42,955 nt of DNA, taken from positions 11,415 through 54,369 of the forward strand of contig MFHO01000004.1 in NCBI GenBank assembly GCA_001778635.1, written 5' to 3'. Source of the DNA: Candidatus Giovannonibacteria bacterium RIFCSPHIGHO2_02_FULL_45_13. Lineage in GTDB: Bacteria > Patescibacteriota > Minisyncoccia > UBA11713 > 2-01-FULL-45-33. The position numbers were made by a program, and so were the translations under genes. Shown here one piece after another: positions 1-42,955 of this stretch. The notes beneath the pieces are model-generated. The model made no database searches. It saw only the letters and a list, made by a program, of their open reading frames with translations, and was not told the DNA's origin. Position 1 is the stretch's first letter. Every line of letters starts with the position of its first letter.

Positions 1-240
1 GTCGGAGGCGGCGCTAATCTCCCGGGCATAGCAAATTTTGCAAAAGAGCGTTTTAAGCTTCACGTCAAAATCGCCGAGCCGGACAATATCGGAGGCTTTA
101 AGGAAAAGGTAAAAAATCCGGCATGGGCGGTCGCGGTCGGCGCGGCGCTTATGGCTTTGGAAAAACAAAATTCGCTTTCTCCTTTTTTCCGCGGTCCAAC
201 CGGTTCGCTCTTCCGCTGGCTTAGAGCATTTTTACCGTAA
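1..240 (+). CDS. ftsA: FtsA, C-terminal fragment (5' end lies outside window)
   Basis: Frame 1 is open from nt 1 to TAA 238-240. Translation VGGGANLPGIANFAKERF...NPAWAVAVGAALMAL...LFRWLRAFLP looks like the FtsA C-terminal subdomain plus amphipathic tail. It lies upstream of ftsZ. Confidence 0.8.
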   Translation, partial: VGGGANLPGIANFAKERFKLHVKIAEPDNIGGFKEKVKNPAWAVAVGAALMALEKQNSLSPFFRGPTGSLFRWLRAFLP

Positions 241-338
241 ACACTTTTTAAAAATATTTTAACAGCTTCCGTTCGTCTTACCACGATCGTATTCAGATAT
301 ACAGAAAAAAAGCCCCAGCTTTCGCCAGGGTCTGAATT

Positions 339-752
339 TTACCAGCAACGCGGATCAGCCTCGAACATCGCAAGCAAGCTAAACAGGATAGTTGCGCCGG
401 AAATAAAGATAGGAAAAACAAAATGTAAATACATCGAAAATGAAATGGTAACGATGCTCATGCAAATCAAGAATGCTGCATTTCGAATAATGCGAGCTTG
501 CTCATTTTCCCATTCTTCTGGCATAGGCAACGGCACCAAGAAGAGCGCGCTGGTTTTTCTAGGATTTCTCGCGAATGCGCATGCTTTTCCAATTAACTTA
601 CAACACAAGTACAGCAACAGAAGGGCCCAAATTGTCAGTGCTATTTGCATAAAACCTCCGCATGCATAGAATTCTGCAAATATGCTAGCAAATTGCTGAA
701 TTTTTGTCAACATTGCGCGATTCTTATTGATGGTTAGGATATAACCATTCAA
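339..752 (-). CDS. hypothetical multi-pass membrane protein (137 aa)
   Basis: Only long ORF between ftsA and ftsZ, on the opposite strand. Hydrophobic stretches include IALTIWALLLLYLCCKLI and AAFLICMSIVTISFSMYLHFVFPIFISGATILFSLLAMF. No family recognised. Confidence 0.45.
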   Translation of the reverse strand: MNGYILTINKNRAMLTKIQQFASIFAEFYACGGFMQIALTIWALLLLYLCCKLIGKACAFARNPRKTSALFLVPLPMPEEWENEQARIIRNAAFLICMSIVTISFSMYLHFVFPIFISGATILFSLLAMFEADPRCW

Positions 753-774
753 CCATTTAACTATTTAACCAATC

Positions 775-1923
775 ATGCCACACATCAAACCAGATATTGA
801 ATCGTTTGCGCGGATAAAAGTTGTGGGGGTCGGGGGTTCCGGGAAAAACGCGGTGAACCACATGATCCGCTCCAAAGTGCGCGGGGTTGAATTTATCGCC
901 ATAAACACGGACGCGCAAGATCTTCATCAAAGCTTGGCTAACAAAAAAATCAGAATTGGCAAAGGCATAACCAAAGGGCTTGGCACCGGCATGAACCCGG
1001 AGCTTGGCCGCCAGGCAACTGAAGAAACCAAAGACGAAATCCACGAAGCATTAAAAGGCGCGGATATGGTTTTTGTAACTTGCGGCATGGGCGGAGGCAC
1101 CGGGACCGGCGGCGCTCCGGTAGTCGCGCATGCCGCAAAAGCCCAAGGCGCGCTTACAATCGGGATAGTAACAAAGCCGTTTTCTTTTGAGGGGTTGGAG
1201 CGCGCGCGCATTGCCGAAGTCGGGTTAATCAAACTGCGCGAAGCGGTGGATGCATTAATTGTTATTCCAAATGACAGATTGCTGTCAGTTGTATCCAAGG
1301 ACACTTCATTTATTTCCGCGTTTGCCATGTGCGATGAAGTTTTGCGCCACGCAGTGGAAGGAATTTCCGATTTAATCACGGTGCCCGGAATTATTAACGT
1401 CGATTTCTCCGATGTCAGAACGATTATGCAAAGTTCCGGATCCGCGCTTATGGGTATAGGACATGGCAGAGGCGAAGCGCGCGCAGAAGCGGCCGCGCAA
1501 GAAGCAATCAGCTCGCCGCTTCTGGATATTTCAATCAATGGCGCAAGGGGAGTGCTTTTCGCTGTCGCCGGAGGCCAGGATCTTACAATGTGGGAAATCA
1601 ATGAAGCCGCGAAAGTAATTACTTCTTCGGTTGATCCGGATGCAAGGATAATTTTCGGAGCAATTCAAGACGACAGGTTAAAAAAAGGAGATATTAAAAT
1701 TACGGTAATAGCTTCAGGATTCCAGGATAATCACATTGGAAAATCCGCGACCTTATTCGGGCCAACAGCTGCTCTTAATAATAAAACATCTTTTACTCCA
1801 AAGACCATATCTTCAAATAGCCAGCCAGTAAATGGCCTCAAAAAACCAGAAAACGGCGCCAACGGCCAGGAAGAATCCGAATGGGACTCTATCCCGGCGT
1901 TCATCAGGAGGCGCGGAAAATAA
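775..1923 (+). CDS. ftsZ: Cell division GTPase FtsZ
   Basis: 382 aa with VVGVGGSGKNAVNHMI and the tubulin signature GMGGGTGTGGAPVVA. Confidence 0.97.
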   Translation: MPHIKPDIESFARIKVVGVGGSGKNAVNHMIRSKVRGVEFIAINTDAQDLHQSLANKKIRIGKGITKGLGTGMNPELGRQATEETKDEIHEALKGADMVFVTCGMGGGTGTGGAPVVAHAAKAQGALTIGIVTKPFSFEGLERARIAEVGLIKLREAVDALIVIPNDRLLSVVSKDTSFISAFAMCDEVLRHAVEGISDLITVPGIINVDFSDVRTIMQSSGSALMGIGHGRGEARAEAAAQEAISSPLLDISINGARGVLFAVAGGQDLTMWEINEAAKVITSSVDPDARIIFGAIQDDRLKKGDIKITVIASGFQDNHIGKSATLFGPTAALNNKTSFTPKTISSNSQPVNGLKKPENGANGQEESEWDSIPAFIRRRGK

Positions 1924-1991
1924 GAGTAAACAGGCTTGACTGCAAAATCCGAAATGCTATTTTGAGATGAGAAACGTTCAAGGCTCGAAAA

Positions 1992-2447
1992 GTGGAAAAA
2001 TCTTCTTGGTTTGGGATTTTGAGCATCATGTTGGTGGTTCTGCTTGCTGGCACAATAGTGTTTTGCGTCGCATCAAAAGCCGCTGAAGAAAACCGCGAAT
2101 ATGCTTTTTGGTCAGATTTTAAAGACATAAATCGCGCTTCTGCGTCCATAATTTGCCGCCGCGAAGGGCCAACGCAGCTCGCAACAAAAGCTTACACAAA
2201 CCGCAAAGAGCTATGGGAAATAATCATCATCAACCTCAGTCACAAAGACATAGCAAGGCACGTTACTCAATTTTTAGGCTTCCAAAAGGGCGTTTTATTA
2301 AATTCGTTTGCCAGATTTGGCAATACATGGAAACGGTCCAGCGAAGTTACTGCTGAAGAATGGGGGGTTTTTATAAAAACGCACCCGATTTCGCCGGAAG
2401 AAGCGCAGTTTCTAAATATGTGCCTTGCGCAAAAACAGTTTACTTAA
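1992..2447 (+). CDS. hypothetical protein with N-terminal membrane anchor (151 aa, GTG start)
   Basis: ORF track entry. N-terminal hydrophobic helix WFGILSIMLVVLLAGTIVFCV. No family recognised. Confidence 0.45.
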   Translation: MEKSSWFGILSIMLVVLLAGTIVFCVASKAAEENREYAFWSDFKDINRASASIICRREGPTQLATKAYTNRKELWEIIIINLSHKDIARHVTQFLGFQKGVLLNSFARFGNTWKRSSEVTAEEWGVFIKTHPISPEEAQFLNMCLAQKQFT

Positions 2448-2482
2448 AACTATCGCCATCTAAAAAACGCTCAACGCGTTTT

Positions 2483-2571
2483 TTATTTTCCCTTTAAAAA
2501 CCCGAGCATTTTTTCCAGAGGCCAGGCGTTGATGATGTCATTTTTTCCGCCCAGCCGCGGCATGCTTGAAA
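2483..2571 (-). pseudogene. Relic of a PolX 3' end (last ~29 codons incl. stop, frameshifted)
   Basis: Minus-strand translation gives QACRGWAEK, then a 1-nt frameshift in an A6 run, then NDIINAWPLEKMLGFLKGK*. The real PolX C-terminus is QARRGWATKADIINAWPLEKMLGFLKKGGR*. Nt 2496-2539 match 3667-3710 at 41 of 44 positions. A TAG sits upstream at 2572-2574. Confidence 0.8.
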
Positions 2572-2607
2572 CTAGAAAGCTTGCTCATTTTGTGCTAAAT
2601 TTCTGTT

Positions 2608-3645
2608 ATGTCAGAAAGTTTTTATCAGACAGCAGATAAGATAACCCCCGAAACCACGGAAAACAAACAGGCAGCCGAGCAGAAAAGAATCTTGAATCAG
2701 TTAGTTGAAGACGAAATCAATGAATGGAAAAAGGGATGTTTAACGCCGGAACCGCCGCCCGAATTGTTAGGTCATTTTCTGCAAATACAAGCAAGAATTA
2801 AAGCAAGTTGGTTTTACTCAGAAATCGATGATCCATTTTACGCCTGGCACACTACTGCGTATAATTTTTTCTTCGATCGATTTAAATTATCTTCAAAATC
2901 AGTTGCAGAAATTGAGAAAAGCGGCCAAGAAGCCGATAAAGTATTGCGGAATTTGAATAGAGAGAAATCTATTTTAGAACTTATGGAAGCCCTAAATCCG
3001 CTACCCTTAAATTGTTTTATAAATCACGAGAGGTTATATGGAAAACTGCGAGAATCCGTAGACATCCCAGGCGATAATAATGCCGTTGTATCTTTGTCAG
3101 TAGAAAGAATGCCTGGTTCGGAAAAAAATCCAAACCTGCCCGATTACGCTATGCAGATTAAGATAATGGATAGTGATGGTGCGCTTCTGCACGATTTCGG
3201 CCGAGACGTTAAGCCGGGCACCTTGTTTTTGGCGTGGCACAGAGACCAAGCTGACATCCAACAAAAATATATTCATGTTGGCGTATTCCAAAAACAGGGT
3301 TATTATAACAAGGGTAATTTTCAAGAACGACTTTCGGACGAAGCAATTTTCGCTCTTTGTCACGAAATAGGACACAATCAACAATTTAGCGACCAAGCCT
3401 TTATTGAAAAAGCCAAGAAAGTTGAAGGTGAAAATTGGATGCCGGATTATTCTCCTTTGGCAGAACGGGATGCGTGGGTAAGGGGTATTAAATTACTTAG
3501 ATCTATCCGCACCAGAGAGGGAAACAGAGTATTCACAACAAAGATCAATAAAAAAATAAAAGAAACGATCACTGCTTGTCTTAGCACCAGAGACGACGAA
3601 ACATTCAAAAAGGGTTATAAAAAAGGCAAAACGCCCATTAAATAA
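2608..3645 (+). CDS. hypothetical protein with HExxH zincin-type motif (345 aa)
   Basis: Long ORF with motif FALCHEIGHNQQF and a downstream acidic candidate ligand (PLAERDAW). No family recognised. Its stop lies 2 nt from the convergent polX stop. Confidence 0.6.
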   Translation: MSESFYQTADKITPETTENKQAAEQKRILNQLVEDEINEWKKGCLTPEPPPELLGHFLQIQARIKASWFYSEIDDPFYAWHTTAYNFFFDRFKLSSKSVAEIEKSGQEADKVLRNLNREKSILELMEALNPLPLNCFINHERLYGKLRESVDIPGDNNAVVSLSVERMPGSEKNPNLPDYAMQIKIMDSDGALLHDFGRDVKPGTLFLAWHRDQADIQQKYIHVGVFQKQGYYNKGNFQERLSDEAIFALCHEIGHNQQFSDQAFIEKAKKVEGENWMPDYSPLAERDAWVRGIKLLRSIRTREGNRVFTTKINKKIKETITACLSTRDDETFKKGYKKGKTPIK

Positions 3646-3647
3646 AT

Positions 3648-5384
3648 CTAACGACCCCCTTTCTTCAAAAACCCTAGCATTTTTTCCAGAGGCCAGGCGT
3701 TAATTATGTCTGCTTTAGTTGCCCATCCTCTTCTGGCTTGGGAGATGCCGATTTCAAGAAATTTAAAATGCGAGGCGGAGTGAGCATCGGAATCAATGGA
3801 CATTTTTACTCCTGCTTCAACGCACTTGCGAATATATTCGTCTTTTATATCTAATCGGTCAGGATACGCATCAATCTCTAAGACCGTGCCCGTGCGCTTG
3901 GCGGTTTGGATTATTTCATCAATATCAATTTCAATTGGCTCACGCCTATTTATAATCCGGCCGGTCAGATGGAAAATAATGTCCACGTTCGGGTTTTCCA
4001 TCGCTTTTATAATCCTCCTTGTTTGCTCCGTCCGCGATAATTTAAAATGGCTGTGCACGGCGGCTCCAACAACATCCAACTTTTTTAAAACTTCATTTTT
4101 GATGTCCAGCGAACCATCCTTGCCGATGTTCACTTCCGCGCCCTTTAAAACACGAATCTTGAAACCTGAAGCGTGAAGCTTTTTATTAATTTTATCAATT
4201 TCGGCCATCTGCTTCAGCAGTTTTTTTTCATCCGATCCGCCGGTCATAGCCAAAGATTTCGTGTGGTCGGTTATCGCGATATATTCCAATCCCGCTTCAT
4301 GCGCGGCTTTGGTCATTGCCTCAATAGAATCTTCCCCATCTGTCCAATTTGTTTGTGTTTGCAAATCACCTTTTAAATCTCCGTAGCCAATTAATTTCGG
4401 AAGCTTGCGAGTTTTGGCTAATTCCAGCTCGCCTGTATTTTCTCTCATCTCCGGTTCAATGTAATTAAGACCCAGCGCTTTATAAATTTCCTCCTCGGTG
4501 CGGCCAGCGACTTTCTTTTTTCTGCGAAATAGCCCATATTCATTCAACTTCCATCCTTTCTTGATCGCCATCTCGCGAAGCGCTATATTGTGATCTTTTG
4601 AACCGGTAAAATAATTAAGCGCGGCGCCATACGATTCTTTGGGCACAACGCGCAGGTCAGCGTCCAAACCATTCTTGAGTTTCACCATTGTTTTTGTTCC
4701 CCCTTTTGCGTAGACGTGCGCAATGAATGGCAAATCCACGAACCTATCCATTACTTTCTTCGGCGTCTTCGAGGTTGCCAAAATATCAATATCGCCGATG
4801 GTTTCTTTGCGTCGGCGCGTTGAGCCAGCAACTATGGCTTCCTTAACTTCAGGAAAGGCGCGGATCATTTTCTCCAAATTCCTGATTTCCGGCAAAATAA
4901 ATCCCAAAACCTGTCGGCCGCCCGATTTTTTCAAAAATTCAATCCCGCGCAAAATTTTATCTTCGGATTTTTGCCCAAACCTAGGTAATTTTCTAATTTT
5001 TTCCAACAGCGCTGCTTTTTCCAAATCTTTTAGGTTTTTTATTTTTAGTTTTTTATATAAAATTTTTATCATTTTCGGCCCCACGCCCTCTACCGCCGAA
5101 AGCTCCGAAATATTAACGGGAATTTTTCTCTTCAATTTTGCATATTCCGGAAAACGCCCCTTTTTTAAAAGAAGTTCGATGTGAAAAGCGATTCCTTTGC
5201 CCACCCCGGGAATTTTTAAAAGTTCTTTTGGGCCGTTCTCTTTATAAATATCTTTTACTTCCTTATTCAGCGCCTCAACTCCAAGCGCCGCCTTTTCATA
5301 GGCGCGCGGCTTGAACAAAACCCCCTCCATTTCATAAAGCTCCGCCATCTCCCGCAGGATTTTCGCAATTTCTTGATTAGACAT
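3648..5384 (-). CDS. polX: DNA polymerase X family protein with C-terminal PHP domain
   Basis: 578 aa. N-terminal Pol-beta-like HhH region (MSNQEIAKILREMAELYEMEG, GVGKGIA), nucleotidyltransferase motif GSTRRRKETIGDIDIL, and PHP-type motifs ITDHT, AVHSHF, DSDAHS. Confidence 0.92.
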   Translation of the reverse strand: MSNQEIAKILREMAELYEMEGVLFKPRAYEKAALGVEALNKEVKDIYKENGPKELLKIPGVGKGIAFHIELLLKKGRFPEYAKLKRKIPVNISELSAVEGVGPKMIKILYKKLKIKNLKDLEKAALLEKIRKLPRFGQKSEDKILRGIEFLKKSGGRQVLGFILPEIRNLEKMIRAFPEVKEAIVAGSTRRRKETIGDIDILATSKTPKKVMDRFVDLPFIAHVYAKGGTKTMVKLKNGLDADLRVVPKESYGAALNYFTGSKDHNIALREMAIKKGWKLNEYGLFRRKKKVAGRTEEEIYKALGLNYIEPEMRENTGELELAKTRKLPKLIGYGDLKGDLQTQTNWTDGEDSIEAMTKAAHEAGLEYIAITDHTKSLAMTGGSDEKKLLKQMAEIDKINKKLHASGFKIRVLKGAEVNIGKDGSLDIKNEVLKKLDVVGAAVHSHFKLSRTEQTRRIIKAMENPNVDIIFHLTGRIINRREPIEIDIDEIIQTAKRTGTVLEIDAYPDRLDIKDEYIRKCVEAGVKMSIDSDAHSASHFKFLEIGISQARRGWATKADIINAWPLEKMLGFLKKGGR

Positions 5385-5483
5385 AGTTGTATTTTAACAC
5401 TTTTTCTCCAGACTTGGCCGGGTTTTCCACCGATTATCCACAAAGCCCTCTTTTAACAATTATATTTCTGATATCATTGATTT

Positions 5484-5712
5484 GGGAGGACAAGCGACGT
5501 GCCGAGGCGTGCTGGCTTAGGTGCATCTATAGCCAAGCCGATCCGCCGCCGTGGGACCCCTGCACCCACTCATGCCGCAAAATAGATGATCGGGGTAAAA
5601 CGGGAAAGAATGCTTTAGCGCCCCGCATTGCGGGGTCACAACTTTCTCCGGTCTAGGGACAATCCCCCTTCCACTTATCCACAGCCTCTCCTTGAAGGGG
5701 CTGTTATTTTTT
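5484..5712 (+). ncRNA. candidate structured RNA ending in an intrinsic terminator (family not recognised)
   Basis: GC-rich block closed by GGGAGG (5484-5489) pairing with CCUUCC (5667-5672). Internal hairpins include CCCCGC-AUU-GCGGGG at 5621-5635. Followed by the terminator at 5682-5712. No credible ORF. Confidence 0.3.
5682..5712 (+). terminator. rho-independent terminator-like hairpin
   Basis: CAGCCUCU / AGGGGCUG 8-bp stem with a 6-nt loop, followed by TTATTTTTT. The T-run is on the plus strand only. Confidence 0.6.
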
Positions 5713-5740
5713 GAGACAATAAAATCAGGTAAATCTTTGG

Positions 5741-5854
5741 CTTTCCGCAAGGAAAACCTGGCGCTGGTAAGGGAGTGCACAACAAAGGGCTTGCTTTGAT
5801 AAGCAATCCAACGAGCTCCGTTCGAGCGTATATGTGCACACCCTTACTCGCACC
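5741..5854 (+). ncRNA. second candidate structured element (three-way junction-like)
   Basis: UUUCC-GCAA-GGAAA hairpin (GNRA loop on the plus strand). A 21-nt imperfect inverted repeat, 5760-5780 / 5834-5854 (17 WC + 1 GU), encloses two small hairpins (UUGCUU-UGAU-AAGCAA and GCUC-CGUUC-GAGC). Confidence 0.25.
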
Positions 5855-5892
5855 AAAATAGATCTCTATCAAAAAAATAAAAACCCAGTAAA

Positions 5893-5927
5893 AAACCCTT
5901 GGACAACGCGCCGAGGGTTTGTTTTTT
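5893..5927. terminator. bidirectional terminator hairpin
   Basis: AAACCCUUGG / CCGAGGGUUU 10-bp stem with A-run and T-run on both sides. It lies immediately after the stop of the minus-strand gene 5936-6592. Confidence 0.6.
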
Positions 5928-5935
5928 AGGGGAGG

Positions 5936-6592
5936 TTAGTGTTTTGTTGTCGGGTTTTTCGGTATCGGAGTAAAAGGAGGCAAAGCAACTGGGCGAGCGC
6001 CATTGAGCAACGGATAAAGGCGGATCAACAAAAAAAGCACCAAGAGATTCACAATGCCGCTTATCAAAAACAATAATTTAAACCCAAAAGCGTCGGCCAA
6101 GACACCACCGATTGCCCCACCGATGGCGCTGGAAATAGTAAGCCCGCCAACACTAAATAAACTCCACTCAAACCCCTCCGCGCCTTTGTCTACGTGGCGC
6201 GCAAACAAAGCATAATACGCAGCCATAAGCGCCGCGTCTCCCAGACCAACGAAAGCTTCCAGGGCATAAAGATGCCAAATCTTAGAAACGCCAAGAAGCG
6301 CGAACGGATAAATGACCGCGACAACCGCTCCTGCCATTAAGGTATAAAAATCGTCGCGTTCGCCGCTATGCTTATCTAAAAATTTTGCCAGAGGAACTTG
6401 CAAAAAGGACTTCGCAATCGCATAAAGCCCGAGCGCGAAACCCACGGTTTTTAAAGTGGCGCCGCCAACGAAATCCGTAACAAATACTGCAAAAATCGGC
6501 ACAAAAAGAGCGGTAGATGTTACTACCAAAAATAAATACAAAAGCAAAACCTGCACAGCGCGGTTTACGGTGATGTTGATTTTTATGCGCAT
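5936..6592 (-). CDS. MFS-like 6-TM membrane protein (half-size, 218 aa)
   Basis: About six hydrophobic helices. The loop LDKHSGERDD resembles the MFS D-R-x-G-R-R loop motif. Confidence 0.55.
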   Translation of the reverse strand: MRIKINITVNRAVQVLLLYLFLVVTSTALFVPIFAVFVTDFVGGATLKTVGFALGLYAIAKSFLQVPLAKFLDKHSGERDDFYTLMAGAVVAVIYPFALLGVSKIWHLYALEAFVGLGDAALMAAYYALFARHVDKGAEGFEWSLFSVGGLTISSAIGGAIGGVLADAFGFKLLFLISGIVNLLVLFLLIRLYPLLNGARPVALPPFTPIPKNPTTKH

Positions 6593-6656
6593 ATTAAAAG
6601 TTTAGCACATTGAACAAAATCTGTTCTATAAATATAATCAACAAATGGGATACGAA

Positions 6657-6683
6657 GCCAAGAAAACTATAGTTTCTTAGCTG
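6657..6683 (+). repeat. hairpin element gccaaga-N-gtttcttagctg (copy 1)
   Basis: GCCAAGAAAAC-UAUA-GUUUCUUAGC followed by TGTGTTTTTTT. It shares a 7-mer and a 12-mer with the copy at 41829-41853. Confidence 0.5.
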
Positions 6684-6766
6684 TGTTTTTTTACGGCGAT
6701 CAAAACTGCAGCCATGGCAATAACTAAAAGAGCGCCGAGTATATAAAATTGTGTCATTATATCCAT
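6677..6766 (-). CDS. small hydrophobic peptide, 29 aa (below ORF-track cutoff)
   Basis: ATG 6766 to TAA 6677: MDIMTQFYILGALLVIAMAAVLIAVKKHS. Same position and character as the 28-aa ORF at 42172-42258. No clear SD. Confidence 0.3.
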   Translation of the reverse strand: MDIMTQFYILGALLVIAMAAVLIAVKKHS

Positions 6767-6785
6767 ATCATTATCACTAATAAAA

Positions 6786-6962
6786 CTAATCATTAACAAA
6801 TCCTACGCTCAATAACCACGCGAGCACCGAAAGCACTAAGCCCGAAAAAATCAGAAATGGAGTCGCCTGCCCGCTAACAACGGGCCCGACAAAAACAGAC
6901 GCGAAAAATACCTGCGCAACATCTCTGGAAATAGCAGATAACACATCCAATTTCCTGCTCAT
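6786..6962 (-). CDS. small 2-TM membrane protein (58 aa from ATG 6962; alternative ATG 7004 overlaps the UDG stop)
   Basis: MSRKLDVLSAISRDVAQVFFASVFVGPVV...LVLSVLAWLLSVGFV. Weakly similar in sequence and layout to the ORF at 41975-42166. Confidence 0.45.
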   Translation of the reverse strand: MSRKLDVLSAISRDVAQVFFASVFVGPVVSGQATPFLIFSGLVLSVLAWLLSVGFVND

Positions 6963-7003
6963 ACTTAAATGATACACAACGCAGCGTCTTTTGCAAGTAT
7001 GCA

Positions 7004-7633
7004 TCAAAAAAGCGAGGCTTGGGGAGGTAATTTTGGCGCAAACACCGGTTTGGGCACAACAGATTGAGAATTTTTTAATAACTCTGGCAGTTTTTTAAAA
7101 TCTTCCTCAAGCTCTTTTAATACTTGAGTAGAGCGCAAAGCGGCTGCTGGATGATAGAGAGGAACAACGAGAATAGTTTTCCCCTCCTTCGTTAAAACTT
7201 CGGAGGGCGCAGCGTGATCTCGAGAAATTTTCGCGTTGGGTAAAAAATAAGCCATAGCAAACCTTCCGAGCGCGACTATCATTTTTGGATTTATAATTTT
7301 TATTTGCCGAGTTAAATACGGCTTGTATGCTTCAATTTCCTCCGGCAAAGGATCGCGGTTTTCCGGCGGACGTCTTTTTACAATATTGGTAATGTAAACT
7401 GACTCGCGCGGCCATTTGATATCCGCCAAAAGCTTATCCAACAATTTTCCAGCTTGTCCCACAAAAGGCCTTACTAATCTGTCCTCATGAAACCCCGGCC
7501 CCTCGCCGATAAACATTACCTCCGCATCCGGCTTTCCTTCCCCAAAAACCAAATTCGCCGTCCCCAAAAGCGGCAGTGATTTATCCGCCTCCATTTCTCG
7601 CTTTAATTTTTCTAATTCTTCAACCTTGCCCAC
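7004..7633 (-). CDS. Uracil-DNA glycosylase, family 4
   Basis: GEGPGFHEDRLVRPFVGQAGKLL (family-4 motif A) and LYHPAAALR (motif B). Confidence 0.9.
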   Translation of the reverse strand: MGKVEELEKLKREMEADKSLPLLGTANLVFGEGKPDAEVMFIGEGPGFHEDRLVRPFVGQAGKLLDKLLADIKWPRESVYITNIVKRRPPENRDPLPEEIEAYKPYLTRQIKIINPKMIVALGRFAMAYFLPNAKISRDHAAPSEVLTKEGKTILVVPLYHPAAALRSTQVLKELEEDFKKLPELLKNSQSVVPKPVFAPKLPPQASLF

Positions 7634-8237
7634 GTTTTATAATATACTCTCTGTGTTTAATTATATGAATCAATGTCGGTAGAGCGGAAATGATAATGAT
7701 CGCCAAAATTATCGGGATTAAATATCTGTCTATCCCGGGAATTACGGCTCCTAAAAAATATCCCAACCCGGTCATGCCGATTGCCCAAAAAAACCCTCCC
7801 AAAATATTATAAAAAAAGAACGTCGGATAATGCATTTGTCCTACGCCGGCCAAAATCGGGGCGAATGTGCGCACAACCGGCAAAAAACGTGCAAGCACCA
7901 AAGTCTTTGCCCCGTATTTTTCATAAAAAATCTTCGCGCGCTCAAGATGATCTTTGTGAAAAAAAACTGAATCGTCGCGCCGAAAAATAGCCGGCCCAAC
8001 CTTTTTTCCAAAAGCGTATCCGAAATTATCCCCCAAAATCGCGGCTACAAAAACAAGCGGCGCTAGCAGCCAAATATTCAAAAATCCCTGCGATGCTAAA
8101 AAACCAGCAGTAAAAAGCAACGAGTCTCCCGGCAGAAAAAAACCGATAAATAATCCGGACTCCGCAAAAACAATTCCAAAAAGACCAAGATAACCGGCCG
8201 TCTTAATTAGTGAAATCAAATCAAGGCCCGGTATCAT
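7620..8237 (-). CDS. DedA family membrane protein
   Basis: FAESGLFIGFFLPGDSLLFTAG and LARFLPVVRTFAPILAGV are typical of DedA/SNARE-associated proteins. Confidence 0.85.
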   Translation of the reverse strand: MIPGLDLISLIKTAGYLGLFGIVFAESGLFIGFFLPGDSLLFTAGFLASQGFLNIWLLAPLVFVAAILGDNFGYAFGKKVGPAIFRRDDSVFFHKDHLERAKIFYEKYGAKTLVLARFLPVVRTFAPILAGVGQMHYPTFFFYNILGGFFWAIGMTGLGYFLGAVIPGIDRYLIPIILAIIIISALPTLIHIIKHREYIIKRGQG

Positions 8238-9376
8238 AATATTTGATAAACAATTTCATAAACAATGCTTGCGGCAAAAAGCAAAATCAAAAGAGCTTGA
8301 TGAATAGGCCCGAACGGCAGAAATTTATATCCCGAAATTCCGCCTTTCCTTATTTTGCGCAAAATAAAAATAACAAAAAATCCGTCCAAGGCTATAAATA
8401 CGCCACCCACTATAGAAATTATTTTTATGAAATCCGTAAGCCCCAAAAGAAAAAGCGCCGTTGGGACTGCCGCGCTTAAAATCCAGGCCCAGAGCTTCGA
8501 AATTCCGGCATCCAGCCGATAAATCTGTCTAAGATCGTACGCCAAAACCAAAAAAGATGTAAAAACCGCTAAAAATCCGACAAGCGCCCCCAAAATAACC
8601 GCTCGCCGTCCCAAAACTCCTTCAAGACTGGAGATTGTGTCTTGGGAAACCGGACCGTTTACGGCCATAAGCGCTCCTATGATAAAAATTGCGTACAAAA
8701 TAATCGGAATAATCGTGCCCAAGGCGATTATTTTTTTGAGAGGCTGTTTTTCTTCAACATTCCTGAACCTAAAAATATCATATGCATCCGGTATCACCGA
8801 AAGGCCGGTGAGCGCGAAAACAAAAATGCCGAACGCAAAAAACGGGTCAGGTCCAAAAAGAGGAATATTCGCAACACTCCCGCCTTTGAAAGCCAAAAAG
8901 GAAATAATGAGGATCGCCAAAACCATCGGTATAGTCAAAATAAAATTCAAAAAACCTATCCCCTCAATGTTTTCAAAAAATAAAATTAGCGCGGAGGCCG
9001 CAAAAAAAATTAAAGTCCACCAAAATGGGGGACTGCCGAAGATCGTAGATAAAAAAACTCCCCCCAAAACAGCGTAAATAAGAAGCGTTGCGTTAAAAAA
9101 AATTATCTGCCCAGCTTTATTTAAATTGCCGGCAAACTTGCCGAGATATGCCCCGACGTATCCGGGAAGACGATGCCTTTCTTCCGTGTTTACAACTATC
9201 TCTCCGTAGGCAAGATGTATTGACATAACCGCGAAAAAAGCAAAGCCCGCCGCGATCAATGAAGCCCAAAGGCCGGAAACAGAAACGGCGTAAGGCAAAG
9301 CGAACATCCCGGAACCTATAATCATTCCGCCAAAAACACCCAAGGCTTCCCAAAATGGGGATCTAAACGTCTTCAT
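8234..9376 (-). CDS. amino-acid permease-like polytopic membrane protein
   Basis: 380 aa with about 11 TM helices. The N-terminal GGMIIGSGMFALPYAVSVSG resembles the Trp/Tyr-permease/AAAP family. Confidence 0.6.
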   Translation of the reverse strand: MKTFRSPFWEALGVFGGMIIGSGMFALPYAVSVSGLWASLIAAGFAFFAVMSIHLAYGEIVVNTEERHRLPGYVGAYLGKFAGNLNKAGQIIFFNATLLIYAVLGGVFLSTIFGSPPFWWTLIFFAASALILFFENIEGIGFLNFILTIPMVLAILIISFLAFKGGSVANIPLFGPDPFFAFGIFVFALTGLSVIPDAYDIFRFRNVEEKQPLKKIIALGTIIPIILYAIFIIGALMAVNGPVSQDTISSLEGVLGRRAVILGALVGFLAVFTSFLVLAYDLRQIYRLDAGISKLWAWILSAAVPTALFLLGLTDFIKIISIVGGVFIALDGFFVIFILRKIRKGGISGYKFLPFGPIHQALLILLFAASIVYEIVYQIL

Positions 9377-9824
9377 CGCGCTTATTTTGAGAAAGGTCTC
9401 CGTTGTGAATATAATTTTCTAAAAATCTTAATACCCACAAAACAAAAAGCACAAGAACTGTTGTGTAAATTGCAATGACGTAAAAACCAAATCCGGTCGC
9501 CATGCCAATCGCGGCAGTCGCCCAAAGACCGGCGGCAGTAGTTAAGCCTTCAATGCGGCTTCCTCTAACCAAAATCAACCCGCCGCCGATAAAACCAATG
9601 CCTACCACGACCTGTGAAGCAATGCGCGAAGGGTCAAAGTAAGACACGCCCAAAGAGCTTTTAACAGACATTATTGTAAATAAGGCGGCGCCAACGGTAA
9701 CAAGCATGTAGGTCCGAAGCCCGGCCGGCTTTCCGTGATACTCGCGTTCGAAACCAACCAGCATCCCCAAAACCGCCGCAAGGGTTAACTGATAAACCAT
9801 TTGAATTGTGTCTGCCGTAAACAT
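9363..9824 (-). CDS. MgtC/SapB family membrane protein
   Basis: LAAVLGMLVGFEREYHGKPAGLRTYMLVTVGAALFT is the characteristic MgtC N-terminal domain. Confidence 0.85.
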   Translation of the reverse strand: MFTADTIQMVYQLTLAAVLGMLVGFEREYHGKPAGLRTYMLVTVGAALFTIMSVKSSLGVSYFDPSRIASQVVVGIGFIGGGLILVRGSRIEGLTTAAGLWATAAIGMATGFGFYVIAIYTTVLVLFVLWVLRFLENYIHNGDLSQNKRDEDV

Positions 9825-9836
9825 ATTTATATAACT

Positions 9837-10409
9837 TTATACTTTAACAACTTTTTCTTTTTTTACAAGCTCCAAAACTTTTTTAACCAGTTGCTTCGGA
9901 TCGGAATCGTAAATGATATTGCCCGGGCCGCGCTGTGATTTTGCGATTATGTCTTTAATTACGTCCGTAGACCCGCCGGAACCCTCTAAAACTCCTATTG
10001 GCTTATTGTCTTCCAGAGCGATAGTAAATTCGTTAATCGTGCCCCAACGGCCGCAGCCTATTATAACAGCGTCTGCTGACCGCGTAAGAAATAAATTTCT
10101 TCCGGAATACCCGAATCCGGTATAAATTATCATGTCCATATAATCCACAGGCAGTTTGTAAGATTCTATATGTTCCTTTTCGGAAGATGCCGGAGAGAGT
10201 CCGATTGTAAATCCGCCGGCCTCTTTGGCGCCTATTGCCGCCCACATCGGGAAGCCTGTTGTAGCGCCATTCACCAAAACGGCGTTATTTTTTGCAATTT
10301 CCTGCCCCAAAATTTTTGCTTTTTCTAAAGCATCCGGTGCGCAATGCCCCGTCTCCGCCGCCCCGGACACGCAAATCTTATATTTAAGATGTATGTGCTG
10401 CCCGTCCAT
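9837..10409 (-). CDS. TIGR00725/LOG-like Rossmann-fold protein
   Basis: KICVSGAAETGHC...VLVNGATTGFPMWAAIGAKEAGGFTIGLSP...IIGCGRWGTINEF matches the LOG/TIGR00725 pattern. Confidence 0.65.
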   Translation of the reverse strand: MDGQHIHLKYKICVSGAAETGHCAPDALEKAKILGQEIAKNNAVLVNGATTGFPMWAAIGAKEAGGFTIGLSPASSEKEHIESYKLPVDYMDMIIYTGFGYSGRNLFLTRSADAVIIGCGRWGTINEFTIALEDNKPIGVLEGSGGSTDVIKDIIAKSQRGPGNIIYDSDPKQLVKKVLELVKKEKVVKV

Positions 10410-10477
10410 TCTCTGATTATAGCATAAATAAAAAACGCCCGTTTTGATTGCCGCGGCTAACGCAATAGGTTCAAAAC

Positions 10478-10516
10478 CTTGTCAATAGTGACAATTTTGA
10501 GTTGAAAAGTTAAGAT
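10478..10516 (+). promoter_or_regulatory. promoter with palindromic box upstream of hicB
   Basis: cTTGTCAATAGTGACA (palindrome TTGTCA-ATAG-TGACAA). TGACAA serves as -35, then a 16-nt spacer, then TAAGAT as -10, ending 6 nt before ATG 10523, which may give a leaderless mRNA. The identical 16-mer recurs at 11363-11378. Confidence 0.45.
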
Positions 10517-10522
10517 TTGGGC

Positions 10523-10747
10523 ATGACTTATAAATCAACAATAGTAATCAATAAAGAAAGCGAATGGTTCGTGGCTTATTCTTTGGAGTTGGGCGTCGCG
10601 AGTCAAGGAAAAACCATAGAGGAAGCACAAGCAAATTTGAAAGAAGCTATTGAACTTTATTTGGAGGACCAGCCAGTTTTGCGAAAAAAGCTTGCGTGTT
10701 CTAATGTTGCGCCGCTTGTTACTTCTCTAGAATTAAAGCACGTCTAA
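10523..10747 (+). CDS. hicB: HicB-family antitoxin
   Basis: MTYKSTIVINKESEWFVAYSLELGVASQGKTIEEAQANLKEAIELYLED is a UPF0150/HicB-like fold signature. Confidence 0.8.
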   Translation: MTYKSTIVINKESEWFVAYSLELGVASQGKTIEEAQANLKEAIELYLEDQPVLRKKLACSNVAPLVTSLELKHV

Positions 10748-10969
10748 AACTTTTTTGGCAAAGAGCTTATTAAAATTTTAAGCCGCGAGTTCGGCTTTTA
10801 TTTTGTTTCGCAAAAAGGCAGTCATGTGAAACTGCGAAGAAAAATTGGCAATAAAGCTTTTACAACCATCATACCGCCTCACAAAGAACTCGCTCCAGGA
10901 ACTTTCCGCGCGGCGCTAAAACTCGGCGGTTTAGAGGAAGACGAATTTTGGAAAGTAGTGAAAAAATAA
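10748..10969 (+). pseudogene. hicA: HicA-family toxin reading frame without its own start codon
   Basis: Open frame GKELIKILSREFGFYFVSQKGSHVKLRRKIGNKAFTTIIPPHKELAPGTFRAALKLGGLEEDEFW. It is in the same frame as hicB, separated only by TAA 10745-10747. No ATG/GTG/TTG is present near its 5' end. Confidence 0.7.
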
Positions 10970-11019
10970 CCCCAGACGCACTATTTAAAAATTCAATAGT
11001 AAAGTCGGGGCTTAAGCGA

Positions 11020-11298
11020 TCAAGGTGAAATGAGTTTTAAATCTGTGTGGAGTTGCCTAAAACGTTCGGGGTCAATTCCCTTTTTTATTAGATACCCCCT
11101 CCAGTACGCCTTGGTATAAGAATAACTACTGCCAAAGACAGCCAGCCGCTCTGGTTCCATCTCAATACAGTCGTCTCGCCAGAAGTTAGACATAACAAAT
11201 TGATTCGGGCTATTAATCCAGCCGATAACTCTACTTATTTCTTCGGCGTTTTCCCTGAACCATCTTCTTTTAATTTTTCTTCGTTGGGCACTATTCAT
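11020..11298 (-). CDS. hypothetical protein (92 aa from ATG 11298)
   Basis: ORF track entry 11020-11370 starts at TTG. The internal ATG at 11298 has AAAGGA upstream. No family recognised. Confidence 0.45.
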   Translation of the reverse strand: MNSAQRRKIKRRWFRENAEEISRVIGWINSPNQFVMSNFWRDDCIEMEPERLAVFGSSYSYTKAYWRGYLIKKGIDPERFRQLHTDLKLISP

Positions 11299-11362
11299 GA
11301 GAACTATCCTTTCTGGATGTGATTTGAAACGGTCTATTTTTAGAATAGCATACTTAAAACAG

Positions 11363-11402
11363 CTTGTCAATAGTGACAGTTGTGGGGCGGATAATTTAAG
11401 AT
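11363..11402 (+). promoter_or_regulatory. promoter with the same palindromic box upstream of the DUF4258 gene
   Basis: cTTGTCAATAGTGACA is identical to 10478-10493. TGACAG as -35, a 17-nt spacer, then TAAGAT (11397-11402), 12 nt before ATG 11415. Confidence 0.45.
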
Positions 11403-11414
11403 TAAAATAAAGAT

Positions 11415-11657
11415 ATGGATTATGAACTGACCCGGCACGCGAAAGAACGAATGACGGAGCGCCGAATTTCGGAAAAACTGTTAGAAAGCGCGATTCTGCA
11501 TCCGAACAAATTATTGTATGACGAAAAAGACAAAATCATGTTTAAAAAATTGTACGCTGGAGATAAAAGATTATTAATTGTAGTCGCCGAGAGAGCAAAA
11601 AATAATTTAAAAATTATTACAATAATTGATACCTCAAAACCTGAAGAATATTTATGA
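11415..11657 (+). CDS. DUF4258-like putative toxin
   Basis: YELTRHAKERMTERRISEKLLESAI matches the DUF4258 H-A-x-x-R-M-x-x-R-x-I pattern. Overlaps the next gene by ATGA. Confidence 0.7.
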   Translation: MDYELTRHAKERMTERRISEKLLESAILHPNKLLYDEKDKIMFKKLYAGDKRLLIVVAERAKNNLKIITIIDTSKPEEYL

Positions 11658-11893
11658 AAAAACAAAATCCTAAAATTTCATACGACAAGGAAAGCCAAGT
11701 AATGAGTATAGAACTAGGCAGGGCCAAAAGTGTTGACTCAGACATCAGCGGCAATGTTGTCATTGATTATGACAAAAATGGCAAAGTTGCTCGTGTTAAT
11801 TTCTATGAGTTTAATTTTGATAATTTCCGCGCCGGATTCAAGGCCGTCAAAGAATTTACTAAAAAATTGGATATCGCGCTTTCGGTAAAATAA
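11654..11893 (+). CDS. DUF2283-like putative antitoxin
   Basis: ISYDKESQVMSIELG...GNVVIDYDKNGKVARVNF is the typical DUF2283 pattern. Confidence 0.7.
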   Translation: MKKQNPKISYDKESQVMSIELGRAKSVDSDISGNVVIDYDKNGKVARVNFYEFNFDNFRAGFKAVKEFTKKLDIALSVK

Positions 11894-11921
11894 AAACAGC
11901 CGCCAGGATTTTCCGGATGGC

Positions 11922-11950
11922 TTGACATGGTCAAATCAAAAGAATAATAT
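11922..11950 (+). promoter_or_regulatory. sigma70-type promoter of pnp
   Basis: TTGACA (11922-11927), a 17-nt spacer, then TAATAT (11945-11950). About 90 nt upstream of pnp ATG 12044. Confidence 0.6.
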
Positions 11951-12043
11951 CTAATTATTACTAATTAATAATCGGTGGTCTTTGGATAGGTAGAGCCTGA
12001 GCATGTCGAAGGCCCTAAAATCTGGAGGCCACCCAAAGTAAAT

Positions 12044-14302
12044 ATGCAATCTAAAAAATTTACGACTGAAGTCGGAGGCAGAACTTTAACTGCCGAGTTT
12101 AGTGATTTGGCGCATCAGGCCAACGGGTCTTGTCTTGTCACTTACGGAGGTACGGTTGTTTTGGCGACCGTTGTGCAAAATAAATCTATGCGCGAGGGGA
12201 TTGATTTTTTCCCGCTTACTGTTGACTACGAGGAAAAATTCTACGCCGCAGGTATGATTTTGGGTTCTAGATTCATGCGCAGGGAAGGCCGGGCGTCGGA
12301 CGAGGCGATTTTGGTTTCGCGTCTAATTGATCGCTCTATCCGGCCGCTTTTTAACCAAAAAACCAGAAACGAAACGCAGGTAATTGTGCTCGCGCTTTCA
12401 ATTGACGAAGATAACGATCCGGACGTGCTTGCGATTTTGGCGACCTCTTTGGCATTGGGGACTTCAAACATTCCTTGGGCCGGGCCCGTAGGCGCTGTCA
12501 GAATTGGCAAGGTGGACGGAAAACTCACCATTAATCCAACATATAAAGATCGTGAAGGCGCGCCCTTGGACACAGTCATCTGCGGTGTGAGAGGTAAGGT
12601 AAACCCCCACACCAAAGTCTTTGGCGTGGGGGTAAACATGATTGAAGCGGCCGCTTCGGAAATTTTAGAAGACGAAATGATGGAGGCGCTCGCACTAGCC
12701 GCTGCAGAAAACGACAAACTTTGTGATTTTCAAAATAAAATTATAAAGGAAATCGGCGTAGAGAAGGCGGAAGTAAAACTTGCTGAGGCGCCAGCGGATA
12801 TGCGTGCGGAATTCAGAAAAAAAATCGCCCCCAAATTGGAAGAGACAATTTATATAAAAGAAAAACTCAATCGCTACGAAGCGATGAATGCATTAAAAGA
12901 CCAATGGCTGGAAGAATGCGAAGAAAATTTTGCGGACACTCCGCATAATATTGCCGATTCTCTTTTTGAAGACGCGATTAATGACATCGTGCACAAAAAT
13001 ATAGTAGATTCGCCGACTGGCGGAGAAAGACGGCCTGATGGCAGAGGAACAAAAGATCTGCGCTCGCTCTTTGCCAAAGCAGGAGTTTTGCCGAGGACGC
13101 ATGGCTCAGGGGTTTTTTATAGAGGCGAGACACATATTCTTTCTGTTGCTACCTTGGGCGCGCCTTCGGATGTTCAACTTATTGAAGGAATGGAAGTGCG
13201 AACCAAAAAAAGATTTATGCACCATTATAATTTTCCGCCTTTTTCGGTTGGGGAAATCAAACCAATGCGCGGCCCATCAAGGCGCGATATCGGCCATGGG
13301 GCTTTGGGAGAAAAAGCCTTGGTCGCGGTGATCCCGCCGGCGGAAATTTTCCCATACACAATCCGCGTTGTTTCCGAAACTCTTTCTTCAAACGGTTCTT
13401 CCTCAATGGGCTCGGTGACTGCTGGCTCGTTGGCTCTCATGGATGCGGGCGTGCCGATCAAAGCGCCAGTTTCCGGGATCGCAATGGGTCTTATGTTAAA
13501 AGATGAAACCCATTATAAAATTTTGACAGACATTCAGGGCCCTGAAGATCACCACGGCGACATGGATTTTAAAGTTGCGGGCACAAAAGATGGGATTACC
13601 GCTGTCCAGATGGATGTGAAGGTTGACGGAATTCCGCTTAAAATAATGCACGAAGCTTTTTTGCAGGCCAGAGAGGCGCGTATCCAAATTTTGGATGTTA
13701 TCACCAAAGAACTACCCAAGCATCGTGATGAACTTTCTTCTTTTGCCCCGCGGATTTTGACTATGCATATAAATCCGGACAAAATTCGCGATGTGATTGG
13801 GCCCGGAGGGAAAATGATCCAATCAATTGTTGCCGAAACCGGTGCGGAAATTGATATTGAGCAGGACGGAACTATTTTTATTACTTCACCAAATAAGGAA
13901 AGCCTTAAGGCGGCGGAAGAAAAAATTAAAATGCTTACGAAAGAATTTGAGATAGGCGAAACTTTCACTGGCAAAGTAACCCGCATTTTTCCATTTGGCG
14001 CGATGGTTGAGGTTGCTCCCAGACAAGAGGGGCTTGTGCACATCTCGGAGCTTGCGTCATTTCGCGTTGAGCAAGTGACTGACGTCGTATCTCCGGGAGA
14101 CGAAGTGCCGGTAAAAATCATCGGCGTTGATGATCAAGGAAGAATTAATCTTTCTATAAAAGCCGTAAAAGAGCTTCCGCTAAAATCTCACGAAGATCGG
14201 CGAGCCGGCGAAGCAGTTGCCCACCGCCAAGCCGAATACCGCATGCAAAGAGACGGCGGCGGCCAAGCTCGCGGCGGTCACGGCAGACCACATAGAAGGT
14301 AG
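12044..14302 (+). CDS. pnp: Polyribonucleotide nucleotidyltransferase (PNPase)
   Basis: 752 aa with two RNase PH-like domains (GSRFMRREGR, RRDIGHGALGE, EDHHGDMDFKVAGT), KH (IGPGGKMIQ) and S1 (GAMVEV...GLVHISE). Has a C-terminal Arg/Gly-rich tail. Confidence 0.97.
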   Translation: MQSKKFTTEVGGRTLTAEFSDLAHQANGSCLVTYGGTVVLATVVQNKSMREGIDFFPLTVDYEEKFYAAGMILGSRFMRREGRASDEAILVSRLIDRSIRPLFNQKTRNETQVIVLALSIDEDNDPDVLAILATSLALGTSNIPWAGPVGAVRIGKVDGKLTINPTYKDREGAPLDTVICGVRGKVNPHTKVFGVGVNMIEAAASEILEDEMMEALALAAAENDKLCDFQNKIIKEIGVEKAEVKLAEAPADMRAEFRKKIAPKLEETIYIKEKLNRYEAMNALKDQWLEECEENFADTPHNIADSLFEDAINDIVHKNIVDSPTGGERRPDGRGTKDLRSLFAKAGVLPRTHGSGVFYRGETHILSVATLGAPSDVQLIEGMEVRTKKRFMHHYNFPPFSVGEIKPMRGPSRRDIGHGALGEKALVAVIPPAEIFPYTIRVVSETLSSNGSSSMGSVTAGSLALMDAGVPIKAPVSGIAMGLMLKDETHYKILTDIQGPEDHHGDMDFKVAGTKDGITAVQMDVKVDGIPLKIMHEAFLQAREARIQILDVITKELPKHRDELSSFAPRILTMHINPDKIRDVIGPGGKMIQSIVAETGAEIDIEQDGTIFITSPNKESLKAAEEKIKMLTKEFEIGETFTGKVTRIFPFGAMVEVAPRQEGLVHISELASFRVEQVTDVVSPGDEVPVKIIGVDDQGRINLSIKAVKELPLKSHEDRRAGEAVAHRQAEYRMQRDGGGQARGGHGRPHRR

Positions 14303-14321
14303 GCGCATGTTAAAATAAAGT

Positions 14322-15182
14322 ATGGCTGACGGAGACAAGGAACTCCCTAAAATACGGACGCTGAAAACTGATGCCGAAGAATACATTAGTGAGAAAAAAA
14401 TATCGCAGCTGGATATCGCGCGCGGAGCTTATCTGGCGGGCAGGGAAGCGGGTGAAACATTCAGGCCCAAAAACCAATTTCCTTACAGGGCTGTTGCTTA
14501 TGGCGTTGTAGCCGTTTTGATTATCGGTTTAGCCGGATATTTTTCTTATAAATTATTTTTCAAAACCTCTCCGGAAATTGCAACGGAGGCTCCAAAGCCG
14601 TTCGCTAGTTTTTTGTCGGCAGAAGACGAAAAAACAATTTCTTTTTCAGAGGCCAATCCAGGAGCGCTGTCGGGCGCGCTTGGCGCGGAGCGCCAAAAAA
14701 GCCTTCGCGCCGGCACAATAATTTATTTTCCTATTAAAATTTTAAAACCGGGCGGAGAAGAAAAATTCGCGGACGCAAAAGAACTGGCCGGTTTTTTAAA
14801 TTGGCAGGCGCCAAAAGACTTTTTGAATAATCTAGAGCCGGATTTTAACGCGCTGATAATTTACGGGCCGGATTCGCGCGATTTCGCCGCAATCTTAAAA
14901 GTCAAGAATTTTGCAAGCGCATTAGCGCAGCTTTTTTCGTGGGAGAGCGCAATGTGGTTTGATTGGAAGCCGTTTTTGGCGGAAGAAGACGTTAAAAATA
15001 TCTCAAAATTCAGTTTTCAGGACGAAATTATACAAAACAACGATGCGCGGGTTTTTAGAAATTCCGGAGGAAAAATAATTTTAGGCTACTCCATTTTCAA
15101 CAAGAAATACGTTATAATTTCCACCTCCCGCGACGCGCTCTCCATAATTTTAGAACGGTTTATAAAATTACCCCCGAGATAA
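14322..15182 (+). CDS. hypothetical membrane-anchored protein (286 aa)
   Basis: Single TM helix AVAYGVVAVLIIGLAGYFSY. No family recognised. Confidence 0.55.
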   Translation: MADGDKELPKIRTLKTDAEEYISEKKISQLDIARGAYLAGREAGETFRPKNQFPYRAVAYGVVAVLIIGLAGYFSYKLFFKTSPEIATEAPKPFASFLSAEDEKTISFSEANPGALSGALGAERQKSLRAGTIIYFPIKILKPGGEEKFADAKELAGFLNWQAPKDFLNNLEPDFNALIIYGPDSRDFAAILKVKNFASALAQLFSWESAMWFDWKPFLAEEDVKNISKFSFQDEIIQNNDARVFRNSGGKIILGYSIFNKKYVIISTSRDALSIILERFIKLPPR

Positions 15183-15754
15183 TGTCTCTGTACTTCATCA
15201 CCGGAAATAAAAATAAGTTTGAGGAAATTAAATCTGTATTGCCGGAAATAGAGCAGCTGGATATGGATTTGCCGGAAATTCAGGAGGTTGACTCCCAAAA
15301 AATTATTGAAGCAAAATTGAAAGAGGCGCTAAACCACAAGCAGGGTGAATTTATTGTGGAAGACACTGGTTTATATTTGGAGTGTCTCAAGGGTCTGCCG
15401 GGGCCATTGATCAAATGGTTTTTAAAAAGCGTTGGATTGGCCGGGCTTGCCCAAATCGCCGAAAAATTAAAAAACAATCATGCGGAAGCAAAAACTATTA
15501 TCGGCTACGCAAAAAATCACGAAGAAATTTATTTTTTTGAGGGCGCGGTGTCCGGGCGGATCGTTTCTCCACGCGGCGAATCGCATTTCGGCTGGGATCC
15601 GATTTTTCAGCCGGATGGACGCCTGGAAACTTTCGCCGAAATGGATAACGAGAAACGCCAATCTCTCAAAATGCGCCGCCTCGCCGCGTTAAAGCTCAAA
15701 GAGTTTTTGGACGAGCAAAACATGACACAATTTGCATCCGAGGTAAAATTTTGA
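15182..15754 (+). CDS. rdgB: Non-canonical purine NTP pyrophosphatase (HAM1/RdgB family)
   Basis: FITGNKNKFEEI..., VEDTGLYLECLKGLPGPLIKWF, FGWDPIF. Its TGA stop is followed in frame by TAG. Confidence 0.9.
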   Translation: MSLYFITGNKNKFEEIKSVLPEIEQLDMDLPEIQEVDSQKIIEAKLKEALNHKQGEFIVEDTGLYLECLKGLPGPLIKWFLKSVGLAGLAQIAEKLKNNHAEAKTIIGYAKNHEEIYFFEGAVSGRIVSPRGESHFGWDPIFQPDGRLETFAEMDNEKRQSLKMRRLAALKLKEFLDEQNMTQFASEVKF

Positions 15755-15769
15755 TAGGGTTTAATAAAC

Positions 15770-15982
15770 ATGATTATATTTACTAACCATGCGCTGAAAA
15801 GAATGAGGGAAAGAAAGGTTTCGCGGGCGCAGGTTTTAGAGACAATTAAAAACCCGGAAATAGAAATAGTCGAAGATGGCAATATAAAGTTGGCGCGCCG
15901 CGGATTCGCGGGTAAATCATTAGAGGTCGCGATAGAAAATGGCGGAAACAAGACTATTGTGATAACATTATATTGGTTATGA
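15770..15982 (+). CDS. DUF4258-like putative toxin (second copy)
   Basis: IIFTNHALKRMRERKVSRAQVLETI shows the same motif as the 11415 gene. Confidence 0.7.
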   Translation: MIIFTNHALKRMRERKVSRAQVLETIKNPEIEIVEDGNIKLARRGFAGKSLEVAIENGGNKTIVITLYWL

Positions 15983-16188
15983 AAATACAATACGACAAAC
16001 AAGCCGATGCTTTATATATCTATATTGGCAAAGGCAAAATAAAAAAAACCATAAAAGCCGGCAAAAATACCCTTATTGATATGGGCGAAAAAGACCGGGT
16101 TTTGGGAGTTGAGTTTTATAAAATTTCTCGCTCTGTTCCAAAAGAACAACTACAAAGTATATCTGTGGAATTGCCGGTTTATGCTTAG
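15973..16188 (+). CDS. DUF2283-like putative antitoxin (second copy)
   Basis: IQYDKQADALYIYIG...LIDMGEKDRVLGVEF. Overlaps the upstream gene by 10 nt. Confidence 0.7.
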   Translation: MVMKIQYDKQADALYIYIGKGKIKKTIKAGKNTLIDMGEKDRVLGVEFYKISRSVPKEQLQSISVELPVYA

Positions 16189-16197
16189 CGATGAACT

Positions 16198-16554
16198 ATG
16201 GCATTAGATTTAGATTATTTTAGGAAGCAATTGGAGGAGGAGAAAGCTCGGCTTGAGGGGGAGCTTTCGACTATTGCCAAAAGGAATCCGGAGGCGCCGG
16301 AGGATTGGGAAGTAAAAGCGCCAGATTTGAATTTGATGCATGCGGCAAAAGAGGAGATGGCCGACGCCGAAGAGGAGTTGGAAAACGCGGCGAGTACCGA
16401 GTATAATTTGGAGTCGCGTCTGCGTGATGTAAACGAAGCGCTTGAGAAAATGCGCCAAGGAAAATACGGCGCCTGCGCAGTTGGCGGCGAGCCGATCGAC
16501 GAAGCAAGATTGCGCGCAAATCCTGCGGCAGTAACATGCGTTAAGCACGCATAA
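16198..16554 (+). CDS. DksA/TraR-family protein (degenerate zinc finger)
   Basis: Coiled-coil N-terminus plus C-terminal GKYGACAVGGEPIDEARLRANPAAVTCVKH. Confidence 0.75.
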   Translation: MALDLDYFRKQLEEEKARLEGELSTIAKRNPEAPEDWEVKAPDLNLMHAAKEEMADAEEELENAASTEYNLESRLRDVNEALEKMRQGKYGACAVGGEPIDEARLRANPAAVTCVKHA

Positions 16555-16555
16555 T

Positions 16556-17140
16556 ATGTTTCAAATTGATCAAAAATTTCCGAAGTTTCATTTGGAAGTT
16601 TATAATCCGTTGCGTGACGAGATTGAGAAAATTTCGTCCGATGATTTTGTGGACAAATGGCTTATTTTGTTTTTCTACCCTGCGGATTTTACCTTTGTCT
16701 GCCCGACGGAGCTTTTGGATTTAAACAGGAGATATGAAGATTTTGCTAAAGAAAAAGCTGAGATAGTCGGCGTGAGCACGGATACGGTTTTCACCCACAA
16801 AGCGTGGATTGAAACGGAGGAGCTGCTCAAGGGTTTAAAGTACCAGCTCGCTGCTGACCACAACGGAAAATTTTCGCGAGAACTCGGAATTTACGATGAA
16901 GAAAACGGAATGGCACAGCGCGCGGTTTTTATTGTGGACCCCGACGGAATTTTGCGCGCCGTGGAAATCGTAGCGGATGCCATCGGCCGAAACGCTTTAG
17001 AAATTTTGCGCAAGCTCAAGGCGCTTAATTTCGTACGCAAAAATCCTGGACATGTCTGCCCAGCCTCTTGGGACGAAGGCTCCAAAACCCTCCAGCCCTC
17101 CATCAAAAAAGCCGGGAAGGTTTTTAAAGAATTTTCTTAA
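16556..17140 (+). CDS. Peroxiredoxin (typical 2-Cys, AhpC/Prx1 type)
   Basis: FYPADFTFVCPTEL peroxidatic-Cys motif, with a resolving Cys in GHVCPASW. Confidence 0.92.
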   Translation: MFQIDQKFPKFHLEVYNPLRDEIEKISSDDFVDKWLILFFYPADFTFVCPTELLDLNRRYEDFAKEKAEIVGVSTDTVFTHKAWIETEELLKGLKYQLAADHNGKFSRELGIYDEENGMAQRAVFIVDPDGILRAVEIVADAIGRNALEILRKLKALNFVRKNPGHVCPASWDEGSKTLQPSIKKAGKVFKEFS

Positions 17141-17202
17141 TCATCATCTTGACGAGGAATACCGCCTAGGAATATGCTGAAAGCAGAAGAGGGCTAATTG
17201 CG

Positions 17203-17364
17203 ATGTACGAAAAATACTGTCGGATTTGCGAGCTTGTGCATAGCGTATTGGTCGATGTTTGCTGTAATTGCGAAGGGGAGCTAGTAGAAAGAGAATCATC
17301 GAATAACGGCGAAGACAAAAACTGCCGGAAATGCATTCGCGTGGACAAAATCGAGATGGCTTGA
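17203..17364 (+). CDS. small Cys-rich zinc-ribbon-like protein, 53 aa (below ORF-track cutoff)
   Basis: MYEKYCRICELVHSVLVDVCCNCEGE...KNCRKCIRVDKIEMA carries CxxC, CCxC and CxxC. GAGGG lies 10 nt upstream of the ATG. Confidence 0.4.
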   Translation: MYEKYCRICELVHSVLVDVCCNCEGELVERESSNNGEDKNCRKCIRVDKIEMA

Positions 17365-17440
17365 CACGGGAGTTTGTTTTTGCTAGCATTAAATAGGTCC
17401 ATCATGATTACGATGGACTTTTAATTTCGAAAAATAATCT

Positions 17441-18715
17441 ATGTTAGACCTAAAAAATTTCAATACGGCTTTGGAACAGCTTACGGCAGAAAAAGGCATT
17501 TCCAAGGAAAAGATTATGGAGGCGATTGATATGGCTTTGGCCGCGGCTTATAAGCGCGATTACGGAAAAAAAACGCAGGTTGTGCGCGCAAAGTTTGATC
17601 TGGCTACAGGCAAGGCGGAGTTTTGGCAGGTTAAAACCGTTGTGGACGAAACAATGATCAAGTCCGAGGAAGAAATTGCGGCGGAAGAAGCGGCAAAAGC
17701 AGCCGGAGGTTTTGATGCGCTAAGCGAGAAGCAAGAGGCTCGTGAGGCCGCCAGAGAAGCTTTGGGCGGCGAAACAGAAAGCTATGGCGAGGCTGGCGGC
17801 GAAACTGGCGAGATAAAAAAAGTCAGATTCAATCTGGATCGCCATATTATGCTGGATGAAGCTAAAAAAAATAAAAAGAGCGCCAAGCTTGGCGAAGAAT
17901 TAATTTTTCCTTTGGAGTCAAAAGAAGATTACGGGAGAATTGCCGCGCAAACTGCTAAGCAAGTGATTTTGCAAAGAGTCCGCGAAGCCGAGCGCGATTC
18001 CGTGTTTGATGAGTTTAAAGAAAAGGAAGGAGAAGTCGTTTCCGGCATAGTGCAGCGCATAGAGGGGCGTGCCGTTTTTCTGGATTTGGGAAGAACTATC
18101 GGTATCTTGCCGCCGGATGAACAAATAAGGGGCGAGCGATATCGCGTTGGAGAGAGAATTAAGACGCTGCTTTTGTCTGTTGAGAAATTGCCAAGAGGCC
18201 CGGGCATTTATCTTTCGAGATCGCATCCGCGGCTTGTTTTGAAGCTTTTTGAAATCGAGGTGCCGGAGATAGCTTCGGGGGTTGTTGAGATTAAGAACGT
18301 CGCGCGAGAGGCCGGAGCGCGCACAAAGATTGCGGTTGTTTCAAAAGAAGAGGGGATTGACCCGGTTGGATCCTGTGTTGGGCAAAGGGGCGTGCGCGTG
18401 ACCACGGTGATCGCCGAACTCGGAGGAGAAAAAGTAGATATCGTCCCTTGGTCGGAAGACAAAGAAAAATTCATAGCTAGCGCTGTTTCGCCCGCGAAAG
18501 TTTTGGAGGTGGACGTGGACGAGGCGAGAAAACACGCCAAGGTTACTGTTTCAGAAGATCAATTGTCTCTGGCGATCGGCAAAGGCGGGCAAAACGTGCG
18601 GCTGGCAGCAAAACTCACAGGCTATAAAATCGACATCCGTTCCCGCTCCGGCGAAACCGTTGCCGAAGCCACCTCCGAAGGCGAAGTGGTAGGCGAAGGG
18701 ATCGCGGGGGAGTAA
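17441..18715 (+). CDS. nusA: Transcription termination/antitermination factor NusA
   Basis: 424 aa with an N-terminal domain, S1 (GEVVSGIVQRIEGRAVFLDLG) and two KH domains (GACVGQRG-like VGSCVGQRGVR, AIGKGGQNVRLA). Contains an acidic insertion of roughly 60 aa after the NTD. Confidence 0.95.
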   Translation: MLDLKNFNTALEQLTAEKGISKEKIMEAIDMALAAAYKRDYGKKTQVVRAKFDLATGKAEFWQVKTVVDETMIKSEEEIAAEEAAKAAGGFDALSEKQEAREAAREALGGETESYGEAGGETGEIKKVRFNLDRHIMLDEAKKNKKSAKLGEELIFPLESKEDYGRIAAQTAKQVILQRVREAERDSVFDEFKEKEGEVVSGIVQRIEGRAVFLDLGRTIGILPPDEQIRGERYRVGERIKTLLLSVEKLPRGPGIYLSRSHPRLVLKLFEIEVPEIASGVVEIKNVAREAGARTKIAVVSKEEGIDPVGSCVGQRGVRVTTVIAELGGEKVDIVPWSEDKEKFIASAVSPAKVLEVDVDEARKHAKVTVSEDQLSLAIGKGGQNVRLAAKLTGYKIDIRSRSGETVAEATSEGEVVGEGIAGE

Positions 18716-18752
18716 ACTTGCCACAAAGCAGGATTTGTGATAAATTTGCTTT

Positions 18753-19160
18753 ATGGCTAACCAAACTATTACTGGCCCAATAATTTCTTTATCGGAGGTG
18801 ATAAAATCTCGGGAGCCCAAATCTTTAACGGAACAAAGGCTGATTTCGCTCTTAACTAAAAGATTTGGTGATTTACAAATAATCTGGAATCCAAAAGCAT
18901 TTCGGGAAGGACTGAACAATCCAGAACTCCCTAGTAATATTCTTAAAAAACTGGATTCGTTGCTTTTGCTTGCTGAGACAATAGATTGGAAAATTTCAAA
19001 GCCGTTAAAAGACGAACTGGATTCTACAGTTGAAGATATAGAAACTTTCAATCCCTCATTTAGAATGCGCCTTAAAAAAGCTTCTGAAGAATTTAGAGCC
19101 GGTAAATTTATTGCCTTGGAGGCGTTGGAGAAAAAGTTCGGACTTACTAAAAAACATTGA
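18753..19160 (+). CDS. hypothetical protein, putative antitoxin partner of RelE
   Basis: 135-aa ORF directly upstream of the RelE/ParE gene, 5 nt apart. No family recognised. Confidence 0.45.
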   Translation: MANQTITGPIISLSEVIKSREPKSLTEQRLISLLTKRFGDLQIIWNPKAFREGLNNPELPSNILKKLDSLLLLAETIDWKISKPLKDELDSTVEDIETFNPSFRMRLKKASEEFRAGKFIALEALEKKFGLTKKH

Positions 19161-19164
19161 CTTT

Positions 19165-19416
19165 ATGAATGTCGCTCTTTCTCCGCAAGCCAGCGATTTT
19201 TTGAAGAAGTGCCCAATCAATTTACGAAAAAGAATTCTCAACAAAATAAAATTCTATGCTTCCGCTCCAGATCCGTTAGAATTTGCCGAACATCTCACTG
19301 ATGACTCGGAGGCGCCTTATCGTTATAGAATTGGCGATTGGCGGGTTAAGTTTGCGGTAGAAAACAACACAATTACAGTTAAACGAATTGGCCGCCGCGA
19401 CAAAATTTATGAATAG
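19165..19416 (+). CDS. relE: RelE/ParE-family toxin
   Basis: From the internal ATG at 19165: MNVALSPQASDFLKK...PYRYRIGDWRVKFAVENNTITVKRIGRRDKIY, the classic RelE/ParE C-terminal pattern. Confidence 0.8.
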   Translation: MNVALSPQASDFLKKCPINLRKRILNKIKFYASAPDPLEFAEHLTDDSEAPYRYRIGDWRVKFAVENNTITVKRIGRRDKIYE

Positions 19417-19440
19417 CGATATGGAGGTCAACACTTTGTT

Positions 19441-19483
19441 CTCCGAAGGCGAAGTGGTGGGCGAAGGGATTGTGGCGGAGTAG
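19441..19483 (+). pseudogene. Relic copy of the nusA 3' end (last 13 codons + stop)
   Basis: The 43 nt match nusA 18673-18715 at 38 of 43 positions. It encodes SEGEVVGEGIVAE*, versus SEGEVVGEGIAGE* in nusA. Confidence 0.8.
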
Positions 19484-19485
19484 CT

Positions 19486-19989
19486 TTATTTTTTGATGAT
19501 GTATTTGGCGGGTTCTTCGCCGAGATCTATAAATTCATCAACAGCCTCTTTTAATTTTCCGGAAGATGAGCGGCCGAAAGCGATGACCTCCACCCTGCGC
19601 CCCTGATTTTTTAAGTATTCAACTAAAGGAATAAAATCTCCGTCGCCGGAGGCAATGACAATTGTATCCACGATCTCTGCTGTGCGGACGGCGTCAACGG
19701 TAAGCCCCACGTCCCAATCCGCTTTTTTGGCCCCGCCGAAAAATTCCTGCAGGTCTTTTTCGCGGGTTTCAATTCCTAATTTTATCAGCGCCTCAAAAAA
19801 CGGTTTTTCCTCGCCGGTTTTTGTTCTGATAACATAGCCGAATGCGCGGATTAACTGCCTCCCGCCGACTGCGACGGCAAGAAGGTTTTTGAAATTCACT
19901 CTTCCACCAAAAAGGCTACGCGCGGAATGGTAAAGATTTTGCGCATCAATAAACACCGCAACGCGCTGATTTTTATGTTTTATGTCCAT
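19486..19989 (-). CDS. NYN-domain (LabA-like) protein
   Basis: VAVFIDAQNLYHSAR...IVIASGDGDFIPLVEYLKNQGRRVEVIAF. Confidence 0.85.
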   Translation of the reverse strand: MDIKHKNQRVAVFIDAQNLYHSARSLFGGRVNFKNLLAVAVGGRQLIRAFGYVIRTKTGEEKPFFEALIKLGIETREKDLQEFFGGAKKADWDVGLTVDAVRTAEIVDTIVIASGDGDFIPLVEYLKNQGRRVEVIAFGRSSSGKLKEAVDEFIDLGEEPAKYIIKK

Positions 19990-20083
19990 GATAATACTAA
20001 TCTACAAATTTTATACGAATAATACGAATAGCGAATGTCTTATTTGTAATTTGTTGCATTCGAATATCATTTGTTGATTTGTG

Positions 20084-20350
20084 TTATTTACGGAGTCCTA
20101 ATTTTTTAATCAGCTTCTCGTAATTCGCTTGATTTTTTTTCTGCACATATTTCAAAAACTTCTTTCTTTTTGAAACCATTCCCAAAAGCCCTCTTCTGGA
20201 GTGGTTGTCTTTTGGGTGCTCTTTTAAGTGCGAAGTCAGCTCGTCAATCCGTTTCGTAAGCAAAGCAACCTGCACCTCCGCGGAGCCGGTATCTTTTTCG
20301 TGAATTCTATGTTCCGCCACTATTTTCTTTTTATCTTTCGATTTCAGCAT
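20084..20350 (-). CDS. rpsO: 30S ribosomal protein S15
   Basis: 88 aa from the internal ATG at 20350: [52 protein letters not shown]. Confidence 0.95.
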
Positions 20351-20397
20351 AATACATCCAATAATAGCATATTTAATTGCTGCAAGCAATCGCCACA

Positions 20398-20428
20398 TTG
20401 ACAAGTGGCATGGGTTCGGTGCTATATT
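20398..20428 (+). promoter_or_regulatory. candidate promoter of the aminotransferase gene
   Basis: TTGACA (20398-20403), a 19-nt spacer, then an extended -10 TGcTATATT (20420-20428). Confidence 0.4.
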
Positions 20429-20451
20429 GTAGGCAGATTTTGAGTTAAAAA

Positions 20452-21738
20452 ATGAGGTATTTAGGACCGAGAACCGCGGCTTATTACGAAAGAATGCATA
20501 AAACGCTTTTTTCAACGACAGTCGAAGATTATAGGCCGGTGATTAAAAAAGGAAACGGCGTTTGGGTTGAGGACATAGACGGCAACCAGTTTTTGGACTT
20601 TACATCGCAAGTAGGCATTATAGGATCCGGACAATGTCCGGAAGAAGTTGTTTCGGCAATTGGAGAACAGGCCAGATTTGCGACAGGAATTATTTCTAAT
20701 GATTTCCAGTTCAGTGCTGTGCACGGCCGCGGCGCCTTGCTTGGAGAAGAGGTTTCCCCGGTCGCTCTTGCCGAAAAACTGATTGAGCTTGCCCCGGTGC
20801 CTTATCCAAAAAAAGTTATTTTCGAAGTAAGCGGGGCTACTGCTGTGAGCGCCGCCGCAAAGCTTTGCGTTCTGGCTCGCCCGAATGCGCCGTTTTTTGC
20901 CGCTTTTGATAAAGCGTTCCACGGCAGGCACGGCTACAGTTTGGATCTTTCAAGTTCAAAACAGGTACATAAATTACTTCACCAAGAAGGTTTAAGGGTT
21001 GTACGACTTCCTTTCCCCAAACGAGGCGCAGCTTTCCGGGATTTTCTTAAATTGTTGCCGCAGGATTATCCATTGAGCGTACTTTTTGTGGAAATAGTGC
21101 AAGGAGAAGGAGGCATCAATATTCCAGATTTGAAGTTGCTTAATGCAATACGCAGATACGCCGCAGAGGTAGGCGCGCTATTCGTGGTTGACGAAGTGCA
21201 AACTGGCCTCGGGCGCACCGGAAAACTTTTTGCATCTGAGTATTTGAATTTGCCGCCTGACATGATTATACTTTCAAAAGCGTTGGGCGGCGGATTGCCG
21301 TTGGGCGCGGTTATTGCAAGAACTGACATTTTGCCCGCCGGCGATTTGCCTAAAGGCGCCCACTCCGGGACAATGCCTGCATCTCCGCTGGCAGTTGCCG
21401 CTGCTTTGGCTAATCTTAAAATTCTTAGCGACCCAGTCCTTTTAAAAGAAGTAAAAAAGCTGGGAAAATACTTGGTAGAAGGATTGTGGAAAATAGCGCA
21501 TTCAAACAGAAACATTTTGGATGTGGACAGCTTGGGCGGCTTGATGATAGGGGTTGAGCTTGTTTCTAAAAAAATTTGCGAGGAAGTTATTTGCGCCTGC
21601 CTTTCTGAGGAGCCCGGTTTGCTGCTTATAGGGGCTGGCCAGAAAACTATCCGTTTTATGCCTCCGCTGATTGTGACTAAAGAAGAAATTGATTTGGCGC
21701 TTTCTATTTTTAAAAAAGCGCTCAACACATTAGTTTAG
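20452..21738 (+). CDS. Class-III pyridoxal-phosphate aminotransferase (acetylornithine/GABA-aminotransferase-like)
   Basis: [48 protein letters not shown] (PLP-lysine region). An alternative start exists at ATG 20494. Confidence 0.85.
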
Positions 21739-21776
21739 CCCGTGATCCGCCAACTGGCGGACGCGGGTTTTTGTTT
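21739..21776 (+). terminator. rho-independent terminator
   Basis: CCCGUG(A)UCCGCC-AACU-GGCGGACGCGGG forms a 12-bp stem with one bulge, followed by TTTTTGTTT. It begins 1 nt after the stop. Confidence 0.7.
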
Positions 21777-21787
21777 CCAAGAAACAT

Positions 21788-21816
21788 AAAAAAGCGTTCT
21801 TTTGAAGAGCGCTTTT
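21788..21816. terminator. A/T-flanked hairpin downstream of the minus-strand gene
   Basis: AAAAGCGUUC / GAGCGCUUUU stem with a 7-nt loop. It overlaps the stop codon at 21815-21817. Confidence 0.45.
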
Positions 21817-22687
21817 ATTGAGTCACGTTATGTATCATCATCAGGCATCTGTATGATCCGCCGGATCTTTCAAATTCGGAACTGCCGTCTTCTGGGACAA
21901 TTACTTCAAGGCCGTGGTCGCGGAGTATTTTTTCTTGGATTTCATGGCAATAAGGCTGCAGCACTTTCCCATTTCGCTCCACCGCGTTAAGGGCGTAACT
22001 GTATAGGTATTCTCCGTCAAAATCCGGATGCTTGCGGAAAAGCGTTGCTTCGCTCAAAGGCACAATACGCGTTCCCGGAAAATTGAAAGCTAGTTGCTCG
22101 CCGGCCGAATCTTCAAAAGCTTTCGGATAATACATAATTAAATCAGCAGACGGATAGTAAGTGAGCACGGAGTTTAAGTGGTAAAATTCTTCGGTTACCC
22201 GCCTGATAGGAACAACTTTTTCCACCCTGCTTTTTTTAAAAATAGAAGCAACTTCTTCTACTCCTTGCAGATTGGTCCTGTTTTCTCCGTAGCCTATAAT
22301 TATTTTATTTTTTACAAAGACACAATCTCCGCCTTCAAAAAAAGCCAGCGGGCTCAAATGCTTCACCATATATTCCCGGTCTCTGAACCATTTTACAAAA
22401 TGCTCAACTTCCGGCTTGCGCGGGCTCGCCCAAAAATTCGCGGGGATAAATAGGTCGTCAACCCAAAATCCCGGGTCGCACGCGAAAGTCATATCGTAAA
22501 GATCCTCAACTGGTTCTATAAAATGCGCAGTAATGCCAAGGTCGTGGATTGCTGTGCTCGCCATTCGCGCCCATTGCAGAAATGTCCTTTTTTTGTCCGG
22601 CTTCCCACAGGGGTGGTCAGGCCGCATTCTGGTGTTGTAGCTCTCTTTTACGTCAAAATGCACCGGTGGGACAAGAATGACTTTCAT
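21815..22687 (-). CDS. Amidinotransferase-fold (guanidino-group-modifying) enzyme
   Basis: FACDPG, FFEGGDCVF, FYHLNS and C-terminal SGGSYRCLMM (catalytic-Cys motif of the ADI/DDAH/amidinotransferase superfamily). ATG 22687 has AAGGA upstream, whereas the ORF track extends to TTG 22714. Confidence 0.7.
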   Translation of the reverse strand: MKVILVPPVHFDVKESYNTRMRPDHPCGKPDKKRTFLQWARMASTAIHDLGITAHFIEPVEDLYDMTFACDPGFWVDDLFIPANFWASPRKPEVEHFVKWFRDREYMVKHLSPLAFFEGGDCVFVKNKIIIGYGENRTNLQGVEEVASIFKKSRVEKVVPIRRVTEEFYHLNSVLTYYPSADLIMYYPKAFEDSAGEQLAFNFPGTRIVPLSEATLFRKHPDFDGEYLYSYALNAVERNGKVLQPYCHEIQEKILRDHGLEVIVPEDGSSEFERSGGSYRCLMMIHNVTQ

Positions 22688-22861
22688 GATTGCCATCCTT
22701 AAATCTGACATCAATATAGCTCTGAAGGCCCGGAGTACGCAAGCGCTCGCTAAAATAAAAAAATTTATTCAGTTATGTGGTAGGTCGTATCGTAGAGGAC
22801 GTTAGAACCATTATACAGAGACGAGATACGATTTTTTATATTCCGAATTTGGCAAAATAAA

Positions 22862-22895
22862 AACCGCTGGACGATACCAGTCGGTTATTTTTGTT
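22862..22895. terminator. bidirectional terminator hairpin
   Basis: AACCGCUGG-ACGAUA-CCAG(U)CGGUU, flanked by an A-run on the 5' side and a T-run on the 3' side. Confidence 0.55.
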
Positions 22896-23043
22896 TCTTA
22901 TATTCTCCAGCAATCGGATTGTAAACTCTACAATATTGTTTCAGTTCATTGAAATACGCTCGGCGCTGCCACCAGGTCTTGCTGAAGAATTTTAAGGGAT
23001 TAAATTTTCCCCATTTTTTTCGTGATTGATGCAGAAAGATAAA

Positions 23044-23319
23044 TCATAATGCAGTCACATTTCCGTCAACTGAAATCGGTTCACCGCCTTCATCAAGCTC
23101 AACATAATCCCAATCATCATCCTTGATTTTTGGGACATAGACATTTGCAGTTACTTCGTGAGTGGGCGTCCTAACTTTTGCTATTACGATTTTATGGCTT
23201 TCAGCAAGCAAAGCTGAAATATCTTCGGAATGGCTATCAAGTTCTTCTACAGTGTAGTAAATTCCTTTCCTGCGCTCGACGTAGTGAAAACATCGTGGCG
23301 ACTGAGGTTCTTGCATCAA
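23044..23319 (-). CDS. hypothetical acidic protein (91 aa)
   Basis: ORF track entry with a TTG/ATG start. No family recognised. Confidence 0.45.
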   Translation of the reverse strand: MMQEPQSPRCFHYVERRKGIYYTVEELDSHSEDISALLAESHKIVIAKVRTPTHEVTANVYVPKIKDDDWDYVELDEGGEPISVDGNVTAL

Positions 23320-23380
23320 ATACCTCCTGTGTGTTTTCTAAAAACATAATAGCACACAGGGTGCTATTATGTCAAGCGTG

Positions 23381-23452
23381 GGAGGCATAGGGGATTCGAA
23401 CCCCTACCGACAGTGCCACAGACTATCGTGCTGCCATTACACCAATGCCTCC
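23381..23452 (-). tRNA. tRNA-His (GUG) with encoded G-1
   Basis: Reverse complement G-GAGGCAU-UG-GUGUAAUGGCAGCAC-G-AUAGU-CUGUGGC-ACUGU-CGGU-AGGGG-UUCGAAU-CCCCU-AUGCCUC-C. Cloverleaf with a G-1:C73 pair and anticodon GUG. Confidence 0.93.
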
Positions 23453-23937
23453 GTAAATTTTTCTCGTTCTTCCTTATAATGATGCACAAGGACATGACAA
23501 TTATTGCAGAGCCAGGCAAGATTGTCTAATTTATTATTTTTCCTATCTTTATCTATATGATGCACAGCCAATACTCTAACATCTTTTATTTTACACAAGA
23601 CACATACTGGTTTAACTTTGCTTTTTAAAATATTTTTCCGATATGTGTATTCGCCGTGTTTCCAATTCGGATGTCTCTCGCCTATGTACTCGATAGAATT
23701 TCTCCAAATAGCCTGACAGGATTTCCCGCAAAAATATTTTTTACTTTTAGAATGCTTTAAAGCCTTTAGCTGTTTATAAACATTTTCCCCGCAAATAAAA
23801 CAGGAAATAATTTTGCCGGTCTTAAAGGCCTCGTCTCTACACTTGCGCGAACAATATTTTCCTCCTCCGACTTTCACCCAATATGGCTTTATCGTAAATT
23901 TTTTACTGCAATTTAAGCAGGTTTTTATCAGGGGCAT
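23437..23937 (-). CDS. HNH endonuclease with N-terminal zinc-ribbon repeats
   Basis: VLAVHHIDKDRKNNKLDNLAWLCNNCHVLVHH (HNH motif) plus several CxxC pairs. Its last 16 nt (TEALV*) overlap the 5' end of tRNA-His. Confidence 0.85.
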   Translation of the reverse strand: MPLIKTCLNCSKKFTIKPYWVKVGGGKYCSRKCRDEAFKTGKIISCFICGENVYKQLKALKHSKSKKYFCGKSCQAIWRNSIEYIGERHPNWKHGEYTYRKNILKSKVKPVCVLCKIKDVRVLAVHHIDKDRKNNKLDNLAWLCNNCHVLVHHYKEEREKFTEALV

Positions 23938-23997
23938 ACTTGTAGTAAATGTATACCTCCAAATTAAATAAGTAAATGCTACGGTTTCTGAAACTTA

Positions 23998-24036
23998 TCC
24001 ACAGAGCAGCGCTTTGGCCGTTAAGCTATAGGCACC
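23998..24036 (-). pseudogene. tRNA-His 5'-half relic (G-1 to position 38)
   Basis: G-GUGCCUA-UA-GCUU-AACGGCCA-AAGC-G-CUGCU-CUGUGGA gives a good acceptor strand, D-arm and GUG anticodon loop. No complementary anticodon-stem strand, T-arm or 3' acceptor strand follows. Confidence 0.6.
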
Positions 24037-24052
24037 ATATTTGCCGATTGAT

Positions 24053-24613
24053 TCATAATCCAACCGGCATTTTTGTTTTTAAAATTTTTGCGTTGTGCTG
24101 CGCAATTTCAATAATTCTTTCTTTATAGGCCCGCGGATTCTCCGCAGGGTCTGGTATGTCGCCGACCAGCAAATCAGCCTTGGAGCTTTCTGGATCTTCC
24201 AAGGTCTTTGGGTGTTTGGAATAATCGAGTTTCGCAATTCTAAAACTATCAGAATTTCTTTCTTTCAACAAAGTTATTAAATCTGCGTGGCAAACAAAGT
24301 CTGCGATTGAATCTATCGTCGTCAGCACTTCCAAGCGTTCCAGCTCCTCTTTGCTTTTCAAATCTAAAAATGCAGCGGTTTCAAAAAGCAAATCTTTCAT
24401 CACCAGCTTTTTGGGATTTTTTGGATCGGACGGCTGGCGTTTTCGGATAAGCCGGATTGCGCAAATCTCTCGCGCTTGGGGATCGGTAATTGCCAGGCAA
24501 TCTCTTGCCTCTTTTTGGTAATGCGGATCGCCGGTTCTGACTTTGCCGAATAAAAAGAATTCAGCAATACGTCCGGAGCTGTCTTCCAAGCCCCGCGGAA
24601 ATTCCTTTAGCAT
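24053..24613 (-). CDS. hypothetical protein (186 aa)
   Basis: ORF track entry, 5 nt downstream of the 24619 gene. No family recognised. Confidence 0.55.
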   Translation of the reverse strand: MLKEFPRGLEDSSGRIAEFFLFGKVRTGDPHYQKEARDCLAITDPQAREICAIRLIRKRQPSDPKNPKKLVMKDLLFETAAFLDLKSKEELERLEVLTTIDSIADFVCHADLITLLKERNSDSFRIAKLDYSKHPKTLEDPESSKADLLVGDIPDPAENPRAYKERIIEIAQHNAKILKTKMPVGL

Positions 24614-24618
24614 TGGTT

Positions 24619-24867
24619 CTACTCTACTTTATAAATTACAGCACCCTCTTTGGCTTTCTGCGATAATTTCACCGCAACCTCGTCGCCCTTTTTGGCGGAG
24701 GAGACCTCTTTGTGGTCTACCTGCATTGAGGAAATGGTTTCCTCAAATTCCTCCTCGCCTTTTTTGACTTTCACACGATCTCCCGCTTTTAGCGTCGCGC
24801 TCAAGTCCAGCACAGCAACCCCGATTTTATCGTACCAATGTGTAATTTTTCCGACCTCTTTTTCCAT
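24619..24867 (-). CDS. small EF-Tu domain-2-like beta-barrel protein
   Basis: GKITHWYDKIGVAVLDLSATLKAGDRVKV...VSSAKKGDEVAVKL resembles the translation-factor domain II barrel. Confidence 0.5.
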   Translation of the reverse strand: MEKEVGKITHWYDKIGVAVLDLSATLKAGDRVKVKKGEEEFEETISSMQVDHKEVSSAKKGDEVAVKLSQKAKEGAVIYKVE

Positions 24868-24915
24868 AAATAAACTCTAGCATAAAACGCAATTTTTTGC
24901 TAATATGACTTAAAT

Positions 24916-24990
24916 GCCGCGGTAGCTCAGTGGCAGAGCGCTACCCTGAAGAGGTAGGCGTCGGGTGTTCGATTCACCCCCGCGGCACCA
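24916..24990 (+). tRNA. tRNA-Phe (GAA), CCA encoded
   Basis: GCCGCGG-UA-GCUC-AGUGGCA-GAGC-G-CUACC-CUGAAGA-GGUAG-GCGUC-GGGUG-UUCGAUU-CACCC-CCGCGGC-A-CCA. Confidence 0.95.
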
Positions 24991-25013
24991 GAAACGCAAA
25001 ATCCACACTTTGA

Positions 25014-25085
25014 CGCCCTCGAGAGGAATCGAACCTCTATCACAAGCTCCGCAAGCTTGCATCCTGTCCGTTGAACGACGAGGGC
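25014..25085 (-). tRNA. tRNA-Arg (GCG)
   Basis: Reverse complement GCCCUCG...CAAGC-UUGCGGA-GCUUG-UGAU-AGAGG-UUCGAUU-CCUCU-CGAGGGC-G. Anticodon GCG. The D-stem has two G-U pairs. Confidence 0.88.
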
Positions 25086-25097
25086 AATTTGCTTTTT

Positions 25098-25583
25098 TTA
25101 AAATCTAGCAAGGTGCGACAAATTGTCAATCAAGGATTCTTCCTGCTCAATTTCCGGAAGGAATTTTATGACGATTTCGCGGACTTTGTCGGGCTCTGTT
25201 TGCCCAAGCGGTATTTTAATGAACGGCACAAGCGCCTTTTTGGATTCCAATGACAAATCTTTATGAAGCGGCGGGTTGTAAAAAATCCAAAACGATTTAA
25301 GAGACTGCCATGAATAAAGAGTGCGTTCCACCAAAACGCCGCGCTCGGTTAGCGAAAATTTTAGCGTGCGCGGTGGGCGTACGGCGTAGAGCACGACCGT
25401 AAACCATCCGACCAAAACCAAAACGCCAAAAAGGAAAGATTTTTGATAGATAGCGAATCCTAATAAAATTATTGCGGCGAGCCCGGTCCACCAATACCAA
25501 TCTGTTCCTTTTTCATGATGAAAATACTCATGCGCCTCCCAGCTTAAAAATACTTTTCCAGCTTGGTCTTCCTTCGGATCCAT
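25098..25583 (-). CDS. hypothetical 2-TM membrane protein (161 aa)
   Basis: WYWWTGLAAIILLGFAIYQKSFLFGVLVLVGWFTVVLYAV followed by a soluble C-terminal domain. Confidence 0.55.
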   Translation of the reverse strand: MDPKEDQAGKVFLSWEAHEYFHHEKGTDWYWWTGLAAIILLGFAIYQKSFLFGVLVLVGWFTVVLYAVRPPRTLKFSLTERGVLVERTLYSWQSLKSFWIFYNPPLHKDLSLESKKALVPFIKIPLGQTEPDKVREIVIKFLPEIEQEESLIDNLSHLARF

Positions 25584-25612
25584 GGATATATTGTAGCAGA
25601 ATTCATCTTGTT

Positions 25613-25861
25613 GTGCTAAGTATTATATTATGGAGGTGTGATGGAGACTTGTATAAAGGATTGACTTCTGATTTAAAAAGAAGAATTGAGGAGCATAATA
25701 TCGGCAAAGCAGAATCAACTAAAAATTATAGACCAGTTGTATTGATTGGCTACGAAGCATACTTGCGCAAATAAGATGCACAAAGAAGAGAAAAATTTTT
25801 GAAAACAACTGAAGGTAGACGTTTGTTAAAACAGCAATATCGAGACATTTTGAATCAATAA
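25613..25861 (+). pseudogene. GIY-YIG nuclease-family gene interrupted by an in-frame TAA
   Basis: (GTG)LSIILWRCDGDLYKGLTSDLKRRIEEHNIGKAESTKNYRPVVLIGYEAYLRK, then TAA at 25772-25774, then DAQRREKFLKTTEGRRLLKQQ. Both halves together match the UPF0213/GIY-YIG layout. Confidence 0.7.
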
Positions 25862-25884
25862 TATTGAAATTTTGTTGGAAGGGC

Positions 25885-25972
25885 GGAGGTGTGGCTGAGC
25901 GGTCTAAAGCAGCGCACTGCTAATGCGTTGACCCTCAAAAGGGGTCCGGAGGTTCGAATCCTCCCACCTCCG
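25885..25972 (+). tRNA. tRNA-Ser (GCU), class II
   Basis: GGAGGUG...GCGCA-CUGCUAA-UGCGU, long variable arm GACCCUCAAAAGGGGUC, T-arm GGAGG-UUCGAAU-CCUCC, then CACCUCC-G. Confidence 0.93.
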
Positions 25973-26104
25973 CCCTTCCTGTAAAATCCGTGGTTCGCCA
26001 GGTCATCCGACCTGGCGCCCAGTCGAATGATTGGGCGAATCCTCTCGCCTCTGCCAGTTAAATTGCTATGGAAAATTTTCAGAAAAAGCATTATACTGCT
26101 TGGT

Positions 26105-26377
26105 ATGGACGAAGATATAAAGGGACTTTTGAAGAAAAATTTGGAAGCAAGCGAAAAGGCGCTTGGCATTTTAAGAAAAATGCATCGGGCGATGGTCTGG
26201 GGCAGAGTTTTTATCTGGGCAAAGTGGGTTCTGGTTGCCGCGTTGCTGATTGTAGGATATGTTCAAATACAACCCTATTTAAACGACATTTCGTTGGCTT
26301 ATCAGGATTTATTGCCGGTGTTGGAAAATCTGCAAAAATTAAATAAATCCTTGCCGACTTTGCCGACATTAAGATAA
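26105..26377 (+). CDS. small membrane protein (90 aa from ATG 26105)
   Basis: MDEDIKGLLKKNLEA...VWGRVFIWAKWVLVAALLIVGYV. The upstream part of the ORF-track frame overlaps the tRNA flank. Confidence 0.45.
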   Translation: MDEDIKGLLKKNLEASEKALGILRKMHRAMVWGRVFIWAKWVLVAALLIVGYVQIQPYLNDISLAYQDLLPVLENLQKLNKSLPTLPTLR

Positions 26378-26417
26378 TCATAAAGTTGAACGCGCTGGTC
26401 TTGTCCTGCGGCATAGT

Positions 26418-26504
26418 GGAGGGTTGGCCGAGCGGTTTAAGGCGCTGGTCTTGAAAACCAGTTGGGGCGAAAGCTCCTCGCAGGTTCAAATCCTGCACCC
26501 TCCG
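26418..26504 (+). tRNA. tRNA-Ser (UGA), class II
   Basis: GGAGGGU-UG-GCCGAGCGGUUUAAGGC-G-CUGGU-CUUGAAA-ACCAG, a long variable arm, GCAGG-UUCAAAU-CCUGC, then ACCCUCC-G. Confidence 0.93.
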
Positions 26505-26508
26505 AAAT

Positions 26509-27291
26509 TTATCCATGCGCTACTACAAGGCCGATTATTTTTTTGGCGCCTGCCTGCCGGCAAGGCAGGCCGACTTTGGCGAGCGTTTCAGAGGCGTGGA
26601 TCAGAGTCGCGCCGGTGGTGGCGACGTCGTCAATCAAAATGAGAGCGTGAGAAGTGAGAAGTGAGAGATTGGATTGAGAAATTTTTGGATTTATGCAGAA
26701 CGCGCCCTCCAGATTTTTTATTCTTAATTCTTTATTATCAACCGCGACTTGCGCCTTAGTCTCGCGCGTTTTTATAAGCACATTTGTCAGACATTGGATG
26801 TTTGACAATTTACAGAACTCGCGCGCCAAAAGCTCGGCTTGATTAAAACCACGTTCGTATTCTTTTTTGAAGTGAAGAGGAATTGGAATGATAGCGTGAT
26901 TATCTTTCAGCGTAGCATTTTCAACGTTCATAATATTAATCTCCAAAAATTTGTTCCACAGCATCTCTGCCAGCGGCGCCGCGAGCTCTTTTCGTTTTTT
27001 GTATTTGAACTGCCAGATTGCTTCTTTGAGCGCGCCATCGTACCTGCCGACCCACAAAACATGTTTTACGGCTGTTTTGTCAAACATCGAATGTTTGACA
27101 TTTTTGCATGATTGGCAGACGGCGCCTGTTTGGTTTCTAAACCCACAAAATAGGCATTGCGCGCCGCGTTTGTATGATGCCAGCTGGCAGTTTCCGCAAA
27201 AAATCTCATTTTTAGCTCCGCACCCGGCGCACGATCTGGGTAAAATCAGATTTAAAAACGTGTGGATAAGCTTTTTCCAGGCCAAATTCAT
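26509..27291 (-). CDS. comFC: ComF-family protein (ComFC-like phosphoribosyltransferase domain)
   Basis: N-terminal Cys-rich zinc fingers (CAGCGAK...CGNC, CLFCGF...CQSC) and PRTase motif LILIDDVATTGATL. Confidence 0.85.
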   Translation of the reverse strand: MNLAWKKLIHTFLNLILPRSCAGCGAKNEIFCGNCQLASYKRGAQCLFCGFRNQTGAVCQSCKNVKHSMFDKTAVKHVLWVGRYDGALKEAIWQFKYKKRKELAAPLAEMLWNKFLEINIMNVENATLKDNHAIIPIPLHFKKEYERGFNQAELLAREFCKLSNIQCLTNVLIKTRETKAQVAVDNKELRIKNLEGAFCINPKISQSNLSLLTSHALILIDDVATTGATLIHASETLAKVGLPCRQAGAKKIIGLVVAHG

Positions 27292-27328
27292 TGTGGTATT
27301 ATTAAATCAGATGCTAGAATTATGAGCA

Positions 27329-28447
27329 ATGATGCTGTCATCGTTATTGGAGAGATTCAGGTTTATGCGCGATATCAAGCTCTTTTCATTGGAGAGTAGG
27401 TTTTTGGGTGTTGATATCGGCTCCGCCTCCATTAAGGTGGCGCAGCTGAAAAAAGAGCGCGAACGGGCGCTTCTCGAAACTTACGGCGAACTTTCTTTGG
27501 CTCGTTACGGAGACGGGGTTGTGGGAAGATCCGCAAGGCTTTTGGACGCTAAACTAACCGAAGCGTTAAAAGACGTTGTGCGCGAATCCCAGGTTAAAGC
27601 CGAAAAAGCTATTGTTTCCATACCGCTTAAAGATAGTTTTCTTACAACAATGGAGCTTCCGGAATTGGGCGAAGAGGATTTGAAAGAAGCAGTGCCGTAC
27701 GAGGCGAGGAAATATATCCCTATCCCGCTTAGCGAAGTGGTTTTAGATTGGCGTGTTTTGCCTCCTAAAAACGAAGAGCGGCAAGCGGTTTCTATCGGAA
27801 CGGTAAAAAGAAAATTTCAAACCGTGCTTTTAGCCGCCGTGCCCAAAGAATCTATCTCGAAGTATAATACTATTTTTAATAATGCCGGTTTGGAAGTCGC
27901 CGCTTTTGAAATAGAAGTGTTTTCTTTCGCCAGAGCGGCGTTGCGGCGCGATCTTGGAACATCTTTGCTTGTTGATATAGGCGCGTCTTCAATTAAGCTG
28001 ATAATAGTTGATGGCGGCGCGGTGAGGGCGTCGCACAGTTTTGACAGGGGTTCTCAAGAACTTACCTTGGCGCTTTCGCAGTCGCTAGGCGTTGATTGGG
28101 ATCGCGCGGAAATTTTGAAGCGTGAAAGCGGAATTGTGCGCAGGCCGGAAACGGAAGGAACAGCTTCGGTGCTCGAACCTTTGGTCGAGCTGTGGGTTTC
28201 GGAAGGGGAAAGATTTTTGTTGGATTGGCGGCGAAGAGGAGGCGGCTCTATTTCCAAAGTTTTAATTGGCGGCGGAGGAGCGCTTCTTAACGGGATAGTT
28301 GATTTATTCGTGAAAAAATTCGGGGTGGAAGCGTTTACGGTGAATCCTTTTTCAAAAGTTGTTTACCCGGCTTTTTTGGAGCCGAAGCTGAAAGAAATCG
28401 GCGCAACGTTTACAAACGCAATCGGCTTAGCATTAAGAGAATTTTAA
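27329..28447 (+). CDS. pilM: Type IV pilus assembly ATPase-fold protein PilM
   Basis: FLGVDIGSASIKVAQL (actin-like phosphate-1 motif) and LLVDIGASSIKLIIV. First gene of the pilMNO set. Confidence 0.88.
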   Translation: MMLSSLLERFRFMRDIKLFSLESRFLGVDIGSASIKVAQLKKERERALLETYGELSLARYGDGVVGRSARLLDAKLTEALKDVVRESQVKAEKAIVSIPLKDSFLTTMELPELGEEDLKEAVPYEARKYIPIPLSEVVLDWRVLPPKNEERQAVSIGTVKRKFQTVLLAAVPKESISKYNTIFNNAGLEVAAFEIEVFSFARAALRRDLGTSLLVDIGASSIKLIIVDGGAVRASHSFDRGSQELTLALSQSLGVDWDRAEILKRESGIVRRPETEGTASVLEPLVELWVSEGERFLLDWRRRGGGSISKVLIGGGGALLNGIVDLFVKKFGVEAFTVNPFSKVVYPAFLEPKLKEIGATFTNAIGLALREF

Positions 28448-28450
28448 AAA

Positions 28451-28975
28451 ATGGCGGAACTATCTTTAATACCAAAAAAAAATCCTGCCGTTAGGTATGT
28501 AGGCGAAAGTTTCGGCGTCCTTTTTAGGATCGGTGTAATTGTTTTATTGGGAGCAGCGGTGTTTACCGCTGGTTTGTATCTTTACCGTAATTTTGTAAAA
28601 AACAATTTAGCCAGACAAAAATCAGTTCTGGAAAAATTAGAGATAGAGTTTGATCCTACTTCGATAGCAGCGTGGGAGCGCCTTGCTAATTCCGCGGCTG
28701 CGGGCCGCGCCATTTTGAAAAATCACGCGAAATTGTCATCGGTGTTTAGTATGCTGGAAGAGAATACTTTGGCAAATGTGAGTTTCGGGACATTTGCTTA
28801 CTCTTCGGAAAAAAACACCATGACTTTAGGCGGGGAAGCGGCGGGCTATGCGGACGTGTCTTTACAAGCGAATATTTTTGAGGGGTTGAAGGACGTTTCC
28901 AGCGCGACTTTCGGGAATTTGTTTTTGCGCGAGTCCGGGGCGGTCGGTTTTACTTTAAACATAATTTTTAAATAA
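28451..28975 (+). CDS. pilN: PilN-like bitopic pilus assembly protein
   Basis: N-terminal TM helix FRIGVIVLLGAAVFTAGLYLY. Called from its position after pilM and its TAATG overlap with the next gene. Confidence 0.55.
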   Translation: MAELSLIPKKNPAVRYVGESFGVLFRIGVIVLLGAAVFTAGLYLYRNFVKNNLARQKSVLEKLEIEFDPTSIAAWERLANSAAAGRAILKNHAKLSSVFSMLEENTLANVSFGTFAYSSEKNTMTLGGEAAGYADVSLQANIFEGLKDVSSATFGNLFLRESGAVGFTLNIIFK

Positions 28976-29535
28976 TGAGGACCGTTCTCACAATAATCAT
29001 ACTTTCTGCGGCCGCGGCTCTCATTATTTGGGTGGCAAGGCCGATTTGGGATGAAGTTCTTGTTTTGAAGGCGGAGCAGGCGGCCACCGCCGATGTTTTG
29101 GGGAGGCTTAACGAGATTCAAAGTTTAAGAGATGAAATTATGGCCACTTACAATTCTATTCCCGGAAGCAAATTAGACAGATTAAACAATTTTTTGCCGC
29201 AAAAACCGGATAGCGGAAGCGTATTGGTAATGTTAGAGAACTTAACGCGCGATCGCGGAATGCGTTTGCGCAGAGTCGAATTTGCCAAAACGGAACCGCA
29301 ACCGCAGACAACGCCGGGGCAGACCGCGGCAAAAATCGTCCGGCCGGAAGAAACAAAATTTAGCGCTATTTCTTATGCTTTTACAGTTTCCGCGTCTTAC
29401 GAAGCGTTCCGTTCGTTCGTTGCGGCTTTGGAGAAAAGTTTAAGGGTTGTTGATGTTACCGACATTTCTTTCAGCGGAGGCCAGTCTAATTTATTCGAAT
29501 TTACTTTAAAAGCTAGGTCATATTATCAAAAATGA
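28975..29535 (+). CDS. pilO: PilO-like bitopic pilus assembly protein
   Basis: N-terminal TM helix plus coiled coil (WDEVLVLKAEQAATADVLGRLNEIQSL). Translationally coupled on both sides. Confidence 0.5.
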   Translation: MRTVLTIIILSAAAALIIWVARPIWDEVLVLKAEQAATADVLGRLNEIQSLRDEIMATYNSIPGSKLDRLNNFLPQKPDSGSVLVMLENLTRDRGMRLRRVEFAKTEPQPQTTPGQTAAKIVRPEETKFSAISYAFTVSASYEAFRSFVAALEKSLRVVDVTDISFSGGQSNLFEFTLKARSYYQK

Positions 29536-29804
29536 ATCCCGTTAGACAATATTTTCTACCGGTTTTAACGGCCATCGCGCTTTTGGCGGCGGTAATTTGG
29601 TGGTGGAAAGCAGGAAAAACGGACGCGGTGCCGATTTCCGCGCCGGCGGTGGGCGGACCCGCTTTGCAATTGGTTGAGCGTTTGAAAAATATAAAAATTG
29701 ACACCGCTTTTTTGGACGACCCGCAATTTCTCAATTTGGAAGCAACACCGAAACCCTCACTGGAAGGCCTCCAAAAAGGTCGCTCAAACCCTTTTCGTAA
29801 ATAA
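29532..29804 (+). CDS. small membrane-anchored protein of the pilMNO operon
   Basis: ATGA overlap with pilO. TM helix YFLPVLTAIALLAAVIWWW. Confidence 0.45.
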   Translation: MNPVRQYFLPVLTAIALLAAVIWWWKAGKTDAVPISAPAVGGPALQLVERLKNIKIDTAFLDDPQFLNLEATPKPSLEGLQKGRSNPFRK

Positions 29805-29818
29805 TTGTTTTACCTCTT

Positions 29819-29843
29819 CACTTAGACGTCCGACGTCTAAGTG
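29819..29843. repeat. REP-like palindrome, copy 1
   Basis: CACTTAGACGTC-C-GACGTCTAAGTG, with perfect 12-nt arms. Confidence 0.85.
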
Positions 29844-29860
29844 TGCTAGCATTAGCTATT

Positions 29861-30505
29861 ATGAGAAAGACCGTATTTGCAAACGGCGAATTTTATCACG
29901 TTTATAATCGTGGCACAGATAAGCGTATTGTGTTTGCTAATAATTATGACTTCCAACGTTTTCTGCAAAGCATGGAAGAGTTTAATTCTGTAGATCCAAT
30001 AGGCAGTATTTATCAAAATTCTTTTTGCGAACCCCAACTTAGACGTCCGACGTCTAAGTTGGTGAATATTGTGTGTTATTGTCTTAATCCGAATCATTAT
30101 CATATGATTCTTCAGCAACGCGTTAGCGGCGGGATAAGCGAGTTTATGAAAAGATTGGGCGGTGGATATACAAAACATTTTAATTTTAAACATAAAAGAA
30201 GCGGCGTACTTTTTCAGGGTAAATTTAAAGCCAATCACATTGATTCCAATGAGTATTTGCTGCACGCAAGCGCATACGTCAATTTAAATGGGTTGGCGCA
30301 CAAATTGAAAAACAATCAATTTTATTCTAGTTGGGAAGAGTTTGTAAACAAAAATTCTAAAGGTGCTTGTAAAAAAGATATAATTCTTGATCAGTTTAAA
30401 GATGTAAATGAATATAGAATGTTTGTGCAAGGCGCTCTCAAAAAGATTTTGGCTAGAAAGGAGTTATTGAAAGAAATGGAGGATTTGTTTGCTTTAGAAA
30501 ATTAA
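29861..30505 (+). CDS. REP-associated tyrosine transposase (RAYT / IS200-like Y1 HUH transposase)
   Basis: FYHVYNRG..., HUH motif NPNHYHMIL, and catalytic-Tyr region HASAYVNLNGLAHK. ATG at 29861 (the ORF track starts at GTG 29843). Confidence 0.8.
   Translation: MRKTVFANGEFYHVYNRGTDKRIVFANNYDFQRFLQSMEEFNSVDPIGSIYQNSFCEPQLRRPTSKLVNIVCYCLNPNHYHMILQQRVSGGISEFMKRLGGGYTKHFNFKHKRSGVLFQGKFKANHIDSNEYLLHASAYVNLNGLAHKLKNNQFYSSWEEFVNKNSKGACKKDIILDQFKDVNEYRMFVQGALKKILARKELLKEMEDLFALEN
30034..30062. repeat. REP-like palindrome, copy 2 (inside the RAYT coding sequence)
   Basis: CCAACTTAGACGTC-C-GACGTCTAAGTTGG with 14-nt arms. Translated in frame as PQLRRPTSKLV. Confidence 0.85.
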
Positions 30506-30508
30506 AAT

Positions 30509-30539
30509 CCCCACTTAGATGTCGGACGTCTAAGTGGGG
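30509..30539. repeat. REP-like palindrome, copy 3
   Basis: CCCCACTTAGATGTC-G-GACGTCTAAGTGGGG with 15-nt arms and one G-U. It starts 4 nt after the RAYT stop. Confidence 0.85.
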
Positions 30540-30578
30540 AAAATAAAAAACTGATGGGCGAAATCATACGGCTGGATT

Positions 30579-30812
30579 TTATTTGTTGATGCGCTTTGTT
30601 AGACGAGGATTGAGTTTTATCAGGCGCTCTCTCAGTTTTTTGTTATCACTACCGTTAACCGAAGCAGTAAGTGGTTCGTTTTTGAAAAGGGCTGGAACCC
30701 AAAGCGATAAACTTTGATCATCTAAATCTTTAACTTTTACTAGCGCGTTGCCTATGAATATTTTTGTTTCTGGATTTATTCCACGAACATTGCCTAGGCC
30801 TGTTATAAACAT
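30579..30812 (-). CDS. hypothetical protein (77 aa)
   Basis: ORF track entry on the strand antisense to the pilus operon, next to the RAYT unit. No family recognised. Confidence 0.4.
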   Translation of the reverse strand: MFITGLGNVRGINPETKIFIGNALVKVKDLDDQSLSLWVPALFKNEPLTASVNGSDNKKLRERLIKLNPRLTKRINK

Positions 30813-30901
30813 AACAACACCTCCTCTGTTTTTAGTTTAGCAAAATTGGAAGATTTTGTCAATGGGGCATTAATTTGGCATTGCTGTGTTAAAATAATCA
30901 T

Positions 30902-32650
30902 ATGGCTGCTAAAGGCATTCTAGATGTCTTGGCTGCTTCCGGAGAAATTACTATTCAGGAAGCGGCGGAGATCAGAAAAATCGCAAGATCGAAAAATATT
31001 TCGATTGAAGCGGAGCTTTTGGAGCGCGGCTTGGATGAACAAAAAGTTCTCCGCGCCAAGGGGGAAGCTCTCGGAATACCTACTATTTTTTTGGGCGGCA
31101 AAAAAGTGCCTTTTGATTTGCTCAAAACTATTCCAGAAGAATCAGCGAGGCACTATCAGTTCGTCCCTATTAATTCAGAAAACGGAATGATTTCCATCGG
31201 AATGGTTGATCCGGAAAACATTGAAGCCAAAGAAGCGCTTAAGTTCATCGCCACTCGTCTTAATCAGCCGTTTAAAGTTTTTCTTATCTCGCGGAGGGAT
31301 CTCGCCGGCGTTTTAGATGAATATAAGGGCATTTCCGGCGAGGTGACAAAAGTTTTGGGTGAGCTGGAAACCGCGCTTTCAGAGGAAGCTGTTTTGCAGA
31401 GCGGACTTATCAGAAAGGGAGTCCGCGCCGGAATCCGCGACGAACTTGGCGCGGAGTCCGCGCTTGTTGAAGAGGCGCCGATTACAAAAATGGTGGCGGT
31501 AATTTTGCGGCATGCCACAGAAGGCCGGGCCTCCGATATTCACATCGAGCCCGGCAGAGAGCAATTGCGCGTTCGTTTCCGCGTGGACGGCGTGCTTCAC
31601 ACAAGCCTTTTTTTGCCGATGAAAGCGCATGACGCGATTCTCTCGCGAGTTAAAATTTTGACAAACCTGCAGTTAGATGAGAAAAGGAAACCTCAAGACG
31701 GAAGATTCTCGGCGAAAATCGGAGGCAGAGAAATTGATTTCCGCGTTTCAACATTCCCGACTTATTTTGGAGAAAAAGCGGCTATCCGCATTTTGGATCC
31801 GGAAACAGGCATTAAAACGCTTGATGATCTGGGGTTTTCCGAAGATCACGGCGGAGCAGTCAAAAAATCGCTTGAGAAGCCTTACGGATTAATACTTCTT
31901 ACCGGTCCTACCGGCTCCGGAAAATCAACGACGCTTTACGCGATGTTGCAGTCGTTAAACGAGGATCGCTGGAACATTGTAAGTTTGGAAGATCCTGTGG
32001 AATATTCAATTGTCGGCATAAATCAGTCGCAGGTTAAGCCCGAAATAGGTTATGATTTTGCCGAAGGCCTTCGCCATATCTTGCGGCAAGATCCGGATGT
32101 GATAATGGTTGGCGAGATCAGAGACAAAGAAACCGCGCAGCTTGCCATCCACGCTGCTTTAACGGGGCATCTTGTGCTTTCAACTCTGCACACGAATACG
32201 GCTCCTGGAGTAATACCGCGGCTGATTGACATGGGCGTTGATCCATATCTTATCGCGCCGACACTTGTTATGGCGATCGGCCAGAGGCTTGTGCGGACTT
32301 TATGCGAAGATTCCAAAGAAGAAGTGCCGCTTGAAGGAAAAGTCAAGGAGACTATTTTAAAAGAACTGGAGGCAATGCCGGAGGCCGCGAGGCGTAAAAT
32401 AAAACTGCCGCGCGTCATCTACAAGCCAAAAATTTCCCCCACTTGCCCCAAGGGTTCAAGCGGCCGCATCGCCATTTTTGAGGTTTTGGAGATGACTAAA
32501 AACCTTGAACATTTGGTTTTAGAGCGCGCTTCAGAGACGGTTATCGGCGAGGAGGCAAAAAAGCAAGGTATGCTTACGCTTCGGCAAGACGGCCTGATGC
32601 GCGTGCTTGAGGGCAAAATTGGACTCGAAGAATTATTAGAAGTAATATAG
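30902..32650 (+). CDS. pilB: Type IV pilus extension ATPase PilB (GspE family)
   Basis: N-terminal GSPII_E_N-like domain, Walker A GPTGSGKST, Asp box, Walker B DPDVIMVGEIRD, His box TGHLVLSTLHTN. Confidence 0.93.
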   Translation: MAAKGILDVLAASGEITIQEAAEIRKIARSKNISIEAELLERGLDEQKVLRAKGEALGIPTIFLGGKKVPFDLLKTIPEESARHYQFVPINSENGMISIGMVDPENIEAKEALKFIATRLNQPFKVFLISRRDLAGVLDEYKGISGEVTKVLGELETALSEEAVLQSGLIRKGVRAGIRDELGAESALVEEAPITKMVAVILRHATEGRASDIHIEPGREQLRVRFRVDGVLHTSLFLPMKAHDAILSRVKILTNLQLDEKRKPQDGRFSAKIGGREIDFRVSTFPTYFGEKAAIRILDPETGIKTLDDLGFSEDHGGAVKKSLEKPYGLILLTGPTGSGKSTTLYAMLQSLNEDRWNIVSLEDPVEYSIVGINQSQVKPEIGYDFAEGLRHILRQDPDVIMVGEIRDKETAQLAIHAALTGHLVLSTLHTNTAPGVIPRLIDMGVDPYLIAPTLVMAIGQRLVRTLCEDSKEEVPLEGKVKETILKELEAMPEAARRKIKLPRVIYKPKISPTCPKGSSGRIAIFEVLEMTKNLEHLVLERASETVIGEEAKKQGMLTLRQDGLMRVLEGKIGLEELLEVI

Positions 32651-32654
32651 ATAT

Positions 32655-33029
32655 ATGACCAAGGTTTTGATAGCAGACGACGACGCCTTTCTTTCGGATA
32701 TGTATGTTTTTAAGTTTAAGGAATCCGGTTTTGAGGTTGAGGTTGCCAAAAACGGCGAGGATGCGGTGGCAAAAGCCAAAAGCGTAAATCCCGACGTGAT
32801 TCTTTTGGATATCGTTATGCCTAAAATGGACGGCTTCGAAGCTCTTCGAGCGATCAAAGAAAATGGCGTCGCTCCAAATGCCATCGTCGTGGTTTTATCT
32901 AATCTTGGCCAAAAAGAAGATGTGGAAAAAGGTCTCAAGCTCGGCGCTAATGATTACATCATAAAAGCCCATTCCACTCCTTCTGAAGTTGTGGCTAAAG
33001 TTAAAAGTCTGCTTGAGAAACATGGCTGA
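32655..33029 (+). CDS. Stand-alone response-regulator receiver protein (CheY-like)
   Basis: VLIADDD...PDVILLDIVMPKMDG...VVLSNLGQ...GANDYIIKA, the canonical REC domain. 124 aa. Confidence 0.9.
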   Translation: MTKVLIADDDAFLSDMYVFKFKESGFEVEVAKNGEDAVAKAKSVNPDVILLDIVMPKMDGFEALRAIKENGVAPNAIVVVLSNLGQKEDVEKGLKLGANDYIIKAHSTPSEVVAKVKSLLEKHG

Positions 33030-34092
33030 TTACGGAAAATTTTTGGAAGAGCTTATTGCGAATGTGGCGGAAGAGGGCGCTTCGGATTTGCATTTGTCGG
33101 TTGGCAGGCATCCGGTGCTCCGGGTTTCTGGCCAATTGGTTCCTCTCACCAAAAAGCCGATTCTTGCGCAAGCCGATACTGCCGGTTTGGCGGAAGCGCT
33201 GATGGGCAAAGATTGGTATCATGAATTTCTTACCGGCAAAGAACGCGATTTTTCTTATTCGTATAAAGACAAGCTCCGTTTTCGCGTAAACGCTTATTTT
33301 CAAAAAGGCTCTGTTGGCGTGGCGCTTCGCATCGTGCCGTATAAAATAAAAACACTGGAAGAATTAAACATGCCGCCTGCTTTGAGCGAATTTACCAGGC
33401 GCCAACAAGGATTCTTTTTGGTGGTAGGTCCAACCGGCCACGGAAAATCAACGACGCTCGCGGCAATGGTTGATCTTATTAACCACACAAAAACCGAACA
33501 CATTATAACCATTGAAGACCCGATTGAATATATTTTTACTCCTGATCGATCGATGATTGATCAAAGAGAAGTCGGTTTGGATACGAAAGATTTCGCGACA
33601 GCTTTACGGTCCATGTTTAGGCAAGACGTGAACGTGGCTATGATTGGAGAGATGCGCGACAACGAAACGATGTCTGCGGCGGTAACGGCTGCGGAAACCG
33701 GACATTTAATTTTTTCATCGCTGCATACAAATAACGCCGCGCAAACCATAGATCGGATTATTGATACTTTTCGGGCGGACCAGCAGGGGCAGATAAGGGC
33801 GCAGCTGGCAAGCACGCTCATAGGCGTTTTTTCTCAAAGGCTTATACCGCGGGTTTCCGGCGGGCTTATTCCGGCGTACGAGCTTTTGATTTCTAACGCG
33901 GCAGTAAGAAATTTGATAAGGGAAAACAAAGTTCACGAGCTTGATTTGGTAATAGAAACGAGCGCCCAATTCGGGATGGTCAGTTTTAACAGATCGCTGA
34001 TTGATTTGGTGCGAAGAGGCGAAATTACAATGGAAAACGCTCTGCTGTTTTCCTTAAACCCGCAGGAGCTAAGAATTTTAGCCGGGAAATAG
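33022..34092 (+). CDS. pilT: Type IV pilus retraction ATPase PilT
   Basis: From ATG 33022 (ATGGCTGA overlap with the REC gene). ASDLHL, Walker A GPTGHGKST, VNVAMIGEMRD, TGHLIFSSLHTN, AVRNLIRENK. Confidence 0.92.
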   Translation: MADYGKFLEELIANVAEEGASDLHLSVGRHPVLRVSGQLVPLTKKPILAQADTAGLAEALMGKDWYHEFLTGKERDFSYSYKDKLRFRVNAYFQKGSVGVALRIVPYKIKTLEELNMPPALSEFTRRQQGFFLVVGPTGHGKSTTLAAMVDLINHTKTEHIITIEDPIEYIFTPDRSMIDQREVGLDTKDFATALRSMFRQDVNVAMIGEMRDNETMSAAVTAAETGHLIFSSLHTNNAAQTIDRIIDTFRADQQGQIRAQLASTLIGVFSQRLIPRVSGGLIPAYELLISNAAVRNLIRENKVHELDLVIETSAQFGMVSFNRSLIDLVRRGEITMENALLFSLNPQELRILAGK

Positions 34093-34096
34093 GGCC

Positions 34097-35314
34097 ATGC
34101 AGTTTCAATACAAAGCAAGGACCGGGGAAGGCGAGGGGACGGAGGGGGTGATTGAAGCGGCCAGCCTCGATTTAGCTGTTGCCTCTTTGCAGAGGCGCAA
34201 TTTTTTGGTGATCTCGATTGAGCCTACTGAAGTAGCCGCGAAAAGCGTGTGGAACATTGCTGGATGGTCAAGCATTTTCGAAAGGGTGCCCGTAAAAGAT
34301 GTTGTGATTTTGACCAGGCAGCTATCCACCCTTTTTGAAGCCAAGGTTCCGATTGTGGAAGCGTTGAAAATCATAATCGGTGAAACAGGAAATAAATTGC
34401 TCAAAAGGCGGATGTCCGATCTTTTGGACGAAATTCAGGGCGGGATGGCGATGAGCCAGGCAATGGCGCGTCATCCGGAAATTTTTTCCCGTTTCTATGT
34501 TGCCATGATTAGATCAGGCGAGGAATCCGGGAAGTTGGAGGAAATATTCACTTTTTTGGCTGATTATCTTGAGCGCTCATTTGAGCTTACAAGAAAAGCA
34601 AGGAACGCTTTGATTTACCCGGCCTTTGTTCTCTCGGCTTTTATCGCGGTGATGTCTCTTATGCTTGTTTTTGTAATTCCGAATTTGGCCGATATTTTAC
34701 TTGAAGCCGGTCAGGAAATCCCGATCTACACCCGCATTGTTATAGGTTTAAGCGAATTTATAAGAAGCTTTGGACTGGTGCTTTTGTTGTTTGCGGCAGT
34801 TTTGAGCGTGTTTTTGTCAAAATACGCGCGCACGGAAAACGGAAAGATGTATTTCGCAAGGCTTTTGATTTCAATTCCGATAGTCGGAGGGCTTTATAAA
34901 AAAATTTATCTTTCCAGAATCTCTGACAATCTTCATACTCTTCTTTCAGGCGGCATAACCGTGGTGCGCGCTCTCGAAATTACGGCGGAAGTCGTCGGGA
35001 ATGAGATTTACCGCAGAATTCTTCTGGATTCGGTGGAAATGGTAAAGAGCGGTAGCATGATATCAGACGCTTTTTCAAAGTATGCAGACATCCCTCCGCT
35101 GCTTGCACAAATGGTCAGAATCGGCGAAGAGACTGGGAAATTGGATTATATTTTAAGCAGTATTTCCAATTTTCACAGGCGCGAGGTGGATAATTTGATA
35201 GACAATTTGGTTAATCTCATAGAGCCTGTTTTAATCGTGGCTTTGGGTTTGGGCGTGGGGGTTTTGGTCGCGGCGGTCTTGATTCCGATATATAACATAT
35301 CCACAGCCTTCTGA
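34097..35314 (+). CDS. pilC: Type IV pilus platform protein PilC (GspF family)
   Basis: 405 aa with two T2SSF repeats (LTRQLSTLFEAKVPIVEAL, ISDNLHTLLSGGITVVRAL) and three TM helices. Confidence 0.92.
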   Translation: MQFQYKARTGEGEGTEGVIEAASLDLAVASLQRRNFLVISIEPTEVAAKSVWNIAGWSSIFERVPVKDVVILTRQLSTLFEAKVPIVEALKIIIGETGNKLLKRRMSDLLDEIQGGMAMSQAMARHPEIFSRFYVAMIRSGEESGKLEEIFTFLADYLERSFELTRKARNALIYPAFVLSAFIAVMSLMLVFVIPNLADILLEAGQEIPIYTRIVIGLSEFIRSFGLVLLLFAAVLSVFLSKYARTENGKMYFARLLISIPIVGGLYKKIYLSRISDNLHTLLSGGITVVRALEITAEVVGNEIYRRILLDSVEMVKSGSMISDAFSKYADIPPLLAQMVRIGEETGKLDYILSSISNFHRREVDNLIDNLVNLIEPVLIVALGLGVGVLVAAVLIPIYNISTAF

Positions 35315-35341
35315 TTTATCGGGTTTAATCTGTGGTATAAT
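35313..35341 (+). promoter_or_regulatory. candidate promoter of the first pilin gene
   Basis: Extended -10 TGgTATAAT (35333-35341) with a weak -35 GATTTA 17 nt upstream. Confidence 0.45.
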
Positions 35342-35391
35342 CGCTTTTAAGAGGTCGATTACCGAACTTTTAATGGATTTTAACTTTTTTT

Positions 35392-35865
35392 ATGTTTAAT
35401 TATAAAAAATCAGGCAAATTTGGGTTCACTTTGATAGAATTACTTGTTGTGATCGCCATTATCGGCATTTTAGCCTCCGTTGTTTTAGCTTCGTTAAACT
35501 CTGCCCGCAAGAAGTCTAGAGATGCCCGCAGACTTGCTGATATCAAGCAGATTCAGGTGGCTTTGGAGCTTTATTTTGACGCGAATGCCAATGAATATCC
35601 TGACGCAACATCTGATTTAGACCCGACTTATATTGCGGTTGTGCCAACTGATCCGAACGGAGGAGCATATGGATACGACAATCTTACCAACGCTAGCGCA
35701 GCTTGCGCTGTCGCAACTGGTGTGTGTACCTCTTATGTTCTGAAGGCCGTCTTAGAAGACGATAATCCGGCGTTGGATAACGACATTGATGGCACGGTAG
35801 GATCTGCGTCGTGCGGCGCCAATCCTGAAGTGACTCCGGACTGGTGGTATTGCGTCCAGCCGTAA
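35392..35865 (+). CDS. Type IV pilin (prepilin-type N-terminal methylation domain)
   Basis: Leader MFNYKKSGKFG followed by FTLIELLVVIAIIGILASVVLASL. C-terminal Cys pairs. Confidence 0.88.
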   Translation: MFNYKKSGKFGFTLIELLVVIAIIGILASVVLASLNSARKKSRDARRLADIKQIQVALELYFDANANEYPDATSDLDPTYIAVVPTDPNGGAYGYDNLTNASAACAVATGVCTSYVLKAVLEDDNPALDNDIDGTVGSASCGANPEVTPDWWYCVQP

Positions 35866-35873
35866 ATTCGTAA

Positions 35874-36356
35874 ATGGATAGGCGGCGCGGTTTCACATTA
35901 ATAGAGCTTTTAGTGGTGATTGCCATTATTGGCATATTGGCCTCTTTGGCTTTGGCATCTTTCAATTCCGCAAGGCTTAAATCCAGAGACGCGCGGCGGG
36001 TCGCGGATATTAATCAGATCAAAGTTGCTTTGGAGCTTTATTTTGACGCAAACGCAAACATTTATCCTGCTGATGCTGATGGGTTGGGCGCGCTTGACCC
36101 TGCTTATATAACTGTTGTTCCGCGTGATCCTGTTGGCAATACGCCGTACTCTTACCATCGCTGTGTGGCCCCGTCTTCTAAATATCACTTGGGTGCAAGT
36201 TTGGAAGAAAGTACTCACGCCGCTTTGAGCGTTGATTTGGACAATACTCCGTGTGGCGCCGGAGAATCCGGGGATTTTGCCAATTCCGCCAACAACGATT
36301 CAGGCAAATGTAATTCCACAGACTCCGGCGTAGCTTGTTATGACCTTAGCCCTTGA
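35874..36356 (+). CDS. Type IV pilin, paralogue
   Basis: MDRRRG/FTLIELLVVIAIIGILASLALASF. Shares ...RDARR.ADI.QI.VALELYFDANAN with the upstream pilin. Confidence 0.88.
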   Translation: MDRRRGFTLIELLVVIAIIGILASLALASFNSARLKSRDARRVADINQIKVALELYFDANANIYPADADGLGALDPAYITVVPRDPVGNTPYSYHRCVAPSSKYHLGASLEESTHAALSVDLDNTPCGAGESGDFANSANNDSGKCNSTDSGVACYDLSP

Positions 36357-36362
36357 TATTAA

Positions 36363-37136
36363 ATGATTGAAGTCGCTGTTTTTGTTTTCGGTGCTATTAT
36401 CGGCAGTTTTTTTAATGTGGTTTTACTTCGGAAAAACACCGGCGAGTCCGTTATTTTTACCGGCTCCCGGTGTTTTTCGTGCGGGAAAAAACTTTCGTGG
36501 CTTGAGCTTATTCCGATTTTGAGTTTTTTGATGCAACGCGGAAGATGCAGTCCGCCAGCTGGCGGATGCGGGAGCAAGATTTCTTGGCAGTATCCAGTTG
36601 TTGAATTTTTGGTCGGGCTTTTGGCCGTTTTAATTCACTTGGAAACTAAGTTTCCAAGTGGAAACTTAGTTTCCAAGCTATTTTATTTCGCTGCTTTTTC
36701 GACCTTATTTCTGATTGTTGCCTATGATTTTCGCACGAAGATTATTGATACGCACCTTCTTTATATTTTCGGTGTTTTTTCGTTGGTGGAGTTTGTCCGA
36801 GCAGGCGGCTACGCGAATAATTTAATCTCATCATTTTTAATCGCCTTGTTTTTTTATTTTTTGTGGAGATTTTCCGGCGGGCGCTGGATGGGCAGGGGAG
36901 ACGCGAATTTGGCTTTTTTCACCTCTTTATTTTTGGGCTGGCCGCTGAATCTCGCTGCGCTTTTTGTTTCTTTCTGGCTTGGCGGGCTTGCCGGATTTTT
37001 TCTTTTGCTTTTTCGGAGACGCGATTTCAGTTTGAAAAGTGAAATTCCATTCGGACCATTCTTGGCCACCTCTACTTTTTCGGTTTGGTATTTCGCGGAT
37101 TTTTTCAGCGAGCTTACAAGGCTTTTCGTGCTATAA
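36363..37136 (+). CDS. pilD: Prepilin peptidase (A24 family, PilD)
   Basis: CFSCGKKLSWLELIP, GRC...C..ISWQYPVVE, YDFRTKIID, GRGDANLAFF (active-site Asp regions). Confidence 0.88.
   Translation: MIEVAVFVFGAIIGSFFNVVLLRKNTGESVIFTGSRCFSCGKKLSWLELIPILSFLMQRGRCSPPAGGCGSKISWQYPVVEFLVGLLAVLIHLETKFPSGNLVSKLFYFAAFSTLFLIVAYDFRTKIIDTHLLYIFGVFSLVEFVRAGGYANNLISSFLIALFFYFLWRFSGGRWMGRGDANLAFFTSLFLGWPLNLAALFVSFWLGGLAGFFLLLFRRRDFSLKSEIPFGPFLATSTFSVWYFADFFSELTRLFVL
36638..36677. repeat. tandem pair of 19-21-nt palindromes inside pilD
   Basis: CTTGGAAACTAAGTTTCCAAG followed by TGGAAACTTAGTTTCCAAG. Each unit is self-complementary, and the two differ essentially by the centre base. Confidence 0.85.
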
Positions 37137-37145
37137 TTTAAATTA

Positions 37146-37733
37146 ATGCACAAACGCGCCTTCACGCTCATAGAGGTTGTTGTGGTTATCGGAGTGATGG
37201 CCATTATTTCTTCTGTAATGCTTGCCCACTTTCCCAGATTTAACAAACAAATTGCTGCGGAGCGCGAAGCGAGGAAGTTGGTGCTGGCTTTAAGGAAGGC
37301 GCAATTTTATGCGCTTGCTGTGCGCGAATTTAATCCAACTTTTAATGACGATCCTTTTTGCGTAAATCCTCCGGTAAGATTTCCCGGGTACGGGCTATTT
37401 TTGAGCATTGCCGATCAGTCGCGCTATTTTATTTACGGCGATGTCAGCTGCTCAAAATACTATGAAAGTTCGCCGGTTGAAGAAATTGCGGAAGCTGCAA
37501 ATTTTGAAAGCAAAATATCGATTACCTCAATTAAGGGGTTTGACGCGTCAATTTGCGCCGCTGGATGCGAGCTCGACGAAATTTCTGTTTTATATGTCAG
37601 GCCCGGCCCGACAACCCGGATTCGAAGCGGTGGGGTGGATTATAATTACGCAGAATTTGTTTTAAGCTCTTCAGACGGCTCGGTCCAAAAAAAAATCGTT
37701 GCGCGCTTTACCGGACAGGTATCCGTTGAGTAA
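37146..37733 (+). CDS. minor pilin-like protein
   Basis: MHKRA/FTLIEVVVVIGVMAIISSV prepilin-type N-terminus. Confidence 0.75.
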   Translation: MHKRAFTLIEVVVVIGVMAIISSVMLAHFPRFNKQIAAEREARKLVLALRKAQFYALAVREFNPTFNDDPFCVNPPVRFPGYGLFLSIADQSRYFIYGDVSCSKYYESSPVEEIAEAANFESKISITSIKGFDASICAAGCELDEISVLYVRPGPTTRIRSGGVDYNYAEFVLSSSDGSVQKKIVARFTGQVSVE

Positions 37734-37735
37734 TC

Positions 37736-38269
37736 ATGAAACATAAAACATCAAAAATGAATAATGCCTCGTGCTTCATGCTTAGCGCTTTAGGATTTTC
37801 GTTGCTGGAAACGACGGTGGCTATTGCGATTTTGATAACCGCGATTATCGGTCCGCTAACATTAGCTTCGTCTAGCATCAAGGCTTCAGCCACCGCGAAA
37901 AATAATCTTATAGCCGCTAATTTGGCGCAGGAAGGCGTTGAGCTTGTAAAAAATCACCGTGCTAACAATGTTCTTGCGGAGCGCGACTGGCTTTACGGCT
38001 TTGGAGATTGCCTTACAGAGGTTGGCTGTACAATAGATGCGCTGACTATTGAGATAAACCTGTGCGGCGCTTCGTGCGAGCCGATTAAGCTAGACGAGCA
38101 ATCGGGGCTTTACAGTTACGGCGCCGGCAATCCGACTATTTTCGCGCGCAAAATCAATCTGGTGGAAACCGTAGGCGCGCGCGAAGTCAAAATCAAAAGC
38201 GCAGTTTCGTGGACGGATCGTTTCGGCGCGCAGAAGTTCGAATTAGAAGCTTATATGCTGAATTGGTAA
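37736..38269 (+). CDS. minor pilin-like protein
   Basis: ...SALG/FSLLETTVAIAILITAIIGPL prepilin-type N-terminus after a long leader. Confidence 0.7.
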   Translation: MKHKTSKMNNASCFMLSALGFSLLETTVAIAILITAIIGPLTLASSSIKASATAKNNLIAANLAQEGVELVKNHRANNVLAERDWLYGFGDCLTEVGCTIDALTIEINLCGASCEPIKLDEQSGLYSYGAGNPTIFARKINLVETVGAREVKIKSAVSWTDRFGAQKFELEAYMLNW

Positions 38270-38271
38270 AT

Positions 38272-38805
38272 ATGAAAGGATTTACTCTATTAGAAATGAT
38301 TGTGGCGTTGGGGGTTTTTGCGACCGTCGCGTTGATTTCGGCAAGCTCTTTGCTTTTACTTACAGACGCGCAAAGAAAAGCCTTTTCTTTGCAATCTGCT
38401 TATGACAATGTCCGTTTTTCATTGGAGGTAATGGCCAGAGACTTGAGGACCGGCTATTCTTATTACTGCGGCTCAGATCAAAATGATATTATTCAGGAAC
38501 CAACGTCGCGAGATTGTCCGGCAGGCGGTCCTGCAATAAGCTATAAAAATTTTTCCGGGAACACGGTCAATTACCGGATTTTTGAAGGACGCATAGAAAA
38601 ATTTGTCGATGGCATTTTTGTTGGCGCAATGACTTCTGAAAATATTATTGTTGATACCCTCACTTTTTATGTTGTTGGGTCTCCATCGGATGACGACTGG
38701 CAGCCCAGAGTGGCTATTGTGATAAAAGGGGAGGCGGGCAGTGGCAGGTCGATGTCAAAATTTAATTTGCAAACTACCGTTAGCCAGAGAAAAATAAATT
38801 TATGA
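38272..38805 (+). CDS. minor pilin-like protein
   Basis: From ATG 38272: MKG/FTLLEMIVALGVFATVALI. Confidence 0.75.
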   Translation: MKGFTLLEMIVALGVFATVALISASSLLLLTDAQRKAFSLQSAYDNVRFSLEVMARDLRTGYSYYCGSDQNDIIQEPTSRDCPAGGPAISYKNFSGNTVNYRIFEGRIEKFVDGIFVGAMTSENIIVDTLTFYVVGSPSDDDWQPRVAIVIKGEAGSGRSMSKFNLQTTVSQRKINL

Positions 38806-39224
38806 AAAAACGCGGAGTAACGTTGCTTTTGGCAATATTTATATCAACGCTCGCGACTTCTTTGGGGCTTGGCATATTCGCGATTATTTTCGGCGAGCTT
38901 GGGATTTCCGGCGTGGCAAAAGAATCTTTAGTGGCTCTTTACGCTGCCGACTCCGGCGCTGAATGCGCTATTTATTGGGATATCAAACAGCAAGCTTTTT
39001 CAACAACGACCTCTTCAAGCATAAATTGCGCCGGCAGCGATTTTACTGTTGGCGGATCTCCGCTATCTATATTTGATTTAACTCTACCAAACGATTCTTG
39101 CGCGCATATTCAGGTTCAAAAAAGCGACGGCGGAACTACCGTGACTTCGTTAGGCAGCAACAATAGTTGCGACTCGGCTTCTCCGTCGCGCACAGTTCAG
39201 CGCGGCCTTGAAGTGACGTATTGA
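38802..39224 (+). CDS. pilus-associated protein with hydrophobic N-terminus (PilX-like, tentative)
   Basis: MKKRGVTLLLAIFISTLATSLGLGIFAII. ATGA overlap with the preceding pilin gene. Confidence 0.45.
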   Translation: MKKRGVTLLLAIFISTLATSLGLGIFAIIFGELGISGVAKESLVALYAADSGAECAIYWDIKQQAFSTTTSSSINCAGSDFTVGGSPLSIFDLTLPNDSCAHIQVQKSDGGTTVTSLGSNNSCDSASPSRTVQRGLEVTY

Positions 39225-39333
39225 TTAAATCTACCCTTTACGGCCTAGCAAGCGGACTTAATTTTGTCAAGTTTTTGGGGCTGGTTTGCCACTATGAATC
39301 AGAGTTGTTTTGCGCTAGAATTAAGTTAATCAA

Positions 39334-41817
39334 ATGGCTCAAAAAGACAGCGAAACTAACTCCCAAAAAGTGGGGGTAGGGGGGGCAATAGGAACTGTAT
39401 CTCCGCGAGAGATTGTTTTGGAGATGCAGGAGTCGTATTTGGATTACGCGATGTCGGTTATTGTCGCGCGCGCCCTGCCGGATGTCCGTGACGGTCTAAA
39501 GCCTGTGCACCGCAGGATTCTGTTTGCGATGAATGAGATGGGTCTTACGCATAGCGCCAAAACAAAAAAATCCGCAAATGTGGTCGGCGAGGTGCTTGGG
39601 AAATATCATCCGCACGGAGATACGGCGGTTTACGATTCTTTGGTAAGAATGGCCCAAGATTTTTCGCTGCGTTACCCGCTGATTGAAGGGCAAGGAAACT
39701 TTGGATCCATTGACGGAGATTCGGCTGCCGCAATGCGTTATACCGAGGCAAGAATGTCTGCGATTGCCTCCGAAATGTTAAAGGACATTGAAAAAGAAAC
39801 CGTTAATTTTGTTTCGAATTACGATAATACAAAAAAAGAACCCGTTGTTTTGCCTGCGGCAATGCCGCAGCTGCTCCTAAATGGTTCTATGGGTATCGCG
39901 GTTGGAATGGCGACTAACATCCCGCCGCATAATCTTACGGAAGTCACGGACGCGACTTTGCATTTGATGAACCATCCAAAGGCGACGGTGGAGGAGCTTA
40001 CAGAATTTGTAAAAGGCCCGGATTTCCCAACCGGCGGAATAATTTTTAATAAAAAAGAAATTTTACAGGCTTACGCAACAGGCCGCGGAGGCGTGGTGAA
40101 CAGAGGAGAGGCAGAAATTTTAGAACGGAAAAACGGAGAGTGGCAGATTGTCATCACGTCCATTCCTTATCTTGTGAATAAATCCGAGCTTATCGTAAAA
40201 ATGGCCGACTTGGTGCACTTAAAAAAATTGGAAGGGATAAGGGACATACGAGACGAGTCAGACAAAGAAGGGCTTCGCATCGCGATTGATTTGAAAAGGG
40301 ATTCTTATCCGCAGAAAGTTTTAAACAATCTTTATAAACACACGGATCTGGAGCGGACGTACCATTTTAACGTGATCGCGTTGGTTGACGGCGGACTGCA
40401 GCCGAAAACGCTTTCTTTAAAAAGCATTTTAGAAGAGTTCGTTAAACACCGGCGCATTATCGTGGAGCGAAGAGCGCGGTTTGATTTGGCGCGCGCCGAG
40501 GAGCGGGAGCACATTCTTCTGGGATTGAAAAAGGCTTTGGAACATATTGACGCGGTTATAAAGACAATAAAAAGCTCGGATGACAGAGAAGATGCCCATA
40601 AAAATTTGATCAAAAAGTTTGATTTGTCGGACAAACAGGCAGCGGCGATTTTAGAGATGCGCCTTCAGACTTTGGCAGGACTTGAGCGGCAAAAAATTGA
40701 AGATGAACTTAAGGAAAAACAAAAACTCATCAAAGAATTGAAAGTGCTGTTGGGCGATCCGAAAAAAATTGACGAAGTGATTAAAAACGAACTTTCCGAG
40801 ATAAAAAAGAAATACGGAGACGAAAGGAAAACTAAAGTTATTTCTGGCGCTGCCAAAATTATCTCGGCAGAGGACTTGGTTGCCGAGGAAGAAACTATTC
40901 TTATATTAACCCAAGGAGGATATGTAAAGCGCATAAAGCCTGATGAATACAGAGTGCAGAAGCGCGGCGGGAAGGGAGTGATCGGGGTTACGACCAAAGA
41001 TGAAGATTTTGCATATGAATTTATCGGAGGAAATACGCACGATGATTTGCTCTTTTTTACGAATTTAGGAAAAGTTTATCAGACAAAAATGTATGAAATT
41101 CCGGAGGGCACAAGGCAGGCGAAGGGCAAGGCGATTGCAAACTTTCTTTCCTTGGCTGTGGATGAAAAAGTGACTTCGGTATTGCCAGTGCCCAAAACAA
41201 AGAAAGGGCAGTCTAGTTACGTGATCCTGTCCACTCAAAAAGGAGTTACCAAAAAAGTAAATTCCAAAGATTTTGAGGACGTTAGGCATTCCGGAATCCG
41301 CGCTATTAATTTGCAAAAAGGTGACACCTTGCGTTTTGCCCGCGTGGTTATGTCGGGAGAAGAAATTGTGCTTTCATCAAAATTGGGGCAGGCCATTCGT
41401 TTTAAAGAAAAAGACATCCGAGCCATGGGCAGGACGGCGCAGGGCATTCGCGGGATGAGGCTTAAGAGTAAAGACGAACTGGTTGGAATGGATATACTCC
41501 CGCAATCTGCGAAAAAATTGGAAATTTTGTCGGTTTCGCAATTGGGTTACGGCAAGAAAACGCTGATTTCGCAATATCGTTTGCAAAAGCGCGGCGGCTC
41601 TGGAGTTAAAACCTGCAAGGTTACATCCAAGACCGGAAATTTGGTTTCCGTACAGGTTGTTAAAGACGATCAGGAAGAAATTATCGCAATTTCAAAAAAA
41701 GGCCAGGTCATCCGCGCGCCGCTTTCGCAAATCCCCTCGCTTTCCCGCGCCACCCAAGGCGTTAGGATAATGAAATTAAACTCCGGCGATTCCGTCGCCT
41801 CGGTGACGCTGCTGTAA
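39334..41817 (+). CDS. gyrA: DNA gyrase subunit A
   Basis: [31 protein letters not shown], active-site [10 protein letters not shown], and C-terminal beta-pinwheel repeats. Confidence 0.97.
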
Positions 41818-41828
41818 AAAAGAAAAAA

Positions 41829-41853
41829 GCCAAGAGTTATTGTTTCTTAGCTG
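41829..41853 (+). repeat. hairpin element gccaaga-N-gtttcttagctg (copy 2)
   Basis: GCCAAGAG-UUAUUG-UUUCUUAGC, 12 nt after the gyrA stop. Shares gccaaga and gtttcttagctg with 6657-6683. Confidence 0.5.
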
Positions 41854-41882
41854 ACATATTAAAAAAAGGAGATTTGAATACA

Positions 41883-41981
41883 ATGTACAGCGCAGTCATG
41901 AATAGTACAAAGGTCATCAATTTGTACCCAAGAGCAATGTTGAATATGCGGTACGGATGTGTTAGGCTTTGTTTATGCTAA
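41883..41981 (+). CDS. small ORF, 32 aa (below ORF-track cutoff)
   Basis: AGGAG lies 11 nt upstream of the ATG. MYSAVMNSTKVINLYPRAMLNMRYGCVRLCLC. Its stop overlaps the next ATG (ATGCTAA). Confidence 0.3.
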   Translation: MYSAVMNSTKVINLYPRAMLNMRYGCVRLCLC

Positions 41982-42166
41982 GCGATTCGCAATTGAAGTT
42001 TCTATCGGATGTGTCGTTGATGACAGGACAAGTTTGTTTGGCATCGTTAGTGATTCCATACTTTATTTCTCAATTCAATGCAAGCTTTTTATTGCTCGGT
42101 ATTATATTAACAGCAAGTTCTTGGTTAGTCGGCTTGCTTATTATCAGAAACGTTAAAAATATTTAA
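41975..42166 (+). CDS. small 2-TM membrane protein (63 aa)
   Basis: MLSDSQLKFLSDVSLMTGQVCLASLVIPYF...LLLGIILTASSWLVGLLII. Weakly similar to the 6786-6962 product. Confidence 0.45.
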   Translation: MLSDSQLKFLSDVSLMTGQVCLASLVIPYFISQFNASFLLLGIILTASSWLVGLLIIRNVKNI

Positions 42167-42171
42167 CTGCT

Positions 42172-42258
42172 ATGTACACATTTTATTTGATAGTTGCCAT
42201 AGCGCTGCTCGCAATTGCAATAGCGGCCTACCCGACTCTGCGTAGCCGCAACAAGTAG
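42172..42258 (+). CDS. small hydrophobic peptide, 28 aa (below ORF-track cutoff)
   Basis: MYTFYLIVAIALLAIAIAAYPTLRSRNK. Same position and character as the peptide at 6677-6766. Confidence 0.3.
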   Translation: MYTFYLIVAIALLAIAIAAYPTLRSRNK

Positions 42259-42262
42259 CCTC

Positions 42263-42286
42263 GTCGCCTCGGTAACGTTGCTGTAA
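42263..42286 (+). pseudogene. Relic copy of the gyrA 3' end (last 7 codons + stop)
   Basis: gtcgcctcggtaacgttgctgtaa matches gyrA 41794-41817 (gtcgcctcggtgacgctgctgtaa) at 22 of 24 positions. Both encode VASVTLL*. Confidence 0.7.
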
Positions 42287-42374
42287 TTTATAACGACATC
42301 GCAAGTCATTAATGATCCGCTTGGCTGTGGCAAGAAATATAAAAAGTGCCATGGGGCGTGAGCGACAGGCGATA

Positions 42375-42399
42375 AAAAAAGCCCGCAGTGGGGCTTTTT
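42375..42399. terminator. bidirectional terminator hairpin
   Basis: AAAAAGCCC-GCAGU-GGGGCUUUUU, overlapping the stop of the minus-strand gene. Confidence 0.6.
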
Positions 42400-42583
42400 A
42401 GTTTTCTTGATCCTGGACGCATTTGACTTTTACGTGCTTAGCTTCCGCGCTTTCAAAAACAAACTTTTTAGCTTCTTCGCACGATTTTTTGTTGCGAAAT
42501 TCTCGGAATGTTACGGAACTGACTCCTTCGGATCCGCCGATGCCGCTTGCGAACATAAGGCTCACCACAATTAAAACCCACAT
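42398..42583 (-). CDS. small secreted/membrane-anchored protein (61 aa from ATG 42583)
   Basis: AGGTG lies 5 nt upstream of ATG 42583. MWVLIVVSLMFASGIGG is signal-like. The longer ORF-track start would overlap nrdJ. Confidence 0.45.
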   Translation of the reverse strand: MWVLIVVSLMFASGIGGSEGVSSVTFREFRNKKSCEEAKKFVFESAEAKHVKVKCVQDQEN

Positions 42584-42624
42584 ATCCACACCTACTATCT
42601 CTCTTGGCATGATAATATAAAAAC

Positions 42625-42955
42625 ATGAGCGATGCAAAAAATATTATTTTGAAAGACGGAGCCCAAAGCGGGGCTTTTTTCACTTCGTCCTCCGAAGCCT
42701 TGGCGAAGGAGGATCGCCGAGGATTGCGAATGCAACGTTATTTCACCAAAGAAGGTGTCCATCCATATGATGAAATTGAGTGGGAGAAGCGTGTTGCCAA
42801 GATAACTTCCGCAAAGGGCGAAACGATTTTTGAACAAAAGGACGTTGAGGTGCCGAAATTTTGGTCGCAGACCGCAACAGATATTGTGGCAGAGAAATAT
42901 TTTAAAGGACATATTGGCAAGCCAGATAGAGAATGGTCCGCAAAACAGTTAGTTG
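42625..42955 (+). CDS. nrdJ: Ribonucleotide reductase, class II (adenosylcobalamin-dependent), N-terminal fragment
   Basis: Open from ATG 42625 to the window end. RYFTKEGVHPYDEIEWEKRVAKI...IFEQKDVEVPKFWSQTATDIVAEKYFKG is the typical NrdJ N-terminus. Confidence 0.8.
   Translation, partial: MSDAKNIILKDGAQSGAFFTSSSEALAKEDRRGLRMQRYFTKEGVHPYDEIEWEKRVAKITSAKGETIFEQKDVEVPKFWSQTATDIVAEKYFKGHIGKPDREWSAKQLV

Follow-up and report, generated by a model that had tools for sequence, protein, structure and literature searches.

In fungal mitochondria, mobile ORFs (Allomyces atp6, Rhizophagus mORFs) leave C-terminal duplications, the event being driven by the inserted ORF itself, a homing endonuclease. DGRs are common in the bacterial group considered here, and homology-facilitated illegitimate recombination was reportedly described by de Vries and Wackernagel in 2002. 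Restriction-modification units have been found with 46-bp duplicated targets overlapping gene 3' ends; they carry no mobility genes and occur mostly in competent species (PMC2853133). CIMEs retain attL and attR and have lost the integrase (PMC5704250), and in exonuclease-deficient Vibrio one 40-bp homology arm is enough for integration in natural transformation (PMC5499599). The preliminary description of the DNA analyzed here, a 43-kb stretch of a Candidatus Giovannonibacteria genome called the window, reported three genes that are each followed by a cassette and a second copy of the gene's own end, and held that no described class of element produces this layout without a recombinase in the insert. 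The latter claim is wrong, as insertion with long target duplication (PMC2853133) and CIMEs (PMC5704250) attest; the scar type is already described but poorly understood.

The layout itself (intact gene, cassette, second copy of the gene end) was found in the sequence at all three genes, polX, nusA, and gyrA, whose identities are backed by Pfam. Their repeat pairs are the top non-paralogous direct repeats within the window and were matched by self-BLASTN of the window, with E = 1.7e-12 for the polX core, E = 5e-9 for a 42-nt nusA match, and E = 0.012 (window-wide) for gyrA. When 572 and 549 gene ends were scanned against the 2.5-3 kb downstream of each, the window pairs scored 33, 30, and 19, above every control (reverse-complement and reversed-query; maximum 18). 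A protein-level scan of the 51 window genes returned relics at polX, nusA, and gyrA only, and no gene-end relic beyond these three was found in the window at the DNA or protein level. The tRNA-His and tRNA-Ser relics suggested earlier did not rise above background; the one exception, a 19-nt partial copy, lies upstream of tRNA-Ser(TGA) and differs in layout. Contigs of 7 assemblies or samples carry the nusA junction at 100% identity, the polX junction was seen in more than 20 contigs, and the gyrA junction recurs in a second MAG at 100% identity across 6 kb; because identical junctions occur in many independent assemblies, mis-assembly is excluded. The GC content of the cassettes is 37.6-39.3% against 44.3% for the window; they lie 5-6 points lower, which points to foreign DNA. 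As had been proposed, the copies are diverged alleles rather than fresh duplications: their mismatches are partly synonymous and do not show the adenine-specific pattern of DGRs.

The polX site comprises the following features.
3648-5384, minus strand: intact polX, a family X DNA polymerase with a PHP domain, 578 aa (Pfam DNA_pol_B_thumb, HHH_8, PHP)
3648-3740, minus strand: terminal repeat unit in the intact gene, 93 nt encoding QARRGWATKADIINAWPLEKMLGFLKKGGR and stop
3676-3701, minus strand: 26-nt block identical to 2505-2530 (exact identity checked), around which the hybrid pattern switches
3648-3675, minus strand: replacement end of polX (...GFLKKGGR and stop), 3' of the 26-nt block and read as imported
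2569-3647, no strand: cassette, 1079 bp, one gene plus its upstream region, GC 39.3%
2608-3645, plus strand: HExxH-motif gene, 345 aa, convergent on polX, the sole ORF of the cassette
2483-2568, minus strand: displaced polX 3' end (relic), 86 nt, with its own stop codon and a 1-nt frameshift
2461-2485: native polX terminator, 3' of the relic
1992-2447: 151-aa ORF (ORF151), convergent, beyond the native terminator

The relic reads QACRGWAEK, then a frameshift (1-nt deletion), then DIINAWPLEKMLGFLKGK and stop. Its ungapped core, 2492-2539, is identical to 3663-3710 at 44 of 48 positions, and the full relic is about twice as long as this 48-nt DNA repeat. Relatives keep the UDG-MFS-polX synteny upstream, and one of them, L089, has an empty site, where polX ends ...GLLKGK and stop, with the same terminator and an ORF151 homolog next to it; the relic is thus the native end. 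This shows the relic and its flank to be the ancestral arrangement. The segment of the intact gene left of the 26-nt block is 82% identical to L089, and no relative matches the right segment at more than 65%. Conversely, the left part of the relic is 87% identical to the L090/L094 alleles versus 66% to L089, and its right part together with the flank matches the L089 polX end, terminator, and ORF151 homolog at 83% identity. Judged by these identities, the two copies are reciprocal hybrids around the 26-nt block, the product expected of a single crossover with a diverged polX end, and the block itself is the probable crossover interval. Since the copies are diverged alleles in reciprocal hybrid form, one of them arrived with the cassette and did not originate by target duplication. 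The HExxH protein belongs to no Pfam or PADLOC family and has only two relatives, one in L168 at 65% identity and one among 1.84 billion representatives at 28% identity, and its gene is missing from all 80 related polX loci. In L168, a different organism, the HExxH gene and the abutting polX end are kept at 76% nucleotide identity; copies of the polX end bracket the cassette, which is followed in tandem by another, unrelated one whose product is a trypsin-like protein. At polX, the empty site, the reciprocal hybrids, and the recurrence of the same unit in L168 support the proposal that polX received a replacement end from an incoming element, with displacement of the native end.

The other two sites are smaller.
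17441-18715, plus strand: intact nusA (Pfam NusA_N, KH_5)
18673-18715, plus strand: repeat unit in intact nusA, encoding SEGEVVGEGIAGE and stop
18716-19440, plus strand: nusA cassette, 725 bp, GC 38.2%, two ORFs
18753-19160, plus strand: 135-aa ORF of the nusA cassette, putative antitoxin
19165-19416, plus strand: ParE/RelE-family toxin of the nusA cassette (Pfam ParE_toxin, E = 1.4e-5)
19441-19483, plus strand: nusA 3'-end relic (SEGEVVGEGIVAE and stop), 38/43 identical to 18673-18715, protein-level E = 6e-5
19486-19989: NYN gene, convergent, its stop 2 nt from that of the nusA relic
39334-41817, plus strand: intact gyrA (Pfam DNA_topoisoIV, 6 x DNA_gyraseA_C)
41793-41817, plus strand: repeat unit in intact gyrA, VASVTLL and stop, the conserved C-terminus of the family
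41818-42261, plus strand: gyrA cassette, 444 bp, GC 37.6%, three small ORFs
41883-41981, plus strand: gyrA cassette ORF, 32 aa
41975-42166, plus strand: gyrA cassette ORF, 63 aa, hydrophobic
42172-42258, plus strand: gyrA cassette ORF, 28 aa, hydrophobic
42262-42286, plus strand: gyrA 3'-end relic (VASVTLL and stop), 23/25 identical to 41793-41817

The gyrA relic is closer (24/25) to the gyrA end of a 91% relative, L175, and the gyrA cassette ORFs have no Pfam or PADLOC matches. The positions downstream of nusA and gyrA are hot spots of variable cassettes in relatives: after nusA lie HicAB, another ParE-like toxin, an unrelated ORF, or nothing, and between gyrA and ribonucleotide reductase lie nothing (72 nt), a methyltransferase with a 121-aa ORF, or a NUDIX gene. 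No nusA or gyrA relic was found in the relatives that have other cassettes there, which means that gain of a replacement end is not the rule at those positions, and the evidence for it at these two sites comes from the window itself. Two related MAG contigs that stop exactly one base before the gyrA relic repeat are a suggestive addition. Presence/absence polymorphism exists between species at all three sites but not within the species, where the arrangement is fixed; more than 20 contigs contained no empty allele. Neither a donor genome nor a circular form was found.

The best explanation, in which our belief and our doubt are about equal, is that three independent recombination-driven insertions brought in cassettes carrying a replacement gene end, in a manner akin to insertion with long target duplication. 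An accessory cassette (an orphan HExxH protein, a ParE-type toxin-antitoxin pair, or small hydrophobic peptides, according to site) would enter by recombination inside the terminal 25-115 nt of a conserved gene. The incoming DNA would bring its own diverged copy of the gene end, which now completes the gene, whereas the native end would be displaced to the far side of the cassette and decay there, as the frameshift in the polX relic suggests. The catalyst would be the general homologous recombination of the cell acting on short conserved gene-end homology, not a cassette-borne integrase. The DNA would probably have been taken up through natural transformation: genes for a type IV pilus (27329-39224; PilM, PilB, PilT, PilC, prepilin peptidase, and pilins) and a ComFC-like gene (26509-27291) lie in the window, a gene content that points to a competent host. 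Two conserved gene-end copies bracketing a cassette would be portable homology arms, which may allow transfer into any relative, tandem accretion, turnover of cargo, and precise loss. In favor of this explanation are the empty site, the hybrid pattern, and the conserved L168 unit at polX, the polX-end relics with unrelated cargo and no recombinase in other lineages (see below), the failure of Pfam and motif screens to find a recombinase, the low GC of the cassettes, the cassette hot spots after nusA and gyrA, and the precedents in Vibrio (PMC5499599) and in restriction-modification units (PMC2853133). Against this explanation, the identical blocks at nusA (18 nt) and gyrA (12 nt) are short for RecA-type exchange, and the polX copies of L154 share no identical block longer than 8 nt. 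The 12-nt junction zone described below is also more regular than expected of general recombination, unless all cases descend from one or two founding duplications. The relic-free nusA and gyrA loci of relatives and the negative searches for a donor, a circular form, and a within-species empty allele likewise count against it.

That regularity favors a possible, if rather doubtful, alternative: that the cassettes are non-autonomous elements, mobilized in trans by a dedicated recombination system (site- or structure-specific) whose genes lie at another genomic location or on a helper, the gene-end copy being the attachment site and the polX (and tmRNA) ends an integron-like platform for cassette accretion. 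Relics of polX ends occur in at least seven related lineages (L090, L109, L121, L154, L160, L139, and L168) with unrelated cargo, e.g., a radical-SAM protein or non-coding sequence, and for eight polX junctions with at least four unrelated cargos, the starts fall in one 12-nt zone, at CAAGC or CGCGGCTGGGC; the tandem array of L168 and the MAG contig breaks at gyrA fit as well. On inspection, the polX target, GCCCGCCGCGGCTGGGC, proves nearly palindromic, a common property of recombinase core sites. In relatives we also modelled R1, a conserved small non-coding structured element with covarying hairpins (5/9 pairs of helix 1 change on both sides), which sits at two unrelated targets, polX and tmRNA, always in the order gene end, inverted target copy, core, direct relic. 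R1 is a new element and hints at a possible dedicated trans-acting system. However, the window cassettes contain neither R1 nor a significant inverted copy of the target (p = 0.65, 0.22, and 0.09), and the junctions of the three window sites share no common motif. The polX attachment region matches polX on both sides of the crossover, a requirement of general and not of site-specific recombination. The trans-acting system raised in the preliminary description also found no support in the form of a candidate enzyme, by Pfam or by motif screen. The sole transposase of the window is an IS200-like Y1 enzyme, a family that makes no target duplications, and its only HNH gene (23437-23937) is unrelated to the three sites.

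It is improbable that the cassettes are CIME-like remnants of larger islands or prophages with an integrase, inserted site-specifically at the three 3' ends and later stripped by deletion of the integrase and most cargo. Direct repeats of the target 3' end with an element-supplied replacement end do make up the classic attL/attR footprint, integrated elements are known to give rise to CIMEs and tandem accretions (PMC5704250), and tmRNA, the second target of R1, is a classic island target (PMC3146451). Yet no integrase or recombinase was found by Pfam in any insert or in the window, none at the polX-relic loci of the seven lineages, none downstream of polX in 80 loci (about 60 distinct lineages, 5-kb flanks), none in the gyrA and nusA loci of relatives, and none by a crude motif screen of 1280 ORFs (1.8 Mb) in related loci. 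Inserts at all polX, nusA, and gyrA loci are 0.1-1.7 kb, with no intermediate or full-size element seen, and the repeats are 85-92% identical with mismatches on both sides, not an exact core followed by unrelated arms.

We consider just as unlikely a one-sided, homology-facilitated illegitimate recombination, in which a donor with a native post-gene cassette paired through long gene homology on one side and was joined illegitimately within the recipient's last codons, leaving a wholly native relic with an accidental boundary. Suitable donors exist, since in relatives nusA and gyrA can be followed immediately by toxin-antitoxin or other cassettes with no relic, and the nusA and gyrA relics begin abruptly, with no homology upstream. 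For polX this is refuted, as the left 38 nt of the relic are of another allele class than the native gene and accompany the cassette in L168; recurring boundaries and arrays would also go unexplained. Finally, we give almost no credence to the view that the repeats are not insertion scars and represent DGR variable/template pairs, chance similarity, or assembly chimeras: DGR pairs do yield a gene end with a downstream copy at related loci (L088, L089, and L010), and template repeats account for those look-alikes, but the window pairs lie at housekeeping genes, exceed all controls, have junctions identical across independent assemblies, and show no adenine-specific mismatches in either direction, and the window has no reverse transcriptase.

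Returning to recombination-driven insertion and its known counterparts, the fungal mORFs similarly give a host gene a foreign 3' end, an inserted ORF, and the native 3' end as a pseudogene fragment, but the window cassettes have no endonuclease. DGRs, which were seen in loci of relatives, likewise repeat a gene 3' end a few hundred nt downstream at 85-95% identity; their mismatches are confined to template-copy adenines and a reverse transcriptase is nearby, neither of which applies to the three window pairs. In natural transformation with one long and one very short arm (~40 bp; PMC5499599), heterologous DNA anchored in a conserved gene also integrates without a dedicated recombinase, but this and illegitimate recombination are laboratory mechanisms that alone predict neither a second gene-end copy nor recurring boundaries. 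Integrative elements at 3' ends, including CIMEs, tandem accretions (PMC5704250), and ssrA islands (PMC3146451), supply a replacement 3' end, displace the native end as the far direct repeat, and accumulate in tandem at one site, and the integrase-less CIMEs retain both attachment sites. In the present cases, by contrast, none of the three targets yielded a relative with an integrase, insert size is just 0.1-1.7 kb, no motif is common to the three sites, and homology between repeat and target extends to either side of the crossover. Insertion with long target duplication (Nobusato et al. 2000; Furuta, Abe and Kobayashi 2010, PMC2853133) is alike in involving a small selfish or accessory unit without a mobility gene, bounded by direct repeats (tens to hundreds of bp) that are single copy in the empty genome, may overlap a gene 3' end, and are 90-100% identical; it occurs mostly in naturally competent bacteria. 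There, however, the cargo is restriction-modification, whereas the cargo here comprises a toxin-antitoxin pair, an orphan HExxH protein, and small peptides; in addition, the polX copies here are diverged alleles in the form of reciprocal hybrids, and one target, the polX end, is found again in many lineages, with arrays.

Pfam confirmed the three host genes, and self-BLASTN of the window recovered a direct repeat at the end of each. The two top direct repeats are the polX pair and then the nusA pair, and the gyrA pair is the top remaining one once paralogs and palindromes are set aside.

Host genes and gene-end repeats in the window
3648-5384, minus strand: polX (family X DNA polymerase with PHP domain)
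2492-2539 and 3663-3710: polX repeat pair, 44/48 identical, E = 1.7e-12
17441-18715: nusA
18673-18714 and 19441-19482: nusA repeat pair, E = 5e-9
39334-41817: gyrA
41793-41817 and 42262-42286: gyrA repeat pair, 23/25 identical, E = 0.012

At all three sites, the downstream copy (the relic) carries its terminal stop codon in register with that of the intact gene, and the footprint, a target 3' end present as direct repeats, is the one that an element supplying a functional replacement end would leave. The polX relic exceeds the length implied by the ungapped repeat, running from 2568 to 2483 (86 nt, 29 codons) with one 1-nt deletion. The cassettes, i.e., the inserts between intact gene end and relic, are 1079 bp (polX), 725 bp (nusA), and 444 bp (gyrA) long, with GC contents of 37.6-39.3% against 44.3% for the window. 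By Pfam and PADLOC, their respective cargoes are an orphan HExxH protein, a ParE-type toxin-antitoxin pair, and small peptides. The rest of the window encodes ftsZ, transporters, pnp, five tRNAs, a type IV pilus operon, a ComFC-like gene, an IS200-like Y1 transposase, and an HNH endonuclease. The window sequence was located on contig MFHD01000024.1 of the groundwater MAG GCA_001778465.1, and its nearest relatives carry the annotation Candidatus Giovannonibacteria (Candidate Phyla Radiation).

Gene ends of the window and of related loci (572, then 549) were also scanned against their own downstream sequence; the window scores of 33, 30, and 19 exceeded all reverse-complement and reversed-query controls. 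A protein-level scan of the 51 window genes returned exactly these three relics and none at any other gene. The self-BLASTN, the control scans, and the in-register stops thus bear out the three layouts of the preliminary description. Among ~1100 background gene ends, after filtering out DGRs, a tandem paralog (locus L135), a tandem repeat (L117), and low-complexity sequence (L025), non-DGR relics were confined to polX, so three relics in one 43-kb window are unusual. An ATG-initiated 20-codon ORF (19421-19483; MEVNTLFSEGEVVGEGIVAE*) runs in frame through the nusA relic and is probably incidental. Two DUF4258 + DUF2283 gene pairs, likely toxin-antitoxin-like cassettes, lie at 11415-11893 and 15770-16188, one upstream of pnp and the other between Ham1-like and DksA-like genes; a gene-end relic is detectable at neither. 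The tRNA-His and tRNA-Ser(GCT) relics, earlier put forward as a possible RNA-gene counterpart, did not rise above shuffled background. The sole tRNA-related repeat that did (26385-26403) lies 14 nt ahead of tRNA-Ser(TGA) (26417-26505) and copies, at 17/19 positions, the stretch of that tRNA from D-arm to anticodon stem; its layout is unlike that of the 3'-end relics. The HNH endonuclease ORF (23437-23937, minus strand) weakly matches homing-endonuclease and ZorE models, and tRNA-His (23380-23451, minus strand) shares its 5' 15 nt with this ORF.

Mis-assembly is ruled out because the same junctions recur in many assemblies: the nusA junction is identical across contigs of seven different assemblies or samples, the polX junction is present in >20 contigs at 99.6-100% identity, and the gyrA junction is matched at 100% identity over 6 kb in a second MAG. 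One variant, L200, comes down to a scaffold gap filled with Ns. Presence/absence polymorphism, proposed earlier as a check, was not seen within the species: exact-protein look-ups with nusA, the NYN gene (19486-19989), ORF151 (a 151-aa ORF convergent on the polX relic), the HExxH gene, and gyrA led to cassette-bearing contigs only, and the arrangement is therefore fixed within the species.

In a DGR, repeat differences are confined to the adenines of the template copy, and a reverse transcriptase lies nearby. The mismatches are A>C, T>C, A>C, and G>A in the polX pair; A>G, C>T, C>T, G>C, and A>G in the nusA pair; and G>A and C>T in the gyrA pair; no reverse-transcriptase domain was found among the window ORFs. 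Because the substitutions are mixed in both directions and a reverse transcriptase is absent, the DGR reading of the three pairs was rejected. Genuine pairs do occur in relatives, and there all mismatches are adenines of the downstream copy.

DGR variable/template pairs in related loci
L088: 8216-10603 with 10817-10967
L089: 82-801 with 1100-1219
L010: 7014-7787 with 6544-6603

Such pairs resemble gene-end relics, and any relic census must filter them out; in these genomes, DGR template repeats and insertion scars both show up as gene-end repeats, and it takes the mismatch spectrum to separate them.

For polX, the relatives include an empty site. Across 80 metagenomic polX loci (61-84% protein identity), the upstream genes, UDG and an MFS transporter, are kept, the downstream genes are variable, and the HExxH gene is present in none. 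At one of these loci, L089, the polX end (...GLLKGK*) is followed by a terminator (AAAACGCGTTGAGCGTTTTTT) and a homolog (65% identity) of the ORF at 1992-2447, ORF151. This is the insert-free relative that the preliminary description had called for. The same terminator and ORF lie downstream of the window's relic, which by this shared layout is the native polX end; the present end (...GFLKKGGR*) came in together with the HExxH gene. For a hybrid test, the repeat was cut at a perfectly identical 26-nt block (2505-2530 = 3676-3701), and the parts were compared with relatives. The left part of the intact copy is 82% identical to L089, as is the right part of the relic with its flank at 83%; the left part of the relic is 87% identical to the related loci L090/L094 and only 66% to L089, and no relative exceeds 65% for the right part of the intact copy. 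Judged by this pattern, the copies are the reciprocal product of one crossover inside the 26-nt block, the partners being the chromosome and a predicted molecule with a diverged polX end (the last ~29 codons) beside the HExxH gene. The copies are reciprocal hybrids of two allele classes; therefore, one was imported. A wholly native relic with an accidental illegitimate boundary is ruled out by the hybrid pattern. Donor-tract mapping of polX against 12 relatives in a sliding window was uninformative, the relatives being at most 85% identical and the gene mosaic. Replacement of the gene end by the incoming element, one of the two processes first suggested for all three genes, is thus supported at polX by the empty site and the hybrid test; at nusA and gyrA, it is plausible.

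In relatives, both positions vary. Downstream of nusA lies a HicAB pair (in a 90% relative), a different ParE-like toxin, an ORF of no relation, or the pyrophosphatase gene itself. Downstream of gyrA, the ribonucleotide reductase gene starts 72 nt on with nothing in between, or there is a methyltransferase with a small ORF, or a NUDIX gene. A nusA or gyrA relic is present in none of them. Only 2 nt separate the nusA relic stop from that of the convergent NYN gene, and this spacing suggests that the relic is the original gene end; the reading is an inference, as no relative compared has the NYN gene as neighbour. The gyrA relic is identical at 24/25 positions to the gyrA end of a 91% relative. 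Two MAG contigs of a related species with gyrA 88% identical to the window's, L205 (GCA_000998125.1) and L206 (GCA_001780425.1), both end at base 5507 in ...GGCGATTC (...AACTCCGGCGATTC), one base before the start of the window's gyrA repeat, which hints at a repeat or strain fork at that boundary. The ~340 nt from the gyrA relic to the ribonucleotide reductase start (42287-42637) contain a terminator-like hairpin (42374-42400) and a 79-aa minus-strand ORF (42398-42637); they are absent in the "empty" relative L175 and may be an older cassette remnant.

Insertion at the polX end is recurrent. The HExxH protein is nearly an orphan, with one homolog at 65% and another at 28%, the latter among 1.84 billion cluster representatives. 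The 65% homolog sits on a 2-kb contig, L168, where a polX end abuts it tail-to-tail and a polX-end fragment precedes it; the abutting end is itself a fragment, and upstream of it, in place of the polX body, is a cassette for a trypsin-like protein. By this organization, L168 is a tandem array of at least two cassettes. A polX-tail search of all polX loci revealed downstream relics in L090/91 (cargo a B12-binding radical-SAM gene, 1.7 kb), L109/110, L121, L154, L160/161, and L139, with partial evidence in L118, L144, and L165. Eight polX junctions start inside one 12-nt zone (codons QARRGWA), four of them at CAAGC (window, two in L168, L109) and three at CGCGGCTGGGC (L090, L121, L154); the sequence under the zone, GCCCGCCGCGGCTGGGC, is a near-palindrome. 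A crude motif screen detected no recombinase within 5 kb of the polX-relic sites, no cassette proteins were found in viral contigs, and none of the window cassette proteins matched a PADLOC defence family, the relatives' cargo giving weak PADLOC matches only for the L168 trypsin-like and L090 radical-SAM proteins. At L144:1977-3286, polX is followed by a pair of small ORFs that overlap (95 and 108 aa; toxin-antitoxin-like, without a Pfam match), a short fragment like polX positions -102 to -81, and what seems to be a NUDIX gene duplicated in part; the polX hot spot has apparently been rearranged in a more complex way here.

In some relatives, the insert is very small. R1 is a conserved non-coding element of about 75-115 nt at polX and tmRNA 3' ends: in L121, L154, L139, L118, and L165, the spacing from polX to relic is only 100-120 nt with R1 inside, and R1 follows tmRNA in L121 and L151.

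R1 copies in related loci
L121: 6745-6820 and 9272-9344
L154: 2470-2537
L139: 1799-1874
L118: 6752-6828
L151: 7895-7961, minus strand
L165: 2101-2149

Every copy has the same order: the gene end comes first, in some cases with a terminator after it, then 11-20 nt of the target in inverted orientation, the core, and the direct relic. The core reads GGGGTCGGG...CCCGTGTAGGA...AACCGAGGGTT...GAGGGAG plus a variable hairpin, and its two hairpins covary (in helix 1, both sides change in 5/9 pairs, and 98% of cells are paired). The R1 region gave no meaningful Rfam match even at E up to 10, the gathering score being passed by tRNAs and tmRNA only. R1 shows that this clade has small non-autonomous units bearing replacement ends. 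The R1 covariance model has no match in the window, and R1 does not explain the three window cassettes because it is absent there; inverted target copies of the R1 style in these cassettes are not significant either (p = 0.65, 0.22, and 0.09).

No tyrosine or serine recombinase was found among the insert ORFs (Pfam, PADLOC) or elsewhere in the window, and a recombinase motif regex over all loci compared gave three spurious matches only. What the comparisons show is that replacement ends were imported and native ends displaced, that polX holds a reciprocal hybrid, that such insertions recur and form arrays, and that the cassettes bring no recombinase with them. With moderate confidence, we take the catalyst of insertion to be general homologous recombination, which would act on short conserved gene-end homology. 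It is favoured because homology between the imported polX segment and its target extends to either side of the crossover, because the 26-nt block is close to the minimal homology length for efficient RecA-type exchange, and because the organism encodes a pilus and ComFC-type uptake functions. It is also favoured because 40-bp arms suffice in natural transformation (PMC5499599), and because an equivalent integrase-free footprint, mostly in competent species, has been documented for restriction-modification units (PMC2853133). The two conserved gene-end copies bracketing a cassette would then become portable homology arms, and such arms would explain how cassettes spread, form arrays, exchange their cargo, and are lost.

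The main rival, movement of the cassettes by a dedicated trans-acting system, draws on the regular polX boundaries and the R1 element in relatives; we regard it as possible, if on balance unlikely. A broader version is doubtful: that Giovannonibacteria and relatives have an integrase-less cassette family specific to conserved-gene 3' ends (polX, tmRNA, perhaps nusA/gyrA), inserted by a trans-acting, possibly structure- or RNA-guided system. R1 would be its minimal form, combining a replacement gene end, the 11-20-nt target-complementary sequence, and the core with covarying hairpins, and the polX end would be an accretion platform analogous to an integron, built on a housekeeping gene's own coding sequence. 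Decay of formerly integrase-bearing islands is improbable: there is no full-length example, and a motif regex screen of ~100 related loci found no autonomous integrase-bearing element adjoining polX, nusA, or gyrA. One-sided illegitimate recombination, which could apply to nusA and gyrA only, has an equally slim chance of being correct. Mobilisation by an IS200/IS605 or REP-RAYT system, in which a Y1 transposase recognises terminal hairpins and inserts next to a short target with no target duplication, was rejected, as none of the three cassettes contains the Y1 palindromes and repeats of this length are at odds with the mechanism. The window's Y1 gene (29843-30505) is located within the type IV pilus operon; the palindrome ACTTAGACGTCCGACGTCTAAGT flanks it on either side (29813-29845 and 30506-30538) and occurs once more in the ORF itself (30030-30062); a Y1 transposase is also immediately upstream of gyrA in a related MAG (L205:2187-2879).

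Members of the Candidate Phyla Radiation have tiny genomes and few recognisable mobile elements and are uncultured, so their gain of accessory genes is poorly known. The scars provide a concrete route, by cassettes that bring along their own copy of the final codons of a conserved gene; because a cassette carries the conserved gene end, its entry needs neither disruption of an essential gene nor a recombinase of its own, and a relic that can be dated stays behind. The polX end, which acts repeatedly as a landing pad across many lineages, is a tractable marker of gene flux and might be usable for neutral integration. Should the recurring boundaries and the target-complementary R1 be the work of a dedicated system, that system would represent a new kind of site-selective DNA insertion.

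Among known systems, integrative elements at gene 3' ends share the working layout; they differ in their defining recombinase, which the window sites lack. A CIME is alike in retaining attL and attR with no integration or transfer genes; the window sites likewise have both repeats, with no mobility genes found. Integron/attC arrays need IntI, attI, and attC hairpins, whereas the window has no integrase and its cassettes no significant inverted repeat. Xer-dependent modules (IMEX, pdif) have dif-like XerC/XerD binding sites in common at their flanks; the window repeats share no motif with one another and by eye are unlike canonical dif, from which this lineage's dif may differ. The earlier claim that no described class behaves in this way was overstated, because the integrase-free restriction-modification insertions fit in form (PMC2853133). 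Insertion with long target duplication is defined by an insert of <20 kb with no mobility genes, direct repeats of >30 bp, and a single copy in the insert-less genome. The polX site has this form (repeats of 86 and 93 nt, single copy in L089); the 43-nt nusA repeat is long enough, with no relative sharing its downstream flank, and the 25-nt gyrA repeat falls below the 30-bp threshold (PMC2853133). Both copies are target-derived in that class, whereas one polX copy is imported here; the cargo there is restriction-modification, whereas here it is a toxin-antitoxin pair, an HExxH protein, and small peptides; and here one coding target is used recurrently, with arrays. What is new relative to insertion with long target duplication is, then, the imported repeat copy, the other cargo, and the recurrent coding target with its arrays.

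Follow-up and report, generated by a model that had tools for sequence, protein, structure and literature searches.

A displaced polX tail points to a probable recurrent landing site of tiny gene cassettes lacking their own integrase gene

Introduction

In a groundwater Giovannonibacterium of the candidate phyla radiation (CPR), the gene of a DNA-repair polymerase of family X (polX) converges on a single gene of another kind, and beyond that gene lies a stretch resembling the end of polX once more. How did a second polX tail come to lie behind an unrelated gene, and which of the two tails is native? Genomes of CPR bacteria are tiny and contain few recognisable mobile elements, so that gene gain in these organisms is poorly understood. 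An earlier note, made from the letters alone, had described the locus as a relic of the polX 3' end flanking a single-gene insert. Here, we compare the two tails with each other and with related loci within and beyond the window, i.e. the entire stretch of 42,955 nucleotides that was analysed. The features of the locus are listed in Table 1.

Table 1. Features of the polX locus, with positions in the window
Feature	Position	Strand	Remarks
polX, 578 aa, family X polymerase with PHP domain	3648..5384	-	Intact; ORF list; Pfam HHH_8, DNA_pol_B_thumb, PHP
Working polX tail, QARRGWATKADIINAWPLEKMLGFLKKGGR and stop	3648..3740	-	Apparently native 5' of the identical block, cassette-derived 3' of the block
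26-nt identical block, working copy; putative crossover interval	3676..3701	-	Inside the 48-nt repeat 3663-3710
26-nt identical block, relic; putative crossover interval	2505..2530	-	Equals 3676-3701
Putative cassette-contributed DNA, ~1.15 kb	2531..3675	.	Mosaic versus L005 and L001
Cargo gene, 345-aa orphan, HEIGH…ER(D/N)AW.RG motif	2608..3645	+	Convergent with polX
Displaced polX tail (relic), QACRGWAEK, frameshift, NDIINAWPLEKMLGFLKGK and stop	2483..2568	-	Apparently 5' of cassette type, 3' native
A6 run (T6 on the + strand) with the 1-nt frameshift of the relic	2541..2546	-	
Native polX terminator hairpin, now apart from polX	2461..2485	.	Terminator scan; same hairpin after the L005 polX stop
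orf151, original convergent neighbour of polX	1992..2447	+	65%-identical homologue directly after L005 polX

Results

The two polX tails

The best local alignment between the two tails joined positions 2492-2539 to 3663-3710, with 44 of the 48 bases identical, 4 mismatches and a score of 76. The maximum score was 28 among 1194 other 140-nt chunks of the window, compared on both strands, and also 28 in 1000 shuffles, far below that of the polX pair. A separate repeat search of the window recovered the same pair (family D3), with a start-to-start spacing of 1171 nt. Re-alignment of the 44-nt core described in the earlier note (2496-2539 versus 3667-3710) gave the same 3 differences, and 26 nt within the core are fully identical (26/26). 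At the protein level, the similarity extends beyond the 48-nt core to about 86-93 nt. Upstream (5') of the core, the relic shares 24 of 39 bases with its own working polX while the peptides stay alike; hence, the codons differ between the copies, as had been noticed.

Re-reading of the minus strand confirmed the sequence proposed for the relic, with a 1-nt (-1) shift in the A6 run after QACRGWAEK, as well as that of the true C-terminus of polX. The reported upstream TAG was found one codon ahead of the relic (minus strand, 2574-2572). An HMM of the polX C-terminus scored the relic at 39.6 bits, and in relatives the segment does not belong to any larger conserved ORF.

Between the copies we found one long ORF, which agrees with the claim of exactly one gene; its product carries the motif HEIGH and is hereafter called the HExxH protein. 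The two convergent genes have their stops 2 nt apart, the polX stop occupying 3648-3650. From this spacing it had been concluded that there is no room for a terminator between them. That statement holds for the intergenic space only, because the terminator scan located a weak hairpin of terminator type, with a T-run, that could serve polX from within the 3' coding end of the HExxH gene (3636-3624, minus strand). The hairpin behind the relic can also be used by orf151 from the opposite side. At the other end of polX, a non-coding stretch of 550 nt upstream of the gene had no match in Rfam and folded no better than shuffled sequences.

An unoccupied site and reciprocal mosaics

In a related genome (locus L005), polX is 81% identical to that of the window. 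It ends in …GLLKGK and a stop, followed by AAAAACGCGTTGAGCGTTTTTT and then by a homologue of orf151. Tail, terminator and neighbour after this polX are thus those that follow the relic in the window, and the order that the earlier note had proposed to look for, polX directly followed by the 1992-2447 gene, exists in a relative with the same terminator in between. Unoccupied sites were also seen in three other loci (L006, L064 and L214), where polX is directly followed by an ABC-transporter gene. Recombination between the repeat copies would recreate the structure of L005, which could in principle be a revertant; hence, 'empty' does not prove 'never occupied'.

Base identities on either side of the 26-nt block assign the flanks to different sources. 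On the 5' side, the working copy matches L005 at 32 of 39 positions and the relic at 21 of 39, whereas the relic matches one of the polX-tail fragments of a second organism (copy B of locus L001) at 31 of 39. On the 3' side, the relic matches L005 at 50 of 61 positions, versus 30 of 75 for the working copy, and the match between relic and L005 continues over the next 60 nt downstream. The 5' part of the relic is, as judged by eye, of the GCCGCGGCTGGGCGGA type found in L213 and L214. By these counts, the two tails are reciprocal mosaics relative to L005. The working tail is native 5' of the block and foreign 3' of it (…KKGGR and stop); the relic is foreign 5' of the block and native 3' of it (…KGK and stop, terminator, orf151). 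Read in this way, the relic is a hybrid rather than purely the old tail, with its 5' third cassette-derived and the remainder native, and the working tail is its reciprocal hybrid, so that polX by the same comparison now ends in a cassette-supplied tail. The frameshift sits in the cassette-derived part of the relic and may therefore predate integration.

The cassette-contributed DNA would consist of the new end of the polX tail, the HExxH gene, a 36-nt stretch upstream of this gene (2572-2607), which presumably holds its promoter, as well as the relic's 5' third. A reconstructed cassette would comprise a polX fragment of the type QACRGWAEKNDIINAWPLEKMLGFLKKGGR (with stop) plus the HExxH gene.

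The cargo protein and its homologues

The HExxH protein could not be assigned to a family in Pfam, PHROGs or NCBIfam (E<=0.1-1) and had no match in the PDB by sequence or profile. A word-indexed search of 5.8 billion proteins returned one homologue, and an exhaustive profile search of 1.8 billion representatives returned one fragment and one distant relative. Scanning genome contigs with the HExxH alignment yielded no further copies of the cassette. The only close homologue, P0001 in L001, is 65% identical. The dN/dS between the two genes is about 0.18, by which measure the protein is under purifying selection. Its gene has a GC content of 39.6%, versus 43-44% in the flanking genes.

HEIGH and, about 30 residues downstream, ER(D/N)AW are invariant in the three full-length homologues. 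This HExxH…E motif suggests a candidate zinc-dependent hydrolase; as regards a zincin, both motif elements are present, there is no family match, and the AlphaFold2 model, built from a 2-sequence alignment, was unusable with a pLDDT of 38.

In L001, the HExxH gene lies between two polX-tail fragments, which both start at the same CAAGC boundary as in the window and are of the same GCCGCGGCTGGGCGGA type as the 5' part of the relic. The fragment adjoining the HExxH stop is attached to no polX body. Copy A is frameshifted in the same A run as the relic; in copy B this run is A7, and the reading frame is kept. The arrangement looks like two successive cassettes. The inserted ORF thus travels with gene-end relics in a second organism, a possibility raised in the earlier note, and the central claim of that note, a polX 3'-end relic beyond a single-gene insert, is supported by the alignment statistics, the empty site in L005 and the flanks in L001. 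The distant relative, P0003, stands between pheS and pheT, separated from them by 1 and 12 nt, and lacks any relic; association with gene-end relics is thus not a constant feature of the HExxH gene family.

Other cargo at polX and other target genes

Three loci from three samples (L213, L215 and L216), with polX genes 84-85% identical, carry at polX a gene for a 38-aa peptide and a B12/radical-SAM gene, both antisense to polX. An 85-nt direct repeat of the polX tail flanks this insert in L213 and L216; the contig of L215 stops within the radical-SAM gene, ahead of the relic. Another locus (L065) has an insert of about 290 nt at polX, with a small antisense ORF and a relic. Including a structured RNA described below, the polX tail is associated with at least four unrelated cargoes in related genomes. 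The duplications at polX start within about 10 nt of the same RRGW codons in the HExxH insert, the radical-SAM inserts and four of the five RNA-element inserts; the duplication in L137 starts at EFGIA, a few codons upstream of RRGW.

The window has two more gene-tail duplications of the same architecture: one at nusA, where the insert is a ParE toxin cassette, and one at gyrA. The inserts at polX, nusA and gyrA, in L213 and L065 and at the RNA-element loci are all small (0.12-1.7 kb), and we found no integrase fragments in any of them. Relics of the nusA tail were not found among relatives of nusA, and the region downstream of nusA is highly variable. Inspection by eye revealed no obvious motif common to the three target repeats of the window, which argues against a single site-specific enzyme.

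Elsewhere in the Parcubacteria, an undescribed structured RNA is flanked in the same manner; it has a guide complementary to the target. The RNA of these mini-elements (roughly 90-190 nt) is absent from Rfam, and no recurrent recombinase occurs within 2.5 kb of them. Among the relatives of the RNA-element polX loci L027, L034 and L072, none was close enough to serve as an empty-site comparator. Within the window cassette, complementarity of an antisense guide did not exceed that of shuffles, and the covariance model of the RNA core (R1) reached at most 11 bits in the window. The window insert is therefore not of the RNA-element type.

Two further explanations of the copies were considered and rejected. 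A diversity-generating retroelement with template and variable repeats does not fit, as the mismatches between the copies are not adenine-specific. Programmed -1 frameshifting as a way to read the relics was considered since the relic in L072 has A AAA AAG at the shift; it was discarded because copy A of L001 shifts in a different direction, the relics in L027, L034 and L213 need no shift, and stop codons stand ahead of the relics.

Discussion

How the insert may have arrived

Probably, a small cassette brought a polX 3' fragment along and entered the chromosome by one reciprocal exchange. The mobile cassette, of about 1.17 kb, would have comprised the HExxH gene, the upstream region belonging to this gene, and about 93 nt copied from the polX 3' end of another Giovannonibacterium. 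A single reciprocal crossover in the chromosomal polX tail, within the 26-nt identity inside the 48-nt near-identical core, would have produced an attL/attR-like arrangement, as after entry of prophage e14 at icd, yet without an integrase. The polX frame would have stayed open, its last codons (…KKGGR) now coming from the cassette. The native …KGK codons, the terminator and orf151 would have moved 1171 nt downstream, behind the cassette-derived stub QACRGWAEK, and the displaced native tail would be untranslated and decaying there. The duplication, the reciprocal mosaics and the empty site in a relative are read from the aligned sequences; the steps between them would be as outlined here.

Before it integrated, the cassette presumably existed as a circle or in some other form ready for recombination. 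Catalysis may have been provided by homologous recombination of the host on short homology, or by a recombinase acting in trans. Some observations count against this reading of the locus. Stretches of 26-48 nt are short for RecA-dependent recombination. No integrase or recombinase gene was found in the cassette or elsewhere in the 43-kb window, where an IS200-like Y1 transposase and an HNH endonuclease are the only mobile-element genes, and the cassette ends (2400-3800) have neither terminal inverted repeats nor an attC-like palindrome.

Other explanations

Homing of a free-standing endonuclease gene would produce a similar picture. The HExxH protein would then be a site-specific nuclease cutting cassette-free polX tails; when the break is repaired with a cassette-bearing allele as template, the gene would be copied in along with a replacement tail that resists cutting. 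The insert is indeed a single, orphan, selfish-looking ORF, P0003, squeezed in between pheS and pheT, has the look of an invader of intergenic space, and polX duplications begin at nearly the same RRGW codons across different cargoes. The architecture moreover resembles that of fungal mitogenomes, where partial duplicates of the cob and atp6 C-terminus lie behind the gene, beside endonuclease ORFs (PMC6279837). We nevertheless consider homing unlikely, as no nuclease family or fold can be assigned to the HExxH protein: searches of Pfam, PHROGs, NCBIfam and PDB found no LAGLIDADG, GIY-YIG, HNH, His-Cys, PD-(D/E)xK or EDxHD domain, and the structure model is of the low confidence given above. 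To our knowledge, HExxH…E is a peptidase-type motif and not that of any known homing endonuclease. Furthermore, no nuclease is found in the sister cassettes, whose cargo is a radical-SAM enzyme, a ParE toxin, a membrane-like ORF of 65 aa or RNA alone. Alternatively, the insert could be what is left of a larger element, a prophage or an island, whose own integrase brought it into polX and which then lost nearly all of the content between its attachment sites. The e14 case is formally identical, with icd running into the element and the C-terminal pseudogene icdC at its far end (PMC13626634). Still, such a remnant is quite unlikely, since the same 1.1-kb unit with the same inner boundaries (upstream region, then CAAGC…) recurs in L001, a different organism, and since the inserts at the other loci named above are likewise small and free of integrase fragments; independent decay to near nothing, with both repeats kept every time, is unlikely.

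A local origin is very improbable, be it that the polX tail was duplicated in tandem within this lineage, the copies diverged and the gene arrived between them afterwards, or that the copies underwent repeated gene conversion. Gene conversion between neighbouring repeats could account for the 26/26 block. Local origin predicts, however, that both copies derive from the native gene, and would fit if closer relatives had a native polX with GCCGCGGCTGGGCGGAAAAAA codons. The relic's 5' part matches L001 far better than its own polX, and the 3' part of the working tail is unlike L005 whereas that of the relic matches it, such that local origin is already disfavoured by the mosaic. An assembly chimera, in which the 48-nt repeat led the assembler to join contigs of two co-occurring strains, seems extremely improbable. 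The genome is metagenome-assembled, and the same Rifle sample (JGI 3300002502) also contains a related strain whose polX site carries a different cassette. Yet three records of 30-65 kb, one JGI contig and two MAGs from NCBI, show the same join, the same type of structure appears in independent assemblies from other projects and assemblers (L213, L216 and L001; L215 ends before the relic), and both junctions are backed by coherent genes and a native terminator. A transposon or insertion sequence was rejected as well, because the insert has neither terminal inverted repeats nor a transposase, and the duplication consists of 48-90 nt of diverged sequence instead of an identical short duplication.

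Comparison with known systems

Integration of a cassette through its own polX fragment most resembles, in its outcome, e14 (and phage 21) at the icd gene of Escherichia coli. As in the window, the element enters the end of a housekeeping gene and supplies a replacement tail, the gene stays functional, and the native tail persists as a pseudogene (icdC) at the far end. According to a passage in PMC13626634, which cites Hill et al. 1989, recombination between the two copies regenerates a chimeric gene. With a length of about 15 kb, its own integrase and excision upon SOS induction, e14 differs from the cassette of 1.17 kb, which has a single cargo gene and lacks a recombinase. Unlike icd with e14, the polX site takes unrelated tiny cargo in relatives. 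Several hallmarks of att-type elements are present here, namely direct repeats of a 3' end, a replacement tail with reciprocal hybrid sites, and an unoccupied site in relatives; an encoded tyrosine or serine recombinase is absent, as the sole ORF of the insert is that of the HExxH protein.

Some genomic islands and integrative elements target tRNA genes or the last bases of protein genes, such as SGI1 at trmE and tycheposons at tRNA genes. They share with this locus the direct repeats of the target 3' end including the stop codon, and arrays can accumulate at one site. Cargo-only satellites without a recombinase are known for tycheposons. Island repeats are usually att cores of 15-25 bp bound by a dedicated tyrosine recombinase, whereas the homology carried here spans about 85-93 nt and resembles a whole gene tail at the protein level, and the host belongs to the CPR. 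Integron cassettes are likewise single-gene units of about 1 kb without their own recombinase. They are thought to move as small circles, and toxin-antitoxin systems are common cargo. Neither end of 2400-3800 has an attC site, and the 43-kb window lacks both an integron integrase and attI. Unlike integron cassettes, which use attI, the present cassette has its own upstream region and would recombine with the tail of a host gene. In fungal mitogenomes, the order of gene, small selfish ORF(s) and duplicated C-terminal fragment of the same gene is found for cob and atp6 (PMC6279837). The fungal cargo is a recognisable LAGLIDADG or GIY-YIG endonuclease, in contrast to the HExxH protein with no detectable nuclease domain.

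A possible class of gene-tail cassettes

The same cassette between polX-tail fragments in a second organism, and unrelated cargo at the same site in a related lineage, are seen in the compared contigs, and the polX tail on this basis marks a recurrent landing site. Only tentatively do we extend this to a general, undescribed class in Parcubacteria, recombinase-less 'gene-tail cassettes' ranging from RNA-only to protein-carrying; as a whole, this reading is possible but doubtful. Its members, 0.12-1.7 kb long, would carry a copy of the terminal 25-90 nt of a tRNA or of a conserved gene of the host. By recombination into the 3' end of the gene, this copy would take the place of the tail, and a relic would remain. 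Without protein cargo, the smallest members would consist only of the structured RNA of roughly 90-190 nt, whose 5' 10-18 nt would be complementary, G·U pairs included, to the initial bases of the duplicated target. If so, the RNA would specify its own landing site, and mini-elements choosing their targets by base pairing would represent a new kind of RNA-specified insertion. The HExxH insert would be a protein-carrying member of the class, and the nusA-ParE and gyrA inserts two more.

Gene-tail insertion would be a visible route of gene flow in CPR bacteria that searches based on integrases or transposases miss. Its signature, a short diverged copy of the last codons of a gene within a few kb downstream, can be used genome-wide; it also dates the cassettes and shows which flank is foreign. 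Within the same 43 kb, two further essential genes bear the same scar as polX.

The polX tail and its displaced copy

We compared regions by translation and alignment, read positions 1800-5700 of the window, and listed the ORFs in 1-9000. The earlier note had described a relic of the polX 3′ end beyond a single-gene insert, and all of its factual statements were confirmed. The C-terminus of polX reads QARRGWATKADIINAWPLEKMLGFLKKGGR*. The relic reads QACRGWAEK and, once the frame has moved by 1 nt within an A6 run (T6 on the plus strand, 2541-2546), continues as NDIINAWPLEKMLGFLKGK*; a TAG stands one codon upstream of QACRGWAEK. The top nucleotide alignment between the relic and polX's own tail (the working copy) joined 2492-2539 to 3663-3710, with 44 of 48 positions identical, and included a perfect block of 26 nt (2505-2530 = 3676-3701). 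Its local score of 76 compares with a maximum of 28 both in 1000 shuffles and among all other 140-nt chunks of the window on both strands. A direct-repeat listing of the whole window recovered the same pair independently (family D3). Upstream of the core the likeness lies at the protein level (QACRGWAEK vs QARRGWATK), yet only 24 of 39 bases are equal. A single ORF lies between the two copies. Its stop is 2 nt away from that of polX, and a weak terminator-like hairpin for polX is located within the end of this convergent ORF. The polX protein of the window recurs with the same neighbours in MFHD01000024.1 (GCA_001778465.1), MFIB01000035.1 and one JGI Rifle contig, and hence the join between polX and insert is not peculiar to one assembly.

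Coordinates of the features in the window and in loci of other genomes or metagenomes
Feature	Location	Strand	Remarks
orf151	window 1992-2447	+	
relic	window 2483-2568	-	displaced polX tail
inserted HExxH gene	window 2608-3645	+	
working copy	window 3648-3740	-	polX's own tail
polX	window 3648-5384	-	578 aa; family X polymerase and PHP domains
non-coding stretch	window 5385-5935		550 nt, 5′ of polX
HicA and neighbour	window ~10500-10960		toxin-antitoxin-like pair
DUF4258/DUF2283	window 15770-16188		toxin-antitoxin-like pair
nusA	window 17441-18715		last 14 codons and stop (18673-18715) again at 19441-19485; 42 nt, 90%; SEGEVVGEGIVAE*
135-aa ORF	window 18753-19160		within nusA unit
ParE-family toxin gene	window 19111-19416		within nusA unit
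tRNA-His	window 23380-23451		in cluster of five tRNA genes
HNH endonuclease ORF	window 23437-23937		166 aa
IS200-like Y1 transposase ORF	window 29843-30505		region 29813-30538
33-nt palindromic repeat	window 29813, 30030, 30506		ACTTAGACGTCCGACGTCTAAGT
gyrA	window 39334-41817		last 8 codons and stop (41793-41817) again at 42262-42286; 23/25; VASVTLL*
65-aa membrane-like ORF	window 41969-42166		between gyrA tail copies
267-aa ORF	L001, region 1105-2040		antisense to polX sense
RNA element	L027 5183-5271		
RNA element	L034 6751-6848		
RNA element	L072 6764-6856		
RNA element	L137 1040-1139		
RNA element	L189 2953-3043		

Native and foreign parts

A scan with one genome per species provided 80 polX loci, all from Giovannonibacteria and other Parcubacteria. 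In Giovannonibacteria RIFCSPLOWO2_02_FULL_45_28 (L005, the empty-site relative), polX is 81% identical to that of the window. Its C-terminus (…DDIINAWPLEKMLGLLKGK*) leads into the hairpin AAAAACGCGTTGAGCGTTTTTT, behind which lies a homologue of orf151 (65% identical). In L005 polX directly precedes this gene, and the window shows exactly the same order after its relic.

A five-way alignment of the tail copies was used to measure the mosaic. Upstream of the 26-nt block, L005 was matched at 32 of 39 positions by the working copy and at 21 of 39 by the relic. Within the block, working copy and relic were identical (26/26). Downstream, the relic matched L005 at 50 of 61 positions, through the terminator and beyond, and the working copy at 30 of 75. 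This identity pattern implies that polX is native until the block and foreign beyond it, and that the relic is foreign until the block and native beyond it. Judged from this alignment, the two copies are a reciprocal mosaic.

The HExxH gene and its probable cassette

The inserted protein is close to being an orphan. Among 5.8 billion proteins searched, one homologue was returned, P0001, which is 65% identical; a profile search, exhaustive over 1.8 billion representatives, additionally gave only one fragment and the distant P0003 (E = 3.6e-13). The gene is slightly AT-richer than its neighbours (39.6% vs 43-44% GC), and its dN/dS between the window and L001 (~0.18) indicates that it is under purifying selection. 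The motif HEIGH (residues 252-256) and, ~30 residues further, ER(D/N)AW.RG are invariant in three full-length homologues, and this layout suggests a zinc-dependent hydrolase of the HExxH…E type. No family match, PDB sequence match or usable structure model supporting hydrolase membership was found. In L085-L087, pheS and pheT flank the gene for P0003 in the same orientation, at distances of 1 and 12 nt, and neither a relic nor a duplicated gene end was found around it.

The gene for P0001 is located on L001, a Logan contig of 2,059 nt, between two direct-oriented polX-tail fragments; this homologue too is accompanied by gene-end relics, a point that the earlier note had proposed to check. Copy B adjoins the stop of the HExxH gene and is in frame (QARRGWAEKKNVINTRPVDEMLKLLK*), with a stop codon before the fragment and no polX body attached. 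Copy A (QARRGWAEKK…) adjoins the upstream region of the gene, and its frame is shifted in the same A-run. Both begin at the CAAGC boundary, as the window relic does, and share with it the sequence GCCGCGGCTGGGCGGA. Copy B was matched at 31 of 39 positions by the relic and at 23 of 39 by the working copy, and the 20 nt upstream of the relic matched those upstream of copy A at 11 positions. The shared boundary, sequence and upstream likeness mark the junction between cassette upstream region and polX-like fragment as a conserved cassette-internal feature. As reconstructed, the cassette-borne fragment would read QACRGWAEK(N)DIINAWPLEKMLGFLKKGGR*, and by eye its codons seem to resemble those of the polX tails of the Giovannonibacteria L006, L064, L213 and L214. 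Past the second fragment, L001 also contains an ORF with trypsin-like motifs (SAGHV…GCSGSP) that had no match in a family search. Being antisense to the polX sense, it hints at another cassette stacked there, on a contig too short for confirmation.

Other inserts at the polX tail

In the lineage of L213, L215 and L216, which comes from three samples and co-occurs with the window DNA in one of them, a Rifle sample, polX is 84-85% identical to that of the window. Right after it, and antisense, follow genes for a 38-aa basic (Lys/Arg-rich) peptide and a B12-binding radical-SAM protein, a RiPP-like pair. Beyond this insert, the polX tail is directly repeated over 85 nt in L213 and L216 (L213 1848-1932 vs 3598-3682, 76/85). 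The relic is in frame (RGWAEKKDIINAWPLEKMLGFLK*), and the repeat extends 13 nt beyond the stop; the L215 contig stops inside the radical-SAM gene, before the position of the relic. Except for the polX part, the radical-SAM and HExxH cassettes have nothing in common (best local score 14). In L065 the insert measures ~290 nt and contains a small antisense ORF, and the relic is degenerate. In L006, L064 and L214 an ABC-transporter gene immediately follows polX.

Searched with an HMM of polX C-termini, 4 of the 80 loci representing one species each (L027, L034, L065, L072) had relics 3′ of polX, as did the metagenome loci L137 and L189. The duplicated segment begins at most ~10 nt from the RRGW codons in the HExxH and radical-SAM cassettes and in four of five inserts of the RNA element described below. 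The exception is L137, where it begins at EFGIA, a few codons upstream. These loci indicate that the polX tail is a repeatedly used insertion site.

Gene-tail duplications elsewhere in the window

The whole-window direct-repeat list and a rescan of C-termini revealed duplicated tails of nusA and gyrA. Within the nusA unit of 768 nt, a 135-aa ORF is accompanied by the gene for a ParE-family toxin; the architecture is of the polX type, with toxin-antitoxin-like cargo in sense orientation. The gyrA copies are ~445 nt apart. Among Giovannonibacteria relatives (L208-L211) the region downstream of nusA is highly variable: an H+-pyrophosphatase gene follows without anything between in L210, a HicAB pair and four small genes in L209, and a 118-aa ORF in L211. 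No nusA-tail relics were found in these relatives.

A structured RNA element at gene and tRNA tails

In L027, L034, L072, L137 and L189, a conserved sequence of ~90-145 nt spans the distance from polX stop to relic. Its layout is GGGGUCGGG-hairpin-GUGUAGGAAAA…UUAGAAACCGAGGGUUUCUAAGGAGC…GCGAC. This undescribed element, ~90-190 nt overall, is also present in many of the loci L088-L207 and had no match in Rfam. A 21-nt pattern derived from it occurred in at least 120 metagenome stretches, and nothing was found in viral contigs. The covariance model R1 detected at least 99 copies at E < 1e-5 in at least 86 loci, a single contig having as many as four, and none in the window. Its two hairpins covary (98.5% of cells paired, 127 with compensatory changes), and the observed values were reached in 0 of 500 shuffles. 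Neither a recombinase recurring near the elements nor a protein associated with them was found.

In copies of type B, the 3′ end of a gene or tRNA, including the stop, is followed by a spacer, a guide, a purine-rich linker, the core and the relic, which begins exactly where the core ends. The guide is a segment of 10-18 nt complementary to the opening bases of the duplicated tail. Across 24 instances, the helices of guide and target summed to 285 Watson-Crick pairs, 28 of G·U and 4 of A·C, and another 18 positions were mismatched; the numbers of G·U versus A·C pairs argue for RNA-level pairing on the sense strand. Among the targets are polX, GAPDH, a histidine kinase, a protein with the tail EWWYWMK and, in several tRNAs, the T-loop. 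The element and the window insert share a principle, in that both carry a copy of the target tail, replace the tail and leave a relic.

Copies of type A (L089, L092, L093, L100, L109, L116, L118 and others) have the same core with an extra 3′ domain (GGUGUUAGC…GCGUGCCGCGACC). Here the core directly precedes the start codon (ATG) of highly expressed genes, among them the ribosomal-protein genes rpsL and rpsQ and MreB/DnaK-like genes, with conserved flanks (…CCCAUAUCGGAGA and …GGUAUUACCACUAUG), and type A looks like a portable 5′ leader. In L203, at 6270-6580 of the reverse strand, one core beside tRNA-Met is bracketed by direct repeats of 70 nt that match perfectly. Each consists of the 3′ end of the tRNA, from the T-loop onwards, a spacer of 32 nt, guide and linker, and hence the duplicated unit can include the guide itself. 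This arrangement fits the integration of more than a single unit length, or else a circular intermediate.

Probable integration and its mechanism

The empty site, the mosaic and L001 bear out the earlier note's interpretation of a polX tail relic beyond a single-gene insert. We consider it likely that the insert is an integrated cassette that carried a replacement tail. A single crossover between the chromosomal polX tail and the cassette-borne copy (Campbell-type integration) would be the simplest process to give two reciprocal hybrids. Gene 3′-end integration with a carried replacement tail is a known kind of event, with a precedent in e14, which integrates at icd and leaves the pseudogene icdC (PMC13626634). 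In contrast to e14, the present insert is only ~1.17 kb, holds one gene and lacks a recombinase. No integrase was found among the window ORFs, and the cassette ends showed neither terminal inverted repeats nor an attC-like palindrome. New are this miniature form without recombinase, in a CPR bacterium, and its recurrence at the same gene tail and at other gene tails. The crossover might be made by host homologous recombination on the 26-48 nt of identity, a length that is short, yet close to the known lower limit for this process; a cassette circle could arise by recombination between the two repeats of an earlier host. Alternatively, a recombinase or nuclease might be supplied in trans. That the duplicated segment begins almost constantly at the RRGW codons speaks for some site preference, while the lack of a motif shared by eye among the polX, nusA and gyrA repeats speaks for homology, and we give the two routes about equal weight.

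Endonuclease homing would produce an architecture like that of fungal mitogenomes (PMC6279837), but ranks lower, because the HExxH protein lacks a nuclease signature and the cargo of sister cassettes is different. That the insert is the remainder of a decayed prophage or island is unlikely, since L001 keeps the same inner boundaries and the inserts are tiny throughout. A local duplication is contradicted by the reciprocal mosaic, and an assembly chimera by the independent assemblies. An integrated cassette hence remains our preferred reading. That it belongs to a broader class of gene-tail cassettes, including RNA elements that carry their own guide, is a tentative and rather doubtful extension; if true, it would be of high interest.

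Other features of the window

Small toxin-antitoxin-like pairs also occur among housekeeping genes, and this segment is dense in such two-gene modules. The HNH ORF, which terminates inside or at tRNA-His, may be a free-standing homing endonuclease. The Y1 transposase ORF splits a type IV pilus gene cluster, and its bracketing by palindromic repeats suggests an IS200/IS605- or REP/RAYT-type element. The non-coding stretch upstream of polX had no Rfam match and no unusual folding. It contains perfect DnaA-box nonamers (TTATCCACA) at 5434 and 5675, with further ones in the window at 23995 and 27261; at no more than one mismatch, the window has 17 such sites, compared with 7.9 expected.

Follow-up and report, generated by a model that had tools for sequence, protein, structure and literature searches.

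Two copies of the gyrA 3′ end

The window (the whole 42,955-nucleotide stretch of DNA that was analysed) comes from a groundwater CPR (Patescibacteria) bacterium. Its ORF list includes an intact plus-strand gyrA gene (39334–41817) that encodes an 827-aa protein ending in ...VASVTLL*, and the identical protein matches the Pfam families DNA_topoisoIV and DNA_gyraseA_C. Across all relatives, the C-terminus of GyrA reads VASVTLL, VASVALL or VASITLL. The final seven codons and the stop of gyrA (GTCGCCTCGGTGACGCTGCTGTAA, 41794–41817) recur downstream as a second copy of the gene end (GTCGCCTCGGTAACGTTGCTGTAA, 42263–42286). The two copies are identical at 22 of 24 positions, or at 23 of 25 when one extra shared base is counted (the working copy then spans 41793–41817, plus strand), and the longest perfect run is 11–12 nt. 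Both mismatches, GTG/GTA and CTG/TTG, are synonymous. This recurrence had been noted in a preliminary description of the DNA, and its coordinates and sequences were confirmed.

The preliminary description had also asked whether the 24-mer is a common repeat or an assembly artefact. At up to three mismatches only these two copies of the gyrA end are present in the window, and 0 of 100 shuffles matched. When the end of every gene was compared with its own downstream DNA, the highest values were obtained for polX (38), nusA (32) and gyrA (20), with all others at 16 or below. The 25-mer alone reaches only E = 0.012 in a self-BLAST comparison of the window, which is the one point in favour of chance similarity or mis-assembly. 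That explanation is already refuted, and its probability is negligible: the copy ends exactly on the gyrA stop codon, the shuffles gave no match, and the structure is conserved in two further lineages. In addition, it is identical in all five contigs shown, out of 12 that carry the exact same GyrA; these were assembled separately (ENA and JGI) and are 100% identical over positions 41818–42955.

Composition of the insert

The insertion is 469 bp long and lies inside the last ~9 codons of gyrA. The inserted DNA supplies replacement last codons and a stop, so GyrA is unchanged. The new gyrA stop is followed by a decayed hairpin and then by an autonomous module composed of a promoter, ORF2 and ORF3. 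The hairpin (41829–41852, plus strand), assigned from fold energies and alignment, folds with -6.1 kcal/mol (z +0.4), and its counterpart in L096, one of the two further Giovannonibacteria lineages with the cassette at gyrA (L086 is the other), is strong and terminator-like (-15.8 kcal/mol, z -3.5). It had been described as shared with a 6.7-kb locus, but no second copy was found in the window at up to three mismatches.

Three tiny ORFs had been proposed for the insert, two of which are conserved in 13 loci (the 63-aa ORF2 and the 28-aa ORF3), whereas the 32-aa ORF1 does not extend beyond one close lineage. ORF1 (41883–41981, plus strand) is of doubtful gene status. Its Shine–Dalgarno sequence is present, as had been claimed, and is shared together with the first 18 codons by L096 only; ORF1 is absent in L086. 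The remainder of the frame, including the C-terminus, arose through the loss of 128 nt that L096 and L086 retain, and ORF1 matches no family. The ORF2 promoter sits within it. This predicted cargo promoter, TTGAAT-17 nt-TAGGCT (41940–41968, plus strand), ends 6 nt before the ORF2 ATG, and close matches to TTGACA-N17-TATAAT occupy the same place in most of the 13 homologous loci; a simple consensus promoter scan did not flag the weaker hexamers of the window.

ORF2 (41975–42166, plus strand) is the conserved cargo gene and encodes a two-helix membrane protein, in line with the preliminary description. The ATGCTAA coupling to ORF1 that was also described there results from the lineage-specific 128-nt deletion, and ORF2 has its own promoter. 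The suggested homology search of the cargo was productive: ORF2 relatives fall into 91 representative clusters (E ≤ 1e-3), nearly all of 55–107 aa and mostly of 60–70 aa, with the homologues P0002–P0007 at 44–92% identity and with conserved residues G18, P28, G42 and W50. ORF3 (42172–42258, plus strand) is a hydrophobic peptide with a basic tail (...YPTLRSRNK) and the conserved motif FYL.IAI.LLAIAI..YPTLR. It lies immediately 3′ of ORF2 in 12 of the 13 loci and is fused to ORF2 in the thirteenth (L094). The conserved cargo module consists of its own promoter, ORF2 and ORF3. Neither protein matches a family in Pfam, NCBIfam or PADLOC. Its size, hydrophobicity and neighbours suggest that the gyrA cargo may be toxin-like.

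The left parts of the cassettes contain no conserved third gene, are unrelated between contexts, and their ORFs match no family. A decayed second ORF2–ORF3 copy was considered for the left part and rejected (the similarity is marginal, with 8 of 500 shuffles reaching its score, and it is absent in L096). No integrase or transposase family was found in the insert and no terminal inverted repeats at its ends, and viral contigs, phage records and plasmid records contained no ORF2 relative. In an Rfam search of positions 41500–42955 nothing reached the gathering score; the two matches obtained had 24 bits, compared with cut-offs of 47 and 55.

The relic and the DNA downstream of it

The downstream copy (42259–42286, plus strand) is non-coding, still reads ...VASVTLL* including the stop, and will be referred to as the relic. 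Decay has affected its first 4 nt. The relic of L086 and L096 is 29 nt long (~37 nt in L096 if an A-run after the stop is counted) and directly abuts the ORF3 stop codon, so the 4-nt spacing described before between the ORF3 stop and the relic is itself decayed relic. It had been proposed that relatives be sought in which gyrA directly precedes the DNA found here after the relic, and in the insert-free relative L007 gyrA runs straight into nrdJ, which begins 54 nt after the gyrA stop. In L086 and L096, the relic and the DNA that follows it line up with the gyrA end, the intergenic region and nrdJ as arranged in L007, where the sequence that forms the direct repeats at gyrA is present as a single copy. 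In agreement with the original designation as a relic, the sequence alignments show the second copy to be the original end of gyrA, displaced by 469 bp.

The original downstream neighbour of gyrA is nrdJ, encoding a class II ribonucleotide reductase, the start of which (42625–42955, plus strand) runs off the window; the full gene in L002 matches Pfam Ribonuc_red_2_N, Ribonuc_red_lgC and TSCPD. Between the relic and nrdJ there is a second, separate insertion (42287–42624, minus strand) with a terminator (42376–42399, from a terminator scan) and a small minus-strand ORF (42398–42637; 79 aa as listed, 70 aa from an inner ATG according to JGI). The ORF product has a hydrophobic N-terminus and matches no family. 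This insertion is absent in L086, L096 and L007, in which the relic or gyrA end reaches nrdJ within about 50–60 nt.

Relative to shuffled sequence, the relic region shows no stronger folding in any of three lineages (z +0.4, -0.2 and -1.2). No relics were found downstream of gyrA in seven closer relatives. In the source population neither an empty-site variant (all five contigs shown carry the insert) nor a circular cassette junction was seen. A 15-nt inverted match to the relic flank at 24629–24643 was discarded as a chance match within ordinary coding sequence.

The same architecture at other gene ends

The arrangement of gene end, cassette and relic had been described as a recurring pattern, and this was borne out by polX and nusA in the window, leuS outside it and gyrB in another lineage. 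The polX locus (2483–3710, minus strand) comprises the working end of polX (gene 3648–5384, minus strand; repeat 3663–3710), a 345-aa ORF on the plus strand (2608–3645) without a Pfam match, and a relic (2483–2539) that keeps its own stop and terminator. The repeats are 48 nt long and 92% identical, with all four codon differences synonymous, and the PolX protein matches Pfam DNA_pol_B_thumb, HHH_8 and PHP. At nusA (locus 18673–19483, plus strand; gene 17441–18715, Pfam NusA), the 42-nt repeats are 90% identical and consist of the working end (18673–18715) and a relic with its own stop (19441–19483). They enclose a putative 135-aa antitoxin (18753–19160) and a ParE toxin (19165–19416, Pfam ParE_toxin). 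The nusA cassette and nusA-end relic are found in two further lineages, L103 (57 nt) and L105 (51 nt). No solved structure was matched significantly by the 345-aa or the 135-aa cargo protein. The leuS gene, just outside the window, has the same architecture with cargo that includes ParE_toxin, and its relic stop lies 10 nt before the ATG of the next gene, with a Shine–Dalgarno sequence in between.

The gyrA-type module itself also occurs at gyrB in L099, where it is followed by a 75-nt gyrB-end relic; a gyrB-like relic is likewise present in L101. In addition, the module is located, without a detectable relic, after leuS (L100), a Mur ligase gene (L098), ruvB (L092) and a wecG-type gene; in L100, L098 and L092 the DNA 3′ of the module was searched for remnants of the preceding gene and contained none. 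Repeat lengths are 24–25 nt for gyrA of the window, 29 nt in L086 and L096, 42–57 nt for nusA, 48 nt for polX, 75 nt for gyrB and 100 nt for leuS, with longest perfect blocks of 27 nt (leuS), 26 nt (polX and gyrB) and 23 nt (L096). Inserts range from 469 to 1171 bp with one or two conserved genes apiece. Within ~53 kb of one genome, the sequence-unrelated ends of leuS, polX, nusA and gyrA are occupied, and these four gene ends hold three kinds of cargo. The pattern is independent of the cargo and uses many targets. A 16-nt perfect repeat (10478/11363) was not accepted as a further gene-end relic, as it is a repeated promoter/operator before two toxin–antitoxin-like cassettes.

In a scan of 866 genes from ~80 loci of relatives the pattern was restricted to this lineage, the matches in L051 being taken as probable tandem paralogues. 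It is frequent here and absent from the gyrA neighbourhoods of ~80 relatives, which hints at a putative lineage-specific factor. More speculatively, the small membrane peptides at gyrA, together with the ParE toxin–antitoxin pairs of the sister loci, suggest that the cargo is of a selfish, addiction type.

The working end and the relic are two alleles

Eight pairs of working end and relic were compared. Codon position 3 accounts for 35 of the 52 nucleotide differences, and 31 of the 44 codon differences (70%) are synonymous, including serine AGC/TCG and TCC/AGT switches; the leuS pair contributes an additional 11 synonymous and 5 conservative differences. A random-mutation simulation gave an expectation of 21% synonymous differences (observed value reached in 0 of 20000 runs), and a simulation of in-place duplication, in which the working copy was under selection and the relic was neutral, gave 34% (0 of 5000). 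The L086 relic is identical to the working gyrA end of L007 at 28 of 29 positions and to its own gyrA end at 20 of 29. Since the differences are mainly synonymous and none of the 5000 simulations reached the observed value, the two copies are two alleles and not the footprint of a transposase. The template and variable repeats of a diversity-generating retroelement were also considered and rejected: the differences are not adenine-specific and the repeats are short.

These results bear on the possibility that the target was duplicated at insertion (by staggered cuts and repair, transposase target-site duplication or end-joining capture) and that the copies then drifted apart. Long target duplication without mobility genes is documented for restriction–modification systems (PMC2853133), and the L096 copies are nearly identical (26 of 27). 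However, the excess of synonymous differences over the 34% expected, the serine AGC/TCG switches, relics that are closer to the working alleles of other lineages than to their own gene, and the lack of a transposase and of inverted repeats all stand against it. We strongly disfavour this explanation and consider it highly improbable.

Mobility of the module

The same module follows gyrA in three lineages. Between them, identity at codon position 3 is 0.68–0.83 for ORF2 and ORF3 and 0.51–0.61 for gyrA and nrdJ. Between L086 and L096 the block from promoter through ORF2 and ORF3 to the relic is 87–93% identical and stops at the relic end, with flanks of 51–78% identity. From these comparisons the gyrA-tail cassette is judged to be mobile. 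The relics are ~90% conserved between lineages, above the expectation for neutral DNA, which could mean that they are recombinase recognition sites rather than passive homology. In L090, a partial gyrA-like relic is found 3′ of ORF3 within a toxin–antitoxin island.

A single ancient insertion or tandem duplication, inherited vertically and with no ongoing mobility, would explain the same site and architecture in three gyrA and three nusA lineages. It is also compatible with the position-3 identity of the nusA cargo (0.55–0.65), which is modestly above that of nusA (0.44–0.47). However, silent sites have diverged far less in the gyrA cassette and relic than in gyrA and nrdJ, a relic that evolves neutrally could no longer be recognised at such a depth (identity at fourfold-degenerate sites of gyrA is 0.39), and the same module is also found at gyrB, together with a relic of that gene. 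Vertical inheritance is therefore improbable.

The upstream gyrA copy of the window was compared with that of L096. They are identical at 28 of the last 30 nt, the preceding 300 nt being 79% identical. Identity rises modestly across these 30 nt and the 122 nt at the start of the cassette, and no clear recombination breakpoint was found inside gyrA. On the recombination model described below, at least the 3′ part of the upstream copy would have arrived with the cassette.

Probable entry by recombination with the resident gene end

The best explanation overall, which we regard as fairly probable, is that a cassette joined to a gene-end segment enters by recombination with the resident gene end. 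The cassette would travel attached to a short gene-end segment from another lineage, and this segment would recombine with the end of the resident gene. This could be achieved by a single crossover of a circular form or by a double crossover in which the gene body provides the long left arm and the relic the short right one. The end of any essential, conserved gene could be a landing pad, and the gene would never be damaged. The direct repeats that flank the cassette would allow it to loop out and be used again. Most probably, the host takes up the DNA naturally and its own homologous recombination machinery carries out the exchange. The same window has competence genes, namely a type IV pilus cluster and the gene of a ComFC-like protein, and Saccharibacteria have been shown to be naturally competent and to integrate DNA by homology (PMC10633639). 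The gyrA repeat of the window (24–29 nt) is short for RecA-type exchange.

A more far-reaching version, which we put forward tentatively, is that these are a distinct class of mobile cassettes without an enzyme of their own, in which captured codons of an essential gene end form a portable homology arm for host recombination. DNA uptake and host recombination would then knock the cassette into the same gene of related cells, leaving that gene unharmed, and the relic would be a working right arm that is renewed from the host at every transfer.

Alternatively, a site-specific recombinase may act in trans on cassettes that are stripped remnants or satellites of a larger integrative element. The attP of that element would carry the replacement gene 3′ end, and the repeats would be attL and attR in a CIME-like arrangement. 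The classic signature of such integration is a conserved gene that is restored and has direct repeats at its 3′ end (PMC5704250). In line with it, the relic has a fixed position against the cargo 3′ end in each cassette family, is conserved from lineage to lineage and accompanies the cargo block as it moves, and a partial gyrA-like site stays on the module in a non-gyrA context. An element-borne replacement end also predicts mainly synonymous differences, as known from phage 21 and e14 at icd. However, no integrase, integrase fragment or transposase was detected in any insert or in the window, where no tyrosine recombinase was found and the sole candidates are a gene weakly resembling RAYT (REP-associated tyrosine transposase) and an HNH nuclease. 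Four unrelated targets in one small genome would need four specificities, and repeat length is variable (24–100 nt). A larger relative with an integrase was not found at any of these sites, and no such element was seen in the window, the gyrA loci of ~80 relatives, the 13 cassette loci or the viral, phage and plasmid collections (0 matches). On this evidence we consider a recombinase in trans unlikely.

Comparison with known systems

Recombination that exchanges gene ends is known from Rhs/CDI loci, in which a new 3′ end and an accompanying gene displace the old 3′ end by homologous recombination. In these loci a different toxin domain is specified by the incoming end, the homology is located upstream of it, and in 'orphan' modules the old C-terminal end is left just downstream. 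The cassettes described here similarly leave the old gene end downstream of a newly arrived end and gene, but the incoming end specifies an unchanged amino-acid sequence and the cassettes are hosted by housekeeping genes.

Insertion with long target duplication was described by Nobusato et al. (2000) and Furuta, Abe and Kobayashi (2010; PMC2853133), the latter with criteria of a repeat > 30 bp, an insert < 20 kb and no mobility gene. The repeats are at least 46 nt, variable in length and sometimes overlap gene 3′ ends, and the inserts occur mostly in naturally competent bacteria, lack mobility genes and have an unknown mechanism; in the proposed life cycle, the repeats serve amplification and release (PMC2853133). 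Our loci resemble these in carrying selfish-type accessory genes without their own mobility gene in inserts of 469–1171 bp, and in having flanking direct repeats that are single-copy in the empty-site genome (L007). They differ in cargo, which is composed of small membrane peptides, ParE toxin–antitoxin pairs and a 345-aa protein, with no restriction–modification domains and with ParE_toxin as the sole family match among the cargo proteins. The gyrA repeat of the window (24–29 nt) is below the 30-bp cut-off, and the repeats at the sister loci (42–100 nt) are above it. They also differ in that the repeats always span the last codons of an essential gene. Moreover, the copies are different alleles, which argues against target duplication and for an incoming copy.

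CIMEs retain attL and attR after loss of the integrase (PMC5704250). Here, too, attL-/attR-like direct repeats are located at the target gene 3′ end with no integrase. As in elements that target gene 3′ ends, the gene is intact, the displaced end corresponds to attR and the copies differ mainly at silent sites. In contrast to both, a related element with an integrase was found for none of these sites, inserts measure only 469–1171 bp with one or two conserved genes, and several unrelated targets are used in one genome. Integron cassettes are likewise small, integrase-less units of one or two genes, often toxin–antitoxin genes, with a recombination site at the 3′ side; our cassettes have their own promoter and a 3′ site that copies a host gene end, and they have no integron integrase, attI or attC-like folded site. 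In contrast to DNA transposons and insertion sequences, the gyrA insert has neither a transposase nor terminal inverted repeats. Type II toxin–antitoxin systems are represented by ParE_toxin in the nusA and leuS cassettes, and none is recognisable in the gyrA cargo.

Implications

CPR bacteria have tiny genomes with few recognisable mobile elements and yet differ in their accessory genes, the movement of which is poorly known. The gyrA locus and its sisters point to a repeatable, enzyme-less placement of accessory genes in the tails of essential genes (gyrA, gyrB, nusA, polX and leuS), which stay undamaged. The silent-site signature gives a handle on the old question of the mechanism of insertion with long target duplication, as it indicates that the extra copy is brought in by the insert and is not made from the target. 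ORF2 and ORF3 form an uncharacterised pair of genes for small membrane proteins, which has a promoter of its own and behaves like a selfish module. Gene-tail cassettes also suggest a natural design for knock-in constructs, and the recombination idea is testable in naturally transformable Saccharibacteria. If the tentative reading as an enzyme-less cassette class were true, gene-tail cassettes would be a main vehicle for the exchange of addiction-type and other accessory genes among gene-poor CPR bacteria.

Duplication of the gyrA 3′ end around a small-gene cassette

The gyrA gene of the window (39334–41817, plus strand) is an 827-aa ORF with the C-terminus ...VASVTLL*. Sequence readout confirmed the observation of the preliminary description that its final 24 nt (41794–41817, GTCGCCTCGGTGACGCTGCTGTAA) recur at 42263–42286 (GTCGCCTCGGTAACGTTGCTGTAA) with 22 of 24 identities (23/25 when one extra matching upstream base is counted), and that both mismatches are synonymous. 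The 24-mer is not a common repeat, as the window contains two copies in total at ≤3 mismatches and none was found in 100 shuffles; in a self-BLAST of the window the pair had an E value of 0.012. In a gene-end scan, in which the last 75 nt of each window gene were compared with its own downstream 9 kb and with upstream and reverse-strand controls, polX scored 38, nusA 32 and gyrA 20 (≤16 for the remaining genes and all controls). The exact GyrA was found on 12 contigs, and the five displayed are 100% identical over 41818–42955. Since these contigs come from separate ENA and JGI assemblies, an assembly artefact is excluded, and the arrangement of gyrA end, cassette and relic (the second, non-coding copy of the gene end) is real. 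The contig of the window is also present in NCBI assemblies GCA_001778465.1 and GCA_001780645.1, and the nearest GyrA relatives are from MAGs of Candidatus Giovannonibacteria and other Parcubacteria (CPR).

The same pattern is general in this genome. In polX (3648–5384, minus strand), the working end, i.e. the gene end now in use (3663–3710), and the relic (2492–2539) form a 48-nt repeat (92% identity) that encloses a 345-aa ORF, and the relic retains its own stop (2483–2485) and terminator. In nusA (17441–18715, plus strand), a 42-nt repeat (90%; working end 18673–18714, relic 19441–19482) encloses genes for a 135-aa protein and a ParE toxin; this cassette occurs in two further lineages, with nusA-end relics of 57 nt (L103) and 51 nt (L105). 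The fourth case is leuS, located ∼8 kb left of the window start (locus L107), where a 100-nt repeat (82%; working end 1142–1241, relic 1842–1941, spacing 700 bp) flanks a ParE toxin and a 74-aa partner encoded on the opposite strand, and the relic stop lies 10 nt upstream of the ATG of the next gene. When 866 genes in the loci of ∼80 relatives were scanned, no comparable gene-end/relic case was found. The leucyl-tRNA synthetase of the CPR lineage L100 (1214–4498) carries inserted DUF559 (endonuclease-like) and NUDIX domains. Elsewhere in the window, a 16-nt perfect direct repeat with a palindrome (CTTGTCAATAGTGACA, 10478–10493 and 11363–11378) is located upstream of two adjacent small-gene cassettes, identified as HicA and DUF4258/DUF2283 by annotation of the same contig elsewhere; this repeat has the appearance of a promoter/operator common to tandem toxin–antitoxin modules.

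Displacement of the original gyrA end

Relatives in which gyrA is joined directly to the DNA that follows the relic were represented by L007, whose GyrA C-terminus is 89% identical to that of the window. This locus is insert-free, and its gyrA stop is followed by 54 nt and then by the nrdJ start. The architecture of the window recurs in two other Giovannonibacteria gyrA lineages (L086/L095 and L096), where the relic measures 29 nt (ACTCCGTCGCCTCGGTGACGTTGCTGTAA) and immediately adjoins the stop of the 28-aa ORF. In L086 and L096, the relic and the DNA beyond it line up, in the same order, with the L007 sequence from the gyrA end through the intergenic region into nrdJ. This collinearity indicates that the downstream copy is the displaced original end of gyrA and that the end now in use was supplied by the insert. 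The core reading of the preliminary description, a gyrA-end relic displaced by an inserted cassette in a recurring pattern, is thus borne out by L007 and the sister loci.

Between the gyrA relic and nrdJ, the window contains a further segment (42287–42624) with a terminator (42376–42399) and, on the minus strand, a small ORF whose product has a hydrophobic N-terminus. This ORF has 79 aa when read from a TTG start; the JGI call is 70 aa from an inner ATG. The terminator and ORF are missing in L007, L086 and L096, and the segment is a second insertion, without a relic, at the hot spot that also holds the gyrA cassette. At the window end, one assembly (L001, 13560–13917, window 42893–42955) has nrdJ split into 191-aa and 809-aa ORFs. 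Following a perfect 63-nt repeat, a segment of 295 bp begins the gene anew from a divergent allele, and the window ends exactly at this repeat. This reflects either a strain polymorphism or an assembly tangle.

Allelic nature of the two copies

Working end and relic were compared in eight pairs. Of the 52 nucleotide differences, 35 occur in third codon positions, and of the 44 codon differences, 31 are synonymous. With random mutation, 21% would be synonymous, and the observed value was reached in 0/20000 simulations. When the duplication was modelled as arising in place, with selection acting on the working copy and a neutral relic, 34% was predicted, and 0/5000 simulations reached the observed value. 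The leuS pair adds 11 synonymous versus 5 conservative codon differences. The pairs also contain AGC/TCG and TCC/AGT serine switches, and the relic of L086 agrees with the L007 working end at 28/29 positions but with its own gyrA at only 20/29. Taken together, the synonymous bias, the serine switches and the L086 match show that each copy evolved as a coding end in a different lineage. The two copies are thus alleles, a foreign copy of the gene end comes in with the insert, and target duplication of the transposase type is excluded.

Conserved cargo of the gyrA cassette

The preliminary description listed three tiny ORFs in the insert, of which the second and third proved to be conserved over 13 loci. 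A small-ORF homology search with ORF2 (41975–42166, plus strand), which encodes a 63-aa two-helix membrane protein, retrieved homologues with 44–92% identity, and a profile search of 1.8 billion representative proteins yielded 91 clusters of relatives, nearly all of 55–107 aa and mostly of 60–70 aa, with conserved G18, P28, G42 and W50. No Pfam family was matched for the ORF2 domain among these relatives, and the window copy matched no NCBIfam or PADLOC family. Within a few bases 3′ of ORF2, 12 of the 13 loci encode a 28–32-aa hydrophobic peptide (ORF3) with the motif FYL.IAI.LLAIAI..YPTLR, and in the 13th (L094) ORF2 and ORF3 are fused. In most of the loci, a close match to TTGACA-N17-TATAAT upstream of ORF2 ends ∼6–8 nt before its ATG, and the conserved cargo is this unit of promoter, ORF2 and ORF3.

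The 32-aa ORF1 (41883–41981) has a different history. Its first 18 codons and Shine–Dalgarno sequence are common to the window and L096 only, and its remainder is the product of a 128-nt deletion in the window lineage. The ATGCTAA overlap, which had been read as coupling ORF1 to ORF2, was created by the same deletion, and ORF2 has its own promoter inside ORF1. 3′ of the new gyrA stop lies a hairpin that is strong in L096; the window has a decayed form of it, and the second copy said to lie in a 6.7-kb locus was not found in the window at ≤3 mismatches.

Mobility of the module

The module is found next to several genes. In L099 it lies 3′ of gyrB (Pfam) and is followed by a 75-nt relic that encodes the GyrB C-terminus ...VEPRKLFIQTHAKAVKNLDI*, and a gyrB-like relic is also present in L101. 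In L090 it is located among toxin–antitoxin genes, with a partial gyrA-like relic (TCGGTGACGTT...TGCTGT) 3′ of the small peptide gene. Where the module follows leuS, a Mur ligase gene, ruvB or a wecG-type gene, a relic was not detected. In L106 (35–1173), a WecG/TagA-family glycosyltransferase of 340 aa has a relative of ORF2 as its in-frame C-terminus, and an ORF3 relative follows; this represents either the module in the tail of a further housekeeping gene or a true fusion.

In comparisons among the three gyrA lineages, gyrA and nrdJ are almost saturated at silent sites (identity of 0.51–0.61 at position 3 and 0.34–0.48 at fourfold sites), and the position-3 identity of ORF2 and ORF3 is 0.68–0.83. 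Between L086 and L096, the block comprising promoter, ORF2, ORF3 and relic is 87–93% identical, versus 73–78% for the last 330 nt of gyrA, 51% for the left part of the cassette, 62% for post-relic DNA and 69% for nrdJ. The higher identity of the block than of the host genes indicates that cargo and relic were exchanged after the host genes diverged, with the relic end as the block boundary. In L096, a lineage-specific ACA codon is common to the working gyrA end (4691–4727) and the relic (5286–5322), as is the post-stop run AAAGAAAAAA; this suggests gene conversion between these two direct repeats within one genome.

Possible route of entry

In none of the inserts was an integrase or transposase found, nor were terminal inverted repeats. 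In the whole window, the nuclease/recombinase candidates are limited to a weak RAYT-like ORF and an HNH protein. The former (220 aa, 29843–30505) bears a weak resemblance to RAYT (NCBIfam 29 bits versus a cut-off of 80; weak Pfam Y1_Tnp) and is surrounded by three copies of a 25–33-nt perfect palindrome (CACTTAGACGTCCGACGTCTAAGTG; 29813–29845, 30030–30062 inside the ORF, and 30506–30538). The HNH endonuclease ORF (23437–23937) overlaps tRNA-His with its 3′ end, in a region (23380–26505) where five tRNA genes (His, Phe, Arg, Ser, Ser) are mixed with small ORFs lacking assignment; an 82-aa ORF (24619–24867) there has weak matches to EF-Tu and IF2 beta-barrel domains.

The window also carries a type IV pilus cluster and a ComFC-like protein, and natural competence with homologous integration has been demonstrated in Saccharibacteria (PMC10633639). 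Because the inserts lack an enzyme and inverted repeats, the four targets are unrelated, competence genes are present and the Saccharibacteria provide a precedent, we favour entry by host homologous recombination. The gene-end copy borne by the cassette would recombine with the resident gene end, either by a single crossover of a circular cassette form or by a double crossover in which the gene body provides one arm and the relic the other. In the window population, neither an empty site nor a circular junction was seen. The weak points of this route are that the gyrA repeat is short for RecA-type exchange and that it does not account for how the structure first arises at a new gene. Integration at att sites by a recombinase, as in cis-mobilizable elements (CIMEs) that keep attL/attR and have lost the integrase, would fit both the better conservation of the relics than expected of neutral DNA and the concentration of the pattern in the window lineage. 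We therefore retain it as a minor possibility, although four unrelated target sequences in one genome speak against a single site-specific enzyme.

Relation to known systems

Gene exchange in groundwater Patescibacteria was the subject of a 2025 study (PMC12455944), which apparently does not describe the pattern, since the terms integrase, direct repeat and hotspot are absent from its text. The system that comes closest is insertion with long target duplication, which was reported for restriction–modification systems, mostly in competent bacteria, with an unknown mechanism (PMC2853133). Elements that insert at the 3′ ends of genes are also closely related, as are the CIMEs, their derivatives without an integrase (PMC5704250). 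The cassettes described here differ from these systems in their cargo, in their consistent location at the last codons of essential genes, in the multiple targets in one small genome, in their CPR hosts and in the demonstration that the two copies are alleles. They may plausibly represent an enzyme-less type of mobile cassette that relies on homology arms.
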